Of a stretch of 64,000 nucleotides of DNA, positions 1 to 64,000 are shown piece after piece; positions within the stretch are counted from its first letter, which is position 1, and every line of letters begins with the position of its first letter. The DNA is from Felis catus (taxonomy: Eukaryota), in the NCBI RefSeq assembly GCF_018350175.1, contig NC_058382.1:51214001-51278000 (forward strand), written 5' to 3'. Under the pieces are notes generated by a model. The model ran no database searches. It saw only the letters and a program-made list of their open reading frames with translations, and had not been told where the DNA came from. The position numbers and the translations under genes are program-made.

Positions 1-545
1 TGCAACCACCGTGGAAGATAATATGAAAGTTCATCAAAAATTTAAAAATAGAACTACCCTACAAATGAGCCGTCACACTACTGGGTACCCAAAGAATACA
101 AAAGCACTGATTCAAAGGGATACCTGCACCCCTACGTTTATAGCAGCATTATTCATAATAGCCAAGATATGGAAGCAGCCCAAGTGTTCACTGATAGATT
201 AATGGATAAAGAAGAGGTAGCATGTATATTATTCAGCCATAAAAAAAGAATGAAATCTTGTCATTCGCAACAACATGGATGGAGGTAGAGACTATAATAC
301 TAAGTGAAATAAGTCAGAGAAAGTCAAATACCATATGATTTCACTCATATGTGGAATTTAAGAAACTAAACAGAAGAGCAAAGGGAAAAAAAGAGACAGA
401 AACAACCAAGAACCAGACTCTGAACAGTAGGGAACAAACTGATGGTTACCAGAGGTGGGGTGGAGGGATTCCAGGTGAAATAGGAGATGGGGAATAAGTA
501 GAGCCCTTGTCATGGTGAGCACTGAGTGGTTAAAATAAAAAATGT
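1..545 (+). mobile_element. L1 3' end (ORF2 C-terminus and 3' UTR), carnivore type
   Basis: RDTCTPTFIAALFIIAKIWKQPKC L1 ORF2 motif; A-rich tail. Confidence 0.92.
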
Positions 546-629
546 AAAAATATGCTTAAAAAATAAAGACACCTTGTTAAATACAAGAAAAGATGCATGT
601 ATTTTTTTAAATTTTTTTTCCGATCCTTA

Positions 630-843
630 ATTTTTTTTTTCAACGTTTATTTTATTTTTGGGACAGAGAGAGACAGAGCATGAACGGGGGAGGGGCAGAG
701 AGAGAGGGAGACACAGAATCGGAAACGGGCTCCAGGCTCCGAGCCATCAGCCCAGAGCCTGACGCCGGGCTCGAACTCATGGACCGCGAGATCGTGACCT
801 GGCTGAAGTCGGATGCTTAACCGACTGCGCCACCCAGGCGCCC
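630..843 (-). mobile_element. Can-SINE, young feline type
   Basis: Reverse complement of ggggcgcctgggtggcgcagtcggttaagc, (CT)n linker, poly(A). Confidence 0.92.
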
Positions 844-850
844 TACGATC

Positions 851-1337
851 TTTATTTTAGAGAGAGAGTGCAACTCAGGGAGAGAGGCAGAGGGGGAGAA
901 TCCCAAGCAGGCTCCACACTCAGCGTGGAGCCCAACGTGGGACTTGATCCCACGACCCTGGGTTCATGACCCAAGCTGAAATCATGAGTCAAACACTCAA
1001 CCCACTGAGCCACCCAGGTGTTCCAACAAGATGTATTCCCACAGAAAACTGTTGAAAGAACCAATTATTAGGAAATGGTTGGATAATCCAGGGCCTATCA
1101 ACACAGAGTACTATACAACTGTATAAAGAATGAGGAGTATCATGAGGTATGCCCTAAAATAAAAATGGCAAGATGACCAAAGCTATATTTAGTGCACCAC
1201 AATGGATGTGCTTATGTCTGTGCTTTTTCTTTTAAACTTTTATTTTAAGTAGGCTCCACACCCAATGTGGGGCTTGAACTCACAATCCAGAGACCAAGCC
1301 TCACGTGCTCTACTGACTGAGCCCACCAGGCACCCCT
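851..1337 (-). mobile_element. Two older Can-SINEs (851-1022 and ~1230-1337)
   Basis: tRNA-derived SINE head sequences. Confidence 0.8.
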
Positions 1338-1574
1338 TGTGTCTATACCTATAGGTATTTCCATTAAAGGAGCAACAGGAGGATAAACCACAACATAGTA
1401 AATTGAATCACGGTGGGGGGTGTAGGGCAAGTAGCAGAGAAGAGAGCTGCGGGAAAGGAGTCGAAATTGAATGAGTGAATAAGTTTTGGTTTGGTAGATT
1501 TGGTATTGCAGGTGACTTTGTTTTCTTAAAATCCTAATGCAAATTTAAATTGTATAAAGGTCCTAAATACATTT

Positions 1575-1799
1575 CTTTTTTTTTTTTACACATTTATTCA
1601 TTTTTGAGAGAGAGAGAGAGAGAGAGACAGAGTGTGAGCAGGGGAGGGGCAGAGAGAGAGGCAGACACAGAATCCGAAGCAGGCTCCCGGCTCTGAGCTG
1701 TCAGCACAGAGCCCAACGCAGGGCTTGAACCCCCAAACCATGAGATCATGACCTGAGCCAAAGTCGAATGCTTAACCAACCAAGCCACCCAAGCACCCC
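1575..1799 (-). mobile_element. Can-SINE with target-site duplication ggtcctaaata
   Basis: SINE consensus; flanking direct repeat at ~1559 and ~1802. Confidence 0.9.
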
Positions 1800-1832
1800 A
1801 TGGTCCTAAATATATTTAAAAATAAAACAAAG

Positions 1833-2233
1833 GTGTCTGTTGGTTTTCTAGGGCTGCCATAAGAAAGCACCATAGACTGAGTGGCTTAAACAACAGAAAC
1901 TTATTTCCTCACAGTTCTGGAGCCTAGAAGTCCAAGATCAAGGTTTCAGCAAGGTTGTCTTATTCTGAGAGTATGTCCTTAATTTATAGATTGCCACCTT
2001 CTTTTTTTATGTTCACATGGCATTCCTTCTATGTGTGTCTGTGTCCTAACGTCCTCTCATAAAAGTATGATCTGATATGATAAAAGTCATATCAGATTAG
2101 GGTCCACCCTAATGACCTCATTTTACCTTAACTCCCTCTTTAAAGACCCTATCTGTAAATACAGTCACATTCTGAGGGACTGGGAGTTATGACTTCAACA
2201 TGGGAATTTTAGAGGGACACAGCTCAGCCCAAA
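1833..2233. mobile_element. MaLR (MLT1) solo LTR
   Basis: ggcttaaacaacagaaa...cacagttctggag...gtccaagatcaagg MLT1 signature. Confidence 0.85.
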
Positions 2234-2989
2234 ATACTGACCAGGAATGGATCAACTTGGTGGCTCTTTGAATAACCATACAGAGAGATTCCAAGTGACA
2301 GTGCGTGCAATAATCACACAGTACCTGCCGGTTGATATGCCTGAAGGATGAAAGGAAATGCAGATGAGATAAAAATGATTCCAGCTAATACACCCACTTA
2401 TCAAATTGTACCTCCCCAGTGGATATGCTCTAGGGCGAAAAGGAAATGCAGAGGGCTATTTATCCTTCCTGGTGCTAGGTGTTCTGCAGAAGCCGCGGGA
2501 CACCTTGGCTCAGACTGACAGAGGTAAGGCATTTTAGACGTAGAACATAGACTTCATGCATCCAGGAGCTAGATCCAATCTTTCTCAGGCCCTTAAACAT
2601 TAAGGGAGATAAACAGTCATCCGAAGTTATCCCAGTTTCTGTCTAGAGGTGGATGGAGGAGCTGGGCTAGAAGTTCATGCTGTAATTTATGCCCTGTGTT
2701 CCCTAGGGCCCAATCATGGATCCTTCATTCCTGGTAATCTTTCCTTTGCTCCTGGCCCTGTCAACACCTTGCAATGCTTGTGATTGTAAAATTCAGCACC
2801 CTCAGACATATTACTGCACATCAGATGTCGGTGAGTCTAAGGGGACACCTTAGAGAAGTCTCCACCAAGGAGCTCTCACCATAGGGTGTAGAAATGCAGA
2901 GGTGGGGGAGCTCAGAGGTGGGTGATCTGATCAATGCCTTCATGAGACTTTGGATGTGGGAATCCTAGAGCAATGAAGCTATGGGCCCC

Positions 2990-4250
2990 TGACCCATTTC
3001 TTCCTCCTCCCAGTCATATTAGCTGATATACAAGGACCAGGAAACAACACCGTGACAAAACAAGGTTTCAGAGTCAATGTCATTAAGGTAAACTCAGTAC
3101 CTCCTTTCTTCTTACCTCCTTTCCTCAAAATAAGCAAGACTATCTGCTCTTGCTGAGAGATTTGGATGGTTTCTGGAGCCTAGCAACTTCTATGTAAACC
3201 TAAGGTCCTAGTCACTCTTTCCCTCCCATTGCAGGTACTCAAGGCTCCCAGAGGCATCCCAACAATCCACGAGATCTACTCACCGATCAGTTGGAAAGAC
3301 TGTAGTTATAGGCTGAGGACCACTCAACAATCACTATTACTTATCGCAGGTGAGCATCCCTGTCCACATACAGCCCCTCAACCTTGCTACCTCCTCCTAA
3401 AAGGACCACCTGACTTCTGCAACTAACCCCACCAAGGACCAAGGGCCCCATTATCATGATCTGACAGACTCTTCCTGGGGCAATGCTGGACCCTCATTCA
3501 TGGCTGACTCTGTACCAGCCTCAGGGGTTCTAGACCCTCTGGTCTGACTTCCCAGGGGATATGCATGCATGGTATACTAACTCAGGCCATGCTCCCCCAT
3601 CACTGCAGGCTATCTGAGGGGGGGCACATTGCGCTTCACAAGATGCCATCTGGTCTATTTCTGGTACCGGCTCTCCAGAGAGCAGAGGCTAGGTTTTGAG
3701 GCAGCATACAGAACAGGATGCAAATGTCAAGTGAGTATGGTGATTTTTCTCTGCAGCCCAGGCACTGCTCTTGTCCCATGTCCTTGTTCCCAGATCTTCC
3801 TCCCTGCTGTCTCCCTCTGGATGACCCTTGCTCTTTCACCTTCCTTCCATTCCCTGACCTCTTCCCACTGTTTCCTTTCTGTCCTTTCCCTCCTCACTGC
3901 TCCCTTTAGCCTCTCCTTGTTGACAGACCCTTGTTGCCCTTGTCGGTCCAGGATGGAGTGTATGAACAGGAAGTGGGCAGTTCTGTATCTCCCTCCACCC
4001 CTAGGTTCAGCCCTGCCTCCACTGCTGGCATTCCTGCCCTCAACCTGACTTTGGAGAGTGTGTGTGGAAACAAAAAGACTGTAACTACAAGGTATGGGAG
4101 GGAAACCATTCCTTGTTCTCCATGTGTGTGCCCTCCATGAATGGGTACTGTGAATGGACCCGCATCCAGATGAACTATCCGTACCAAACCTCGGCTCCAG
4201 TGACCTCTGTTCACTAGGCCTGGAATCATATAATAGAGTTTAATATTCTG
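2990..4250 (+). pseudogene. Unidentified gene family, copy 1 (inverted); exon A 3235-3349, exon B 3525-3730
   Basis: Exon A VLKAPRGI...LLLIAG has intact AG/GTGAGC; exon B reads GVLDPLV* ... LRFTRCHLVYFW; a pyrimidine tract follows, as in the other copies. Confidence 0.6.
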
Positions 4251-5099
4251 TCTCCTGGTCTGGCTGCTGTTAACAGAACTGAGTTAGTTTTGTACACCTC
4301 CACTGAAGTGTACACTTAAGTTTTGTTTACTTTCTGTAAGTAGTGTATGCATCAATAAAACTTACAAAAACAAATCCCAAGTTGATAAACCACCCTGATG
4401 ACAAATTCCCTTTATCTTCTCTGTTCATCAATTATCTTTTATTTCTTCTTCATCCAGCAACCTCATGCCAGACTCTAATCCTTCTTATTCCACAATTCCT
4501 GACATTTCCTCATCCTCTCAAAGCAAGAGCCCTGGGTCCAAACAGAGGGACAGATCCAGATCCAATCTGACCAAGGTCACACTCCACCTGACACACCCTT
4601 AACCTTCCCCAGATGATTTGCAGAACCATAAATCACAGGAGAAAGGATATTCCTTGTTCCCACAGAATTAAGACTCACTTGCAAATATAAACATTGTTCC
4701 TTGTCATATTAAAATTCTGAAAATAAAAGACTTTTAAACTTTTATAAGAACACAAAAGGCAATATTTTTAGGACTTCAAATCACAAAAGTTCCAAAATAT
4801 ATGAAGGAAAATGTTGATAAATTCCACTACTCTAAAATAAAATATCTTTCCCCAAATAAACCAAAGTACCATAAACACTATAAAAATATAAGATACAGAC
4901 ATAGATTGGAATTGGAAAAGATTTACAGCTTTATGATAAAAATTAGGTCTGAAGAATGTTTTGGGGAATTGGTTGAAGTTTCCCTTTGAACATAATTTAT
5001 GAACTTAAAAATTTCCCAGAGTCCTTCCAAAAAGAGTGTCTTCTCTGTGTTATTAAGTATTTAATTTAATTATGTATTTTATTAATCTAATTTTATTTT

Positions 5100-6240
5100 G
5101 TTAATTATTTTAAATTTTGGGATCATTTTGGATTTACAGAGGAAGGTACCAAGATAGTACAAAGAATTCATACATATTCTTTACCTAGTTTGCTCTAATG
5201 GTAACATCTTATGCAACACTGGTATTTGTTAAAGCTAAGACATTAACATGAGTACAATACTATTAACTAAATGACACTTTATTCAGATTTCTACCACTTT
5301 TCCCTCTTTTTTGTGCCAGAATCTAATCCAGGATACTGAAGAAATTAGTCTGGTCTGTGACAACTTTTTTTTTTTTAATTTCTTGAAGTTTATTTATTTG
5401 TTTTTGAGAGAGAGAGAGACAGAATCCCAAGCAGTCTCTGCGCTGACAGATGGGGGCTCAAACTCATGAACCATGAGATCACGTCCCGAGCCGAAATAAG
5501 AGTCGGACGCTTAAATGACTGAGCCACCCAGGCACCCCTGGTCTGTGACAACTTCTTAATGGAACTTCACTTTCAGTGACCTGGCAGTTTTACAGTGTAC
5601 TGGTGTTCTGGAGACTCCCTCAATTTGGATGTGTCTGATGTATTTTCATGATCAGACTGGGGCTGTCGATTTTCAAGAATAGCACAAAGAGGAAATACTT
5701 ACTCTCATTGCACTGTATCACAAGCACCTAGCCTTGATACTACATCACTGAGAGTGTTAACAATGATCACTTGGTTAGGCTGGGGTCCGCCACGTTTCTC
5801 CACTGGAAAGGCACCGTTTTTCCTTTTTATACTCTTCGCCATGTCCCATTGGTTTTTAGGTGAACAATGGAATTTAGAAAATTGTATCTGGACACGGGTT
5901 CGTCATTGCCACTGGGGTGTCACTGCTTCCAGGCCTTCTCAGTAGACAGAACTAGGAAACATATGTATGCATATGAATTTAAGTATATCCACATGGTTAT
6001 AACTATGACCCTTTCTCTCAATATATATTAAAATAAACCTGAGTTTCATACTAATGCCAACTACAGAATAATATAGGGCTCATTATAGCTCTCACCTATT
6101 GATTATTTGTACCTTTTTTTCTGACAATAGGAAACTTGACTTTTATTTTATTATTTGTTCGAACCTAGTATAAATGTAAAGTAGTTTCAGCATGTACCCC
6201 TGTAAAGTAAATTTACCAATATAGTACCAGGTTTATGTAG
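5100..6240 (-). mobile_element. Ancient L1M 3' fragment with a nested Can-SINE (5367-5538, TSD tggtctgtgacaactt)
   Basis: L1M 3' UTR-like sequence; 16-bp TSD at 5351 and 5539. Confidence 0.75.
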
Positions 6241-6869
6241 TTTTTAACACAAATCCACTCATTCAAACTCACATGCACAGTTTCTACCCTAAGGCCCCAA
6301 AGGGTCCCAAACACACCTGGGTCCATTCTGGGAAAGGAGGCCCTGGGGGACATGGTGCAGACTCAGAAATCTGGGTGAACTTACATGCATTGCCAGGAAT
6401 AAAGACACCGCCTGATATTTCTACATCTACAATCCCAACCTAATTGATCCCGACCCCCAATTTCAACCTTCCAGTGAGCAGGTCTTCCCATTTAAAACTC
6501 TCAGAGAAACATAGATCTCCTGGCAGAAGGTCAAGAATGTAAGTAGACATGGTTATGGTTAATAGGCACAGAAGAGGCTGCCAAATCCATGCACCAATTG
6601 TCTGCGATCTCACTCTCCCTGGAGTTCAACCAGTGACCTTGGAATCAGAAGAGAATTCTAGAAAAAGAAGACTGTGGAAAAAATGGCACAGACTTAGGGA
6701 ACCAAATGGGAACAGGAAGGTTTTCTGTGCCTATCAGGCCACACACACATGTGCACACATACACACACACACAGTCACAAAAATGTGTATAAATATTTGT
6801 GTATATGTAGGTGACATATATTTCCTAGGAAGCTTTATCTGCTGAGAGACTAAATGAAATGAAATTTAT

Positions 6870-8150
6870 CAGTTGCATAGGGAATAGTTTCTTACATAGG
6901 GCACAAAAACCAGAAAGAAAGTATAAAAGACAAACTGATAAATTGTGCCTCATTAAAATTTAAAACTTTCATTCTTCAAAAGCTGCAATTCCAAAAATAA
7001 GAGAATGAGCCCCAGAGAGGGGAGTTAAATGCAAAACACATATATCTGACAAACATGCTATATCCAGAATATATTAAAAGAAAAAGAACCTCTTGCTACT
7101 CAAAAGGAAAAATAACAATAAAAATGAGCAAAATGTCTGAATAGACACTTCATAAAACATGATACATGGGATGCTCAGTGAGTTAAGTGGCCAACTCTTG
7201 ATTTTGGCTCAGGTCATGATCTCACAGTTAGTGGGTTTGAGCCCTGCATCAGGCTCTGTGCTCACTGCACAGAGCCTGCTTTGGATTCTCTGTCTCCCTC
7301 TTTTTGACACTCTCCTGCCCGTAAGTATGCTCTCTCTCTCTTTCTTTCTCAAAAACTAATAAACATTAAAAAAATATTAAAAACAACATGATACAGGAAT
7401 GGCCAATAGTCCCTAAAAATATTATTGGAAAAAGACAAATAAAGCCTCTATAAGATACAACTTCATATTCACTACAATGGCTAAAATTTTAAAGAATGAC
7501 AATACCAAGTGTTAACAGGGATTTGAAGTAACTGGAATTCTTCCAGTTTGTTCTTGGGATTATAAAATATTGCAACCAACTTGGAAAACATTCAACATTT
7601 TCTTATGAAGTTAATGATACAATTATCATAGGATCAACAGATTACAAACGTATTATTTATACAAACAATGAAAACAGAGAACTTCTTTAAAAATAAGGAG
7701 ACTTGTAATGAATGTATATAATAGCTTTATTCATAATGGCAAAAAATCCTGGGAAATAAACATTTGTCATCAGTAATTGAATGAATAAACAAATTTTGGT
7801 TTATTCATTCAATGTAATAGTAACCACCAAGAAAAGGAACGAACTACCAGTATAGATGACAACGTGGATGCATTTTATAAGCATTGTCCTGAGAGGAAGA
7901 AACCATTTGTAAAAGAGATTGCACTGAACTAGTCTATTTATGTTAAATTCTAGAACATCCAAAATTACATTTATAGAAAATAGGTCAATGTTTGGCCTAA
8001 GGGAATGATTAGCTCCAAACATGTATGAGAGACTTGGAGTATTTATGCTGTTTTTCTGTCTCTTGATTAAGATATTGTTACCTAGTGTATTTATTCACAA
8101 AAATTCTTTAGACTGTGTGATTGAAATGTGCAAGTTGCATTGTGTGTCCA
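6870..8150 (+). mobile_element. Ancient L1M ORF2/3' fragment with a nested Can-SINE (~7168-7380)
   Basis: Degenerate L1 ORF2 3' motifs such as atagctttattcataat. Confidence 0.75.
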
Positions 8151-8319
8151 TTTCCATTACAAATTTGATCACATCGGTAGCCATCATTTTATTACTTCTT
8201 GTGATTCCATGGGTTGGCTAGGTGGAGCCTCCCCTCCATGTGACACCATCTGCAATTAGCTGCTGATGGAAATGGACTGGAACATTCATTTGCCACTGCC
8301 CATGTGTCCATTTATTATT

Positions 8320-8705
8320 ATAGGCTGAATTGTGCTCCCAAAATTTATATGTTGATGTCCTAACCCCCAGTACCTCAGAACGTTACTGTAGTTAGAGAGA
8401 GGGTCATTAAAGGCATAATTAAATAAAAGGAGGTCACTAGGGGTCATTGGGTCACTAATCCAATATGACTGGCATCCTTATAAAAAGAGATTGGGACACA
8501 GACACACACAGAGGAAGGGCCATGTGAAGACACAGGAAAAGACAGCCATGTACAAGCCAGGGAGACAAGCCCCAAAAGAAACCAACACTACTCACAGCTT
8601 GGTCTTGAGCTTCTAGCCTCCATAGTTGTGAGAAAATAAATTTATGTTGTTTAAACCACCCAGTCTGTGGTACTTCACTATGGTAGTCCTAGAAAACTAA
8701 TGCAG
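8320..8705. mobile_element. MLT1 LTR
   Basis: ggctgaattgtg...gagaaaataaattt...gtttaaaccacccagtctgtggta. Confidence 0.85.
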
Positions 8706-8719
8706 GTATTTTTTAACTT

Positions 8720-9900
8720 CAGGTCACTTCTCTTTCCACAGAAACAATATGACTAGGAGCACTTCCTTGTCCTCTCTGAATTGGGAGAATTTTTCCCTCA
8801 TCTCTTTGTTTGAAAGTCACCCTTGAGTTAGCATATCATATGGTAGCCATCCATTTTCACCTTGTTTCAACACACCAAGCCAGCCCATCTATTAACAACT
8901 CTGGGTCTGTCTTTGTCCATCAGGGGGTCAAATTTTGTAAGTAAAGAAAAAGGCTTGGTGCAGGTAGTGATGATAGGGAAAAGAGAAGACAAACAGGTAC
9001 ACCAAATATAAAGAATGGGCAAAACCAGAAAGAAAACAAGGAATAAGTAAAGGCAATGAAGATAGAAGGAGAACAAAAAGAAGAAGAAGAAGAAGAAGAA
9101 GAGGAGGAGGAGGAGGAGGAGGAGGGAGACGGAGCAAGGTACAGCAGGAGAGAGAAAGCAATAGCTCCTGGGCTGAAAGAACATTTGGGGGATCACTCAT
9201 GGTAGAATTAGCTTCTGCCTTGTAGACACCAAGATGCTTTCTTTCTGCTCCTAGTTGTACATTCCCATATTGCATGCTACATCTATTCAATTTTAATTTA
9301 TTATTACTCAAAGCCGCTCATGAAGAAAGAAGTCAAACTTGGAGTGTCAGCACACTGTGTTCCCTCTGTAGTTTGAGTGAATCCAGCCCTGGGGCTTCAG
9401 GATACCCTGGGCAAGGAAGCAGATCAGCCCTGGATGGGCAGTCCTGGGAGCACAATGTCCTAAATTATTAAGGAGAGACAATGACTGTGTTTCTGGTCTG
9501 TTGGCCAAAATTGAGGGTTCATGTTGGCGGTCAGAGAAAACAAAGTGCTGGGGTATATGAGCTCATTCTAAATGGAGTATTTTTTTGCTAGAAAATACTC
9601 ACTCATGAATGTATTTTTTCACCATGGTACTTTTTCTCATCAGATGTGTAGGTATATTGAAATTTCTCCTCAGGAGACTTGATCATCTGTGGAGGAAAGA
9701 GGAAAAATGATGCAGACTCAGGAATATGTGTGGGATGGGAGGCTGCAGTGTTGGTATTTGACCAGGACCTGTCTGACCCCCACATACTGCACATGCTCTC
9801 ACAGCAGGATGGAGAATCCTCTGTTCTCATAGGGAGATGTGTATGGAGAGGAGCTGGTAGGGTGAACCTGGTAATGTGATTTCATAGAGTTGCATTTTCC
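8720..9900 (-). pseudogene. Unidentified gene family, copy 2; exon A 9686-9567, exon B ~9406-9218
   Basis: MIKSPEEKFQYTY...YIHE with frameshift, stops and a lost donor; exon B GYPEAP...KLKLNRC. Confidence 0.6.
9077..9125 (+). repeat. (GAA)n(GGA)n microsatellite
   Basis: Seen directly. Confidence 0.95.
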
Positions 9901-10729
9901 TATTGAAATGGTGAGGCCCTAGAATAAAGCCATCTTGATTGAGAGGTTGGAAAAGAGTATACATGGGCCCTCTCGTGGTTATGTATTCATGTGTCTCCAG
10001 CCAAGTCTCAGAAAGACGAAATGTGTAGCCCCATGGCACCCACATGCCCTATCCCCCACTCAACCACCACAGCAGGGAGAATTCTTACCCCTTACAACCA
10101 AATGGTGAAATACCATAGGCAGGGACTCTGCATTCTTTACAGACTCACCAACTTCTAAGTAAACAATCCAGCGGTATAATAGCGTACAAAAGTAGACTTG
10201 CCCAGGCATGGTCATGATAGCCAGAAGGATACAGAGACCACCAGGAAGTTGGGAGCCAGGTAGGAGCCTGGATACCAATGAAGGATTTAGGAAAAGACTT
10301 TCATACAGTTCTTCTGTCTTTACTGATATAACATGATAATATTACAGAATGTGGATAAATAATATTAGTGGTTTGTGGTAAGTATTCCTTTAACCATCAT
10401 GAGAGACAAATTTTAACTTAATAGTACCTGGACTCAAGGTACTTGGGTTAAAATCCAAATTGCATTAATTTCTGGCTGTAGGACCTCAGGACAGCTCGTT
10501 CAACAACTCACTCCTTAGAATCCTCAACTGTTAAATGTAAATAATTACAGAACTTTTCATACAGGACCACTGCCAACATTAAATGTTAAAAACATGAAAT
10601 GTACTTGAAGTATTACCTGATACCAAGTAAGCACTCAATCAATTGGACTTGTACACTTCATGGTTAGTAGTTATTATTACTCACACTAGCAATAATGAAC
10701 ACTACTTTAATAAATAATTATCTACCCCT

Positions 10730-11522
10730 CTTTTTAATGTTTATTTATTTTCGAGAGAGAGTGTGATTGGGGGAAGAGCAGAGAGAGAGAGGGAGACAGG
10801 GAATCTGAAGCAGGCTCCACACTGTCAGCGCAAAGCCCAGTGTGGGACTCAAACCCACCAACCATGAGATCATGACCTGAGCCAAAATTGGACACTCAAC
10901 TAACTGAGCCACCCAGGCACCCCAAGGATCTACCTCTTTCAAGCCTCACCATACTCATAAAAATATGAATTTATTCTCCTAGTTTTGAACTATCTCTTCA
11001 TTCCTAATTGCAGTATTAATTTCAGTCATATTGTTAATGTAAAAGCAAAAAATGATATCAATGGCACATCACAACTATCCTAGTTTCATATAGATTAAAA
11101 AGGAACAACAAGATTCACCAGGGTAGTATTAATCATGGTTTTAATGTTATGATAATGCAAATTAACAATGTACTGAAATCATCCTCATTTCCTAAAAGGA
11201 AACCAATATTTTCTTGTGACTACTTCTTTGGCCCTGGAAAGGTCCAGCAATATGAAAGAACTCTGTAAGATGTCACAAAATTGCTCAGAGATTAGTCCCT
11301 ATAGTCACTTTCCCCCAATGTCCTTCAAAGTTGGCCATGAATTTTCTTGTACATAGCCATGTCCCTACATCCTCAACTTACAATGACCACTCTCTTTCCG
11401 TTCTCTGCAAATTCCCAAGTTCAGGCAGACAGTTGGCTGGACCTTACTTGCCAATCAGGGGCCTATTGCCATGCCTCTAATATATAACATTTCAATCTTT
11501 TTCAGGCCGTGAGCCCTGATAT

Positions 11523-11561
<39 letters not shown>

Positions 11562-12730
11562 TTTTAATGTTTACTTTTGAGAGAGACAGACACAGCGTGA
11601 GTGGGGGAGGGGCAGAGAGAGAGGAGGAGACACAAAATCTGAAACAGGCTCCAGGCTCTAAACTGTCCGCACAGAGCCCAACACAGGGCTTGAACTCGGG
11701 AACAGTGAGATCATGACCTAGGCTGAAGTTGGACACTTAACCCACTGAGCCACTTGGGCACCCCACCCTGATTTTAGCCACATGCCCAGGCTTTTGCATC
11801 AGGAGAAGGTGCCAAATGGGTCAAGGATCAATTGCTTGTTCCTATGCCCTATCAGGGCCTCTCAGTACCACCCATGAACTCATCCAATACCCCTGCATAA
11901 GCAAGGGGGAGAAAGACCACATTGTATCTGTGGTCAGAGATATATGAGTGCAGTATGAATTCATGTTTATTTTAATATATATTCAGATGCACAGATGCAC
12001 AAATAGATATGCTTATATACAAAGATTAGCATTTGTAGGTATATATAAATAAATATGCATATATAAATGTGTTTGTATTATTTATTAAATTAGTTTGTTT
12101 GTTTGTTTACTGGCTCTGTCTCCTAAGCAGACCTAGAGGCATTGACACCCTGATAACAATGAGCACACCTAGTGCCCAGATCTTGGTTTCTAAACACCAT
12201 TATCTAATAAAAGAAATCAGAACTCTTTTGGAAAAGGGCTGTATACAGGGCAAGGGCAGTTAACACACAAGATGATCCCATGTATATTAAAAAGACACAT
12301 GAATCAATATGAAAAAACTCCCAATAGCCATGGCTGGAACAATTTTCCAAGCAAAATGTGTAACAACTGAAACAATTAAAATACGGGACAATTTTCCTAA
12401 CAAATACATAATATTAAATTATAACTCAAAGAATAAAATAAATATCCATCATTCTGTGCCAATAAAAACAAAATATTAAATAAATGAGGAGAAGGGACAA
12501 ATCTTCCTTACAGAAGAATTGCAAGGGAGCCTGGTGGCTCAGTCAGTTAAGCATGCAACTTCAGCTCAGGTCATGATCTCACAGTTCATGGGTTCGAGCC
12601 CCATGTCGGTCTCTGTGCTGACAGCTCAGAGCCTGGAGCCTGCTTCAGATTCTGTGTGTGTCTCTCTCTCTGCCCCTCCCCTTCTCATGCTCTGTCTCTC
12701 TGTGTCTCCCAAAAATAAATAAAAGTTAAA
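10730..12730. mobile_element. Three Can-SINEs: 10730-10923 (-), 11520-11764 (-, (TTTA)n tail), 12524-12730 (+, inside an L1M fragment)
   Basis: SINE consensus matches. Confidence 0.85.
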
Positions 12731-13114
12731 AACAATTCAAATAGCATGTGTAGATATGTGCCTTCTAGGAGGTGGGAAATTCATTTCCTTTCTCTTAAGT
12801 ATGGAGAGGACTTACCATGTCCCAGAGAATAGAATACGGAAAGGAGAAAATAGTGATTTTCTAGTAGAAAAACACTGAAGAAACCATCTTAACCAAGTGA
12901 TCAAGGCTAATATCAGCAGATATCATTTATAGCAATATCATATACAATGAAAAACATACTCCACCTCTGAGTACATTAAAAAAAACACCTTTTCTCTTTT
13001 CAAAGTGCAATTTACTTAAATATGTCACATAATGCATTGTATTTAAATTACAATTCCTTTGTAAACGTCTGTTATACTAAATTTGTATGACTGAATCTAT
13101 AACCACTAACTTTA

Positions 13115-13191
13115 TTTTTTAATTTATTTTTTAATATAATTTGTTGTCAAGTTGGCTAACATACTGTGTATACAGTGTGCTCTTGGTTTTG
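13115..13191 (-). mobile_element. 77-bp severely 5'-truncated L1 insertion with a perfect 17-bp TSD
   Basis: tataaccactaacttta at 13098-13114 and 13192-13208 flanks a T-rich tail plus L1 3'-end-like sequence. Confidence 0.75.
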
Positions 13192-14054
13192 TATAACCAC
13201 TAACTTTAAAATAAAGCAACAAAATGAAATGCTGACCATTCAGTTTTGTCCTCTTTTTCTGTTGGACTTTCTCATCTATCTAGGACCCACTAACACAATG
13301 CAGACAATCTCAAAATGTGACTACTGGCATATAAGCTCTTACCTTCCAGTCTTTCGAGATGTTTCCTGAAAATGTGATTCAAATTGAATACTTCCCTTGG
13401 AGATAACCAATTCATATTGTTAATGACAGAAGATGGAGGTATCCTGGCCTTCATGATGCTTAGCACATATATGTTGAAAAATAGCATACTTAGTAATTTC
13501 CAGATCTTGTCATAAGCATGTTTACAACATCTCTCTTTCACATACTCTGAATTCAGTTTTTGGTTTTGCAAGCTGAGGGGAGTTTAGGAGTCTCTACAGT
13601 ATTTGGTTGAGACCATCATTGCTTGTCAGGGAAGTGAGCTGGCAAACAGATGATGAGGATAGGCCATTTGTGCTAATTTAAGTGATCTGTGTGTGATTTA
13701 ACTCGTGCTCTTGATGCCAAATTTTTGTGCAAACGTAATTATCCCTTGGTTCCATATTTAGGTTTTAGGAATGCCTAATATTAAAGTTGAAAAGTTTTAG
13801 TGGATTTCCTCCCCAAGTTCAGCAATTTGCCTTTACAAAAATTACTTAATGATTTTGACCTTAAATTTTTCACCCAAGAGAAAACAGACAATAACAAGAT
13901 AATATCCCTAAAGCTATGAATTCATTTATAATGCAACACCAAATGATGCTAAAGCCAGCACCAGATATTGAGGCTAGTTTGAAGGATGATGAATGGTGAC
14001 ATTCTAGGGCTCTGTTGCTGATTAGTGAGATGCTCTCCTTTAAAGATCTTTACA

Positions 14055-14141
14055 GGTGGCTCAGTTGCTTAAGCCTCCAACTCTTGGGTTTGGCTCAGGT
14101 CACGATCTCACAGTTCACTGACAGCACGGAGGCTGCTTAGG

Positions 14142-14183
<42 letters not shown>

Positions 14184-15035
14184 CTTCCCCTACTTGCACC
14201 CTCTCTCTCTCAAAATAAATAAACTTTAAAAAATAAAGATCTTACAAATAAAATAATCATCCATTAAGGAAATGATTAAATAGGGCCTGAAGGAACCCAC
14301 AGAGCCTGTTGTGGATTGAGGCATACAAACCAGTATGTTAGGTTATAAGTGACAGAAAACTAGCTCAAAGTCCCTTCAGCATAAGAGGGAGATCTATGAG
14401 CTCTCCTAATTAGGAAATAAAGAACTGCCCCTGGCTTCAGGCCTAGCTTGATGCTAGGGCTCAATGCCCGTAGGACTTTTAGTCCGTCTCTCCCCCTCGT
14501 GAATCTGCGAGACTCTTCTGGCATCCTTCCTCAGACAGGTTCTCATCTGCCAACTCAGAAACCCCACAGAAAATAACCAGCTTTTTCTCTTCTCGGGCAT
14601 AAAAATCCAAGGAGAACTCTCACTGGGCCATGTACCCTTCATTCCCCAATAAGTGTGGTCTGAGCTGGGGTACTCTGATTGGACTGGGTTGACCCAAGCC
14701 TTCTACTCTGTGTCCAGGGAAAGATGGTCATGACCAAAAGAGCCATGTGGGTGAGGGAGAAGTTCCTGATAGAGAAAGATGAGCAACCCTTTCTTAACTC
14801 CCTTTTATTTATTTATTTTTTAATTTTTTTTAACGTTTATTTATTTTTGAGACAGAGAGAGACAGAGCATGAATGGGGGGAGGGTCAGAGAGAGAGGGAG
14901 ACACAGAACCTGAAACAGGCTCCAGGCTCTGAGCTGTCAGCACAGAGCCCAACGCGGGGCTCGAACTCACGGAGCACAAGATCATGACCTGAACTGAAGT
15001 CGGACACTTAACCGACTGAGCCACCCAGGTGCCTC
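14055..15035. mobile_element. Can-SINEs 14055-14235 (+) and 14802-15035 (-, TSD tcttaactccctttt), with a probable old LTR fragment between them
   Basis: SINE consensus and TSDs. Confidence 0.8.
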
Positions 15036-17699
15036 TCTTAACTCCCTTTTAAATGAGTGCCTTAGAGTTGGTTTCTCTTACTTTCAACCCAGAATCCCAA
15101 CTACTGTGGCGAGTTGTAGGAGATGGGACAATGAGTAGGGAAACTGCTTTCTAGGCACAGGACTGTGACACTGCACACCACATGTCTCACAACAGCCCTG
15201 GGGTGCTGATGCAGAGCTGCTGCTCAAAGCTCTTGAGCATCGAGCTATACCACCAGAGAAACACAGCAAGTTGAAGAATGGAGTGATGTTTTGCCTGAAG
15301 GAAAAGAAGACAGACTTGAACTGATCCCTGCCAAGAGTTGGGATGTGTAATTTAAACATGCCACTGCCCTAAAGGGAGTCGTGTAACCTGGAACCAGTGG
15401 GACAGTCCTGGTTTAAAATATTCTGCTCACATCAGCCTAGATATTGTCACAATGCCCCCTGAAGAGCTAATTAATGGTCATACTTACCCAGGGTAACACA
15501 ACTAAAACTGGTTCCCAGATCCCGTAATGAGAAGATTCCAACACATGGGTTGCAGGGGCAAGAGAACAAGAACTTCTTTTGAATCCATAAAGCCCCAACA
15601 ATGCTACCGCCATAGTATTCATTGCATATGGTGTGAACAGGTGCAAAGATGCGGTCCTGAGCATTTTTCTAACTGTAGGGCCTTGAAACACATTACTTGA
15701 ATTCTCTGGGCATCTGTATACTTTGTAAAAACTGTTTAATAGTCATCGCTTTGTGGGGTTAATATGAAGATTCAATCTGCCTACTATGTAAAGTGGTTGG
15801 TACAGTGCCTAGCACATAGTAAGTGCTGAACAAACATCGGCTCTTATTATTATTACAAAAAGTATAGGGCAGCCTCCACCAACCTAATTTAAGAGGCAGA
15901 TGAACTCTTAGTTTCATCCAAATATGTTATATACACCACTCTGGCCATTACAGATTCATCACTTTGGATTAACAAATAATCTCTATGGCAATGCCGAAAA
16001 ACTCTAGTAGGAAACATGAAATACTACATTCAAGACTTTCATAAATAGGTCTCAATGTAGTTATTGCCTCCTAATGGGTTTTAATGAAGAGAAGGGTGAC
16101 ATGAACCACAAGAATCTTCAGATAGGTACAGATTGGGATCGGTGACACTGGAGTGTTATCAGTGACCCTGGTGGACTGCAATGGGCTGAGAAGAAAATGT
16201 GTTGATGGAGAATTTTCTGATATCACAATGATCTTTAATTCTCATTATTCACCAGGCAGATTAGCTGGTCTCAAACACAAACACAAAAACAAAAACAAAA
16301 ACAGAAAACAAACACACAAAAAAACCCTATCTCAAAGCTCCGTAATGTTTGGAGCAGGAGTCTACGTATCCAAAACATGGATTTTTCTGCCATCTGCTGG
16401 TCATTTTTGAGAAGGACAACAATCTTTATGTGAGCAAAGATGGGGTCTTTGGTGCCTCTCTTCTTTCTTGCCCCACCTGGGGACTTGCCCACAAATCTCA
16501 CTGGAACAGTGGGTTGTAGAATTTAGTTTGTGAAATGGGTGATGGGACTTTGGAGATTCATTATGGTGGTATATGGAGACACTGATGGACTTGTATGGGG
16601 TCAGTGATTAGTGTCTGTGGGTTCAGTAGCAAATGTCCGTGGGGTAAGTGAATATGGCTGAGACCTGAGTGATTGAAATGGTACCAGAAACGGATTTTTT
16701 TTTCCGGACTTAGCAATGGAGTCTCTAGAAATAATGTCTAGAATAGGATATTGAAATATCTGAGATGTGGAATCTATTTTGTCTATGGTACACAGTCTGT
16801 AGGATAAATGATGTTTATTCAGAGGTGTCTATGATGTGGGTTCTAGAGGCCCAAGAATGTGGAGCCTTATGTTAGTTGAATGATTAAAAAATGTTTCAAA
16901 ATTTAATATATATTAGGTAAATTTATCTAGCCCATGTGAGTTTCTTGGCTGTGTAAAATATCCTAGTTCTTAGGAGACGCATGTATTCAGGGGTGAAACA
17001 TACTGATTTCTGTGATTTACCTTCAGTGTGGTTTAGCAATAAAATGTGCATGTCATTTTCAAAACGGTTAAGAACTATCAACAAATTAGAAGTTCTAAAG
17101 TATATATGAACTGTAAACATTCTCAAAAGACACAAAATTAACTTGAATAAAAGGAAAGATCCATTGTGTCTGGGGTTCTCTAACATCAGACGCCTCACTC
17201 CATCCAAAGTAAAACAAAGCGTACAAAAAAGAAATAGATCCAGAGAAGCCTGGGGTCAAAGTCCAGCTGACATATCCTGAAACTTCCCTACGTAATTTGC
17301 TCAACCAAGAATCGTTAGGTGAGGAAAGGGAGAATATTCTAGTTTCCGTAACACAAAAGTTTTAAACTTTTATGATAACACAAAGGAGACTATCTTTAGG
17401 ACTCCAAGATACAGAAGGCACAAAATGTGGAGGCCATTATTAATCAATCTGACTACTTTAAAATAAAACATGTTTCCCAAAATAAAACCAAATACCATAA
17501 ACACTGTAAGATGAAAACACTGGAAGATGCAGACCCAGGGTAGATTTGTAGAGAATTTACAGAATAAGTGAGGTCTGAAAAATTAGTGTTTTGGAGAATT
17601 GATTGAATTTCTCCTTTTAGCATAATTTGTCATCTCCAAACTTGTTCAGCGTCCTTCCACAAAAGTGTATCCTCTATTTTTTGTTCTATTCGATTTTTT

Positions 17700-18929
17700 A
17701 TCATAGAATAAATTTACATTTGCATAAAAGGTTCTAAAATGGTACGTAGAATTTTTTTTCATACCCTTCACCTAGTTCTTGCCCTAATGAGAACATCTTA
17801 CATCACCAGGGGACGCCGGTCAGAACTAAAAAATCAACATGGACACAATGCTATTAACTCAATGGCAGACTCTATTCAGATTCCATCAGTTTCTCCACAA
17901 ATGTGGTTTTTCCATACAAGAATCTAATCCAGAATATCACAGCCCTCAGTCACTGTATCTCCTCAGTCTCCGATCTGTGACAGTTTCTTGATCCTTCTTT
18001 GTTTTCCGTTAACTTAGAAAACTTAAAAGAGTGTTGCTCACCTATTTTGTACAATGTCCCCCAATTTTTATTGGTCTCCTGTATTCTTATTATTAGACTG
18101 AAATTATGGTTTTTGTGGAGAAAATTACCACAAAGAAGAATCGCCCTTCTCATCTAATCGTATCAGGGGTACATTATATACACATGATACTGGCGATGTT
18201 AACCTTTATCACTTGGTTAAAGTGGCGACTTGCCAGGTCTCTCCACTGTAAAGCCACTTTTTATGTTCCCCTTCCATACCTTTTCATTTGGGAGTGAGTC
18301 ACTAAGTCCAGCCCACATTCCAGGGCAGGGAGAGTAATTGGAATTAATTCAAATTGCTCTGTAAGGGAGATCTGCTCCCCTTCCCCACCCCCATCTATTT
18401 ATTTAGTTAGTTAGTTGACATTATTATGGACTCATGGAGATTTATTTTGTTTTGGGGGTTATAATCCAGTCCTCATATTATTTATGTATTTGCTCAAATT
18501 GTTCTAGCTTTGCCTATGGGGAGCGATTTCAGGTTGACTTCTGTACCCGTTTGCAAAGCCCATATTTTTAAAATCAGAGTATGGTATTTAAAAACCAATA
18601 TCTAGAGGAGTAATGTCATCAGAATGGCAGAGTAGGCAGCTGCAAGCTCTCATCTCCCCCCGAGACACATCAAAAAACAAGCAGAAAATGTCAGAACCAA
18701 CTTTATCAGAACTCTGCGAAACAATCAACAACTGACAGCCGCCAAGCAAATGCTGAATCAAGAAAACAATATGACTTCAACACAGTAGAAAAGTTCTGTG
18801 GTGATTTTATTTGCCTTTATTCCCCCCATTCCCAGCTATAAGGTGGTTTTAAAGCAACAGCAACCTGCATTTCCAGAGAGGCACCCTGCTCCCTGAGTCA
18901 GGAAGGAACAGAATAGACCTTAGTGGCAA

Positions 18930-18979
<50 letters not shown>

Positions 18980-21900
18980 TCAAACCTGTCTGGTGGTTTA
19001 TCTGAAGGACTGATGGAGGTTGTTCATCTCTGTTTCATCTAACTTGGAAGTCAGCACAAGGGAGTAGGTCCAAAAGTAGTAACAGTGGCTCAAAACACTA
19101 CCAGGCCTGCTAACACCCCTCAGGTGCCAGAAAACTACCTGGTCTTACAGTTTTTCCCCTTGAATGTGCCTACTTCTGCTGTCTGCCATAGCAATTCTGG
19201 CTGTTCTCCACCAAGGGCTTTCATCATTCCCCACTTCTAGAAATCATCCTAGAAACATGTTCCCACCATCTAATTCAGTTCCTGCCATTTGGGCAAATTG
19301 CCCCAGGTTTAGCCATTGTGATGTCCTTCAGATTGACTCCCGTGTCCTTTTGGTATATCTGTAACTTTTATGTACTTATTTAAAAACTGTACATCCTTCT
19401 AGGGCATGGTTACCAGTGGGGGTGAGGGGTGGAAAAGAAAGGAGGTTGGGTGAAGGGTACAAACTTGAAATGAGATGAGTAAGTTCACAGGATCCAGTGT
19501 ACAACATGGTGATGTTAAGTCCTGTCTCCAAATTTAATCTTCAATACCATTTGGCCACCAATCACAGATTCTTGTCCCATGTCCACCTCCAGGCTCTTGC
19601 GAGTACATGACAGCTAGATTCCACTATTCTATTGAAATATTGCCCCTGTTTTGCTAGCAGGCTCAATATGTCCCTGGCTAGGATGTATTATGACTTTCTC
19701 TCAGTTATTGACTTCATGGGAAGCACTCGCAAGGCTTTGTGTTAGGAAAGAATTTGGTAGGATGTGATAAGAGTGCAGGACCTTAGAGAAACAGTTGATC
19801 CCAGAGCTGAAGAAATGAAAATGCACAGTGGCCCTGGGGCATCATCTCATGCCATAAATCAAAGATTTTTTTTCTAGCTTCATTAAGGTACAATTGATTT
19901 TAACACTATGTATATTTAAGGTATATAATGTAACAATTTGATATATGGTATACATTGTGAAATGATGACCAGAGTCAAGCTAAATTAACAAATCTGTCAC
20001 TTAGTGACTTTGTGTGCATGTGTGTGTGAGTGTGTGTGTGGTGAGAACACCTAATATCTACTCTCTCAGCAAATTTCAAGTATACAATACAGTATTATTA
20101 ACCAAAGTTCATCATGTTGTACACTGGATCTGAAGGACATCACAATGGCTAAAGCTGGGGCAATTTGCCCAAAATATATGTTGGTCGTATAGGCTGACAC
20201 CCCAAAAGAATAAAGTAAGTATCTTTTACCAGATGGTGGTAAATAAAATATTGAATAAAGAAATCAGTGAAGAGAAGGGGCAAATTGTGGAAACCCCTGC
20301 AAAACTTCACTTCCCTCCTCTTTGGGTGCAGGCTGGATTCAGTGACTCACTCACTTCCAAATAACATATGAAAAGGTAAAAGTAGTGACTTTAGAGTGGA
20401 GAAACCTGGAAGACACCTTCTTAACCAGGGGATCAAGGTGAATATAACCAGGGATAACTCGTAATGGTATCACTTGATATGATGCAAGGAGAGGGCAATC
20501 CATTTCTGTGATATATTCATCTAAAAAACCTATAATCCAAATCTAACCAAGAGAAAACATCATACAAACCAACAGTGAGAGACATTTTACAAAATACCTG
20601 ACTTGTATTCTTCAAAATTATCAAGATCATGAAAAACTAGGAAAGAGTGAAAACTGTCACATATTGTAAAAAGCTAAAGAAGGCAAATAGAGACTCCTGG
20701 ATCTGATCAGGGAAGTGAAAAAGGCTATGGGTAGCAAGACTGTGTACATGGGAATAAAGTTAGGTTAGCTCATAGTATTGTACCAATGTTAATTTCATTG
20801 TTTTGACAGGTGCACCAAGGTTGTGTAAGATGTTAACCCTGAAGAAACTAAATGAAAGGTATACAGGAACCCTCCATACTTAACTTCCAGCTTTTCTGTA
20901 AGTCTAAAATTATTCCAAGTTAAAAGTTCATTTATTTATTTATTTTTTCAAAAGATTTTATTTTTAAGTAATCTCCACACCCAACGCAGAGCTCAAACTT
21001 ACAACCCCAAGATCAAGAGGCATATTCTCCACCAACTGAACCATCCAGGTACCCCTAAAAGTTTATTTAAAAAGTCATACTTTAAAAAACAAAATTGTAG
21101 GGGCGCCTGGGTGGTTCACTCGGTTGAGCATCTGACTCTTGATTTCCGCTCAGGTCATGATCCCAGGGTCTTGGGATCCAGCCCCACATCGGGCTCCATG
21201 CTAAGCATGAAACCTTCTTCAGATTCTCTCCCTCTCCTCTCTATCTCTCTAAAATTAAAAAAAAAAAAATACATAAACAAATAGAATCAAAAGTCTCTAA
21301 AAGAATAAACAAAATAAAACAAAGGAGCCCACGGGCAGGTGGAGTTGGCGACCAATGTAAAGGAAACAAAGAAGAATTATTCCAGTTGCCCCGTGAACCC
21401 ATCATTAGCCTGTATTTTACTCATGGTTATGCCCCAAAAGATGAAAATGAACTACAGTTGACTGTACATCCTCCCAGGAGCTTGAAGGCCCTGCCAAAAC
21501 TTTGTGGTGCGTCTCAGCTGAGACTGCCAAAGGGGAGACGCTGTAGAACAGTGACCTAGACTAGGTGCATCTAGTCCACAGATTCCAGGGGCAGATAAGT
21601 TTGTGTCTAAGCTGTTATGGATTTGTTGACCTTCTTAAGTGCACACATGAATACGTTTCCTCAAATTTGAGGAGCTTTCAGCCATTAAATTTTTCTGCCT
21701 CTTTCTTTGTTCTCTTTCTAGAACTAAGGCTATGTGTTTAATGCAATATATTTAATGGCTCCCCAAGGGTATCTTAAGATTTGTTCATTGTACTTCATTC
21801 TTTTATTTTTCTGTCCATCAACTGGATACTCTTAATTAATCTGTCTTCAGTTTTATAGATTCCTCCTACTTCTAGCTGAAACCTGTCATGGAAACTCTCT

Positions 21901-22300
21901 TATCCGTATGAGTTATACTTTTAAAACTCCTGATATTCTCATTGGTTTGTATTCATAACCTCAACTCGTGTATTCATATTATCTATTTTATGAGTCATGT
22001 AATTATCTTTACCTATGCTTTCTTTTCATTTTAATCACATATTTATAATACCTGCTTTGAAGTCCTTTTCTGCTCAGTCCAACATCTCAGCACCCTCAGT
22101 ATGCCTGCTGACAGATTTTTTTTTCCTGTGTAAAAGGCATACTTTCCTATTTCACTGCATGTATTACTGAAAAATTGGCAATTTAGATAGTACATTGTAC
22201 CAACTTTGGATTCTGTTCCCACCTTGTGAGTGGTTGTGGTGGCTGGATTTTTATTTGTTTGCTTAGTGACTTGCCTGGACAAAAAGTCTGTTTCCCCCTC
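17700..22300. mobile_element. Cluster of ancient L1M fragments in both orientations, with (TG)n at 18930-18974 and SINEs at ~20930-21056 and ~21099-21268
   Basis: L1M 3' UTR-like and 5'-like motifs; SINE heads. Confidence 0.7.
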
Positions 22301-22801
22301 AGTGTGTGTGTGACTGTTGTCATCTTGTTTCCTAGAGCCTGGCGTTCCATCCCTACACCCTTGTTACTTCCCCTCAATAACAAGATGGCACTATACCCTA
22401 TTCCAGCTAGAGCGTATAAGCATTGTTTATGGAAACGATGGAGCCAGAGAAAGGGATTCACTAAATTTGTATACGATGTCCTGGCAAACTCCTAAGAGAT
22501 GCATGTATGAAAATGACCAGAGCCAACACAGCAAAATGTTTGAGAAATCGACTACTGTATAGAATACCAAACAGGTTTCACAATTGGCCTCTGGGCAGCA
22601 CACAAGTGAGAGAAGTCAGAATCACATCGCAAAGGCTTTGAAAGCTAAGTTCATAGCTGAACTACAGCCCACGGCAGTAGGCCAGAGTGTGTGTTCCCAA
22701 ACCAAATGGGTGGGCCACTTACTAAAAGGGAAGATTTTAAAAGGAACCATGTCAAATAATAGTCAAAATATTCCCAATATAGTCTAAAATAGCATAGTTG
22801 C

Positions 22802-22998
22802 GGGGCATCCGGTGGCTCAGTCGGTTAAGCATCCAACTCCTGATTTCAGCTCAGGTCATGATCTCACGGTTTGTGAGTTCGAGCCCTCGGTGCTGATAGC
22901 ATGGAGCTTGCTTGGGATTCTGTCTCCTTCTCTCTCTCTGCCCCTCCCCCGCTTGCTCTCCATCTCTCTCTCTCAAAATAAGTAAAAATAAACTTTAA

Positions 22999-23041
<43 letters not shown>
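22802..23041 (+). mobile_element. Can-SINE with (TAAA)n tail
   Basis: SINE consensus. Confidence 0.9.
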
Positions 23042-23139
23042 CATAGCTGCCTCCTCTTTTGTAGATCTGTGGTTTGCCTTGTTACCGCTTCCAACTAAAA
23101 ATCTTCTCCCTAGTAATTCCTGTGGCTTGCCTTCAGTTT

Positions 23140-23570
23140 TAATTTCTTATGATTCAGAAGCACTCATGGGAAAAGAAGTCAGAGCCTGAGGGTGACCTAA
23201 GTGCATGCAGGTATCCACAGAAAAGAACACACTGTGGTCCACAAATAGTCTATTCCAGAGGCTCAGGGGACCCTGGGGCAGGTATAGAATGGGGCATGGT
23301 TGACCAGTCCTGGGAGTGCAGTGTCCTGGGTGCCTCATGAAGAATAATGTGCAGAGAGGGTGACCTCTTAGCCTGGGAAGATGAATGGTCCACTTTGGAG
23401 GAACGCATGCCAAGGGTTAGGGGTAGGAGTCTGGAGAGTGATCAACTCACCCTAGATGAAGAATTTCTTCCGAGATGTCCACTTCTGAATGTAAACACTG
23501 TTGTCCTTAGAAGTCAGATAAATGAACTCAAATACCCCTTCAGTAGCCTTGATCTCCTATAAAAAGATAG
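23140..23570 (-). pseudogene. Unidentified gene family, copy 3 (fragment); exon A 23556-23451, exon B from 23272
   Basis: EIKATEGVFEFIYLTSKDNSVYIQKWTSRKKFFI* between ttttatag and GTGAGT; then GSPEPLE*. Confidence 0.68.
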
Positions 23571-23599
23571 GAATGTGGCATGGGATTGAGGACTATGGG

Positions 23600-24210
23600 A
23601 GTGTTTGGGTCAATTCAAGCTGCTATAATAAAATATCATAGACTGGGGCACTTAAACAACAGACCCAGTTTATTTCTCACAGTTCTGCAGGCTGGGAAGT
23701 CCAAAATCAAAGTGGCCACAGCCTTGGTATCTGGTGAGAATCCACTTCCTGGTGTGCAGACCACTGCCTTCTTGCCATATCCTCAGGTGGTAGAAAGAAA
23801 AAGAAAGTAACTTCTCAGGTCTCTTCTCATAAGGCCATTAATCCCATCATGAGGACCCCCTCTCACAACCTTCTAATGGCCCAATGGCCCTATATCCAAA
23901 TAGCATCACATTAGGGGTTAGGGCTTCAACATATGAATTATGGAGGGCATGATTCAATTCATAGAAGGTAGGCAGAATAATGGCTCCCCCAAAGATGTAC
24001 TTGTGAAGAACTTGTGAATGTGGTACCTTACATAGCAAAAGGGATTTTGCTGATTTGGTTAAATGTAAGGACACTGAGTTGGGCAGAGTGTTCTGGATTA
24101 TCTGGGTGTGCCCAACTTAGTTGTATGAATCTTAAAAAGTAAAGAACCTTTCCTGGTTCTCAGAAAAGTAAATACAACCATAGAAGAATCATTATAGAGA
24201 CGCAGCATAA
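23600..24210. mobile_element. Two adjacent MLT1 LTR fragments
   Basis: cttaaacaacagac...tctcacagttctg...; aggcagaataatggctcccc. Confidence 0.8.
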
Positions 24211-25399
24211 CTCCCAGGTCCTAGACTGAGCCAATCGTATGCAACATTAATGGCCTCACCCCCATCCTAAGAATGTTCAAGACCTGTCAGGCCCTCACTG
24301 GAAGGTCACACACAAGTCAGTGGTCAACGCTTATGGCTCTCATCCCAAACTACAAGATTGGCCATGCCCAAGACATTACCAAAGCCAGTCCATGCCTCCT
24401 CAGGGAATGGCTTCCTCTTACCCATGGCTTCAAGACCTCAACCAGTTCATCTGGTCTGCACTACAGTTTGTTACCCTCTAAAAAGTCTTATGTGTCCTTG
24501 AGCATCGGAGATCCTGTATGCAAGAGTCACAGGAGAGCACACGTCAAGCAAGGAAATGTCCCTATCGAGTCAAAGAGTTAATGAGTGGGCAATTACAGGT
24601 CAGAAAGCAATCAGCATACCTTCATAAATGCTGGATACACATTAATCTGTAGCCAAATCTTCAGCTTTTCCTCAGTCCTGGGAAGACCCAGAGATGAACA
24701 GGCATTTGGCCAGAGGACATAGGAAGGCCAGGCACCAATGCCCCTGTTGCCCTCCAGGGTCCTTCACTTGGATTGTGACCCTAGGCTGTAACCATTCCCC
24801 ATGACCTCCACTGCACACAGCAGGAGATCATGCATATCAGAAACAGATCTATTTGATTAGGTGCACCCTTTGTCCTCTCAAAGTCCCCAGGGGATTTTGG
24901 AGGAGGTAAGTTTGATTGTCTGGGCCTGGACCAGTTCATCTAGTCTGCCATAACTCCTGAGCACCCACAATAGGTGCTTCCTGCCTCAAGCAGTGTAGTT
25001 CCCCAAAAGCCGCCTGAAAACAGGAGACCAGGAAGAGGGATACTGGGCCATTAATCTTCAGGGGAAAATCAAATTCTAGACAGGGGGATGTCACGGACAA
25101 CACAGGAACCTTTCCCTGTGCATCATGCCCTTTCCACAAGCCTGTCCACTACCCCGTGAACCATAGCCCTGTTCCTGCCTTGGACCGGGAGCCAGGCTTA
25201 CAAGCTCATCAGAGAAAAAGGGTCAAGCTGCCAGTGGCATCCATGAAGCATGGACCTACTCCTTAAACTAAACTCACATCTCCAGTCCATCTCCTGTGTT
25301 TGACCAAGACCTTGCGGGGATCAGGGGCCAGACCTACCACTCAACCCTCCAGACAGGCTGTGTTCTCCCTGTCTCTCTACCCCAGATGACTCATGCCTT

Positions 25400-26880
25400 C
25401 CACAGACTTTAAGGGAGATTCACAAGATATAAGAACTTTTCTTAACCTAGAGCACTCTGGACCTGGCACTTGTCTACCTCCAGGTTTTATACTTTCGGTG
25501 GCGTAAAGACACAGGCTGTACTCGACATGGAGAAAAACCAGGGTCAGGAGTGCGACTTGCAGATGAAAGAGAACACAAAGTGGTGAAATCAAATGGAATG
25601 AAGAAACACAGAGGAGGTTTGTCAACTTTTTACTTATTATATTATGGTAATGCATAAACTTAACGACAAAATGCATGAACACTGTGTGCGTACAGCTTTG
25701 TGAGTCGTAACAAAATCTACACACCTGTTTCACTAAGACTCAAGTGAAGAAGCAGAAAAAATCAAGTGCCCAAGCACTGATCCAAAATCATGCACTTGGT
25801 GAGTTTTGAGGGTTTGGAGGGAACTGACGGGAAGAAAGAATGGAGTGTTTGGCATGACTGGTGTGCCTGGGAATCTTACAGCGTCGGGGAGCCTGGATGG
25901 CCTGGGAAGTTTGTTGAGCCTACGGAGTAAGACAGCTCATCAGTTGGGTGAGGTGAGTGAAATGCAGGAGGTTCTTGTTTATGTGATTCTAGTCACAGTG
26001 ACCAAGTAGGAAGGGCAGGCCGGAGCTGGTCAAGGTCAAGTGAATGAACTCAATGTTTTCAGGCAAATATGCCCCATGGGACAGGACAGGAATTCAGGAA
26101 AGCAGCAACTCACATTAGTTTTACACTCTGTCTACAGAGTTCAATGTCTAGCAGTGTCAGGTCCCCTCTGCTCTCCGTTACTGGAGTCCACCCCGATTAG
26201 ACAAGAGAAGTGAATGGGGGCATGTGAGAAAAAGAAATGGGGCTGTGGTGAAGCCACAGAGGAGAGAAATGGGGTAGTGAGGTAGAACGGAACAAGGAGA
26301 GAAGGAGTGGAGGACAGAGGTACAGAGAATAGTGATAGGATCAGAAAGCAGAGTGAGAGGCCAGGAAACAAGGTGAAGGAGCTCGCAACAGTGACATTCG
26401 CTGCAGGTGCAGCCCTGGGGACTGCTCATGAGATAGTTTAATCCTACCTTTAGGAAGCTTTGGTTTTGCTCAGAAAAGGACCTCCCCCCCCAGAACCCCA
26501 TATGACAAATATTAAAGTTCAGTTCTCTGTTACGCAGGCAACTTTGAGGGAAAGCATGATACAACATTAGAGTCTACACAGTGTGTCCAGATACCTCCAT
26601 GAAAGGACATTCCATGGTTCACAGGGATCCATCCCAGAGGCTCAGAATACCCAAGGGTAATGAATCCACAAGCCCAGTGTTCTGGGGGCAGCTCAGAAGG
26701 CAGGACGCCTGACGTGAGGGATTCCGTGTTACCAGACACATGGATGGGAAGCAACCACAGGGATTCGTGAAGGACAAAGCAATTGGCATGAGTCAACTAT
26801 CCCACACGAGGATGGCTCTGCTGGGGAATCCAGCCTCATTGGTGCCCCCACACAGACTCACTGACCTGTGTGTGTTCGTG
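25400..26880 (-). pseudogene. Unidentified gene family, copy 4; partial exon A ~26870-26800, exon B ~26651-26448, 3' region with 6-aa repeats
   Basis: YSEPL, WTHC, RELNFNICHMGFW, donor AAG|GTAGGA; repeats RPSRLP-DAVRFP-GTPVMP. Confidence 0.6.
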
Positions 26881-28169
26881 GAAGTACGTATCGTCAGCTG
26901 ACCTTGCCAACACCACCACTGCCATGACATCAGTACAGTAAGGATGAAACTCAGACAGTAGAGGCTTGTAACAAGTTTCTATGAGGAACGTTGTCAAAGA
27001 GAAAGGAGCTAGACCTCAGACTACCCTAGGGGCGAATCCAGGAAATGTTCGTCCTGATTGTGAATCCACAGGGCAGAACATTTATCACTTCCGTCCCTCG
27101 CAGCTTTCTATTTAAAATAGGAATAATTTTGACTTCCAAGATGGTTATGGGCAATTACATAATTATTAAATTATTAAAACATATAGAGGGCATGGAGCAG
27201 TGCCCAGCACATAATGCATGTGGCTCTAGTGTTATTTTTGTTCATGTGCTTATGCTAATTACTATGATTCTTATATGTGAGGAACAAAATGGCAGCAGTT
27301 GTTGACATTACATTATAAAAAAGGTTACATTTCATTCACATCTCTCAAAAACATGTAGAGTATGGCTTATCTAAACCTGTTTATAGGAGCATCTTCATGT
27401 TTGCAGAAGAACTAATAGCAATAAAAAAAAGAACTAATAGCAATTATATAGGTAAGGTAATTACAATGTCAATGAAAGCATCACATTTATGCTTATTTCA
27501 ACTGGTGATGGTAGAGCACAAGATTATCGTGGTACCAACTATTGCTGTAAAGATAGCATGACGCAAATAAACAGTGAAGGATGGCATCACCACTTTGGTG
27601 AGGAAACAAGGTGCTGTCCTAACAATGACATCTCTGTCACACAGGTGTCACACAGGCCCATGCCCTGGCAGGTGATCTGTGGAGGTCACACGCAGGGCAA
27701 AGCCAATGTCCCAACCCAGCCCTCCTGTCAGGGCTGGGCAGATGCTCAGTGGATGGTCTGCCCCAGCCTGTCCCCTACCCAGCGCACATCCAGGAATAGT
27801 CATGAGATCGCACTGGGGTCAGTGATTGTGTCTCTTCATCCCACCTCTCCCCAACCCCAGGATGGCACATGGTAGCCTCACCCTTGATCAGACCATGCCC
27901 TCTTGTGGGTGAGGAATCTAGATTTAGCCTTAAAATGTTCTATTCGAGGGGACTCTGCCTTCTTCTGAGCCATCTACCCTGCACCAGCAGCCTCCACGTC
28001 TTATCACTACACAGGAGATCAGTCTCCTCACTTCTCTCCTGCGAAAGGAAGTCACAGGCATGTCAGGGAAAAACTACCATATACCTGACACACATTTGGC
28101 CTGGCCCCACCCCTCAGTCCGTGTCCACTTAGGCACACTTAGTGTCTGTTAAGTGACAGACTCTTATTA

Positions 28170-30015
28170 TCAGCTCAGGTCATGATCTCACGATTTCGTG
28201 AGATTTCGTGAATTTGAACCCCATGTTGACCTCTGCACTGGCAGCATGGAGCCTGCTTGGGATTCTGTCTCTCCCTCTCTCTCTCTCTCTCTCTTTCTGC
28301 CCTTCTCCCACTCACAATGTCTCTGTCTCTCCCAAAATAAATAAATAAACTTAAAAAAAAAGAGCAGAGATCATGTTTTTCCTAAAATTTTTCCTGTTTA
28401 CTTTTATTTATATTCTTAGCCTGATTTATAGGAAAATTAGATGCAAAATGAAGATAACTGAATCCTCTATGAGCATTTGATGTGCATGACGGCCATTTTC
28501 AGTTCTTGTGTCCTCATCTGCTTTACGTGTCCCTGCTGACATCACCACTACCCAAGTATCAGTATAATATTGACATGACAGAACATGGAAGTATATTCAA
28601 GATCCCTCAAAAATTTTCCTTTAATCACTCTGTGGAAAACAATGTTGAAATGAATAAAACTAACCTCAAACTACCTTAATCAAATCCAAGACATATTTCT
28701 TCCAGGTTATGACGTCTTGGAACAGGACACTTATCTCTGATCCTGAAAATACAGAGTTAAAATTAAAACATGGAAAGCACATGGAGAAGAAGTATGTGGC
28801 ACACATTAATGACTCAATATACGTTGCTGGTTTTGTTTTTGTAAATCTTCAAAATAATTATGTATTAGCTCCTCTTACCGCTGTGACAAGGCACCACAGC
28901 CTTTGCTGTGACAAGGCACCACAGCCTTAGCACAACACAAATCGGGGTGCCTGGGTGGCTTAGTAGGTTGAGTGTCCGACTCTTGATTTTGGCTCAGGTC
29001 ATGATCCCAGGGTTGTGGGATTGAGCCCTGTGTCAAGCTCTGCGCTGAGCGCGGAACCTACTTACGATTCTCTCTCTCTCCCTCTGCCCCTCTCCCCTGC
29101 TCTCTCTACCTAAAATAAAAAATAAAATAAAACAACATGAATGTATTATCTTATAGTTTTGTAGGTCAGAAGTCCAAAACAGGTCTAACCAGGCTAACAC
29201 CAAGGTATTAACGGTGTTGCTTTCCCTCTGGAGATCCTAGGGAAGAATCTGTTTCCTTGTTTTTTGAGGATTCTATAGGACACTGTCATTTCTTGGCTTT
29301 TGGACCTCTTCATCTTCAAAGCAAGGAACATAGCATCTCTCTGATGTCCTTCTTTCATTGTTAAATCTCATTTTGAGTACAGCCAGGATAGGTTCTATTT
29401 TTAGGACTTGTATTTTAAGATTGGCCCAATCTGTGTAGTCCAGAAAACCTCTTCCTTCTATAGATCCTCAAACTTAATCACATGTGCAAAGTCCCTTCTG
29501 CCACGTAAGATGACACTGACTGGATTCAGGAGAAAAAGTAGAAGTTGTTAGGGGTTATTGTTCTTCTTACTTTCATCACGCTGTATTAGGAATAAAATTG
29601 CAGGAGTAATTAACATTGCTTTACAAATGAAATTCTGACTCATTAAAAAAGAAAACCCTCCAAAGTATGAATTGTCTAACCCTGCTTTGCTAGAAAATCT
29701 TTATTTTAAAGCACTATGAATTTAAATTATATAAATAAAAAAGAATGAGGTGGGAAGAGCAATTGAGTGAAGGTATAGATAGAATCTGTCAACATGACGA
29801 GATTTTTTTTTTCAACATTTATTTATTTTGGGGACAGAGAGAGACACAGCATGAATGGGGGAGGGGCAGAGAGAGAGGGAGACACAGATACGGAAACAGG
29901 CTCCAGGCTCTGAGCCATCAGCCCAGAGCCCGACGCGGGGCTCGAACTCACGGACCGCGAGATCGTGACCTGGCTGAAGTCGGACGCTTAACCGACTGTG
30001 CCACCCAGGCGCCCC
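28170..30015. mobile_element. Can-SINE 28170-28358 (+), MLT1 LTR ~28860-29560 with a nested SINE, young feline SINE 29803-30015 (-)
   Basis: Consensus matches. Confidence 0.82.
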
Positions 30016-30149
30016 TTGACATTCCTTGTAATTTATTGATATTTGAACTTCCTTGAGTTTATTGATGCATCCTCCAGAGAAAGAATTGTGTACACATCTA
30101 CTTATTGCAACAAACCACCTCTCATTCACTGCAGCACCCAGACCAAGAG

Positions 30150-31310
30150 AAAGTCATGAAGGTACTTGAAATGCTTCAGTGACTCATGGGCTGCAGGAAG
30201 GACTAAGCACTCCTTGGGAATGTCATGGTCTTAGACCTTCGGATGTGCATGAGATGGCATGATGTGGGAGAACTGGAAGATGCGTTCAGCCTTGACACCA
30301 GGAGGTGCAAGTGCTGGTCTCTTCCAGGTGTAGGGGGCACAGCAAGCCATCAGGAAGGATGGGGTGCACAGCGACATTACATTATGATGTGAACCGAAGT
30401 CATATAAGAGCCATAACAATATGGGGAGTGAAGGAACCTCAGCAAAGTTAACCCCCAACCCTCTTTCCCTGAGTCCGACTCCTTTCTGAATAGAGAAATG
30501 GGGTGAGTCAAGCGCACAGTGGCTGGGCCAACAGCCAACAGAGAAGGAGCATTGTTCAGGTTAAGGGAGTAAGAAACATGGAGAGGAAACAGACAATAAG
30601 GAAGTAAAAACCAGCACTGGGGACTGGCGACAGAAACTGTGGAGAGGTTACTCAAACTAGGGTTACATCCTTCGCCACCTTGTTGCACAACCTTCTGTCT
30701 GGTCTTTGTTGACCTCTCTGCGAGAAATCATATCATACCAGGTCGGGTGTAATTTATTACCACCCAAATCACCATGCAGGAACAGATGCTACAGCATACA
30801 GCAAAAGGGGTCAGTGCAGTGTGTCCAGATGTCCACTGACAGGCACACACTGCTTGGAGGTCGTAGGTGGTCAGTCCCAGAGGCTCAGACGTCCTGATGC
30901 AGGTACCAAAGGAGCCCAGGGCTGCCAGAGCTGTGAATACAGCTACCAGGGGGTGATTCAGTGGGTGAAATGCCTGCAGCGACGGGCACTGTGGTGACTC
31001 GATGCCTGCATGGGACCCAGGATGCAGGAGTCTGTTCTGTGAGATAATATGACAAGAAACCTGGCAGGGGTCAGCACACCCCCAGAGAGGAAATCTCTGT
31101 AGGAAAGCCAAACTCATTGATCTTATAATACAGAATCACTGACTTAGCTAATTTGAAGAGATCGTTTGTCCCTCGGCCCTTCTGATCATCTATGAGGAGA
31201 AAGCGTGTGGGGGAACAGAAAAGAAACTAAAGAACTTTAGTGGAGCAGGCAAAAGAGCCCTGATACTTCACCAGGACTGGTTGGGTGCCGGAGCCCCTCC
31301 TGTGTCCCTC
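30150..31310 (-). pseudogene. Unidentified gene family, copy 5; exon A 31189-31080, exon B from 30893
   Basis: ctcatag|MIRRAEG..., frameshifted YKINEFGFP, SEPL motif, HHNVMSLCTP segment shared with copy 6. Confidence 0.6.
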
Positions 31311-31829
31311 AGCCACAGCGGTCGAGGGGGTGTGGGGGACTTAAGGATGGGAAAGTGTCCTTGGGTTCTATTCCTCTTGTCAAACACCTGCAGCTGCGTT
31401 TTTCACCCATTCTCTGACATCAGTATTTATCTGTATAGTGACACCAGCAGAGTATCACTGTAACATGGCCAAACATGGAATAGAGAGACTTGCAACAACT
31501 TTCTGTTTAATCACCCAGGGTAGAACAATGTAGACATGAATGGAGCCAGGCGTGAAACTACCCTACGACGAAACCTAGGCTATGTTCCTTCCTAGGTGTC
31601 TTTCCTCAGGACAGGACATTCATCCCCTCTGTCCCTCAGATTCTTTAATGCGATAGGAGAATAACTTTGTCATCCAACATCACCGGGAATACAGTGTTAA
31701 GTAACTTAAAGCACACAGAACACACAGGGCTGTGCTGGGTACATGTTAATCCCTCAGTGCCTGTTGCTATTATGATTGTTGTTACGAATTGCTTCATATT
31801 ATTATATGCTAGTTTACTCTTGCTACGTA

Positions 31830-32280
31830 TACACCATAATACCACAACCTTAGCTACACAAATAACACGGATTTAATATCGTACATTTCTGTATGTCAGA
31901 GCCTCAACCAGGCTCAAATCAACATATGAGCAATTCTGCCTTCTCTTCTGGAGGCTCTTCTGGAGTATCTGTGCTTTGTGACATTTCAGAGGCTGACAGC
32001 ATTCCTTAGCTCTTGGCCTCCTGTGTTCATTTTCAAAGCCAACCGTGTAGAATCTCTTTGATTCATTCCATTTCCATAACTGTTTAGGATTCAATTTGGG
32101 AAATGTTCTCCACATTTAAGGACTCATATCATTACACTGAGCCACTGGATAACCCAGGGTAAATCTCAATTCAAATACCTTCACCTAATCATGACTGCAA
32201 AGCCCCATTTACCATGTTAGGCCATATATTCACAGGTTCAAGGGATTGAGATGTGGGCACTTTTAGAGAGCCATTATTTT
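31830..32280. mobile_element. MLT1 LTR in a paralogous context to the ~28860-29560 copy
   Basis: MLT1 motifs; same downstream flank attaggaataaaattgcag. Confidence 0.7.
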
Positions 32281-32377
32281 GAATGCTCAATGTTACTAAT
32301 ACTAATATTTATTAGGAATAAAATTGCAGTGATAAATAATAAGCCTTTACAAATGAGGTTCTACCCCCATTTAAGCT

Positions 32378-32387
32378 GAAAGAAGGA

Positions 32388-32431
<44 letters not shown>

Positions 32432-32540
32432 AGAAAAAAGGAAGGAAGGAAGGAAAAAGAAAAAGAAGAAAGGAGGAAAGGAAGAAAGGAAGGAAGAAGG
32501 AAAGGAAAGAAGGAAGGAGGGAAGAAGAAAGGCAGGAAGA
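32378..32540 (+). repeat. (GAAA)n/(GGAA)n purine-rich microsatellite
   Basis: Seen directly. Confidence 0.95.
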
Positions 32541-33249
32541 ACTGGGGCGCTTTCTGGAGGAGGAGAGCCTATGAACCCAACCAGGCCTTCCCCTCAAGGC
32601 TGGGCAGACACTCAGTGGATGGTCTTCCCCAGGCTCTCAGTGCACCTCCACAAATAGTCATGAGATCGCACACAAGTCAGTAATTGTGTCTGTTCACCCC
32701 ACCTCACCCCAGTGCCGGGATGGCCACACAGCAGGCTCACCCTGGGTCAGGCCATGCTCTATTGTGGAAAAGAAGTCTGGATTTAGTCTTTAAAGGGGGA
32801 CCTCTTCTGCTTCCTTCTGAGCCATCTGCCCTACACTAGCAGTCTTGTATTCCTTGTTTCAAAACAGGAGATCAACCTCCCCAACCCACGACTAGGGCCA
32901 GACATATAGGGGAATGTCACAGGCATGTTGGAAAAAATCATCACAGTTCTGGTACCAACACTTGTCCTGCCCATGCCCTTCGGGCATGTGTATCCTCTGT
33001 GGAGACAGAGTCCTCGACCTTGGACTGGGCCCACCACAAGTCCAGAGTCCTCTTCTTGGAGCCACAGGGATTTTGACATTTGTAACCAAAACTACTATAA
33101 CATTGTATGCTAACTATACTTCAGTCAAGAAAAAAGAGAGAGAGAGAAAAAAAAAAAAAACATTAAGCAGTGTTCATGCCTTTCCTGTTGTGGTCTTAGC
33201 TCGGAGTTGTCTGTATCTCACACTCTCTTTAGGTACACAGTCTTATTGC

Positions 33250-36130
33250 CCCTAGTGGGGAGAGATGGTGTGATTTCAAGCAAAAAGGAACAGACACAGG
33301 GATATGGTTCTTAGATGAAGGAGAGACTGAAGGAGGTTACAAAAAGGAATTGAGTGAAGTTACAGAGGGTGTTTCTGGACAGGTGAGGGCTTTTTTTTTT
33401 TTTTAATCCAGGATCTTGGTAAAGTTTAATGATATACAAACTATATTAAGAAATGTGTTTGTGCGACAGGGGTACATCTGTGTGAGTTTTTTTGTTAAGT
33501 TTATATTCACTCCTATGGGACATGGTACCATCAACGGGTAGCATCTTGCTACCAGAGCAAGAGAAAGTCCATGGAGAACACCTCAAAAACAACAGTACTT
33601 GATGGTGCTAGTAAGGTGGCATGGTTTGGAAAGGATGTTGACATCCGTAGTCTGGTAGAATTGTGGGAACTAGCATGTTTGCTGGGGAGGGTTGCTTGTT
33701 TGGAGAGAATGGTGGCTCTGAGTAATTTGTCAGTTCATATTTTGGGAAAGTTTGGATATGTTGATTTAAGGAAGGCAGGAAATTGAAAGTGACTGTGGGT
33801 TTGAGGATTTTGATGGACTTGGAGATTTGGCACTGGGGACATGTGGAATTAGGGGGACGGGCTTTTGAATAAATTCGCCATTTGGGGCTTGCAAAATTTG
33901 GTGGATTGGTTCAGGGCTTGATAAACTTGAAGTTATGAGATTGGTGGTTTGGGGGAGATAAGTAGACATGGGGATTTGAGCTTCATGGAAAATTTGGGAC
34001 TTGAGGAGCTTGAAAAATTTGGAAATATTGAGGCCTTGAGGGAGGACAAAGGTTTGGAGAGTTTGAGGGGTTTGAGCACGTGGGTATATTCCGGCAGTAT
34101 GGTGTGTTTAGGAAGTTTGCAGGGTTGGGGAGGCTGAGTGGCATAAGGATATTGGTGGGTTTGGGGCAGTTGATGGGCATGGGGCACTGTTGAGCTTGAG
34201 GAGGTTGATGAGCATGAAACATCGGTGAATTTGGGGAATCTGAGGTTTTGGTGTGTTTGGTTTTAGAGGCTAGAGTTTTTGGAAGATTGCTGATTTGTGG
34301 AAGGTGGCAGCTTCAGGGGTGTGGGTAGATTCATGGATGCTGGGTTGTATGGCATGATTAGGTGCTTTGGACATTTTCTTGGCTTGGAAGAGTGAGAGTT
34401 CTGGGAACACTGGTGGGTGTGGTGAAGGTGGGGTTTGGGAGAGGTTATCAGATTTGGGGAGGAATAGTGTTTGGGGAAGTTTTTGAAATTGGCAACATTG
34501 AATGTTTTATGGAGGTTGATGACTTAAGGTGTGCTTAACGGCTTGGTTAAACGAGATTTGAGTATTTCAGAAAAGTGAAGAAATTGGTTGCCTTGTGCAG
34601 GATGGTAGGCTTGGGAATGGGGTTAGACCTCTGTTGGGTGAAAGAGAGTGGAGTGCAGAAGGCTATGAACTTGTGATTCCATTTACATCGATTAGTTCCA
34701 TAGGGTAGGCTAATCTTGTTCAAGTTTTGCACTTGATGGATGCAGGACAGGGGGTGTTCAATTCAAAACTACGTATCTAGGAAAGCATCCAACCCTTTCC
34801 CCATGGAAGAGTGTGGTAAATGTAGCTAAGATCATCATACCTCTGTTCCTTATTTCTATTCCCAACCCAGTTTGGAGAAGATAATAAGATCAGGGGAATC
34901 AAAGACAAGAAGAGTGGCAAGATAGAGAAAGAAGAGGCAAAGAACTGGGGGCAGGGAGAAAGGGCTGAAGAGACAGAGCAGAGAACAAACAGCAAGACAT
35001 GGCAGGGAACAAAAAGTAGGAGCAGGGAGCAGTGGTACAAATCAGAGAAGAGAGCATGGAACAAGGTGAGCGCGCATAGACAAGAGAGAAGAAGCTGGGA
35101 ACAGAAGAGGGATAGGAAATAGGGAAATGAAAACCATAAATGTTCCTGCACTGCAGGTACAGCTGAGGGAGCCAATCACAGCACAGATACACTACAAGTT
35201 GCCTTGTTTTTGCACATAGTTGTGTTCTTCTTCCACTCCAATTTCCACTGTATATATTCAAATTCAATTTCCCAGCACTCAGGAAGTCTAGAATCGTGGG
35301 AGAGTTATCACAATGTATCCAGAGAGTTACAGGTAGGTTCCTAGTGTGGTATATGCATTGTCGGTTCCAGAGGCTCAAGACAACCTGGGACAAGTTTAGA
35401 AGTAGGAATGGTTGTACAGCCCTGGGAACAATGTGCTAGTGACCTCATGGAAAAAAATAAAAAAATCCTTAGAAAGGCACTCTTTCCAGGACTTGTGGGT
35501 AGAGCCCAGTAAGGAAATGTTTGTGCAGAAGATGAGAGGGCACCTTGAGATTGAGTTTAAGATTGATCAACTCACCCGAAATGCAGAATTTCTCACTGGG
35601 GATGCACACTTTGGATGTAAGCACAATTATTCATTCTCCTTAGCAGCCATATAAATAAACTCAAATACCCTTCGGTTGCCTTAATCCTCTGCAATGAATT
35701 GAAAAGTTTTTGTATGAGCCCAGGATACTTACTATGGTCTCCAAGATTCACTGGACTCCAGAACTTACCCCATCTATTCTTGCCGGAGCTGTTTTTTAAT
35801 GCCTTGTATTTTGGAGGGAATCTGGGTGTGGGAAGAGTTGATTTGTTTACCTGGGGATGTTGATTCAGCCAACATGACAAGGAGCTTGGAATTAAGCACA
35901 CCACGCAGAGAGAAAGGAAGTCGCAATTCAGGGAACCCCTGTCGGGAAGGCAGGGAAGAGTTTACTCTTCAATCTCCTGAAGACAAAGTGATCAGAGATC
36001 AAGTCTATTTCTCCTATGATTCCCCAGTGTAGATGGAGATCAGGAACTCACTCCGCGGTTCCTCAAGGGCTTTGCCCCACCGCTCCAGCCCAGGTTAAGA
36101 ACAAATCCAGTCCAGGCAATCTTTCTAAAC
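33250..36130 (-). pseudogene. Unidentified gene family, copy 6 (most complete); ATG 35875, mini-exons 35875-35851 and 35788-35769, exon A 35688-35576, exon B ~35384-35193, large 3' region ~34870-33250
   Basis: Splices in frame to MLAESTSP-APARIDG-RIKATEG, then frameshifts; GT donors at 36051, 35850, 35768 and 35575. Confidence 0.68.
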
Positions 36131-37330
36131 CAGGTGTACACCCTCTAGGGGGCGGGTCCCCAGGGGCGAAGGCGTTTCGCCTCCCCTAGCCCAGCCAATG
36201 GTGGCACGCAGAGGCCGGAGGGGCATTTTCCTCAACCAACCAGTGCTCCGCGGCCGTTCAAAGCCACGCCCCCATGCCCCTGCCTTAGGCGGATACTCCT
36301 AAACCTGCAGCTCAGCCTACCGTTGTTTCGGAAATGAGGTCTGCCTGACCTTTTGTGAGTCTGGGCAAGCTCTGGGCCGCCTGCACGTGGCCTTTGTAAG
36401 CTCACTCCCCCCTCGTCATGAGCACGTCCACGGTTCGCGCTTCCCTATTTCCAGAGTCCGCCGAGCCCTTTGCCCGGCTGACTGCAGACGGACCCACGAA
36501 TACTTCCTACTTCTGAGAAGCCCGCCTCTCGCCTTAGCAGCCAAGTCCCATAGGTTGGCCAGGCTGCGCACAGCGCTCCGATTGGAAGGCGGGGGGGGGC
36601 TGTCCGTCAATCATTTCCTCAATGCACAGACTACTCCACTCCACCTTCATCCCCTCGCTTTCTCGGGTGGATAAGGGAGCGTGAAGTTGCCTCTGTTCTG
36701 GCGGAGCACCACTATTGGTCGGGCACCAGTATCCATCATGACAGACTGCCAAAGTCCTCGAATGAAGAGGGACATCGGCTTGAGCCTACGATTGGGCCCG
36801 GGGATATGTCAGTCAAGATGGGCGGGTGTAATCTCAAGCCAGTGCACAGTACTGGTAGAGATGGGCGGCCAGAATACCGGCGGAAGCGCTGAAGGAGAGC
36901 CGGTTTCTCTTGATTGGGCCATGAGGGAGGCAGTGCCGCCCTCCGACTCCGGATTGGCTGAACGTGAGCCGCGCCCCCCTCACGCCGGCAGCCTTCTGTA
37001 GGAGAAGCGGGCCCGGCTCGCCTGTGTCAGCCGGGCCAGCCACTGCGGTTATAGGCGGCTCTCCGGGTCCCTAACCGGAGCGACGTAAATCTGGGAGGGG
37101 CGCGCGTCATCTCAACGGTGCGGGGACACCAGTAGGCGGCGGGAGAGAGGGCTGCGGCGCAGCGGAGAGCGAATAAGGCGCCTCAACCGGAATCGTCTTG
37201 GGAGCGACGTCGCACCCGGAAGTGTGGCAAGACGGACGCCGCACCCGGAAGTGTGATGCTACGGCGGCTTGAGAAGTGATGGTACCCGGCCAATTGAGAT
37301 ACGGGGTTAAAACAGGTGTGTATGTATCTT
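36100..37330. promoter_or_regulatory. CpG-island promoter of MON1B with tandem ETS/GABP sites, CCAAT boxes and a CTCF-like motif
   Basis: High CpG density; CGCACCCGGAAGTGTG at 37211 and 37240; ATTGG at 36581, 36714, 36791, 36913 and 36953; CCTCTAGGGGGCG at 36142. Confidence 0.85.
37200..37315 (+). other. MON1B: MON1B probable exon 1 (5' UTR); start approximate, donor CAG|GTGTGT inferred
   Basis: Lies in the CpG-rich promoter; best donor-like site upstream of the exon 2 acceptor at 37530. Confidence 0.6.
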
Positions 37331-37540
37331 TATTTTCTAAGGCCCAGTGGGACCTCCCTTTTCGGAAAATGTTGGAGGGTGCGCGTATTTGGCATGTTTT
37401 TGACTGTTTCATCCTGTTGAAATCCGACGGGAAATGAGCACTAGGAATGTGTCCGAGGGGGCCAGGCTCAGTAGAGGCTTTTAAGAACTTTCTTTTGCCG
37501 CCTGTCACCTTCAATTCTTCTACCCCACAGGGATGTGCAG

Positions 37541-37688
37541 ATGGAGGCTGGAGGTGACACTACTGGCCCACCCCCTGGGGACGTGGAGGACTTGGAGGAC
37601 ACTCGGTTTCCCAGTGAGGTGGCAGGAGACGGTGGAGGGCTTCGCGAAGACCCACCGGATCCTGGAGATGGGGACCAGGAGGAAACAG
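37541..37688 (+). CDS. MON1B: MON1B coding exon 1 (exon begins 37531), MEAGGDTTGPPPGDVEDLEDTRFPSE...
   Basis: Acceptor ccccacag at 37530, ATG at 37541, donor CAG|GTATGC; 148 nt; matches the MON1B N-terminus as recalled. Confidence 0.93.
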
Positions 37689-39662
37689 GTATGCCTTCCC
37701 CTCATTCGGGTCTTGGAAGGAATCCCTACGGAGTGTCTTTGTTGAGGGAGGTCAATGGAGGACCAGCGAAGAGTCTTTTGGGACTCAGGAAAGTAGCTTA
37801 AACCATAGCAGGATCAGTAGGAGGTCATTGTGGACACACGGTGTAATTTAAATCATGGAGGAATGACAAGGAAATCCGTGGGTATCAGGGGTTGTTCCCT
37901 GGGGCCTTGGTGTGAGTTCAGGTCTTTGATGAATCAAGAAGAGATTGGGGTCACAGAGGGGCATGGGGATTTAGGATGTTTAGGTCAATGAATGACCAAA
38001 AGAAAGTTAATACAGTCGCAGGGGAACTATTTAGAAGTCAGTGTCTTTGGTGGCTAAGGTGTTATGTAAGTCCTTGCGGTGGGAAAGGGGATCAGTGGTG
38101 ACCAGTGGGCACTCAGTGTTTTCATCATTGAGGAATCAATGGTGAGTTGTTGGGGGCAGTCTTTAAGGAAACAGAAATTAGTGGATGTTAATGGTGATCA
38201 TCGGTAGGGAGGCCATGGACATCAATGAGTTTATTTGGAGACTGAGATGACCTATAGGAGAGGCTTTGAAGACCCAGCTGGATGTGTAAAGGTATTTGGT
38301 GGAGACACAATGGGAGTCTTTGGGGAATCGATGTTCACTGACCACTTTGGAATGAGTGGATGTTAGTGGCATCATCAGGAAGGATGAGTGGACATCACTG
38401 AGAATAAATGGTGGTGGTAGGGGGTAGTGTCTTTGAGAACTTGGGAATTACTATCAATTAATGGCAGGTACTGGGAGGAGGTAATTGGTAACTGAGTACA
38501 TGGGGGATCAGTGAATGTCAACCAGAGAATGAGGGAATATGTGGTCACTGGGATTTTATGGGAAAATTGTTGAGACATACTTACCAATGGATAATAATGG
38601 TTGTCATTGAGGGATGAATGGATATTGACTGGAATAAAAGGGAGGAGTGTCAAGGGAGTCAGTAGGGGGCAGTGAAGTCCTGGGTTTTATTGGTGATTAT
38701 TAATGATGGTCATGAAGAAAGTCATTATTATTGTCCTGTGTGTTAGTGTATATTATAGTGGGTATTGTGAGGAAGAGAGTAGCTATCCGTGAAAATAAAG
38801 GGAGGTCAGGGAAATCAGAGGAGGTCACTGAAGTCCCGGGTGTTAGTGGAGATTAATAGTAGTCACTGGAGTGAAGGGAGAATGGAATAACAGGGTCAGA
38901 AGAGTCAGTGGAGGTCATATGAAGTCTCAGATGTTAGTAGAGGTCGATGGTGGTCATGGTGGGGATGAAGTGCCCATGGAGTAAAATATTTTAGATTGTG
39001 TGACAGGGCAGTCATTGGAGGAATTAGTGATATTGTGGGGTCACTGGGATGTTAGTGAACAGCAGTGGGAGTAAATAGTGGATTAAGGAAGGCTTAAAGA
39101 TCTGGGTGTTAGTGGATATTCATGGCCGTCATTGGGAGAGTTAGTGGTTATCATCAAAAATATACATAGGTGACCAGAAGAGTCAGTGAGGTTATTAGGG
39201 ATCAGTGAACATTGATGAGAATAAATAAGAGGTTAGGGAGGAGTGGGGCAGGGCGAAGGATTTAAATGAGAGAATATAGAGATATTAGTAGATGGCCAAT
39301 GAGGGGTGAGTAGGTACTAGGAGAATAAATGAGGGGTCAGAGGTTTTAGTGGGGAATCACTGAAGATGGAAATATTAATAACGGTCATTCAGAGGCACTG
39401 GGGTGCTTTGAAGACTTGGAAATGGCAGTTACTGAAAGAATAAAGAGTCTCTAGGGACATAGTTCAATAATGACAATGAGAGATTGGATTGTTGGGGTTT
39501 TAGAAGGATCTCTTAGGTGTCATTGAGAGGCAGAGGAGACACCTGGAGGTCTGTGTCAGCAGCAAGGGTCACTGGGGAGCCGGTGGAGATTTGGTAAATC
39601 CTTGGGTACCTGGAGTTAGTGGGAGTCCACAGCCAGATGACCCACCAGGAGTTCTTTTTCAG

Positions 39663-39992
39663 AATCCGAGACAAAGGACCAGCCACCCAGCCTGCTGTCA
39701 CCACTGCCCCAGTCAGGGGCCCCATCATGCACCTGTGGGCTCTGGGATCCCGCAGTCTCTGAGAATAGTCCCACAGGTGGCCCTGAGAGTGGCTCTGGGG
39801 GCCAGGGCGGGGACCCCAGTGACGAGGACTGGCGCAGCAAGCGGAAGCACGTGTTTGTGCTGAGCGAGGCAGGCAAGCCCATCTACTCGAGGTACGGCAG
39901 TGTGGAGGCACTGTCCACGACCATGGGCGTGATGACAGCCCTCGTGTCCTTCGTGCAGAGTGCAGGAGATGCCATCCGTGCCATCTACGCCG
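39663..39992 (+). CDS. MON1B: MON1B coding exon 2 (...[54 protein letters not shown])
   Basis: tttttcag acceptor, G|GTGAGC donor, 330 nt, phase 1-1; conserved MON1 longin motif [15 protein letters not shown]. Confidence 0.96.
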
Positions 39993-40514
39993 GTGAGCAA
40001 AGGAGGAGGTAGACCGGGGGATGGTGACTGGGAATCTGGCTGGCTGGCCCACCGGCCGCCTGGGGGACTAGCCCACCAGCCAGGGGTGAGTCCGTGTGTG
40101 TGGATGGCTGGCCAGGCGTCTGTCTGTTGTCCGTCTGTTTGGCCAGTTGGGTTCTGAGTGATTAACTCGCCCGGGTCTAAGTCACTGGCTGGGTAAACTT
40201 CCTTATTTATCTGAAAGCGTGACCTTGGGGGCTCTGTGGCTGAGTTGGGTGTCTTGCTGGGCTCTGTGTCAGTCCTTGCTCTGTGTCATCCATGCTGTGT
40301 GTCTCACCTGATTCCTTGACCCATCGTGTCTCTGCGAATACCCACACTCCCCCCAGTTGTCCTTATCCCAGCCCAAGTGTACCATGGGGTGACCGCGTGA
40401 GCTTGGGCCAGCAGTGTGTGTGTTCAGGCAAAGAGCAGAAGAGCCCCGCCCGATCCCCTCCGGTCGCGCTGACCCATCTCTCCCCCCCCTCCGCCCCCCC
40501 CCTCCCTCCCCTAG

Positions 40515-41334
40515 AGGACCACAAGCTGGTGTTCCTACAGCAGGGCCCACTGCTGCTGGTGGCCGTGTCAAGGACTCCGCAGTCGGCAGCCCAGCTGCGG
40601 GGGGAGCTGCTGGCTGTGCACGCACAGATAGTGAGCACGCTGACACGCGCAAGCGTCGCCCGCATCTTCGCGCGCAAGCAGAACTACGACCTCCGCCGCC
40701 TGCTGGCCGGTTCAGAGCGCACGCTGGACCGGCTTCTGGACAGTGTGGAACGCGACCCCGGTGCCCTGCTCCTGGGCGCCGTGCGCTGCGTGCCCCTGGC
40801 GCGCCCACTGCGGGAAGCACTGGGCGCGCTGCTGCGCCGCTGCACGGCACCCGGCCTGGCGCTGTCCGTGCTGGCGATCGGAGGGCGACTGGTGACGGCA
40901 GCTCAGGAGCGGACCGTGCTGGCCGAGTGCCGCCTGGACCCGGCCGACCTCCAGTTGCTGCTCGACTGGGTGGGGGCGCCGGCCTTTGCGGCAGGAGAGG
41001 CATGGGCGCCAGTGTGCCTGCCCCGCTTCAACCCCGATGGCTTCTTCTACGCCTACGTGGCTCGCCTGGATGCCATGCCTGTCTGCCTGCTGTTGCTGGG
41101 CACCGACCCTGAGGCCTTCCATGACATGGCCACCTGCCGGCGCCTGGTGGAAGAGGGCATGCACACCCTCGGGGCCACGCGTGCCCTCCGGGAGGCTGCC
41201 AGCTTCTCTAGTGCCCCAGCAAGCAGTGCCCCTGCCTACAGTGTGCAGGCTGTGGGGGCACCCGGCCTCCGCCACTTCCTCTATAAGCCGCTGGATATCC
41301 CCGACCATCACCGCCAGCTGCCTCAGTTTACCAG
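40515..41334 (+). CDS. MON1B: MON1B coding exon 3 (EDHKLVFLQQGPLLLV...HRQLPQFT)
   Basis: ccctag acceptor, AG|GTAGGC donor, 820 nt; core of ORF 40283..41338 with MON1 motifs NYDLRRLLAGSE and WAPVCLPRFNPDGFFYAYV. Confidence 0.97.
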
Positions 41335-41680
41335 GTAGGCCTGACCCTATGGGCGGTTGGCTGGGCAGGCAGGCTTATTTGACTAAAAGATTCTTCGGCT
41401 GGACATGAGGCGGGAGAGAGCCGGGCATCCTCTGGAAAGGTGGGATCGAATGGGTGTCCGTATAATGAGGGAGGCTCAAGGAATCCCTTACTCTAATCCA
41501 GTGCTCAAGGAATCAATCCCTCGTTTGCTGGGGAAGCTGGGTCTCCAGCCCCTGAGAAACCCCAAGTCCGATGGGGAAGGCTCGGCTGCCTCATTTCATT
41601 GAACCCCTAGACTGAGGGGAGACGGGCGAGCCAAGGAGGCCTCTGACTGACCTTGGCCTTACCTCCCGCGGTCCCCGCAG

Positions 41681-41828
41681 CCCTGAGCTGGAGGCCCCGT
41701 ACGGCAGGGAAGAGGAACGGCAGCGCCTGTCGGACCTGTACCACCGCCTGCACGCGCGCCTTCACAGCTCCTCCAGACCCCTGCGCCTCATTTACCACGT
41801 GGCCGAGAGGGAGACGCTGCTGGCCTGG
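41681..41828 (+). CDS. MON1B: MON1B coding exon 4 (SPELEAPYGREEERQRLSDLYHRLH...ETLLAW)
   Basis: ccccgcag acceptor, TGG|GTGAGT donor, 148 nt, frame continuous. Confidence 0.96.
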
Positions 41829-42419
41829 GTGAGTCGGCTAGGGGTCAGAAAGGGTTCGTTCCCGACCTCACGCCTCCTTTTTCCCCACCGGATCCCCTCC
41901 GACCGTAACAGCCTCCATCGAGCACGCTGTGCCCTGGCCTGCTGCATCACTGTTCCTGACGCTACATGTGTGTCTTTGAAACCCAGGAGGATCGCGGGGT
42001 CTCCAGCCCTCCAGTAGCCCCATCTGTTCTCTGTTCCCCCTTAAACAACCTGTACAGTGTCTTCCACTCTGAAGAGGTCACATTAACAGCCATCAGTGTG
42101 CCTCCTGCTTCCCGGTTAGCCCTGCCTGTGTGTGCACAGTGCACCTGTCACTCTGAGTCCCCAGCGCTCTTGAACATGACAGAGTTGGTCCCAGGCTGTG
42201 CCTTCTGCCCGGGGTGTTCTCCCCTGGGGTCTCCGGGGCTCCTCGCCTCCCCTTCCGTGGGTTTATTAAGGGTCAGCTATTCAGGGAGTTTGGTCAAGGT
42301 GACCCTGTTGTAAATAGCACCTTCCCCCAGGCTCTGCCATTTAGTACGCATATATTAAATAACTTCTTGTATGTCTGTTGTGTATCAGGCATTGTTCTCA
42401 CCTGAGAATTTTATTTTAC

Positions 42420-43465
42420 TTTTACATTTTTTTCACTTTGATTTTTAAGCAATTTCAGACTTAGAAGCCGCAAAACAGTACAAATAATTACCATAAATAG
42501 GTCTTTCACCTAGTTTCCCCAGATGTTTACCACAGGCGCTTATTAAAATCAGGAAATTAGCATCACTACAACATCATTTCATCCACAGACCTCATTTAGA
42601 TGTCACCAGTTGTCCCACTAACGCCCTTTTACGGCTCCAGAATCCAGCGTAGGATCATAGGCTGGGTTTACTTTTTGTCTCGTTTAAACCCTCTGTAGTC
42701 TTTTTTGTTTTGCATGTCGTTGGCACGTCTCAAGGGTACCAGCTAGTTAGTTTGTAGAGTGTCCCTCAACTTGGGTTTTTCTGATATTTTATCCTGCGTT
42801 TTGGGCAAAAATATCCCCCGAGTGATGTGTCCTTCTCTGCATCCTGTCAGGAGGTCCACAATATCAGTTTGTCCCACTGTTGATGCTAACTTAGATCACT
42901 TGGTTAAGGTGACATCTCCCAGATTTCTCCACTATAGTGTTTTGCCTCCTTCATAACCGGCAAATATCTTGTGGTGATTATGTCAGACTTGTTTTTTTAT
43001 CATACTTTCGTCCACCAATTTTAATATCCATTGATGATTCTTGCCTGCAAGAGTTACTACTTTGGTGTTTACCAGGTGGTGAGTTTTGAACTCCATCATC
43101 CCTTCTACATTTATTGGTTGAGATTCTACTACTATATGGAAGAACTTCTCCTCCCCCTGTTTATTTGTTGAATTTTTAATTTTCTATCAATATGGTCTCA
43201 GGGATTTTTCTTTAATTCATTGTGGGCTCAAAGACTTTTCTGTCACTTATTTTGGTGCCCAGACGGTCTCTGATTTAGCCAGGCTGGCCCCTGTGTCTGA
43301 TACGTCTCCATCACTGTTGAAGCAGTCTCATTTTCTGGCACAAGATATTCCAGGCTCATCATGTACTTTCTCTGTGCCCGTCCTGGAATGAGCCATTTGT
43401 CTAACGAGCCCTTGTGCCTTTTCGTAGAGAATGGCATTTCAGAACCAAGATACGGTAGGCCCAGG
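42420..43465 (-). mobile_element. Ancient L1M 3' fragment in the last MON1B intron
   Basis: gatcacttggttaaggtg...tttctccact L1M motif. Confidence 0.7.
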
Positions 43466-43663
43466 ATTTTAAATTGGCTTGTCAGGAGATGACTCACTTA
43501 CGAAACGGCATCTAAGGGGGAGGTGGCAGGCCATGTGGGTTTCTAGAGGGAGAATGTGGGGCTTGTCTACAACAGCTGCTCCGTAAGTGTTAAGCTTGTT
43601 AAGTTGTTAAGTGTTAAGCATTGTTGTTATACTCGGTGCACAGATGAGCAAACTGATATCCCG

Positions 43664-43668
<5 letters not shown>

Positions 43669-43711
<43 letters not shown>

Positions 43712-43722
43712 AACACACACAC
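43669..43722 (+). repeat. (CA)n microsatellite
   Basis: Seen directly. Confidence 0.95.
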
Positions 43723-43965
43723 ACAGCCAGCATTACCCAATTGAAGCCACTAGATCCAGCTGATTCCTTGGCCCAACTGAAAACCCCTGGCCCGCTGTGA
43801 TATTAGCTTACCTGTTTTAGCCCAGTGGCCAGGTAGCACCAGGTGGGAGCCCTCGCCAAGTGTGTTTTCCAAACAGGAGACAGGCATGGGGCTAGGGTGG
43901 GGCAGACGGGACAGGGCATGACCAGCTCTGGCTCGACTGACTCTTGTCCCCTCTCAAACCTGCAG

Positions 43966-44175
43966 GTGACTTCCAAATTTGAACTCTATACCTGCCTCAG
44001 CCCCCTGGTGACAAAGGCTGGTGCCATCTTGGTAGTGACCAAACTCCTGCGCTGGGTGAAGAAAGAGGAGGACCGGCTCTTCATTCGTTACCCACCCAAG
44101 TACTCCACACCCCCAGCAGCCCCAGCTGCCTCTACAGACCAACCTTCCCATAATGGCTTGTTCACTGGACCTTGA
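43966..44175 (+). CDS. MON1B: MON1B last coding exon ([15 protein letters not shown]...NGLFTGP*); vacuolar fusion protein MON1 homolog B, Rab7 GEF subunit; 551 aa in total
   Basis: ctgcag acceptor at 43965, TGA at 44173-44175; exon lengths sum to 1656 nt, in frame. Confidence 0.96.
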
Positions 44176-44799
44176 GAGGCTGCTAGATTGAGCAGCGCTG
44201 GGAACCACCACCTTTAGCTTTTACCTTCTGTCTCCACCCTGGAAATGGGGCGCAGGAGGGGCAGGGGAGAGGCTGCTTCCCCCTGCACCTCCACCTCTGG
44301 GGCAAATCCTTGGCCTCCCTCTGCCTCCCTCTCCCTCTGCCTCACCTCCTCCACCTGGATGATGTGCCAGCCTCTGTTAGGGGCTGTCTCCTCCCCCACA
44401 CCCCCTGTCCTGCATCAAGAGTCGGCCTCCTTGATGGGCTCTCAGCCCTGAGTGTCCAGGGCTGGCCAGGGTCCCCATGGGGGGGCCCCCAGGGGCTCTG
44501 GAATTGGGAATGCGGTGCCAGCCTGTGGCTGGAACCAGCGTGAAGATATTTTAAAGAAAAAAAAAAACCTGTACATAAAAGGCCTAAAACCGGTTCCCAC
44601 GAGGACATTCCTTTGCCCTTCACCTACTTCGTCTTTACCCTGTCAAAAGTGGCCCCCATCAATGTAGCTGCTGCTGCTAGTAGTGAGAAGGTGGCCTCCA
44701 GGGCCCACCTGTCTCTGTAACCCAGGCAGAGCACCTGACTTCGCACATGGCTGAGATGCAGACTTTTTACGCAGGAGGTGCCCTCGGCTTCCAAGGCTC

Positions 44800-45280
44800 G
44801 TTGTACTCCTCTATGAAAAGGAGGAAACGTCGCGTAGGCTGTCACGTGAGGATTTGTAAACGAAAGGGGACTCGACCTCTTGTGTACCACCGCACAGCAC
44901 ACGTGTATGTGTCCCAGACTTTCACAACCTGCACAGCAACCTAGAGAGGGAAAGCCCTCCCTAGAGTTTGTATGTGTGTGCACAGCACTCATTCCTCAAC
45001 CGAACCAAGACCCAGTTGTGCTCCTGTTTTGCCTCCCCCGGAGTTGGCGGGCCTCAGGGTAGACGCATGCGCGCTGTCAATCAGGGGCACCGGGCCGCGC
45101 TTGGCTACAGCTGAAGCCTCATGGCTTCTCCGCCTGCGGCAACTGGCGAGCCGACACGCACTACACGCATGCGCGACGCAGAGCCTGTAGCCCCAGCATA
45201 GGTGGGTTTTTTTTTGTTTTTGTGTTTTAACCAATCGTCATCCGAGGCGCACGCAAGCGCAACATCCCGCGCGTAGGAAA
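44800..45280 (+). promoter_or_regulatory. SYCE1L CpG-rich promoter
   Basis: NRF1-like ACGCATGCGC at 45063 and 45165, E-box CACGTG at 44843, CCAAT near 45231, TCCCGC at 45265, directly upstream of the ATG at 45281. Confidence 0.75.
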
Positions 45281-45350
45281 ATGGCGGGGAAGTTAGAGCC
45301 TTTGGCAATGGAGCCGCCGGAAGTTGTGGAGGAGACCGAGGAGGCTGAAG
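45281..45350 (+). CDS. SYCE1L: SYCE1L exon 1 (MAGKLEPLAMEPPEVVEETEEAE)
   Basis: aaaATGG start context, G|GTAGGG donor; resembles the human SYCE1L N-terminus MAGKLKPL. Confidence 0.9.
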
Positions 45351-46936
45351 GTAGGGAGGGCGAGCAGGCGTCTCCGCAGTCGGGTCAGAAGGGAGGGAGG
45401 CTCTGTCCCGTAACAATAACGAGATATTAGTAGCGGTACTAAAAACGTGAAAATTTAAGCTTTTTATAAAAAACCCTTCATCAAAGGGGAGACAACTATT
45501 GTCAATCTAGATTAACTCCTGTCAACTTCGTTGGGTATGTTGACTTAAATGTTTGGAAGAAACAACAGCCTGTATATTTCAGTATGCATCCCTTCACACA
45601 AAACACGGAAGTGGATGTTGTCACAAAAATCACCCTGCTGCCACCACACCGAAGAAAATCCCCAGTAATTCCCCAGTGTCCTTTCACACCCAGCCCACGT
45701 CACATTTCGCGTGGACTCTTGGGTCTTAATGGAGAATGGCCTCTCCCATGGGCAGCTTTTTTCCACAGCATTTTGTCAGTTAGGACACCCCACACCCTAG
45801 TGAGAGGGGAAAAATTGCCCTAGAGATCATTAGAAATCACAATGTAGCCAGAAGAAGAAAATCTCCCAAGACGGTGAGCCGCCGCTCTCCCCCTAACATT
45901 TTTTCGTTACAGACATTTTCGGAATGTACACAACTACAGCAAATAACATGGTGAAGGCCCGTGTACCCATCATTCTGGTTTCAAATGTCGACTCTCTGCC
46001 CTCTTCTGATCTATCCCTGTCCCCCTTCCTGCACACTCTTTAAACCATTATATTAATAACATGTTGGATTGCATCTTTCCAGATCCATCTATGCAGGCAT
46101 CGTCAATAGTTACGATTGTTATTTCTCCAGCACCTAAAACAAGGCCTGCTTGGTATATAGTAGGTACTCAGTAATTTTTTTTTTTTTTTTTGTATTGTAT
46201 GGATAACTAATTACCAGGAAGAGCTCTCTTAAATAAGGGCTACATGTGGAGGGCCAGCTTTAAGCAAAGAACAGACAGAAATGAGAAAGCTGCAAATAGA
46301 TCTCATGTATTGAGCAGTTACTGTAGCACTTATGATAGTAACAACTGTGCTGAAAACTATTTTAGTTTCAAGCTTTCAAATTAGTCACAATTGAAGTTAT
46401 GATTAACTTCACCAGCAGCAGAGAAAATCGAAAAGCATATCAAGTTATCATTTTCTAGCCCATTGAAAATGGCTTTAAAAAGAGAGGCTTTAAATCTAGT
46501 ATTGATTACTCTGTGGGGAAACAGCCTGTCTCTTGCCTCACTCAGAGAACTGACCACTAAAGACTTTGCTAGAAGCAGTTTGGAAGAATATGTTTAGCGT
46601 CTAAAATGCTATTCCGTATCTTTAGTCACCGTGCTCAGTAATCAGAGAGTATGCAGATGTGTGGACCACAAAGGATCACTGGAGTGTTGCGGATGGAAGT
46701 AAAACAAGGAGCAATCAGGGAAATGGCTGGATTTAGATCTGTCCATGCATATCGTGGAATGCTTGTGTGGCGGACATTATTTTAAGCAGTAGGGGGAAAA
46801 ATCCAATCTCATTTAAGATACTTAACAATGGGTTTTAAAAGCGTAAGATCATGGTTTGTTGACACAGAAGGAGCTCCAAAGGTGATCATAGTCTTATGAG
46901 AGGAAAGCAAATTGGGATTTAAAAAAACCAGAGGGC

Positions 46937-47175
46937 GGGGCGCCTGGGTGGCGCAGTCGGTTAAGCGTCCGACTTCAGCCAGGTCACGATCTCGCGCTCC
47001 GTGAGTTCGAGCCCCGCGTCGGGCTCTGGGCTGATGGCTCGGAGCCTGGAGCCTGTTTCCGATTCTGTGTCTCCCTCTCTCTCTGCCCCTCCCCCGTTCA
47101 TGCTCTGTCTCTCTCTGTCCCAAAGATAAATAAAAACGTTGAAAAAAAATTAAAAAAAAAAAAAAAAAAAAAAAA
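46937..47175 (+). mobile_element. Very young feline Can-SINE with a long poly(A) tail and perfect TSD aaaaaaaccagagggc
   Basis: CpGs intact; TSD at 46921 and ~47169. Confidence 0.93.
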
Positions 47176-48659
47176 CCAGAGGGCCTTGTCAACTAGAGCC
47201 CTATGTACGTCGCACAGAACAGCGTCTGAAGCTAAAGGCCTAACGACCCTTAACAAGGGACCTAGGTCTTTAGGAGTGCACAAAGGTGGAGGTATTTTGT
47301 GATGTTTTTTTTCTCTTTTATTTTGCTTTCAGGAAAACGTATTCTATAATTTTAAAATATAAGAGAAATAGGGGAATTTTTGAACGGCATCGGAGGATCA
47401 TATACTGACCTTGAGCACTGTTAACATCCCAGTTTTGATGGTTATACTGTGGTTACCTGGTAGAGTCCCCTTGGGTATAGGAAATATACACTGGAATAGT
47501 AAGGAATAATGGGCCATGGTGCCTGCAATTTGTGTTACAGAAATGCTCACAACGGGGAAATCTGATACCAAGGCAGATAAGAGCATTGGGGCCTTTTTCT
47601 ACCACTTTTATGTACATCTGAAATTATTTCAAAATAAAATGTTAAAAGGGACTCCTGCTGTACAGGCTGTTTTATAATATACACTCCTAAAAATTTTTAT
47701 CAGGACGTTAGTCTGACTATTTAAAAGATTTGCTGATAACTCACGATGACTAGGACTAGAAATAAGGTGGGGAGGAAAAATACAGACAGAGCTTTGGCAG
47801 AAATGGTTACAAAAGCCGGCTGTAAAAGGCACGGAGACAATCAAGAAATCACGTTATCTGGGCACTGGATGGTATTACATGATGACTGTTACTCTTGTTG
47901 GTGTGGTTAAAGGTTTGGAGTCATCTAGTGAAAATCCCTTAAGTAGCTGAGACTCTTCATGAAATATCCAGGGATGAAATGTCAGGAAGCATAGGGCCTT
48001 CTTGAAAATACCTCAGCACAGGAAAAACGTAGCTGAAGCAAATACGTATGAATATTAATAGCTGTCAGATCTCAGCAACGCAAAAATCAAAAAGTTCATC
48101 ATGGTGTCCTCTCTACTTTTGTGTGCGTTTGGAAATCTTCGTGTGGAACACTAAAAAGAAAGCAAATAATTAGAAATACTTCCCCCTTGTTAATAAAGTA
48201 GCCTTAATTTTTGTTTCACTTCCAAATATTGAATATTATAAAAATTTAAGAATCTCAAGCAGAGACATACCAACCTAGTATTAGTGATTATATCAGAGAA
48301 AGGCAGTAAGATTTAGGGCTAAGGCGAGAAGGAAAAGTGTCATTTTAACTTCACCAATTTCTGTAGTGTCTGAATGTTTTGGGGGGTAAGAAAGTAAAAA
48401 TTAAAGCAATACATGAAATACATTTTACTAAAAGGTCTGAGTGTGTTCAAAGGCAGTAGTTACCTCTGGGAAGGGGAGTAACTTGATGAAGGGGCTGTTC
48501 ATGAGAGGAAACTTTTACTTTTGGTCCAGGTTTTTCTACATTAGCTTATTAAGTGCTGAAAACTTCAAAAGCAAAATTAAATTAATGCATGCTAATTTGT
48601 AAAGGATTTCAGACAAGACAGAAAGATGTACAGAAGGTGAACATATCACCCCAAACATT

Positions 48660-51000
48660 TTTTAAATTTTTATTTACTTTTTTTAAATGTTTGTTTATTT
48701 TTGGCAGAGAGAGACAGAGCATGAGCAGGGGAGGGGCAGAGAGAGAGGGAGACACAGAATGCGAGGCAGGCTCCAGGCTCTGAGCTGCAGCACAGAGCCT
48801 GACGCGGGGCTCAAACTCACAGACCGTGAGATCATGTCCTGAGCTGAAGTCGGATGCTCAACCGACTGAGTCACCCAGGTACCCCAACCACCAAATATTT
48901 TAACAAAATTTAATAAGCCTAGGTTAAGAAAGAAGCCCTGATTTAAAACATGATTTCTGATGGCTACAAAGGATTTCATCCTACGAATATGCTGTAGTTA
49001 ACTAAGATATCTTTAGGTTGCTTCAGTTTTTTAAGATTAGAAACAATGAACAATTTGCCCACCAGCGTTTATTTTCTTAAGATAGATTCCTAGATAATGG
49101 AATTTCTGATCTGGAGGATTTGACTAATTTTTTAATATTTACTGCTAAAAAGCTTGAAATGTAAGACTGGTTTTGCCTATCATTTTGGCAAAAATTGAAA
49201 AGTTTGAAAACGTATTTGGCTGCTAAGATTACGGGGAAGGAGTCTTTTGTGGACCTGCTTGACACAAGTGGAGAGCAATTTCATAATACACATCAAATTT
49301 AGTAACACACATGCCCTTTAATCCAGCTGGTAGCCTAGTAGGAATTTATCCAGTAAATATATTCCCATACCTGCCCAAAAAAGAATGTATGGGGATGGTT
49401 TTCTGGTTGAATTGTGCCCCTCCCCCAAATTTATGTCTACCAGAACCTAAAAATGTGACCTTATTTGGAAATAGGGTCTTTGTAGGTATAACTAGTTAAG
49501 ATAAAGTCATACTAGATAGTAGAAGAGGGAAATTTGCACATACAGAAATACACGAATGCCAGGTGAAGACAGACACACACAAAGAAGGAAGACCCCAAGG
49601 GACGACCCATTTTGTGGTGCTTTGTTACGGCAGCCCAAGAAAACCAATACAGAGGGTCACTGTGGAATTGTTTATAACAACAAAAAGGGAAACATCCTGA
49701 ATACCCATCAGTAAGGGGGCTTCTCTTAAATCATGGTATATCCATTCAGTGAATCACTATGAAGCCACTAAGAAGAATAAAAAAGATCACCAGTATACCT
49801 TGTCAAATGAAAAATACAAGGCGTGGACCATTCATGAGGCAACACTACTTGTATAGAAAGAGTGGGCTTGTGCTTGTATATGAATTGAATTATCTCCACC
49901 TACACAACAAAGAGCTTGTAACACTAGTGGTCTCTCTTAAGGGGAAGTGAGAAGCTTAGGGTCTTAGGAGAAGGGACTTTTCCCTGTATGTTACTGTGAG
50001 TAAGTATCTCTTCCTTTATCGTGTGGCTATCATATGTGTTTTTGCGAGCGGCCTTTCATTTTCTCTGCCCAGTGTTCCTCAGAGAGGAGGGGGTCACTGG
50101 GATTTGACCTTTTATCATTGATTTCAAGAGTTGAAGATGTTGACATTTTTCCTGTGGCTTTTTTGTTGTTGTTGTTATAACTTTATTTTATTTTTTTTTA
50201 AGTTTACTTATTTATTTTGAAAGAAAGCACGAACAGGGAACGAGCAGAGAGAGAGAAGGAGAGAGAGACTCTTTACCAGGCCCCACGCTGTCAGCGCACA
50301 GCCAATGCAGGGGCAGGGCTCAGTCTCACAAACCGTGAGGTCATGACCTGAGCCGAAATCCAGAGTTGGACGCTTAATTGACGAAGCCACCCAGGTGCCC
50401 CTGTTATAATTTTAAAAGTGACACAGTCTGGTGTTAAATACATATAGAAGTATAAATGGTGAAAATTGTTTTTGAGTCAAGATCCAAATACATTGGATAC
50501 AATTGGATACAATTAAAATTCCAATGAATGGTACTTGTGTCAAGTCTCTTAAGATCAATAGAGTTTCCCCTCTCCCTCTTTTTTTTTTTTTTTTCTTCTT
50601 TGCTGTGTATTTGTTGAAGAAACCAAATTGTCCTCTGGAGTTTTCCAGCATCTGGATGACACCGATTGCGCCCCCATGGTATCATTTAACATGTTTCCCT
50701 GCCCCTTTTATTTCTTCCGAATTAGTATTTAGGTATGGAAACCTGTTAAGATTCCTGTTGTTTTGTTTTGTTTTGCTTTGTTTTGTTTTGTTTTGTTTTG
50801 TTTTGTTTTGGCAAGTATCCTTCATAAGCGGTGTTGTGATCTTCCATGAGGAGGCTCATAATACCTGGTTGTCTTCTTTTGATGCTAGTCATTGATGACC
50901 ATATCCTGGACCTACTGATTCTTTAAAAATTTGTTTCATTACTTAAAAATTTTTTCATATTATAATACAGGTAGTCAGATGTTAGAGGAGTATATTTATT

Positions 51001-51035
<35 letters not shown>

Positions 51036-51186
51036 AGGGGTGGTGCAGAGAAAGAGAGAGAGAGAGACAGAGGATCTGAAGCAGGCTCTGAGCTGTCAGT
51101 ACAGAGCCCGACTCAGGGCTTGAACTCATGAACCATGAGATCATGACCTGAGCTGAAGTCGGGCACTTAACTGACTGAGGCACCCC
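48660..51186 (-). mobile_element. Can-SINEs 48660-48884, 50180-50401 and 50990-51186, plus MLT1 (~49400-49630) and L1M relics in SYCE1L intron 1
   Basis: Consensus matches. Confidence 0.8.
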
Positions 51187-51393
51187 AGACCCATTGATTC
51201 TTTAAGAATTTGCAGCTTGTGGCCTATAATGATTTTTAAGAAAAAAATTATCTGAAATCTTTCTGTCCTACTGCATCAGTTTGAACTTCATACTGATTCT
51301 AAACAGCAGCAGCAACAAAAATGCATCCCCTCCTTCTCTCACCCCCGCCTTTCATTTCGTTAAGGAGATGCCTGTGGTGTCCTTTGACCTCTT

Positions 51394-51447
51394 GGGAGTA
51401 GCTGAACATGAGGGAGTAGCTGAACATGAGGGAGTAGCTGAACATGA
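51394..51447 (+). repeat. Perfect 18-bp tandem triplication gggagtagctgaacatga
   Basis: Three identical units. Confidence 0.95.
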
Positions 51448-51630
51448 TTCATCCAGCACACATCGTAAACCTCAGGGACAAGGGACGGGCTCTTGCAGGA
51501 GCCTGCTCTGTCTGGAAGCCCCTCAGCCTGTCCTCGGTTCCAGGTCAAGGGTGTCTCTGCCTTCCTTCGTCCCTTCCCAGAAGGCCTGGACCTTCCCTCC
51601 CTCCTGAAATTGTGGTTTTCATCTCCACAG

Positions 51631-51693
51631 GCCAGACCAAGCCTTTGAAGGTGCCTGAAGACTTGCTGGCAATGGTGAAAAAGCTGCACAAAG
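51631..51693 (+). CDS. SYCE1L: SYCE1L exon 2 (GQTKPLKVPEDLLAMVKKLHK)
   Basis: ctccacag acceptor, AAG|GTCATG donor, 63 nt. Confidence 0.9.
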
Positions 51694-53387
51694 GTCATGC
51701 ATGTCTTTGTGTCTGAGGCTCAGCCTGGGGTTTTGAGGCAGGCAGATGCGGTTCAAACCCAGACCCCTCACTCAACTCACAACCTTGGGAAATTATCCCA
51801 CTGCACATTCTCCCTCTTGCACAACTTAATTCTTTGAACTAAAAAATATAGCTTCAAAATTCAAGAAGTATAAGAGGATGGAAAAGCCTCCTCTCTTACA
51901 CACATGAACGCACACACAAACACCAGCCACCCGTGTCCCTGACCCAAGGGCTCGCAGCAACTATTTTTAAATTCTTAGGTATCTTTCCAGAGAGTAAACA
52001 AAATACATTCATGGGTGTGTATTCTTTGTCCTCCCTTTTAATACACGATGGCAAATGGCAATGCAAATGACTGTACCTTGCTTCCATTGTTGAGGGGGCC
52101 CAGGAGCCAGCCTACATCTGGGCTGGGGCAGGGTACTGGCCACATTTGAGGTTTGACCCCCACCCCAGCCCATCTGCAACTTAAATACTGTGATCCATTG
52201 GTGTGTTTGGTCTGTTCCAAATAAAAGAGAATCACTTCTTCCTCCTGCCCTCACACTGTCCCCCCAACCCCCATGGCCACCTGCAGAAGTGCATCGGGGC
52301 TGCTGCCTAGGCTAAAATTAGGTAGAGAACTTACGGGACTGGAAATGCAGGGTGTTGGTGACCCTCTCCAGTAAAGTGAAGACCCTCAGGAATTTGTTAT
52401 TGTAATCAGCACCTTGGAGAGCATCCAGGCTCCTGGAAGTCTCAGGGGATGGGGTTGGTGGCCTGGGAAAATCAAGGGCTTGAGTTTATTAACTCCAGAA
52501 TTCCAGATTCTCAGGGGTTGGTAGTGAGACCCAGCAAGCGGTGGGAAGCTTTTGCCCCAATTCTGTGCAGCTGACTGAAGTCAGAGAGGGCTGAGGAGGA
52601 AGTCTTTTCCATACAGAGCCCTGAAATTGGGACTGAGAAGTTAGAGATGGTTCCCTAAAGAGAGAATGATCTCCCTGTCACGGGAGAACCTTAAAGTTGC
52701 TATCCACAGAGGAAAGCATTTTTCTCATTTCTCAAATGTGGCCAAGACCACAGTCAGATGGACAGAAGTGACTGCCAGGCTTTCAACAGGGTGGAGCAGG
52801 TGGGAGATCTCCACACTCCCACCACACTCAAAATTACATCCAGAAGCCTCCAGCATGCCCCAGGAGGCCCTGAGTGATCTGCCATCCCACTTGCCCCACC
52901 TTGCCTCCTGGTGCTTTTGACTTTCTCGCTAGACTCACACCAGCCACACCAGGCCCTTAGCCATTACTTGGGCATCTGCCTCACTCGCTCCCACCGCTGG
53001 GGCTTTGCCCTTGTCCCTCCGCCTGGCATGGTTCCCTCTTCCATGCTCCCCACGCCATGGAGTGGGCAGGGCTCCCTTCCCTCACCTCTATATCAAGAAG
53101 CACCCTCTACCCTTTCCCTCTTCAACCCCTTGCTTCACTTTGTTCCATCCACCGCAGTTACTGTCGCCCACATTGATAGCCTGTATCTCCGTTCAATGTC
53201 CATTTTTCCCATGCAGGATCCACACCCTGCAAGGGCCTCTCACAGAACCCAACGTGTAGTAGGCGCTCAATAAATGCGTTTTGATTGCTAGTAGCAGAGA
53301 CACTGTGCCAACAACCCACCCACCTCCATCTGCCTTAGACAGCCAGGCGTCTATCTTCTCTGGCTCAATCTTCCTTTCGTTCTGCAG

Positions 53388-53447
53388 AGGGAAGTCTGGA
53401 GCCACAGATTGAAGACCTGATTAACCGGATTAATGAGCTTCAGCAAG
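53388..53447 (+). CDS. SYCE1L: SYCE1L exon 3 (EGSLEPQIEDLINRINELQQ)
   Basis: Canonical AG/GT, 60 nt; SYCE1-family motif GSLEP.IE.LI.RIN. Confidence 0.93.
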
Positions 53448-53635
53448 GTAAACGCCAGGACCTAGGCTTCCTAGCTGGCCAGGAAGAACCTCGACTTGGA
53501 GTGCCTCCACCTCCTCAGCTCTAAAATCCAGGCACCTCTGGCTTCCTTAAAGATGAGTGTACTGAGTCTCAGTGTGCAAGAGAATAGCAGAGGTAGAGGC
53601 TGCACTCACACAGTGTCTTCTCTTTTTTGGCCTAG

Positions 53636-53710
53636 CAAAGAAGAAATCCAGGGAGGAAATGGTAGAGGCCCAAGCTCTCTGGGAGAGCCTGCACAGGGAA
53701 CTGGACTCCT
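53636..53710 (+). CDS. SYCE1L: SYCE1L exon 4 (AKKKSREEMVEAQALWESLHRELDS)
   Basis: cctag acceptor, GTAAGT donor, 75 nt. Confidence 0.93.
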
Positions 53711-54277
53711 GTAAGTGGCACTAAGAGAGGGACCCAGAGATCTTAGGAGCACTGCTGATGTTCTCTGCATGCCTCAAGGTCTTTGCATGGATGTTCCCTC
53801 CACCTGCATTGCTCTTACCCCTATAATCCAGATTGCCTTTTGTTGTCTCATCACCTTTCTGCTGTCAGCCCAAACTTCATTCTAACAGGTTGACCTCAGT
53901 GCCCCATCGGAATATGGAATGGCACCTTCTGTCTGTCACCATCACTTTCCTGCTTGACTTGTTTCTTCACAGCCTTTATTTCCACTTGACATAACAGATT
54001 TATTTCTAGTCATCTATTCCATTGGCCTAAACCATGTGCATTCTGCAGTCTTCGCTCCTTTGGCATTTGCAGAGAATGTGGACACTGAGGGGGAGAAACT
54101 GGATCAGGATGCCCCCCCCCCAGTAGGAGATGGGTGCGGGTGGCAAGAAGATACCGCCCCCCCCTGCCCTGGCACTGTTCCTTACCTTCGGCAACCTTGG
54201 TATGCCTTGTGCTCGAAGTGGCAGTGGGGGCACGGGGTGTGGCCCCTGGAGGCTCAAAGTGTCACTGTGTTTTCCAG

Positions 54278-54325
54278 TGAATGGAGAGAAAGTTCACCTA
54301 GAGGAGGTCTTGAGCAAAAAGCAAG
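54278..54325 (+). CDS. SYCE1L: SYCE1L exon 5 (LNGEKVHLEEVLSKKQ)
   Basis: tttccag acceptor, GTATTT donor, 48 nt. Confidence 0.93.
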
Positions 54326-54598
54326 GTATTTATCAGCTCTCTGTCTTCATTGTTCTACCCCATTCTACCCACAAAAGCCCACCGTTCCCAGAATAGCTAG
54401 AGGAATCCCACTGACACCCGAGTCAGGGTGCTTCCCTCTCTGCTCACATCTGTCCCTTGGCGGCCACCTGACTCGAAGTAAACACTAAGGGCCTCTGAGT
54501 GCCCTCCGATGTGTGATATGATGTGGGGCCCATGACGTCCTCCCATCCCTGATTCCCCAAGAGCTCACACAGGGCTCCCTTGGTTCCTCTCCCCACAG

Positions 54599-54653
54599 AG
54601 GCACTGGGGATCCTCCAGCTGCACTGCCAGAGGAAGGAAGGTGGAGCTCAGAG
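54599..54653 (+). CDS. SYCE1L: SYCE1L exon 6 (EALGILQLHCQRKEGGAQR)
   Basis: ccccacag acceptor, GTAAGA donor, 55 nt. Confidence 0.92.
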
Positions 54654-54919
54654 GTAAGAGGTCCTGCCCAACTCTTCCCTACTTTGTTCCCAACCTGAAG
54701 GAGGATGGGACAAGAGCTACGGAATATTTACCTTGGACACACACTTCTCATTTTTCCTTTCTGCAGAGTAGCTAGACTTGAGACTCTCTCTCATCTTTGA
54801 TATCAGATAATAGTGTTGAGATTAACTCACTCATTTAAACGTTCATGGCTAGTTTCTTTATTAAATAAATTTCACCCACTGGTGTTATTCTGAATCTTCC
54901 CTTGGTTACCAGCTCTCCC

Positions 54920-55300
54920 ACCATCCATTCAATTGTTTATCTATCTGCCCCTTTAGGCCCCCCAGTCATCCATTCACCCACCCACCCATCCATTCATCTA
55001 CGCATCTATGCAATCCTTTTCAAGCCAGCCAGCCAACCATTATGTCTTCCATCCAATCACCCATTCACCCTCACTCCATCTTTCCAATCACCCATTCATC
55101 TAGCTGTTTATTTCTTCCCCCAACCATCCAGCCAGCCATCTATCCATCCTTCTAGCAATTCCTCCTTTATTTCTCTGTCCAGCCACCATCCCTCCACACT
55201 TCATTTGTCCAGCCAGCTATCCTCTCTTCCGCCAGTCACCCGCCCATCCAGTTATTGTCCATCCGACCATCTCTCTATCCACCTCCATCCTTTGAACGTT
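54920..55300 (+). repeat. Degenerate (CCAT)n-like low-complexity tract
   Basis: Repeated catccatc/ccagccagcc. Confidence 0.8.
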
Positions 55301-55821
55301 TCCTTTCTTGTGACCAGATGTCTCACACCCTGGCGGACCATGATTTTAACAGTGTAGGAAAACCCGGTGATAAAGTGGATGTATGCTTAACCACACCACA
55401 CGTATCAGTTTATGTTCGTTTTTCTACCGAATCCCCACAATGACAAGGGCAGGAGTTAAGGGCTACTGTCACCTTCCCACCACTACCACCATTTTACATA
55501 CGAGGAAACTGAGACCCGGACTGGTCGAGTAGCTTGTCCAGGGTCCCAGTAGAATAGCAGATCCAGAATTCAGGTCAGGACTTTACAATCTATTAAGCCA
55601 AACTACTGTACCCCTCACGGAAGTTTCTTGGGAAGGCATGGTTTGATGAGGGACAGGATGAACAGGGTGATCATCTCAGAGGCCCATAATGCTGCCCACT
55701 GTGTCACAGAAGAAAGGAGAATGATGAAGGTTATGAACAGACCACCCCACCCCCCAACCTTGCTGAAGGAAATGGAGGCTTATTTAGAGACTATGACTAA
55801 GAGCTGTCTTTCTCCTTCCAG

Positions 55822-55905
55822 GAAGAACGTGTTGCAGGAGTGCACAGAGCAAATTTCTGTCCATAACTGTCAGGTTACAGAGAGTTACAGGCAGAGGAAG
55901 CTGGG
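55822..55905 (+). CDS. SYCE1L: SYCE1L exon 7, SYCE1-like cassette (KNVLQECTEQISVHNCQVTESYRQRKL)
   Basis: ttccag acceptor, GG|GTAACC donor, 84 nt, phase 2-2, open; similar to the SYCE1 segment KHTMLQECKERISALN as recalled. Confidence 0.75.
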
Positions 55906-56161
55906 GTAACCCCACATCTACAGCCTGATGTGGCAATGGCTGGGCATGGGAGTGGGGCTTGCATCAGGGAGAGTTTGTTGGAAGAGGAGCTGTTGGAAAC
56001 AAGGCTTGGAGAAGAAAGCCCATAAAGGGGCTCCTAGTAGAGGGAGCACCAGGCAGAGATCCAAGGGTCCCCCAGAGGAATCCCCAGACTGGGCCAGGCT
56101 GGGTGTCAGTCTCAGTGTCAGTCTAGCATGTGCTCTCTCATCCCTGGGTCTTGGCCCCTAG

Positions 56162-56225
56162 GGTTCAGGTTGAAGAACAGCTGGAGAATTTGATGAGCCA
56201 GCACAAGGACCTCTGGGAATTGCAC
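56162..56225 (+). CDS. SYCE1L: SYCE1L exon 8 (VQVEEQLENLMSQHKDLWELH)
   Basis: cctag acceptor, GTGAGC donor, 64 nt; motif QLE.LM.QHKDLW. Confidence 0.93.
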
Positions 56226-57099
56226 GTGAGCTATCCTCCTTGCCTCCAACCAAAGCCCTTCGTCTCCTGGCTTCTGTGTCCCCACAGACTGGCTCGGTGT
56301 CCACCCACTGCTCAGCCCCAACTCCATGGGACAGTCCTTGTCTCCATTCTTCCTCTTACCCACCTAGTCAGCCCTTCAGCTTTTACCTTAAATCTAGTCA
56401 CCTCTTACCATCCCCCATTGCCACGTCTAGCATCTATGGCCCGGCCTGTTGCAGTAGCCTTCGCCGAGCATTCTGCTTACTTCCTGCTCACCTAGAGTTC
56501 GCTCCCCTTGCAGTGGCAAATGGGAACCATGAAAAGGCCATGGTTTGATCATCCCTTCATTCAATTAATGTTGCTGGATGCATCCAGCAACATTCCAAGC
56601 AGGAGGAGACAGTGAGGAGCCAAAGGGGTCAAGGATTTGTTGTCCCCAGGATGGTTGGGGGGTGGAGGGGGGCATACTCAGACTCCAAACAAAAAATAAG
56701 TAGATAGATCATGTAATGTCAGTGGGGAAGGCGTCTCTAAGCAGGTGACATCTGAATGCAGACATAAAGTAAGGGAGGAAAACATTCAGGTGTCGTGGTG
56801 CAAATGCTCCTGGAAGAAGGAAAGGCAATGCAAAGGCCCTGAGGCTGACGTGCATCTTGGGTATTTGAAGAAGAGCAAAGGGTGGGGTGGGGTGGGGTGG
56901 GGGGTGGGGAGAGTGAGAAGAGATTTGAGAGGTGCACGGGTATATAGGGAGCTTTTGGAGAAGAAATGTGTCTCACCACCACCAACCACAGCAGGAACTG
57001 CACATGGAGTTAAATCGAATGAATGAATGAATGAATGACCTAATTCCGGTAAGGACTTGATGAGAGGACAGACAGACGGACAGGTCCCTTCTCTCGCAG

Positions 57100-57169
57100 A
57101 TGTTGAAGCAGCGATTGACCTGGGAGATACGTGCCCTGCAGAGCAGCCAGGAGCAGCTGCTCACTGAAG
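57100..57169 (+). CDS. SYCE1L: SYCE1L exon 9 (MLKQRLTWEIRALQSSQEQLLTE)
   Basis: ctcgcag acceptor, weak AAG|GTTGTA donor, 70 nt. Confidence 0.88.
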
Positions 57170-57258
57170 GTTGTACTCCGAGCAGGGGGCGGGGCGAGGG
57201 GCGGGGCCGAGTCCGCCGGAGCTCCCGGCCCCGCCCGTGACACCCCGCCCACCCACAG

Positions 57259-57346
57259 AGAAACTGGCCCGGGACAAGTTGCGGGAGGTGGAGCGGAGGC
57301 TGCGCTCGCCGCCCGAGGTCGGGGGCGCCCGGATGGTGAACGACGG
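57259..57346 (+). CDS. SYCE1L: SYCE1L exon 10 (EKLARDKLREVERRLRSPPEVGGARMVND)
   Basis: cccacag acceptor, GTGAGA donor, 88 nt. Confidence 0.9.
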
Positions 57347-57609
57347 GTGAGAGGGCAGAGGCCCTGGGGTGAAGGGGAAGGAACCAGGAGGAGAGGAATG
57401 GGCTAACTTTCCCCCCTCGCTCCGGCACAGCCTCCAGCCAACCCCGGGGCGGGCTGGCGGGACTTCTGGGGCGCCGCGATCCTTGCACCCCCGCCGCTCC
57501 GCCTCGGCTGCTCTGCGTCTGCGGTCTCTGTCGGGATCTCGGTGGCTTCCTCCCCTTGCCGCCCCACTCTCGTTCTCTTCTTCCTCTCTCCGCCCCCCCT
57601 GCTCTCCAG

Positions 57610-57694
57610 GCAGCCGGCGGAGGTGGAGATACTCGAGGGGCAGGAGACTGCCCCAAACCGTTGCCCCCCAAAGGACGCGGCCTGCAAAGGAGAG
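57610..57694 (+). CDS. SYCE1L: SYCE1L exon 11 (QPAEVEILEGQETAPNRCPPKDAACKGE)
   Basis: ctccag acceptor, GAG|GTAGGG donor, 85 nt. Confidence 0.82.
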
Positions 57695-57893
57695 GTAGGG
57701 AGCCCGGCGATGGCGGCGAGGGGGCGGAGACGGCGGGGCTGCCCTCGGAGTCCCTGGGAGTCAGCGTCCGTGGGGAGCAGGGCGTCCCGGCGGAGGACGT
57801 GAGGGACAGGGTAAAGGCAGCCGCCCGCCCGCGTGCCCGGAGGCCAGCGCCCTCGGGAGCCGGGGCCCGCAGCCTGACTCGTGGCTCCCGCAG

Positions 57894-57953
57894 GCCGGCC
57901 CCGAGCGCCCCAGCGCCCGCAGCGAGGACCTGGAGCCGCCCCCAGACCCATAG
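57894..57953 (+). CDS. SYCE1L: SYCE1L last coding exon (AGPERPSARSEDLEPPPDP*); synaptonemal complex central element protein 1-like, 273 aa in total
   Basis: CTGAC branch point and cccgcag acceptor; TAG at 57951-57953; exon lengths sum to 822 nt; resembles the human C-terminus AGPELPRARDEEDPEPP. Confidence 0.82.
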   Translation, partial: AGPERPSARSEDLEPPPDP

Positions 57954-58002
57954 GACCCGCCCCGCCCCCTCCCCCCACGCCCCTCCTTCGAAGGCGACCG
58001 GA

Positions 58003-58008
58003 AATAAA
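58003..58008 (+). terminator. SYCE1L polyadenylation signal AATAAA
   Basis: Canonical hexamer 50 nt after the stop codon, followed by a pyrimidine-rich stretch. Confidence 0.8.
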
Positions 58009-58399
58009 GGCGCGGATTTCGGACCGTCCTCCACCTCCAGCTTCAGTCTGTTCTCCAATTCCTGTTTTACCAACAGGGGCTAAAGGGAACGTGTTAAACA
58101 CCCATATAAGGTCCTGTATGTCTCCTAGTAAATCCCAGCCTCCCAACAGCCCCTGCATCCCCCACAGACGCCACTGACCTCGGGCCCCTTCCCTGCCCCC
58201 CTCACCCGGGCAGTTCCAGCCAGCTGCTGCTGCACCCTCTCCAAGTACTTTTTCATCTCAGGACCTTTGCCCTGCTGTGTCCTTACGTGGGGGGGGGGGG
58301 GGGGGGGCTTTCCCCAGGTCTCTACAACAGCAAGTCGGTTAAGTATGTCAGCTCCCTTGGAGGCTGGCGTGGGGGACCCTGTTCCAAAAGGTGTCTTGT

Positions 58400-58580
58400 T
58401 GGGGCGCCTGGGTGGCTCAGTGGGTTGGGCATCTGACTCTTGGATTTTGGTTGGGTCATGATCCCAGGGTGGTGGGATCGAGGCCCTGGTGCGACTCTGT
58501 TCTGAGTGTGGATCCTGCTTAAGATTCTCTCTCTTCCTCTGCCCTCAGCCCCTTCCCCCTTTCAAAAAAAAAATAAAATG
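58400..58580 (+). mobile_element. Can-SINE with TSD caaaaggtgtcttg
   Basis: SINE consensus and flanking direct repeats. Confidence 0.88.
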
Positions 58581-59484
58581 AATTTAAAAAAATTGAAATT
58601 CAAAAGGTGTCTTGCGCCAGGTTCCTGTCATTTACCAAACATGTATTCATAAAATGCACGTGCTGGTTGCTGTGTGCCAGGCACTATTGGAGGCCCTGGT
58701 TTTAAATCAGAACAGGGGCTTGTAATCTATTAAGTGCTTACTAAACGGTTCACATCAACTTACTGTTATTCCCAGGCTGCAGATGAGGAACACCAAGGTG
58801 TGTATATCTCTTAGAACAGGGATTTTTATGCAATAAATACTCAATACATTGTACCTACTGTTTATTATTCTCGTTACTATTCTTATCATTACCAATCTAG
58901 AGATGAAGAAAATTGAGTCAGTGAGTGTAAACAGTAAGCCCATAATAAATATTCAGTCTCGCCATTGTTATTATAGCACAGATGAGGCCACAGAAAGCTT
59001 TAATCCCTGTTCCATGGCTTCTACCAGGCCCAGCTGACGACTGGCCTGCCCCTGATCACCTGCCCCACTGCCCACCGTGTAGATTACAAAATGCCCAGGC
59101 TTCAGGAACGCACTTTACACAATTGTCATGCCATCAGAACTGTTGAATGGCTGTTGAGGAGCAGGACAATCACATGTTCTTAAGCTTTTACCCTACGCCT
59201 TATTTATTAACTCTGAAGGGGGGGGGTGTACCTTTACAGTGGGGAGATCAGAGGGCGAGACCACCTGAACCAGAGGCTGAGTGTCGCATGACCAGCTGGG
59301 GGGCCACTTGACCATATTTTCCTGGTGCGACGTGTGTCAGGTACCCATCAGCACGCATGTGAGGATCTTGATGAAAATGCTTAACTTAAATTGAATCAGT
59401 TGGAAACTACGGTGAGGGTTCTGTAGCACAGCTCCCATGCACATCAGGAACAGGTCCGTGTCGTGAAGAATTGGAGAAGCTCTT

Positions 59485-59930
59485 ATGTATCAGTTTCCTG
59501 TCACTGCGGTAATAAATTGCCACAAACCCGGTGGCTAAACCAAGCGTATTACAAATGTGTTACCTCAGAGTTCTGGAGGCCAGAAGTCCCAGTTCTGGAG
59601 GAACTGGGTGTCGTCAGCGTTCTGCTCCTTCTGGATGCTCTTAGAATCTATTCCTTACCTTTTCCAGCTTCTCCAGCTGCCTTAAATATTTGCCTCCTTC
59701 CTTCCAATCCCTGCTTCAATCTGCACATCTCCTTCTCTGACTTTGACCCTCCTGCCTCCCTCTCCAGGACCCCTTCTGATGACATTAGGTAATCGGGGAA
59801 AATCCCCCAACCCAAGGCGCCTAACTAAACCACACCTGCAAAGTCCCTCCAGCCACAATTAGGTCACATACCCCCAGGTTGTGTGGATTAGGATATGGAC
59901 ATCTTTGGGGGCCATTATTCTGTGCTACCA
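59485..59930. mobile_element. MLT1 LTR
   Basis: tgtatcagtttcc...gttctggaggccagaagtcc...gggggccattattctg. Confidence 0.8.
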
Positions 59931-61582
59931 CCCTGGAGGACTGTTCTCGAGTGGGAGAGACCAAAGAGACCAAAGGCAATTCATGAAACTTGACTGGGCC
60001 CTGCATCAAGGCTGGGAGAAAACAGCTGCAAAAGACACGGTGGGGTCCTTGGGGGGAATTTAAGAACAGAGTGAAATTTGGATGGCAGGGCGGAATTAGT
60101 GTGGATTTCTAGCAGTGGCACTGGCAGGGGGTTGGTTGCAGAGTGTCCTTATCTTGGCGGGAGGCGGTCGGAAGTAGGTTTTAAGTTTCCTAAGGTCTGC
60201 CACCAGTGCTCCAATGGTTTGGCAGAGCGGAAGTGGGTCCGTGTGTGGATTCAGAGACGGGGAGGATAGAGTGGGTGCAGAAAGAGACTAGTAATCGGCG
60301 GGCGGGGGGGGGGGGAGGGTTGTATGATTCTTTTTCAAGACTTGAAACCCCTTATCATAAACCTAATAATAAGCGGAAACTTGGGGTTCCGTTTCCATAG
60401 CCCCTTCCTGTCTCCTAAATGTCCCAGTGGGAAGCCCCTGAGATGGCGGACTTTACATTTGGGATGAGCACGGGTAACACCAGACTCGAGAACGTGTCCT
60501 CGACCCGCCCACCTCTTCATTCGAACTCTTGACTTTCTCCAGAGGTGACCGTGCTGGTTCGTGATGTTCTCGTTAGGTCCCAGCTCGACTCTGCCTTCTC
60601 GATGAAATTTCTTTATTGGTATTCAGTTCCTCAGAAATGAGAAGTGCATCTCAGGCTCTCAGGCTCTCCCAATTGCCATGGCTCGTCAGGAGATGTTCTG
60701 ACTCTCTCCTCGGCCAGGGATTTCTGGAATTACAAGGGAGAATGAAGCCTGGCCCGGCCTACAGCAGCCTCCAGAAGGAAATGAGGCTCTACCCTGGTGG
60801 CCTTTCCTGGTCTATAACAAATCTGTGTCCTTTGGCTTTTGATCTGCTAGTTGTTCTCCAGGCTAAACTGACCTCCCTCTCCCCGCCCAGCTCCTCTGTC
60901 CGCAGGGCTGGTATTCAGTTCCCTGAATTTATTCCCAGAACTTTGCTTTTTGGTCTTTCAGGCTCACATGTGAACGGATCCCAGGGTGGGGAGCTCAGCT
61001 TTGCCAAAGGCTGAAGAGCAAGCCCCTGGGGAACTGAGCTAGAGAGGAGCCAACCTTGAAAAGCAGGGGGAGGAGCCAGAGGGACTCCTGGGGTTCACAC
61101 ACGGGGAAAGGGAGGGGCAGGCGACCTCAGCAGCATCTTGGGGGGACATTCAGCCATCTGTCCAGGTGACGGACCAGCTCCCGGGACCCTTAGCAACCCA
61201 GCCCCGCCTCACTCTTGCTGTGTGACTTCACCAAGTCACTTAGCTTCACTTCACCTCAGTGTCCTCATCTGGAAAGCACAGGCTTGTGAGGGTTAAAGAA
61301 ATATCTAGAATGCCCCCAAGACAAGACCTGGCCCAGGACAGCACTGGGTTGGACATAGATAGCTGCCATCATTACCACAAAGAATTTTCGTATTCGCATT
61401 TGGTCACTACGTCAGCGATCACAGCGGATCCCCATCAATACCACTGGTTGGTCGCTTAACTACAACCAGGATAGAGCTGGGATTCAAGCCCAGGTCTTCC
61501 TACCTCGAGTCAAGAATTCTCCCTGTTCCACATGCCACACACACACTCCATTCTTCCCCCTTCCATCCAGGTTTGTCTGGCT

Positions 61583-61584
61583 TT

Positions 61585-61646
<62 letters not shown>
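61583..61646 (+). repeat. (TTTC)n microsatellite
   Basis: Seen directly. Confidence 0.95.
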
Positions 61647-61647
<1 letters not shown>

Positions 61648-61659
61648 GCTTCATCTTTA

Positions 61660-64000
61660 AAAAAAAAAAATTCAACTGAATAAAATTTGAAGATCTTATT
61701 GGCTTTATTCAATGATTCCTGAATGGGGCGGCATCCAATCTAGCAGATAGCAAGTTGCCCTGAGATGCTGTACACAGTCAAAGGCTTCTAGGCAGAAGGG
61801 AGCAGGACCGAGGAAGTTCTAGGACAAAAATGCTGGTGGGTTATTGCAGACGCACCTTCCTTCAGGAGATGGCAGGGGTCTATCCGGAGGGTGATCTCAT
61901 TAGTGCTGATTTGTGGCTGTCTTTCTGGTGAGTGCACAATAAGCTCGTACTGATGACTGCGTCAGATATTTCTTTTTTCTTTATTTAAAACAAATTTTTT
62001 TAATATTTATTTATTTTTGAGAGAGACAGCAACAGAATGTGACTGGGTTAGGGGCAGAGAGAGAGGGAGAAACAGAATCCAAAGCAGGCTCCAGGCCCTG
62101 AGCTATCGGCACAGAGCCCGCAGCGGGGCTTGAACCCATGAGCTGTGAGATCATGACCTGAGCTGAACTCTGATGCTGAACCCACTAAGCCACCCAGGCA
62201 CCCCTCGATTTCTTGATTTTACTTCTCTCTCTCTTTTTAATGGACTTTTTTTTTTTTTTTAATTTTTTTTTCAACGTTTATTTATTTTTGGGACAGAGAG
62301 AGACAGAGCATGAACGGGGGAGGGGCAGAGAGAGAGAGGGAGACACAGAATCGGAAACAGGCTCCAGGCTCTGAGCCACCAGCCCAGAGCCTGACGCGGG
62401 GCTCGAACTCCCGGACCGCGAGATCGTGACCTAGCTGAAGTCGGACGCTCAACCGACTGCGCCACCCAGGCGCCCCTCTTTTTAATGGACTTTTGACACC
62501 AGCTTCTGCCAGTTTTCCCAGGATCCCATCTGCAGGCGCTGGAATGAGTGGGGGTGTCCCCGGGGCTCTCATCCTTGTTATCAAAAACTGTAAAGGAGGA
62601 AAAATAATTCTCCCTCTTCCCTTTTGGTGAGTGGCCGAGACCCTTCTTTTTCTACGGTGCCTCGTAAATGGATACGCTCATCTAGGCTAAAAGTTCTCCA
62701 CTATGGCCACTCTAGCCCAAGGTGATCCCTGATACATTTAACCTGCTTGTTTTCAGCCTTAAAACAAAATTATATTCACCTGCAGACTCACACCGGCTCA
62801 GAGTCGGAAGCTGTTAGCTTTTTAAGTCGGACCTGGCTCAATCCGTGGCCCGTTCCGGTTCCGGCCGCGGTCTGGAAAAAGAGGTGCTCCCATAGTCTGA
62901 AAGCTCCGAACACCAAGTCCGTGGAGCCAGGACCCGGGATGTGAGAGGAACGACCCCCCACCTCCAGACGCCCAGGAGCAGGGAGCTCCAGGGAGCCCGC
63001 AGGTAGGATCTCGCCCGGTCACTCTGGCCCCTGGGGGATGGCAGGGTCTCCTTTGGCTCCTTCTCTGACACCAGAACGGTTGAAAGGTAAACTGAGGCCC
63101 ATTAAAGAGTTTAAGAGTTTATCTGCACAAAAGTGGATTCGAATCCGGCAGCATTCAGTTCAGTGGATAGAAAGGCGCTCCGAGGAGCGGGAACAGTGAA
63201 GGAGCCTACGGGCAGCCTGGAGCGCGAGCAAAGAAGTTTTCTAGGCAGAAAAGGGCTGGTTACTGCAGAGTTCTTTTCCTTTAGGGAGGAGCGGGTGGGC
63301 GGGGCGTCCAGCCGGTAGGTCACGCGTGGCGGGCTGATCCGGTGATTGATGGACCGGTTTAAGTCTACTTCTGAGAGATCCCAAAGTGTAACTAAGTGAA
63401 GTGTCAGTTTCGTGACCCGGGGCTTGGCATAGTGATTCCATTTGGGGCCTAGTGTCTTGTTTGTAACAAAGGGTGGGGGCATTATCCTTGTTAAAAAGAC
63501 GGGGTGCAGGCGACGTGCTGGCATTTGAAGGGCCAGATGCAGTTTTCTTTATACATTGTCACACGCGTGTGGGTTCCAAGTGCTTCTGCGGACCTTGTGA
63601 GAAATCCCACTTGCTGGTTACTGCTTTCCTTCTGCACCAGAAATAAGTTCTTGTTACCCATCAGTGCTTAAAATACTGCTTTCATTGAGGAAGGAGCTCC
63701 CATCAAATGGAGCTCTTCCCTCTTGAAAGAAGCCTCAGAAACTGGAGCGTCCCTGGGCGCACAAACCCGCTTGGGTCCGCTAGAGCTCGTGTTCCTTCTC
63801 TTTGACTCAGTTCCTTAGGAAATCTGAGTACCTTTTGAGTGGACACTGTGGGCCCCGGACGCACGTGGTAAAGACTTGACAAACTTGTCATTGTTATCTT
63901 TTAGCCTCTGGCCAAAAAAGAGTGTGGAGGAACTGACAAAAGGTTCCACTCCTGTCCTGTTGGTAAACTCGAGATGGTTTGCTTTTGTGTACAGGCTTCT
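61660..64000 (-). mobile_element. ERV1-like relic (LTR-like ~61660-61960, degenerate gag/leader 62480-64000) with two nested Can-SINEs (61995-62204, 62246-62476)
   Basis: Minus-strand DHLGLEWP*WRTFSLDERIHLRG at ~62630-62728 resembles the class I gag matrix WPxxGTF motif; SINE TSD ctctttttaatggacttt. Confidence 0.6.

Follow-up and report, generated by a model that had tools for sequence, protein, structure and literature searches.

The 64-kb stretch of Felis catus DNA considered here as a whole (the window) holds six copies of one multi-exon gene, which adjoin a MON1-type gene, marked by longin domains at 40.2-44.2 kb, and a SYCE1-like exon; copy 1 lies on the forward strand and copies 2-6 on the reverse strand, with copy 6 oriented head to head with the GC-rich 5' region of the MON1 gene. 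An earlier note on this DNA had described a local tandem multi-exon family in this neighbourhood, with the exon series recurring at one forward and five reverse places, and this description has held, as has its remark that the track of open reading frames overlooks the cluster because the exons are short. With a probability of roughly 0.88, the six copies form a tandem cluster of TIMP-family genes, consisting of an intact copy 1 and the non-functional relics 2-6.

Copy 1 occupies positions 2716-4217 of the forward strand, with five exons joined in an open frame of 212 codons. Exon 1 (2716..2830), overlooked when the cluster start was placed at 2990, carries the start codon, the signal peptide and the N-terminus Cys-x-Cys...HPQ, is 100% identical to residues 1-38 of the relative protein P0001 and ends at the donor GTGAGT; it was found by tblastn after being missed by a regular-expression search for CxC, and its boundary was placed by eye. 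It is followed by exon 2 (3014..3087; acceptor AG, donor GTAAAC), exon 3 (3235..3349; 115 nt between AG and GT, the former exon A with VLKAPRGI), exon 4 (3609..3730), whose frame gives the Pfam TIMP match, and exon 5 (4005..4217), which encodes the C-terminal domain up to a TAG stop and is 100% identical to P0001 residues 143-212; the polyadenylation signal AATAAA stands at 4354..4359 of the same strand. All four introns are GT-AG. The protein differs from its Leopardus counterpart in 4 of 212 residues, and its residues 1-143 are identical to a Felis catus database entry. Judged by its sequence, copy 1 is an intact, working-looking gene and not a fossil, so that the former statement that every copy is disabled was wrong for this one.

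Divergence among the copies is too great for BLAST: blastn of copy 1 against the window at E 1e-3 returned the self-match only, and profile searching by nhmmer was needed. In the SINE-masked window, each copy was recovered by a DNA profile of the other five (E of 6e-6, 2e-34, 5e-54, 4e-25, 3e-26 and 7e-37 for copies 1 to 6, respectively), and beyond them the best match in the 64 kb had E 0.66. No further copy was found in the 60 kb upstream of the window or, by BLAST, in the rest of the genome, where P0001 recovered copy 1 only. Global alignment of all six full copies by MAFFT put the exons out of register and was discarded. The length of exon 3, given before as 106-120 nt, applies to all six copies, and the preceding AG to five of them; over the six, intact copy 1 included, the exon 3 acceptor is kept in 5/6 and its donor in 4/6, the exon 4 acceptor in 4/6 and its donor in 2/6. 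The exon motifs reported in the earlier note are present in the translations; of its exon B, only the part with LNFNxC belongs to the true exon 4, while the GxxEPL...WxHC part aligns to intron 3 of the intact copy, in its 3' half.

The relics, all on the reverse strand, have wider spans than were first given. Copy 2 (8955..10589) comprises a 5' flank and the relics of exon 1 (10149-10259; CTG for ATG, two stops), exon 2 (9861-9944), exon 3 (9567-9686; two stops, donor AT) and exon 4 (9227-9316), exon 5 not being found at this locus; it aligns with copy 1 in either search direction (copy 1 2704-3920 to 10270-9036, E=1.2e-13; 9017-10489 to copy 1 3939-2504, E=1.3e-17). Copy 3 is a fragment (23058..23607) of exon 3 (23451-23556; one stop), intron 3 and exon 4 (23067-23162; two stops), whose ends are cut by a SINE and by repeat X. 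Copy 4 (25440..27241) lacks exon 2 and holds an exon 1 relic (26926-27012; CTA for ATG) abutting the exon 3 relic (26802-26910; one stop), an open exon 4 (26430-26542) with Cys and CxC kept and the donor AT, an exon 5 relic (25969-26131) and a 3' flank (25448-25722), and positions 3588-4177 of copy 1 match its 26558-25969 with E=1.8e-4. Copy 5 (30456..31783) retains relics of exon 1 (31439-31549; CTG for ATG, one stop), exon 3 (31080-31189; two stops) and exon 4 (30662-30772; one stop, acceptor lost). Copy 6 (33194..35990) includes the last part of exon 2 and its donor (35845-35869), exon 3 (35576-35688; a stop and a frameshift), exon 4 (35180-35287; Tyr in place of Cys), a 3' flank (33199-33444) and a single-copy stretch of 841 nt (33740-34580); copy 1 3068-3894 matches its 35869-35015 with E=2e-6.

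Copies 2-6 align collinearly to copy 1 through exons and introns, and in every one of them the homologous frame of exon 3 is interrupted by one stop or more. By their sequence, they are very old duplicated (non-processed) pseudogenes of a copy 1-type gene; the earlier claim of a family decayed in this lineage does not hold for copy 1. Their assignment rests on DNA homology to copy 1, the similarity to TIMP at the protein level being by itself weak: a protein HMM of the orthologs gave, on the read-through frames of copies 2-6, exon 4 signals of copies 4 and 2 and otherwise noise, on both strands, and the copy 4 frame, with E=0.27, was the best match other than copy 1 among 3140 frames. K2P distances from a forced core alignment were saturated (0.65-1.16) and were not used for dating.

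The family, which the earlier note did not recognise, is TIMP (PF00965). The exon 4 frame of copy 1 alone matches this profile with E=9.3e-8 and 32.5 bits (cut-off 23.1) over positions 93-140 of 183, the PF00965 scan of the genome gave copy 1 as the fifth TIMP locus, and the same domain is recorded for 32 of the 35 relatives. Against solved structures, the profile of copy 1 orthologs matched TIMP-1 best (E=2.3e-31; 112 bits, with 90 for TIMP-2 and 61 for N-TIMP-3), its position 22 being aligned to residue 1 of mature TIMP-1, and a fold search had TIMP-2 and TIMP-1 as top matches at about E 1e-12. The N-terminal domain was modelled with confidence and superposes on N-TIMP-1 with TMt 0.84 and rmsd 2.1 over 114 columns; the C-terminal domain was modelled poorly, with pLDDT <50 for residues 143-180. 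The exons end after ..SD[VIL], ..IK, ..LIAG and ..CxC[KQ], matching TIMP1, 2 and 4 of this genome. In the tree, TIMP-2, -3 and -4 stand apart from the copy 1-like clade and TIMP-1 with SH-aLRT 87, and the placement of this clade beside TIMP-1 has SH-aLRT of only 13; copy 1 represents a fifth TIMP lineage which is weakly nearest to TIMP-1.

Copy 1 matches predicted proteins named 'metalloproteinase inhibitor 1-like' from carnivores, ungulates, bats and dolphin, as well as from tree shrew, rabbit, manatee and Old World monkeys, and its full-length relatives are found in Laurasiatheria, Euarchontoglires and one sirenian; human and laboratory mouse names are absent from these matches, which are database protein entries. 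The suggestion that the family may be intact in other mammals is borne out for copy 1 in many placentals, with no sign of it for copies 2-6 among the database proteins. In full-text searches, the gene surfaced just once, to mark a position in a pig GWAS (PMC6610066); it is a database-annotated but unstudied fifth TIMP gene of many placental mammals. The stretch is contained in 18 sequencing runs, possibly as DNA, five of which are recorded as RNA (gut or mammal metatranscriptomes, shares 0.54-0.96).

That the shared blocks are pieces of a transposon and not gene copies is next to negligible in probability. Genuine repeats do lie between and beside the copies, such as the abundant SINEs and repeat X (8311-8728, 1836-2241 and 23574-23963), which has 5201 first-look candidates genome-wide; however, the copy 1 gene has a single candidate place in the genome, the copy 3 core two in 2.43 Gb, both inside the window, and the blocks follow a real gene in order, through its exons and introns alike. 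Likewise, the block 5' of copy 4 (27673..28090, no strand assigned) occurs at two places of the whole genome, the other one (32566-32883, 73% identical) lying 5' of copy 5 in the same window, and it belongs to the tandem duplication unit; the family is not an interspersed repeat. Hardly more credible is that copy 1 is merely a well-preserved prediction, i.e., an unexpressed or non-functional gene annotated by homology pipelines, even though its product is described in no paper found by full-text search, many of the models in databases run on or retain introns (P0013, P0021, P0024, P0026) and the New World monkey entries P0031 and P0038 are broken after exon 3. Against it, the frame, the splice sites and 14 cysteines are kept in all 14 full-length sequences, and such retention over three placental superorders is not expected without selection.

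Copies 2-6 stem from old tandem duplications of a copy 1-type gene, and they probably multiplied largely from a copy already without its start codon. As to the order of death and duplication, we infer that these relics may have multiplied as dead copies instead of decaying from working genes, since their exons have no excess conservation and all three exon 1 relics (copies 2, 4 and 5) lack the ATG. The codon replaced is shared by all three, which belong to two different branches of the tree of copies, and the identity among copies 2-6 is 0.49 in exon 3 and 0.49 in exon 4, with 0.415 in the 5' and 0.555 in the 3' half of intron 3, so that conservation in the exons does not exceed that in the introns. 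Rather unlikely, by comparison, is a once-working multi-gene family whose members decayed separately here and are maybe intact in part in other mammals. It would agree with the mostly private lesions (different stops, different lost cysteines), the open exon 4 of copy 4 with its cysteines, the AG/GT kept around exons 3 and 4 of copy 6, and intact copy 1, which shows that the family can be maintained, but not with the shared loss of the start codon, the equal conservation of exons and introns, or the protein searches, in which the 131-aa frame of copy 4 gave 24 word candidates in the database, none at E <= 10, and none of 203 fetched TIMP-family proteins matched copies 2-6 at E below 0.001. A non-coding role (enhancer or RNA) by which the relics persist is improbable: its candidate, the 3' half of intron 3, is the best conserved part among copies 2-6, and the match of their profile to copy 1 (3494-3737, E=6e-6) falls there too, but the margin is slight and was taken from one alignment whose identity is about 50%.

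Turning to the product of the maintained gene, the copy 1-like alignment has 51 invariant columns, among them those of the 14 mature cysteines, in 14/14 sequences. Copy 1 keeps the 12 TIMP cysteines at aligned positions and adds two (C149 and C168), for which an extra disulfide can only be guessed because the model of the C-terminal domain is poor. By homology with TIMP-1, the product is predicted to be a secreted two-domain protein of the TIMP fold, with a signal peptide cleaved before Cys22. The free amino and carbonyl groups of Cys22 would chelate the catalytic zinc of a metalloproteinase, and the ridge beside it (mature residue 2 and the residues just before Cys86) would fill the substrate cleft. 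C22, C24 and H28-P29-Q30 are invariant in 14/14 copy 1-like sequences, whereas position 23 (mature residue 2) ranks first of 174 by entropy, with nine residue types in 18 sequences, and positions 84 and 82 rank second and sixth of 174, in a raw ranking that ignores kinship; these variable positions are flanked by the invariant C22, C24, K25 and C86. Residue 2 is Asp in copy 1 of this genome and shows 11 residue types among 37 copy 1-like sequences, with Ser or Thr in 1/37, as against 86/112 of other TIMP-family matches. Since Ser and Thr are so rare at this residue, classical MMP inhibition by the protein may be weakened or lost. We infer secretion, inhibition and a change of target for the copy 1 protein: since variability in the protein peaks at the ridge positions, the target probably differs among lineages, and it may be something other than a classical MMP.

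Two reviews, one for mammals and one for humans (PMC9409782, PMC4860685), count four TIMPs, beyond which the cluster holds a fifth lineage. It can be proposed, tentatively, that copy 1 is a functionally distinct fifth placental TIMP that has been overlooked and whose contact ridge is under diversifying selection, because variability over the 174 positions peaks at residue 2 and just ahead of Cys86, between invariant neighbours; its neglect would perhaps be due to the gene being missing or broken in humans and laboratory mice. If so, the protein would act as an inhibitor or ligand tuned to each lineage, in an evolutionary conflict with gut, reproductive or pathogen metalloproteinases, and the five defunct copies beside it would be what is left of an old burst of change in copy number there. 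An invariant zinc-binding scaffold with freely varying contact residues would offer a natural experiment in TIMP specificity, and the gene is a candidate for functions invisible to work on human and mouse. The dead copies, of lesser interest in themselves, place the expansion of the locus before the carnivore radiation, and the cluster illustrates why a track of open reading frames alone overlooks genes with short exons.

Among the known systems, TIMP-1 (1UEA, 9SOQ) shares with copy 1 a signal peptide leading into Cys-x-Cys...HPQ, the 12 aligned cysteines, the fold of the N-terminal domain and five coding exons with equal boundaries. However, the identity is about 30%, the stem branch of the copy 1-like proteins measures 2.1 changes per site, and the invariant C149 and C168 are unpartnered in the TIMP-1 alignment. 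Residue 2 is hypervariable instead of the Thr/Ser of TIMP-1, residue 4 is an invariant Lys, and Ile, Leu or Phe stands where TIMP1-4 of this genome carry Pro. The copy 1 gene is autosomal and adjoins a MON1 gene, whereas TIMP1 is located within SYN1 on the X chromosome. TIMP-2, -3 and -4 of the same genome share the Pfam family and the exon plan, and the PF00965 scan of the genome showed no tandem duplicates of these three. PCOLCE, meteorin, agrin NtA and complement C345C match the OB-like NTR fold weakly (E 1e-3 to 0.1), and the membership of copy 1 among them was rejected because of the low identity (13-18%) and the missing Cys-x-Cys N-terminus; their domain context is also different. Birth-and-death tandem families combine one maintained gene, encoding a fast-evolving protein, with dead tandem duplicates. 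The copy 1 cluster resembles them in the one kept gene beside several dead tandem copies and differs in that a single lineage is kept in every species seen, while its dead copies may have multiplied after their death.

As read from its sequence, the forward-strand copy c1 (2716-4217) is a live-looking fifth TIMP, annotated yet unstudied, with an unusually variable reactive ridge. Its open frame at 3581-4045 matches the Pfam TIMP profile PF00965 (E=9.3e-8; 32.5 bits, with a cut-off of 23.1; profile positions 93-140), and the protein family, which the earlier note did not recognise, is thus recognisable. The genome scan with PF00965 found four other multi-exon loci, which by their sequences would be TIMP1-4, the c1 locus being the fifth. 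Searched against protein databases, the frame of exon 5 brings up proteins named 'metalloproteinase inhibitor 1-like', the top one from Leopardus geoffroyi with 100% identity over 70 residues, and tblastn of the 212-aa protein of that species places five exons in c1, refined to 2716-2830, 3014-3087, 3235-3349, 3609-3730 and 4005-4217 (+); their translation is identical to a Felis catus UniProt entry over the first 143 residues of that entry. The frame is open, all four introns are GT-AG and AATAAA lies at 4354; c1 is therefore intact, and the earlier statement that every copy is disabled fails for it. What had been named exon A is the true exon 3, with the claimed length of 106-120 nt in all six copies. 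From the proposed exon B, the LNFNxC part is retained as exon 4, where it aligns to ..L(R/N)F(T/N)RC.., the '..HITTC..' strand of TIMP-1, while the GxxEPL...WxHC start is dropped, as in the alignment it falls on the final ~130 nt of c1 intron 3. Among sequencing runs registered as RNA, five (four gut metatranscriptomes from a single study, plus a 'mammal metagenome') contain 54-96% of the sampled words of the c1 stretch (2650-4400), introns included, and several small host-species runs contain 51-68% of its sampled words; such word shares are a lead to gut or faecal expression of c1, not evidence of it.

The full-length protein search returned 35 proteins, 32 with PF00965, from felids, dog, meerkat, mustelids, bears, seals, horse, rhinoceros, three bats, deer, cattle, goat, pig, camel, tree shrew, rabbit, a manatee and a tamarin (broken after exon 3); a dolphin protein was contributed by the exon-5 search, and intact 223-aa proteins of the Old World monkeys Cercocebus, Macaca, Theropithecus and Piliocolobus by the cluster look-up. 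In the exhaustive HMMER search (483 matches at E <= 0.001), the c1-like representatives came top and the ordinary TIMP-1s next. No ape, human, mouse or rat names occur among the database proteins from the exon-5, full-length and cluster searches, and absence from these species, judged by protein-entry names alone, is only a lead. The New World monkey entries P0031 (tamarin) and P0038 (titi) are c1-like through exon 3 and then diverge, which, set against the full-length Old World monkey entries, is a hint that some primates have lost the gene. Full-text searches of the open literature found the gene only as a pig GWAS label in PMC6610066, where ENSSSCG00000039747 is given as a neighbour of CNTNAP4 on SSC6, in agreement with the synteny.

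The repetition itself, six copies as previously claimed, is genuine, as shown by leave-one-out DNA profiles and collinear nhmmer alignments. The profiles, each made from the exon 3-intron 3-exon 4 core in five copies and searched for the sixth in the SINE-masked 64 kb, recovered c1 (E=6e-6) and the minus-strand copies c2 (8955-10589, 2.4e-34), c3 (23058-23607, 4.8e-54), c4 (25440-27241, 4.2e-25), c5 (30456-31783, 3.4e-26) and c6 (33194-35990, 7.2e-37); no seventh copy was found by the core profile in that masked sequence (best other match E=0.66), and the DNA profile, single-sequence nhmmer and the protein HMM all failed to find an extra copy in the 60 kb that lie upstream. The copies are scarcely detected by BLAST but are detected by nhmmer, with the long collinear alignments of c1 2704-3920 to c2 10270-9036 (E=1.2e-13) and of c1 3588-4177 to c4 26558-25969 (E=1.8e-4), and with matches of c1 to c6 (E=2e-6) and c3 (E=3.7e-5). 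Among the minus-strand copies, nine of the ten pairs match at E of about 2e-7 to 5e-32, and c5-c6 more weakly (7e-6). An interspersed-repeat identity is ruled out by genome-wide candidate counts of 1-2: in the source genome of 2.43 Gb, the c3 core and the c4 5' flank each have two first-look candidates, all inside the window, and the c1 gene has one. A true transposon beside the copies is the ~400-bp interspersed repeat X at 8311-8728 (-), with 5201 first-look candidates genome-wide at ~75% identity, also present at 1836-2241 (+) and 23574-23963 (+), and more weakly at 49401-49606, 59458-59927, 29133-29529 and 31777-32281; because its orientation beside c1, c2 and c3 is not consistent, it is not in the duplication unit. 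The repetition is local to this locus.

The MON1B-SYCE1L context proposed earlier fits the MON1-type gene at 40.2-44.2 kb (+), with three Fuz/MON1 longin domains (E 9e-19 to 7e-7), and the SYCE1-family exon at 56127-56495 (+), whose 25.5 bits, slightly under the Pfam cut-off of 27, are consistent with SYCE1L, a single match being no proof by itself. ADAMTS18 is a further neighbour of the locus. The 200-bp repeats abundant in the window, seen in multiple copies, resemble carnivore/feline tRNA-derived SINEs. Simple repeats include (GAA)n/(GAG)n at 9058-9125 within the c2 intron-4 region, (GAAA)n at 32378-32541 separating c5 and c6, (TG)22 at 18931-18974 and (TC)18 at 14144-14180. The stretch 2352-2575 (+), immediately upstream of c1, resembles 21360-21584 (+), which adjoins no TIMP relic (nhmmer E=7.4e-10), and the pair is probably another repeat.

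The five copies c2-c6, all on the minus strand, are ancient pseudogenes. Exons 1-4 remain in c2, together with the 5' flank, and exons 3-4 alone in c3. In c4, exon 2 is gone, so that exon 1 directly adjoins exon 3, and exon 4, exon 5 and the 3' flank are retained. Exons 1, 3 and 4 remain in c5, and c6 has kept the tail of exon 2, all of exons 3-4 and its 3' flank. In the homologous frame, exon 3 has at least one stop in all five; exon 4 is interrupted by stops in c3 and c5 and stays open in the other three relics, c2, c4 and c6, of which c2 and c4 alone among the relics keep its conserved cysteine. Across the six copies, c1 included, the splice dinucleotides are kept at the exon 3 acceptor in 5/6 and donor in 4/6, and at the exon 4 acceptor in 4/6 and donor in 2/6. 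Also in c6 is an 841-nt stretch (33740-34580, -) with proline and lysine codons abundant in several frames, the 'large 3' region' of the earlier note, which is missing at the matching place of c4 and is single-copy in the genome.

The three exon-1 relics all read L-A-P (CTG, CTA, CTG) versus M-D-P in c1, and the DNA tree of the copies is (c1,(c2,(c3,c6),(c4,c5))), with pair support of 91/95 and 96/93; the simplest reading of both would be a single start-codon loss in the ancestor of c2-c6, though an unseen start further upstream may exist. Identity among c2-c6 is 0.49 and 0.49 in the exons and 0.415 and 0.555 in intron 3, so that the exons are not better kept; together with the disabled exons and the start loss, this suggests that c2-c6 multiplied when already dead. 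Their best-conserved block is intronic (0.555; columns of c1 3480-3608, the 3' half of intron 3), where the c2-c6 profile matches c1 and where c1 carries a TACTAAC branch-site-like motif. The flanks of c4 and c5 are 73% identical over 330 nt (Jukes-Cantor distance ~0.33), and at an assumed rate of 2.2e-9 changes per site per year this duplication would be roughly 75 million years old, c1 having presumably split from the others earlier. The giant panda run-on gene model P0024 matches 10512-10583 (+) beside c2 (71%, 17/24 residues, E=3.7e-5) and 8925-9083 (+) (40% over 53 aa, E=0.031), by which the c2 neighbourhood seems conserved in bears, with weak support for a region older than the carnivore radiation. 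Intact but unannotated counterparts of c2-c6 may exist in other mammals, as the earlier note supposed; the database proteins give no sign of them, as the 131-aa frame of c4 has no similar protein in the database, and the 203 fetched proteins, searched against the c1-masked window, matched the relics only as c1 orthologs on c4 exon 4 (best E=0.001), with nothing stronger save P0024 beside c2.

A tree of 48 proteins unites the c1-like sequences in a single clade (SH-aLRT 100), whose stem measures 2.1 changes per site and which adjoins mammalian and frog TIMP-1 with a support of only 13, and TIMP2, 3 and 4 group apart from it (support 87). The ortholog profile scores 112 bits against the solved structure of TIMP-1, 90 against TIMP-2 and 61 against N-TIMP-3. 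The AlphaFold model of the c1 protein has a mean pLDDT of 64 (75-94 on average in the N-domain blocks covering residues 41-110, below 50 in the C-domain), and the fold search with this predicted model retrieves TIMP-2 and TIMP-1 at E of about 1e-12, with a TMt of 0.84 for N-TIMP-1. Fourteen full-length orthologs share 51 invariant columns, among them 14 cysteines that belong to the mature chain; 12 of these cysteines align with those of TIMP-1, whereas C149 and C168 are without counterpart and could, at a guess, form a seventh disulfide. Position 22 aligns with the mature Cys1 of TIMP-1, and C22, C24, K25 and H28-P29-Q30 do not vary in the orthologs. Position 23, between C22 and C24, is the most variable of 174, with nine residue types in 18 sequences and an entropy of 3.0 bits versus a mean of 1.0, and positions 84 and 82, both shortly before the invariant Cys86, rank second and sixth. 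Ser or Thr occupies residue 2 in 1/37 c1-like sequences versus 86/112 other TIMP-family matches, these counts, like the entropies, being uncorrected for relatedness. By the profile-structure alignment, positions 23, 84 and 82 correspond to Thr2, Ser68 and Met66 of TIMP-1, a ridge that is reported to enter the protease cleft in the MMP-3/TIMP-1 structure 1UEA.
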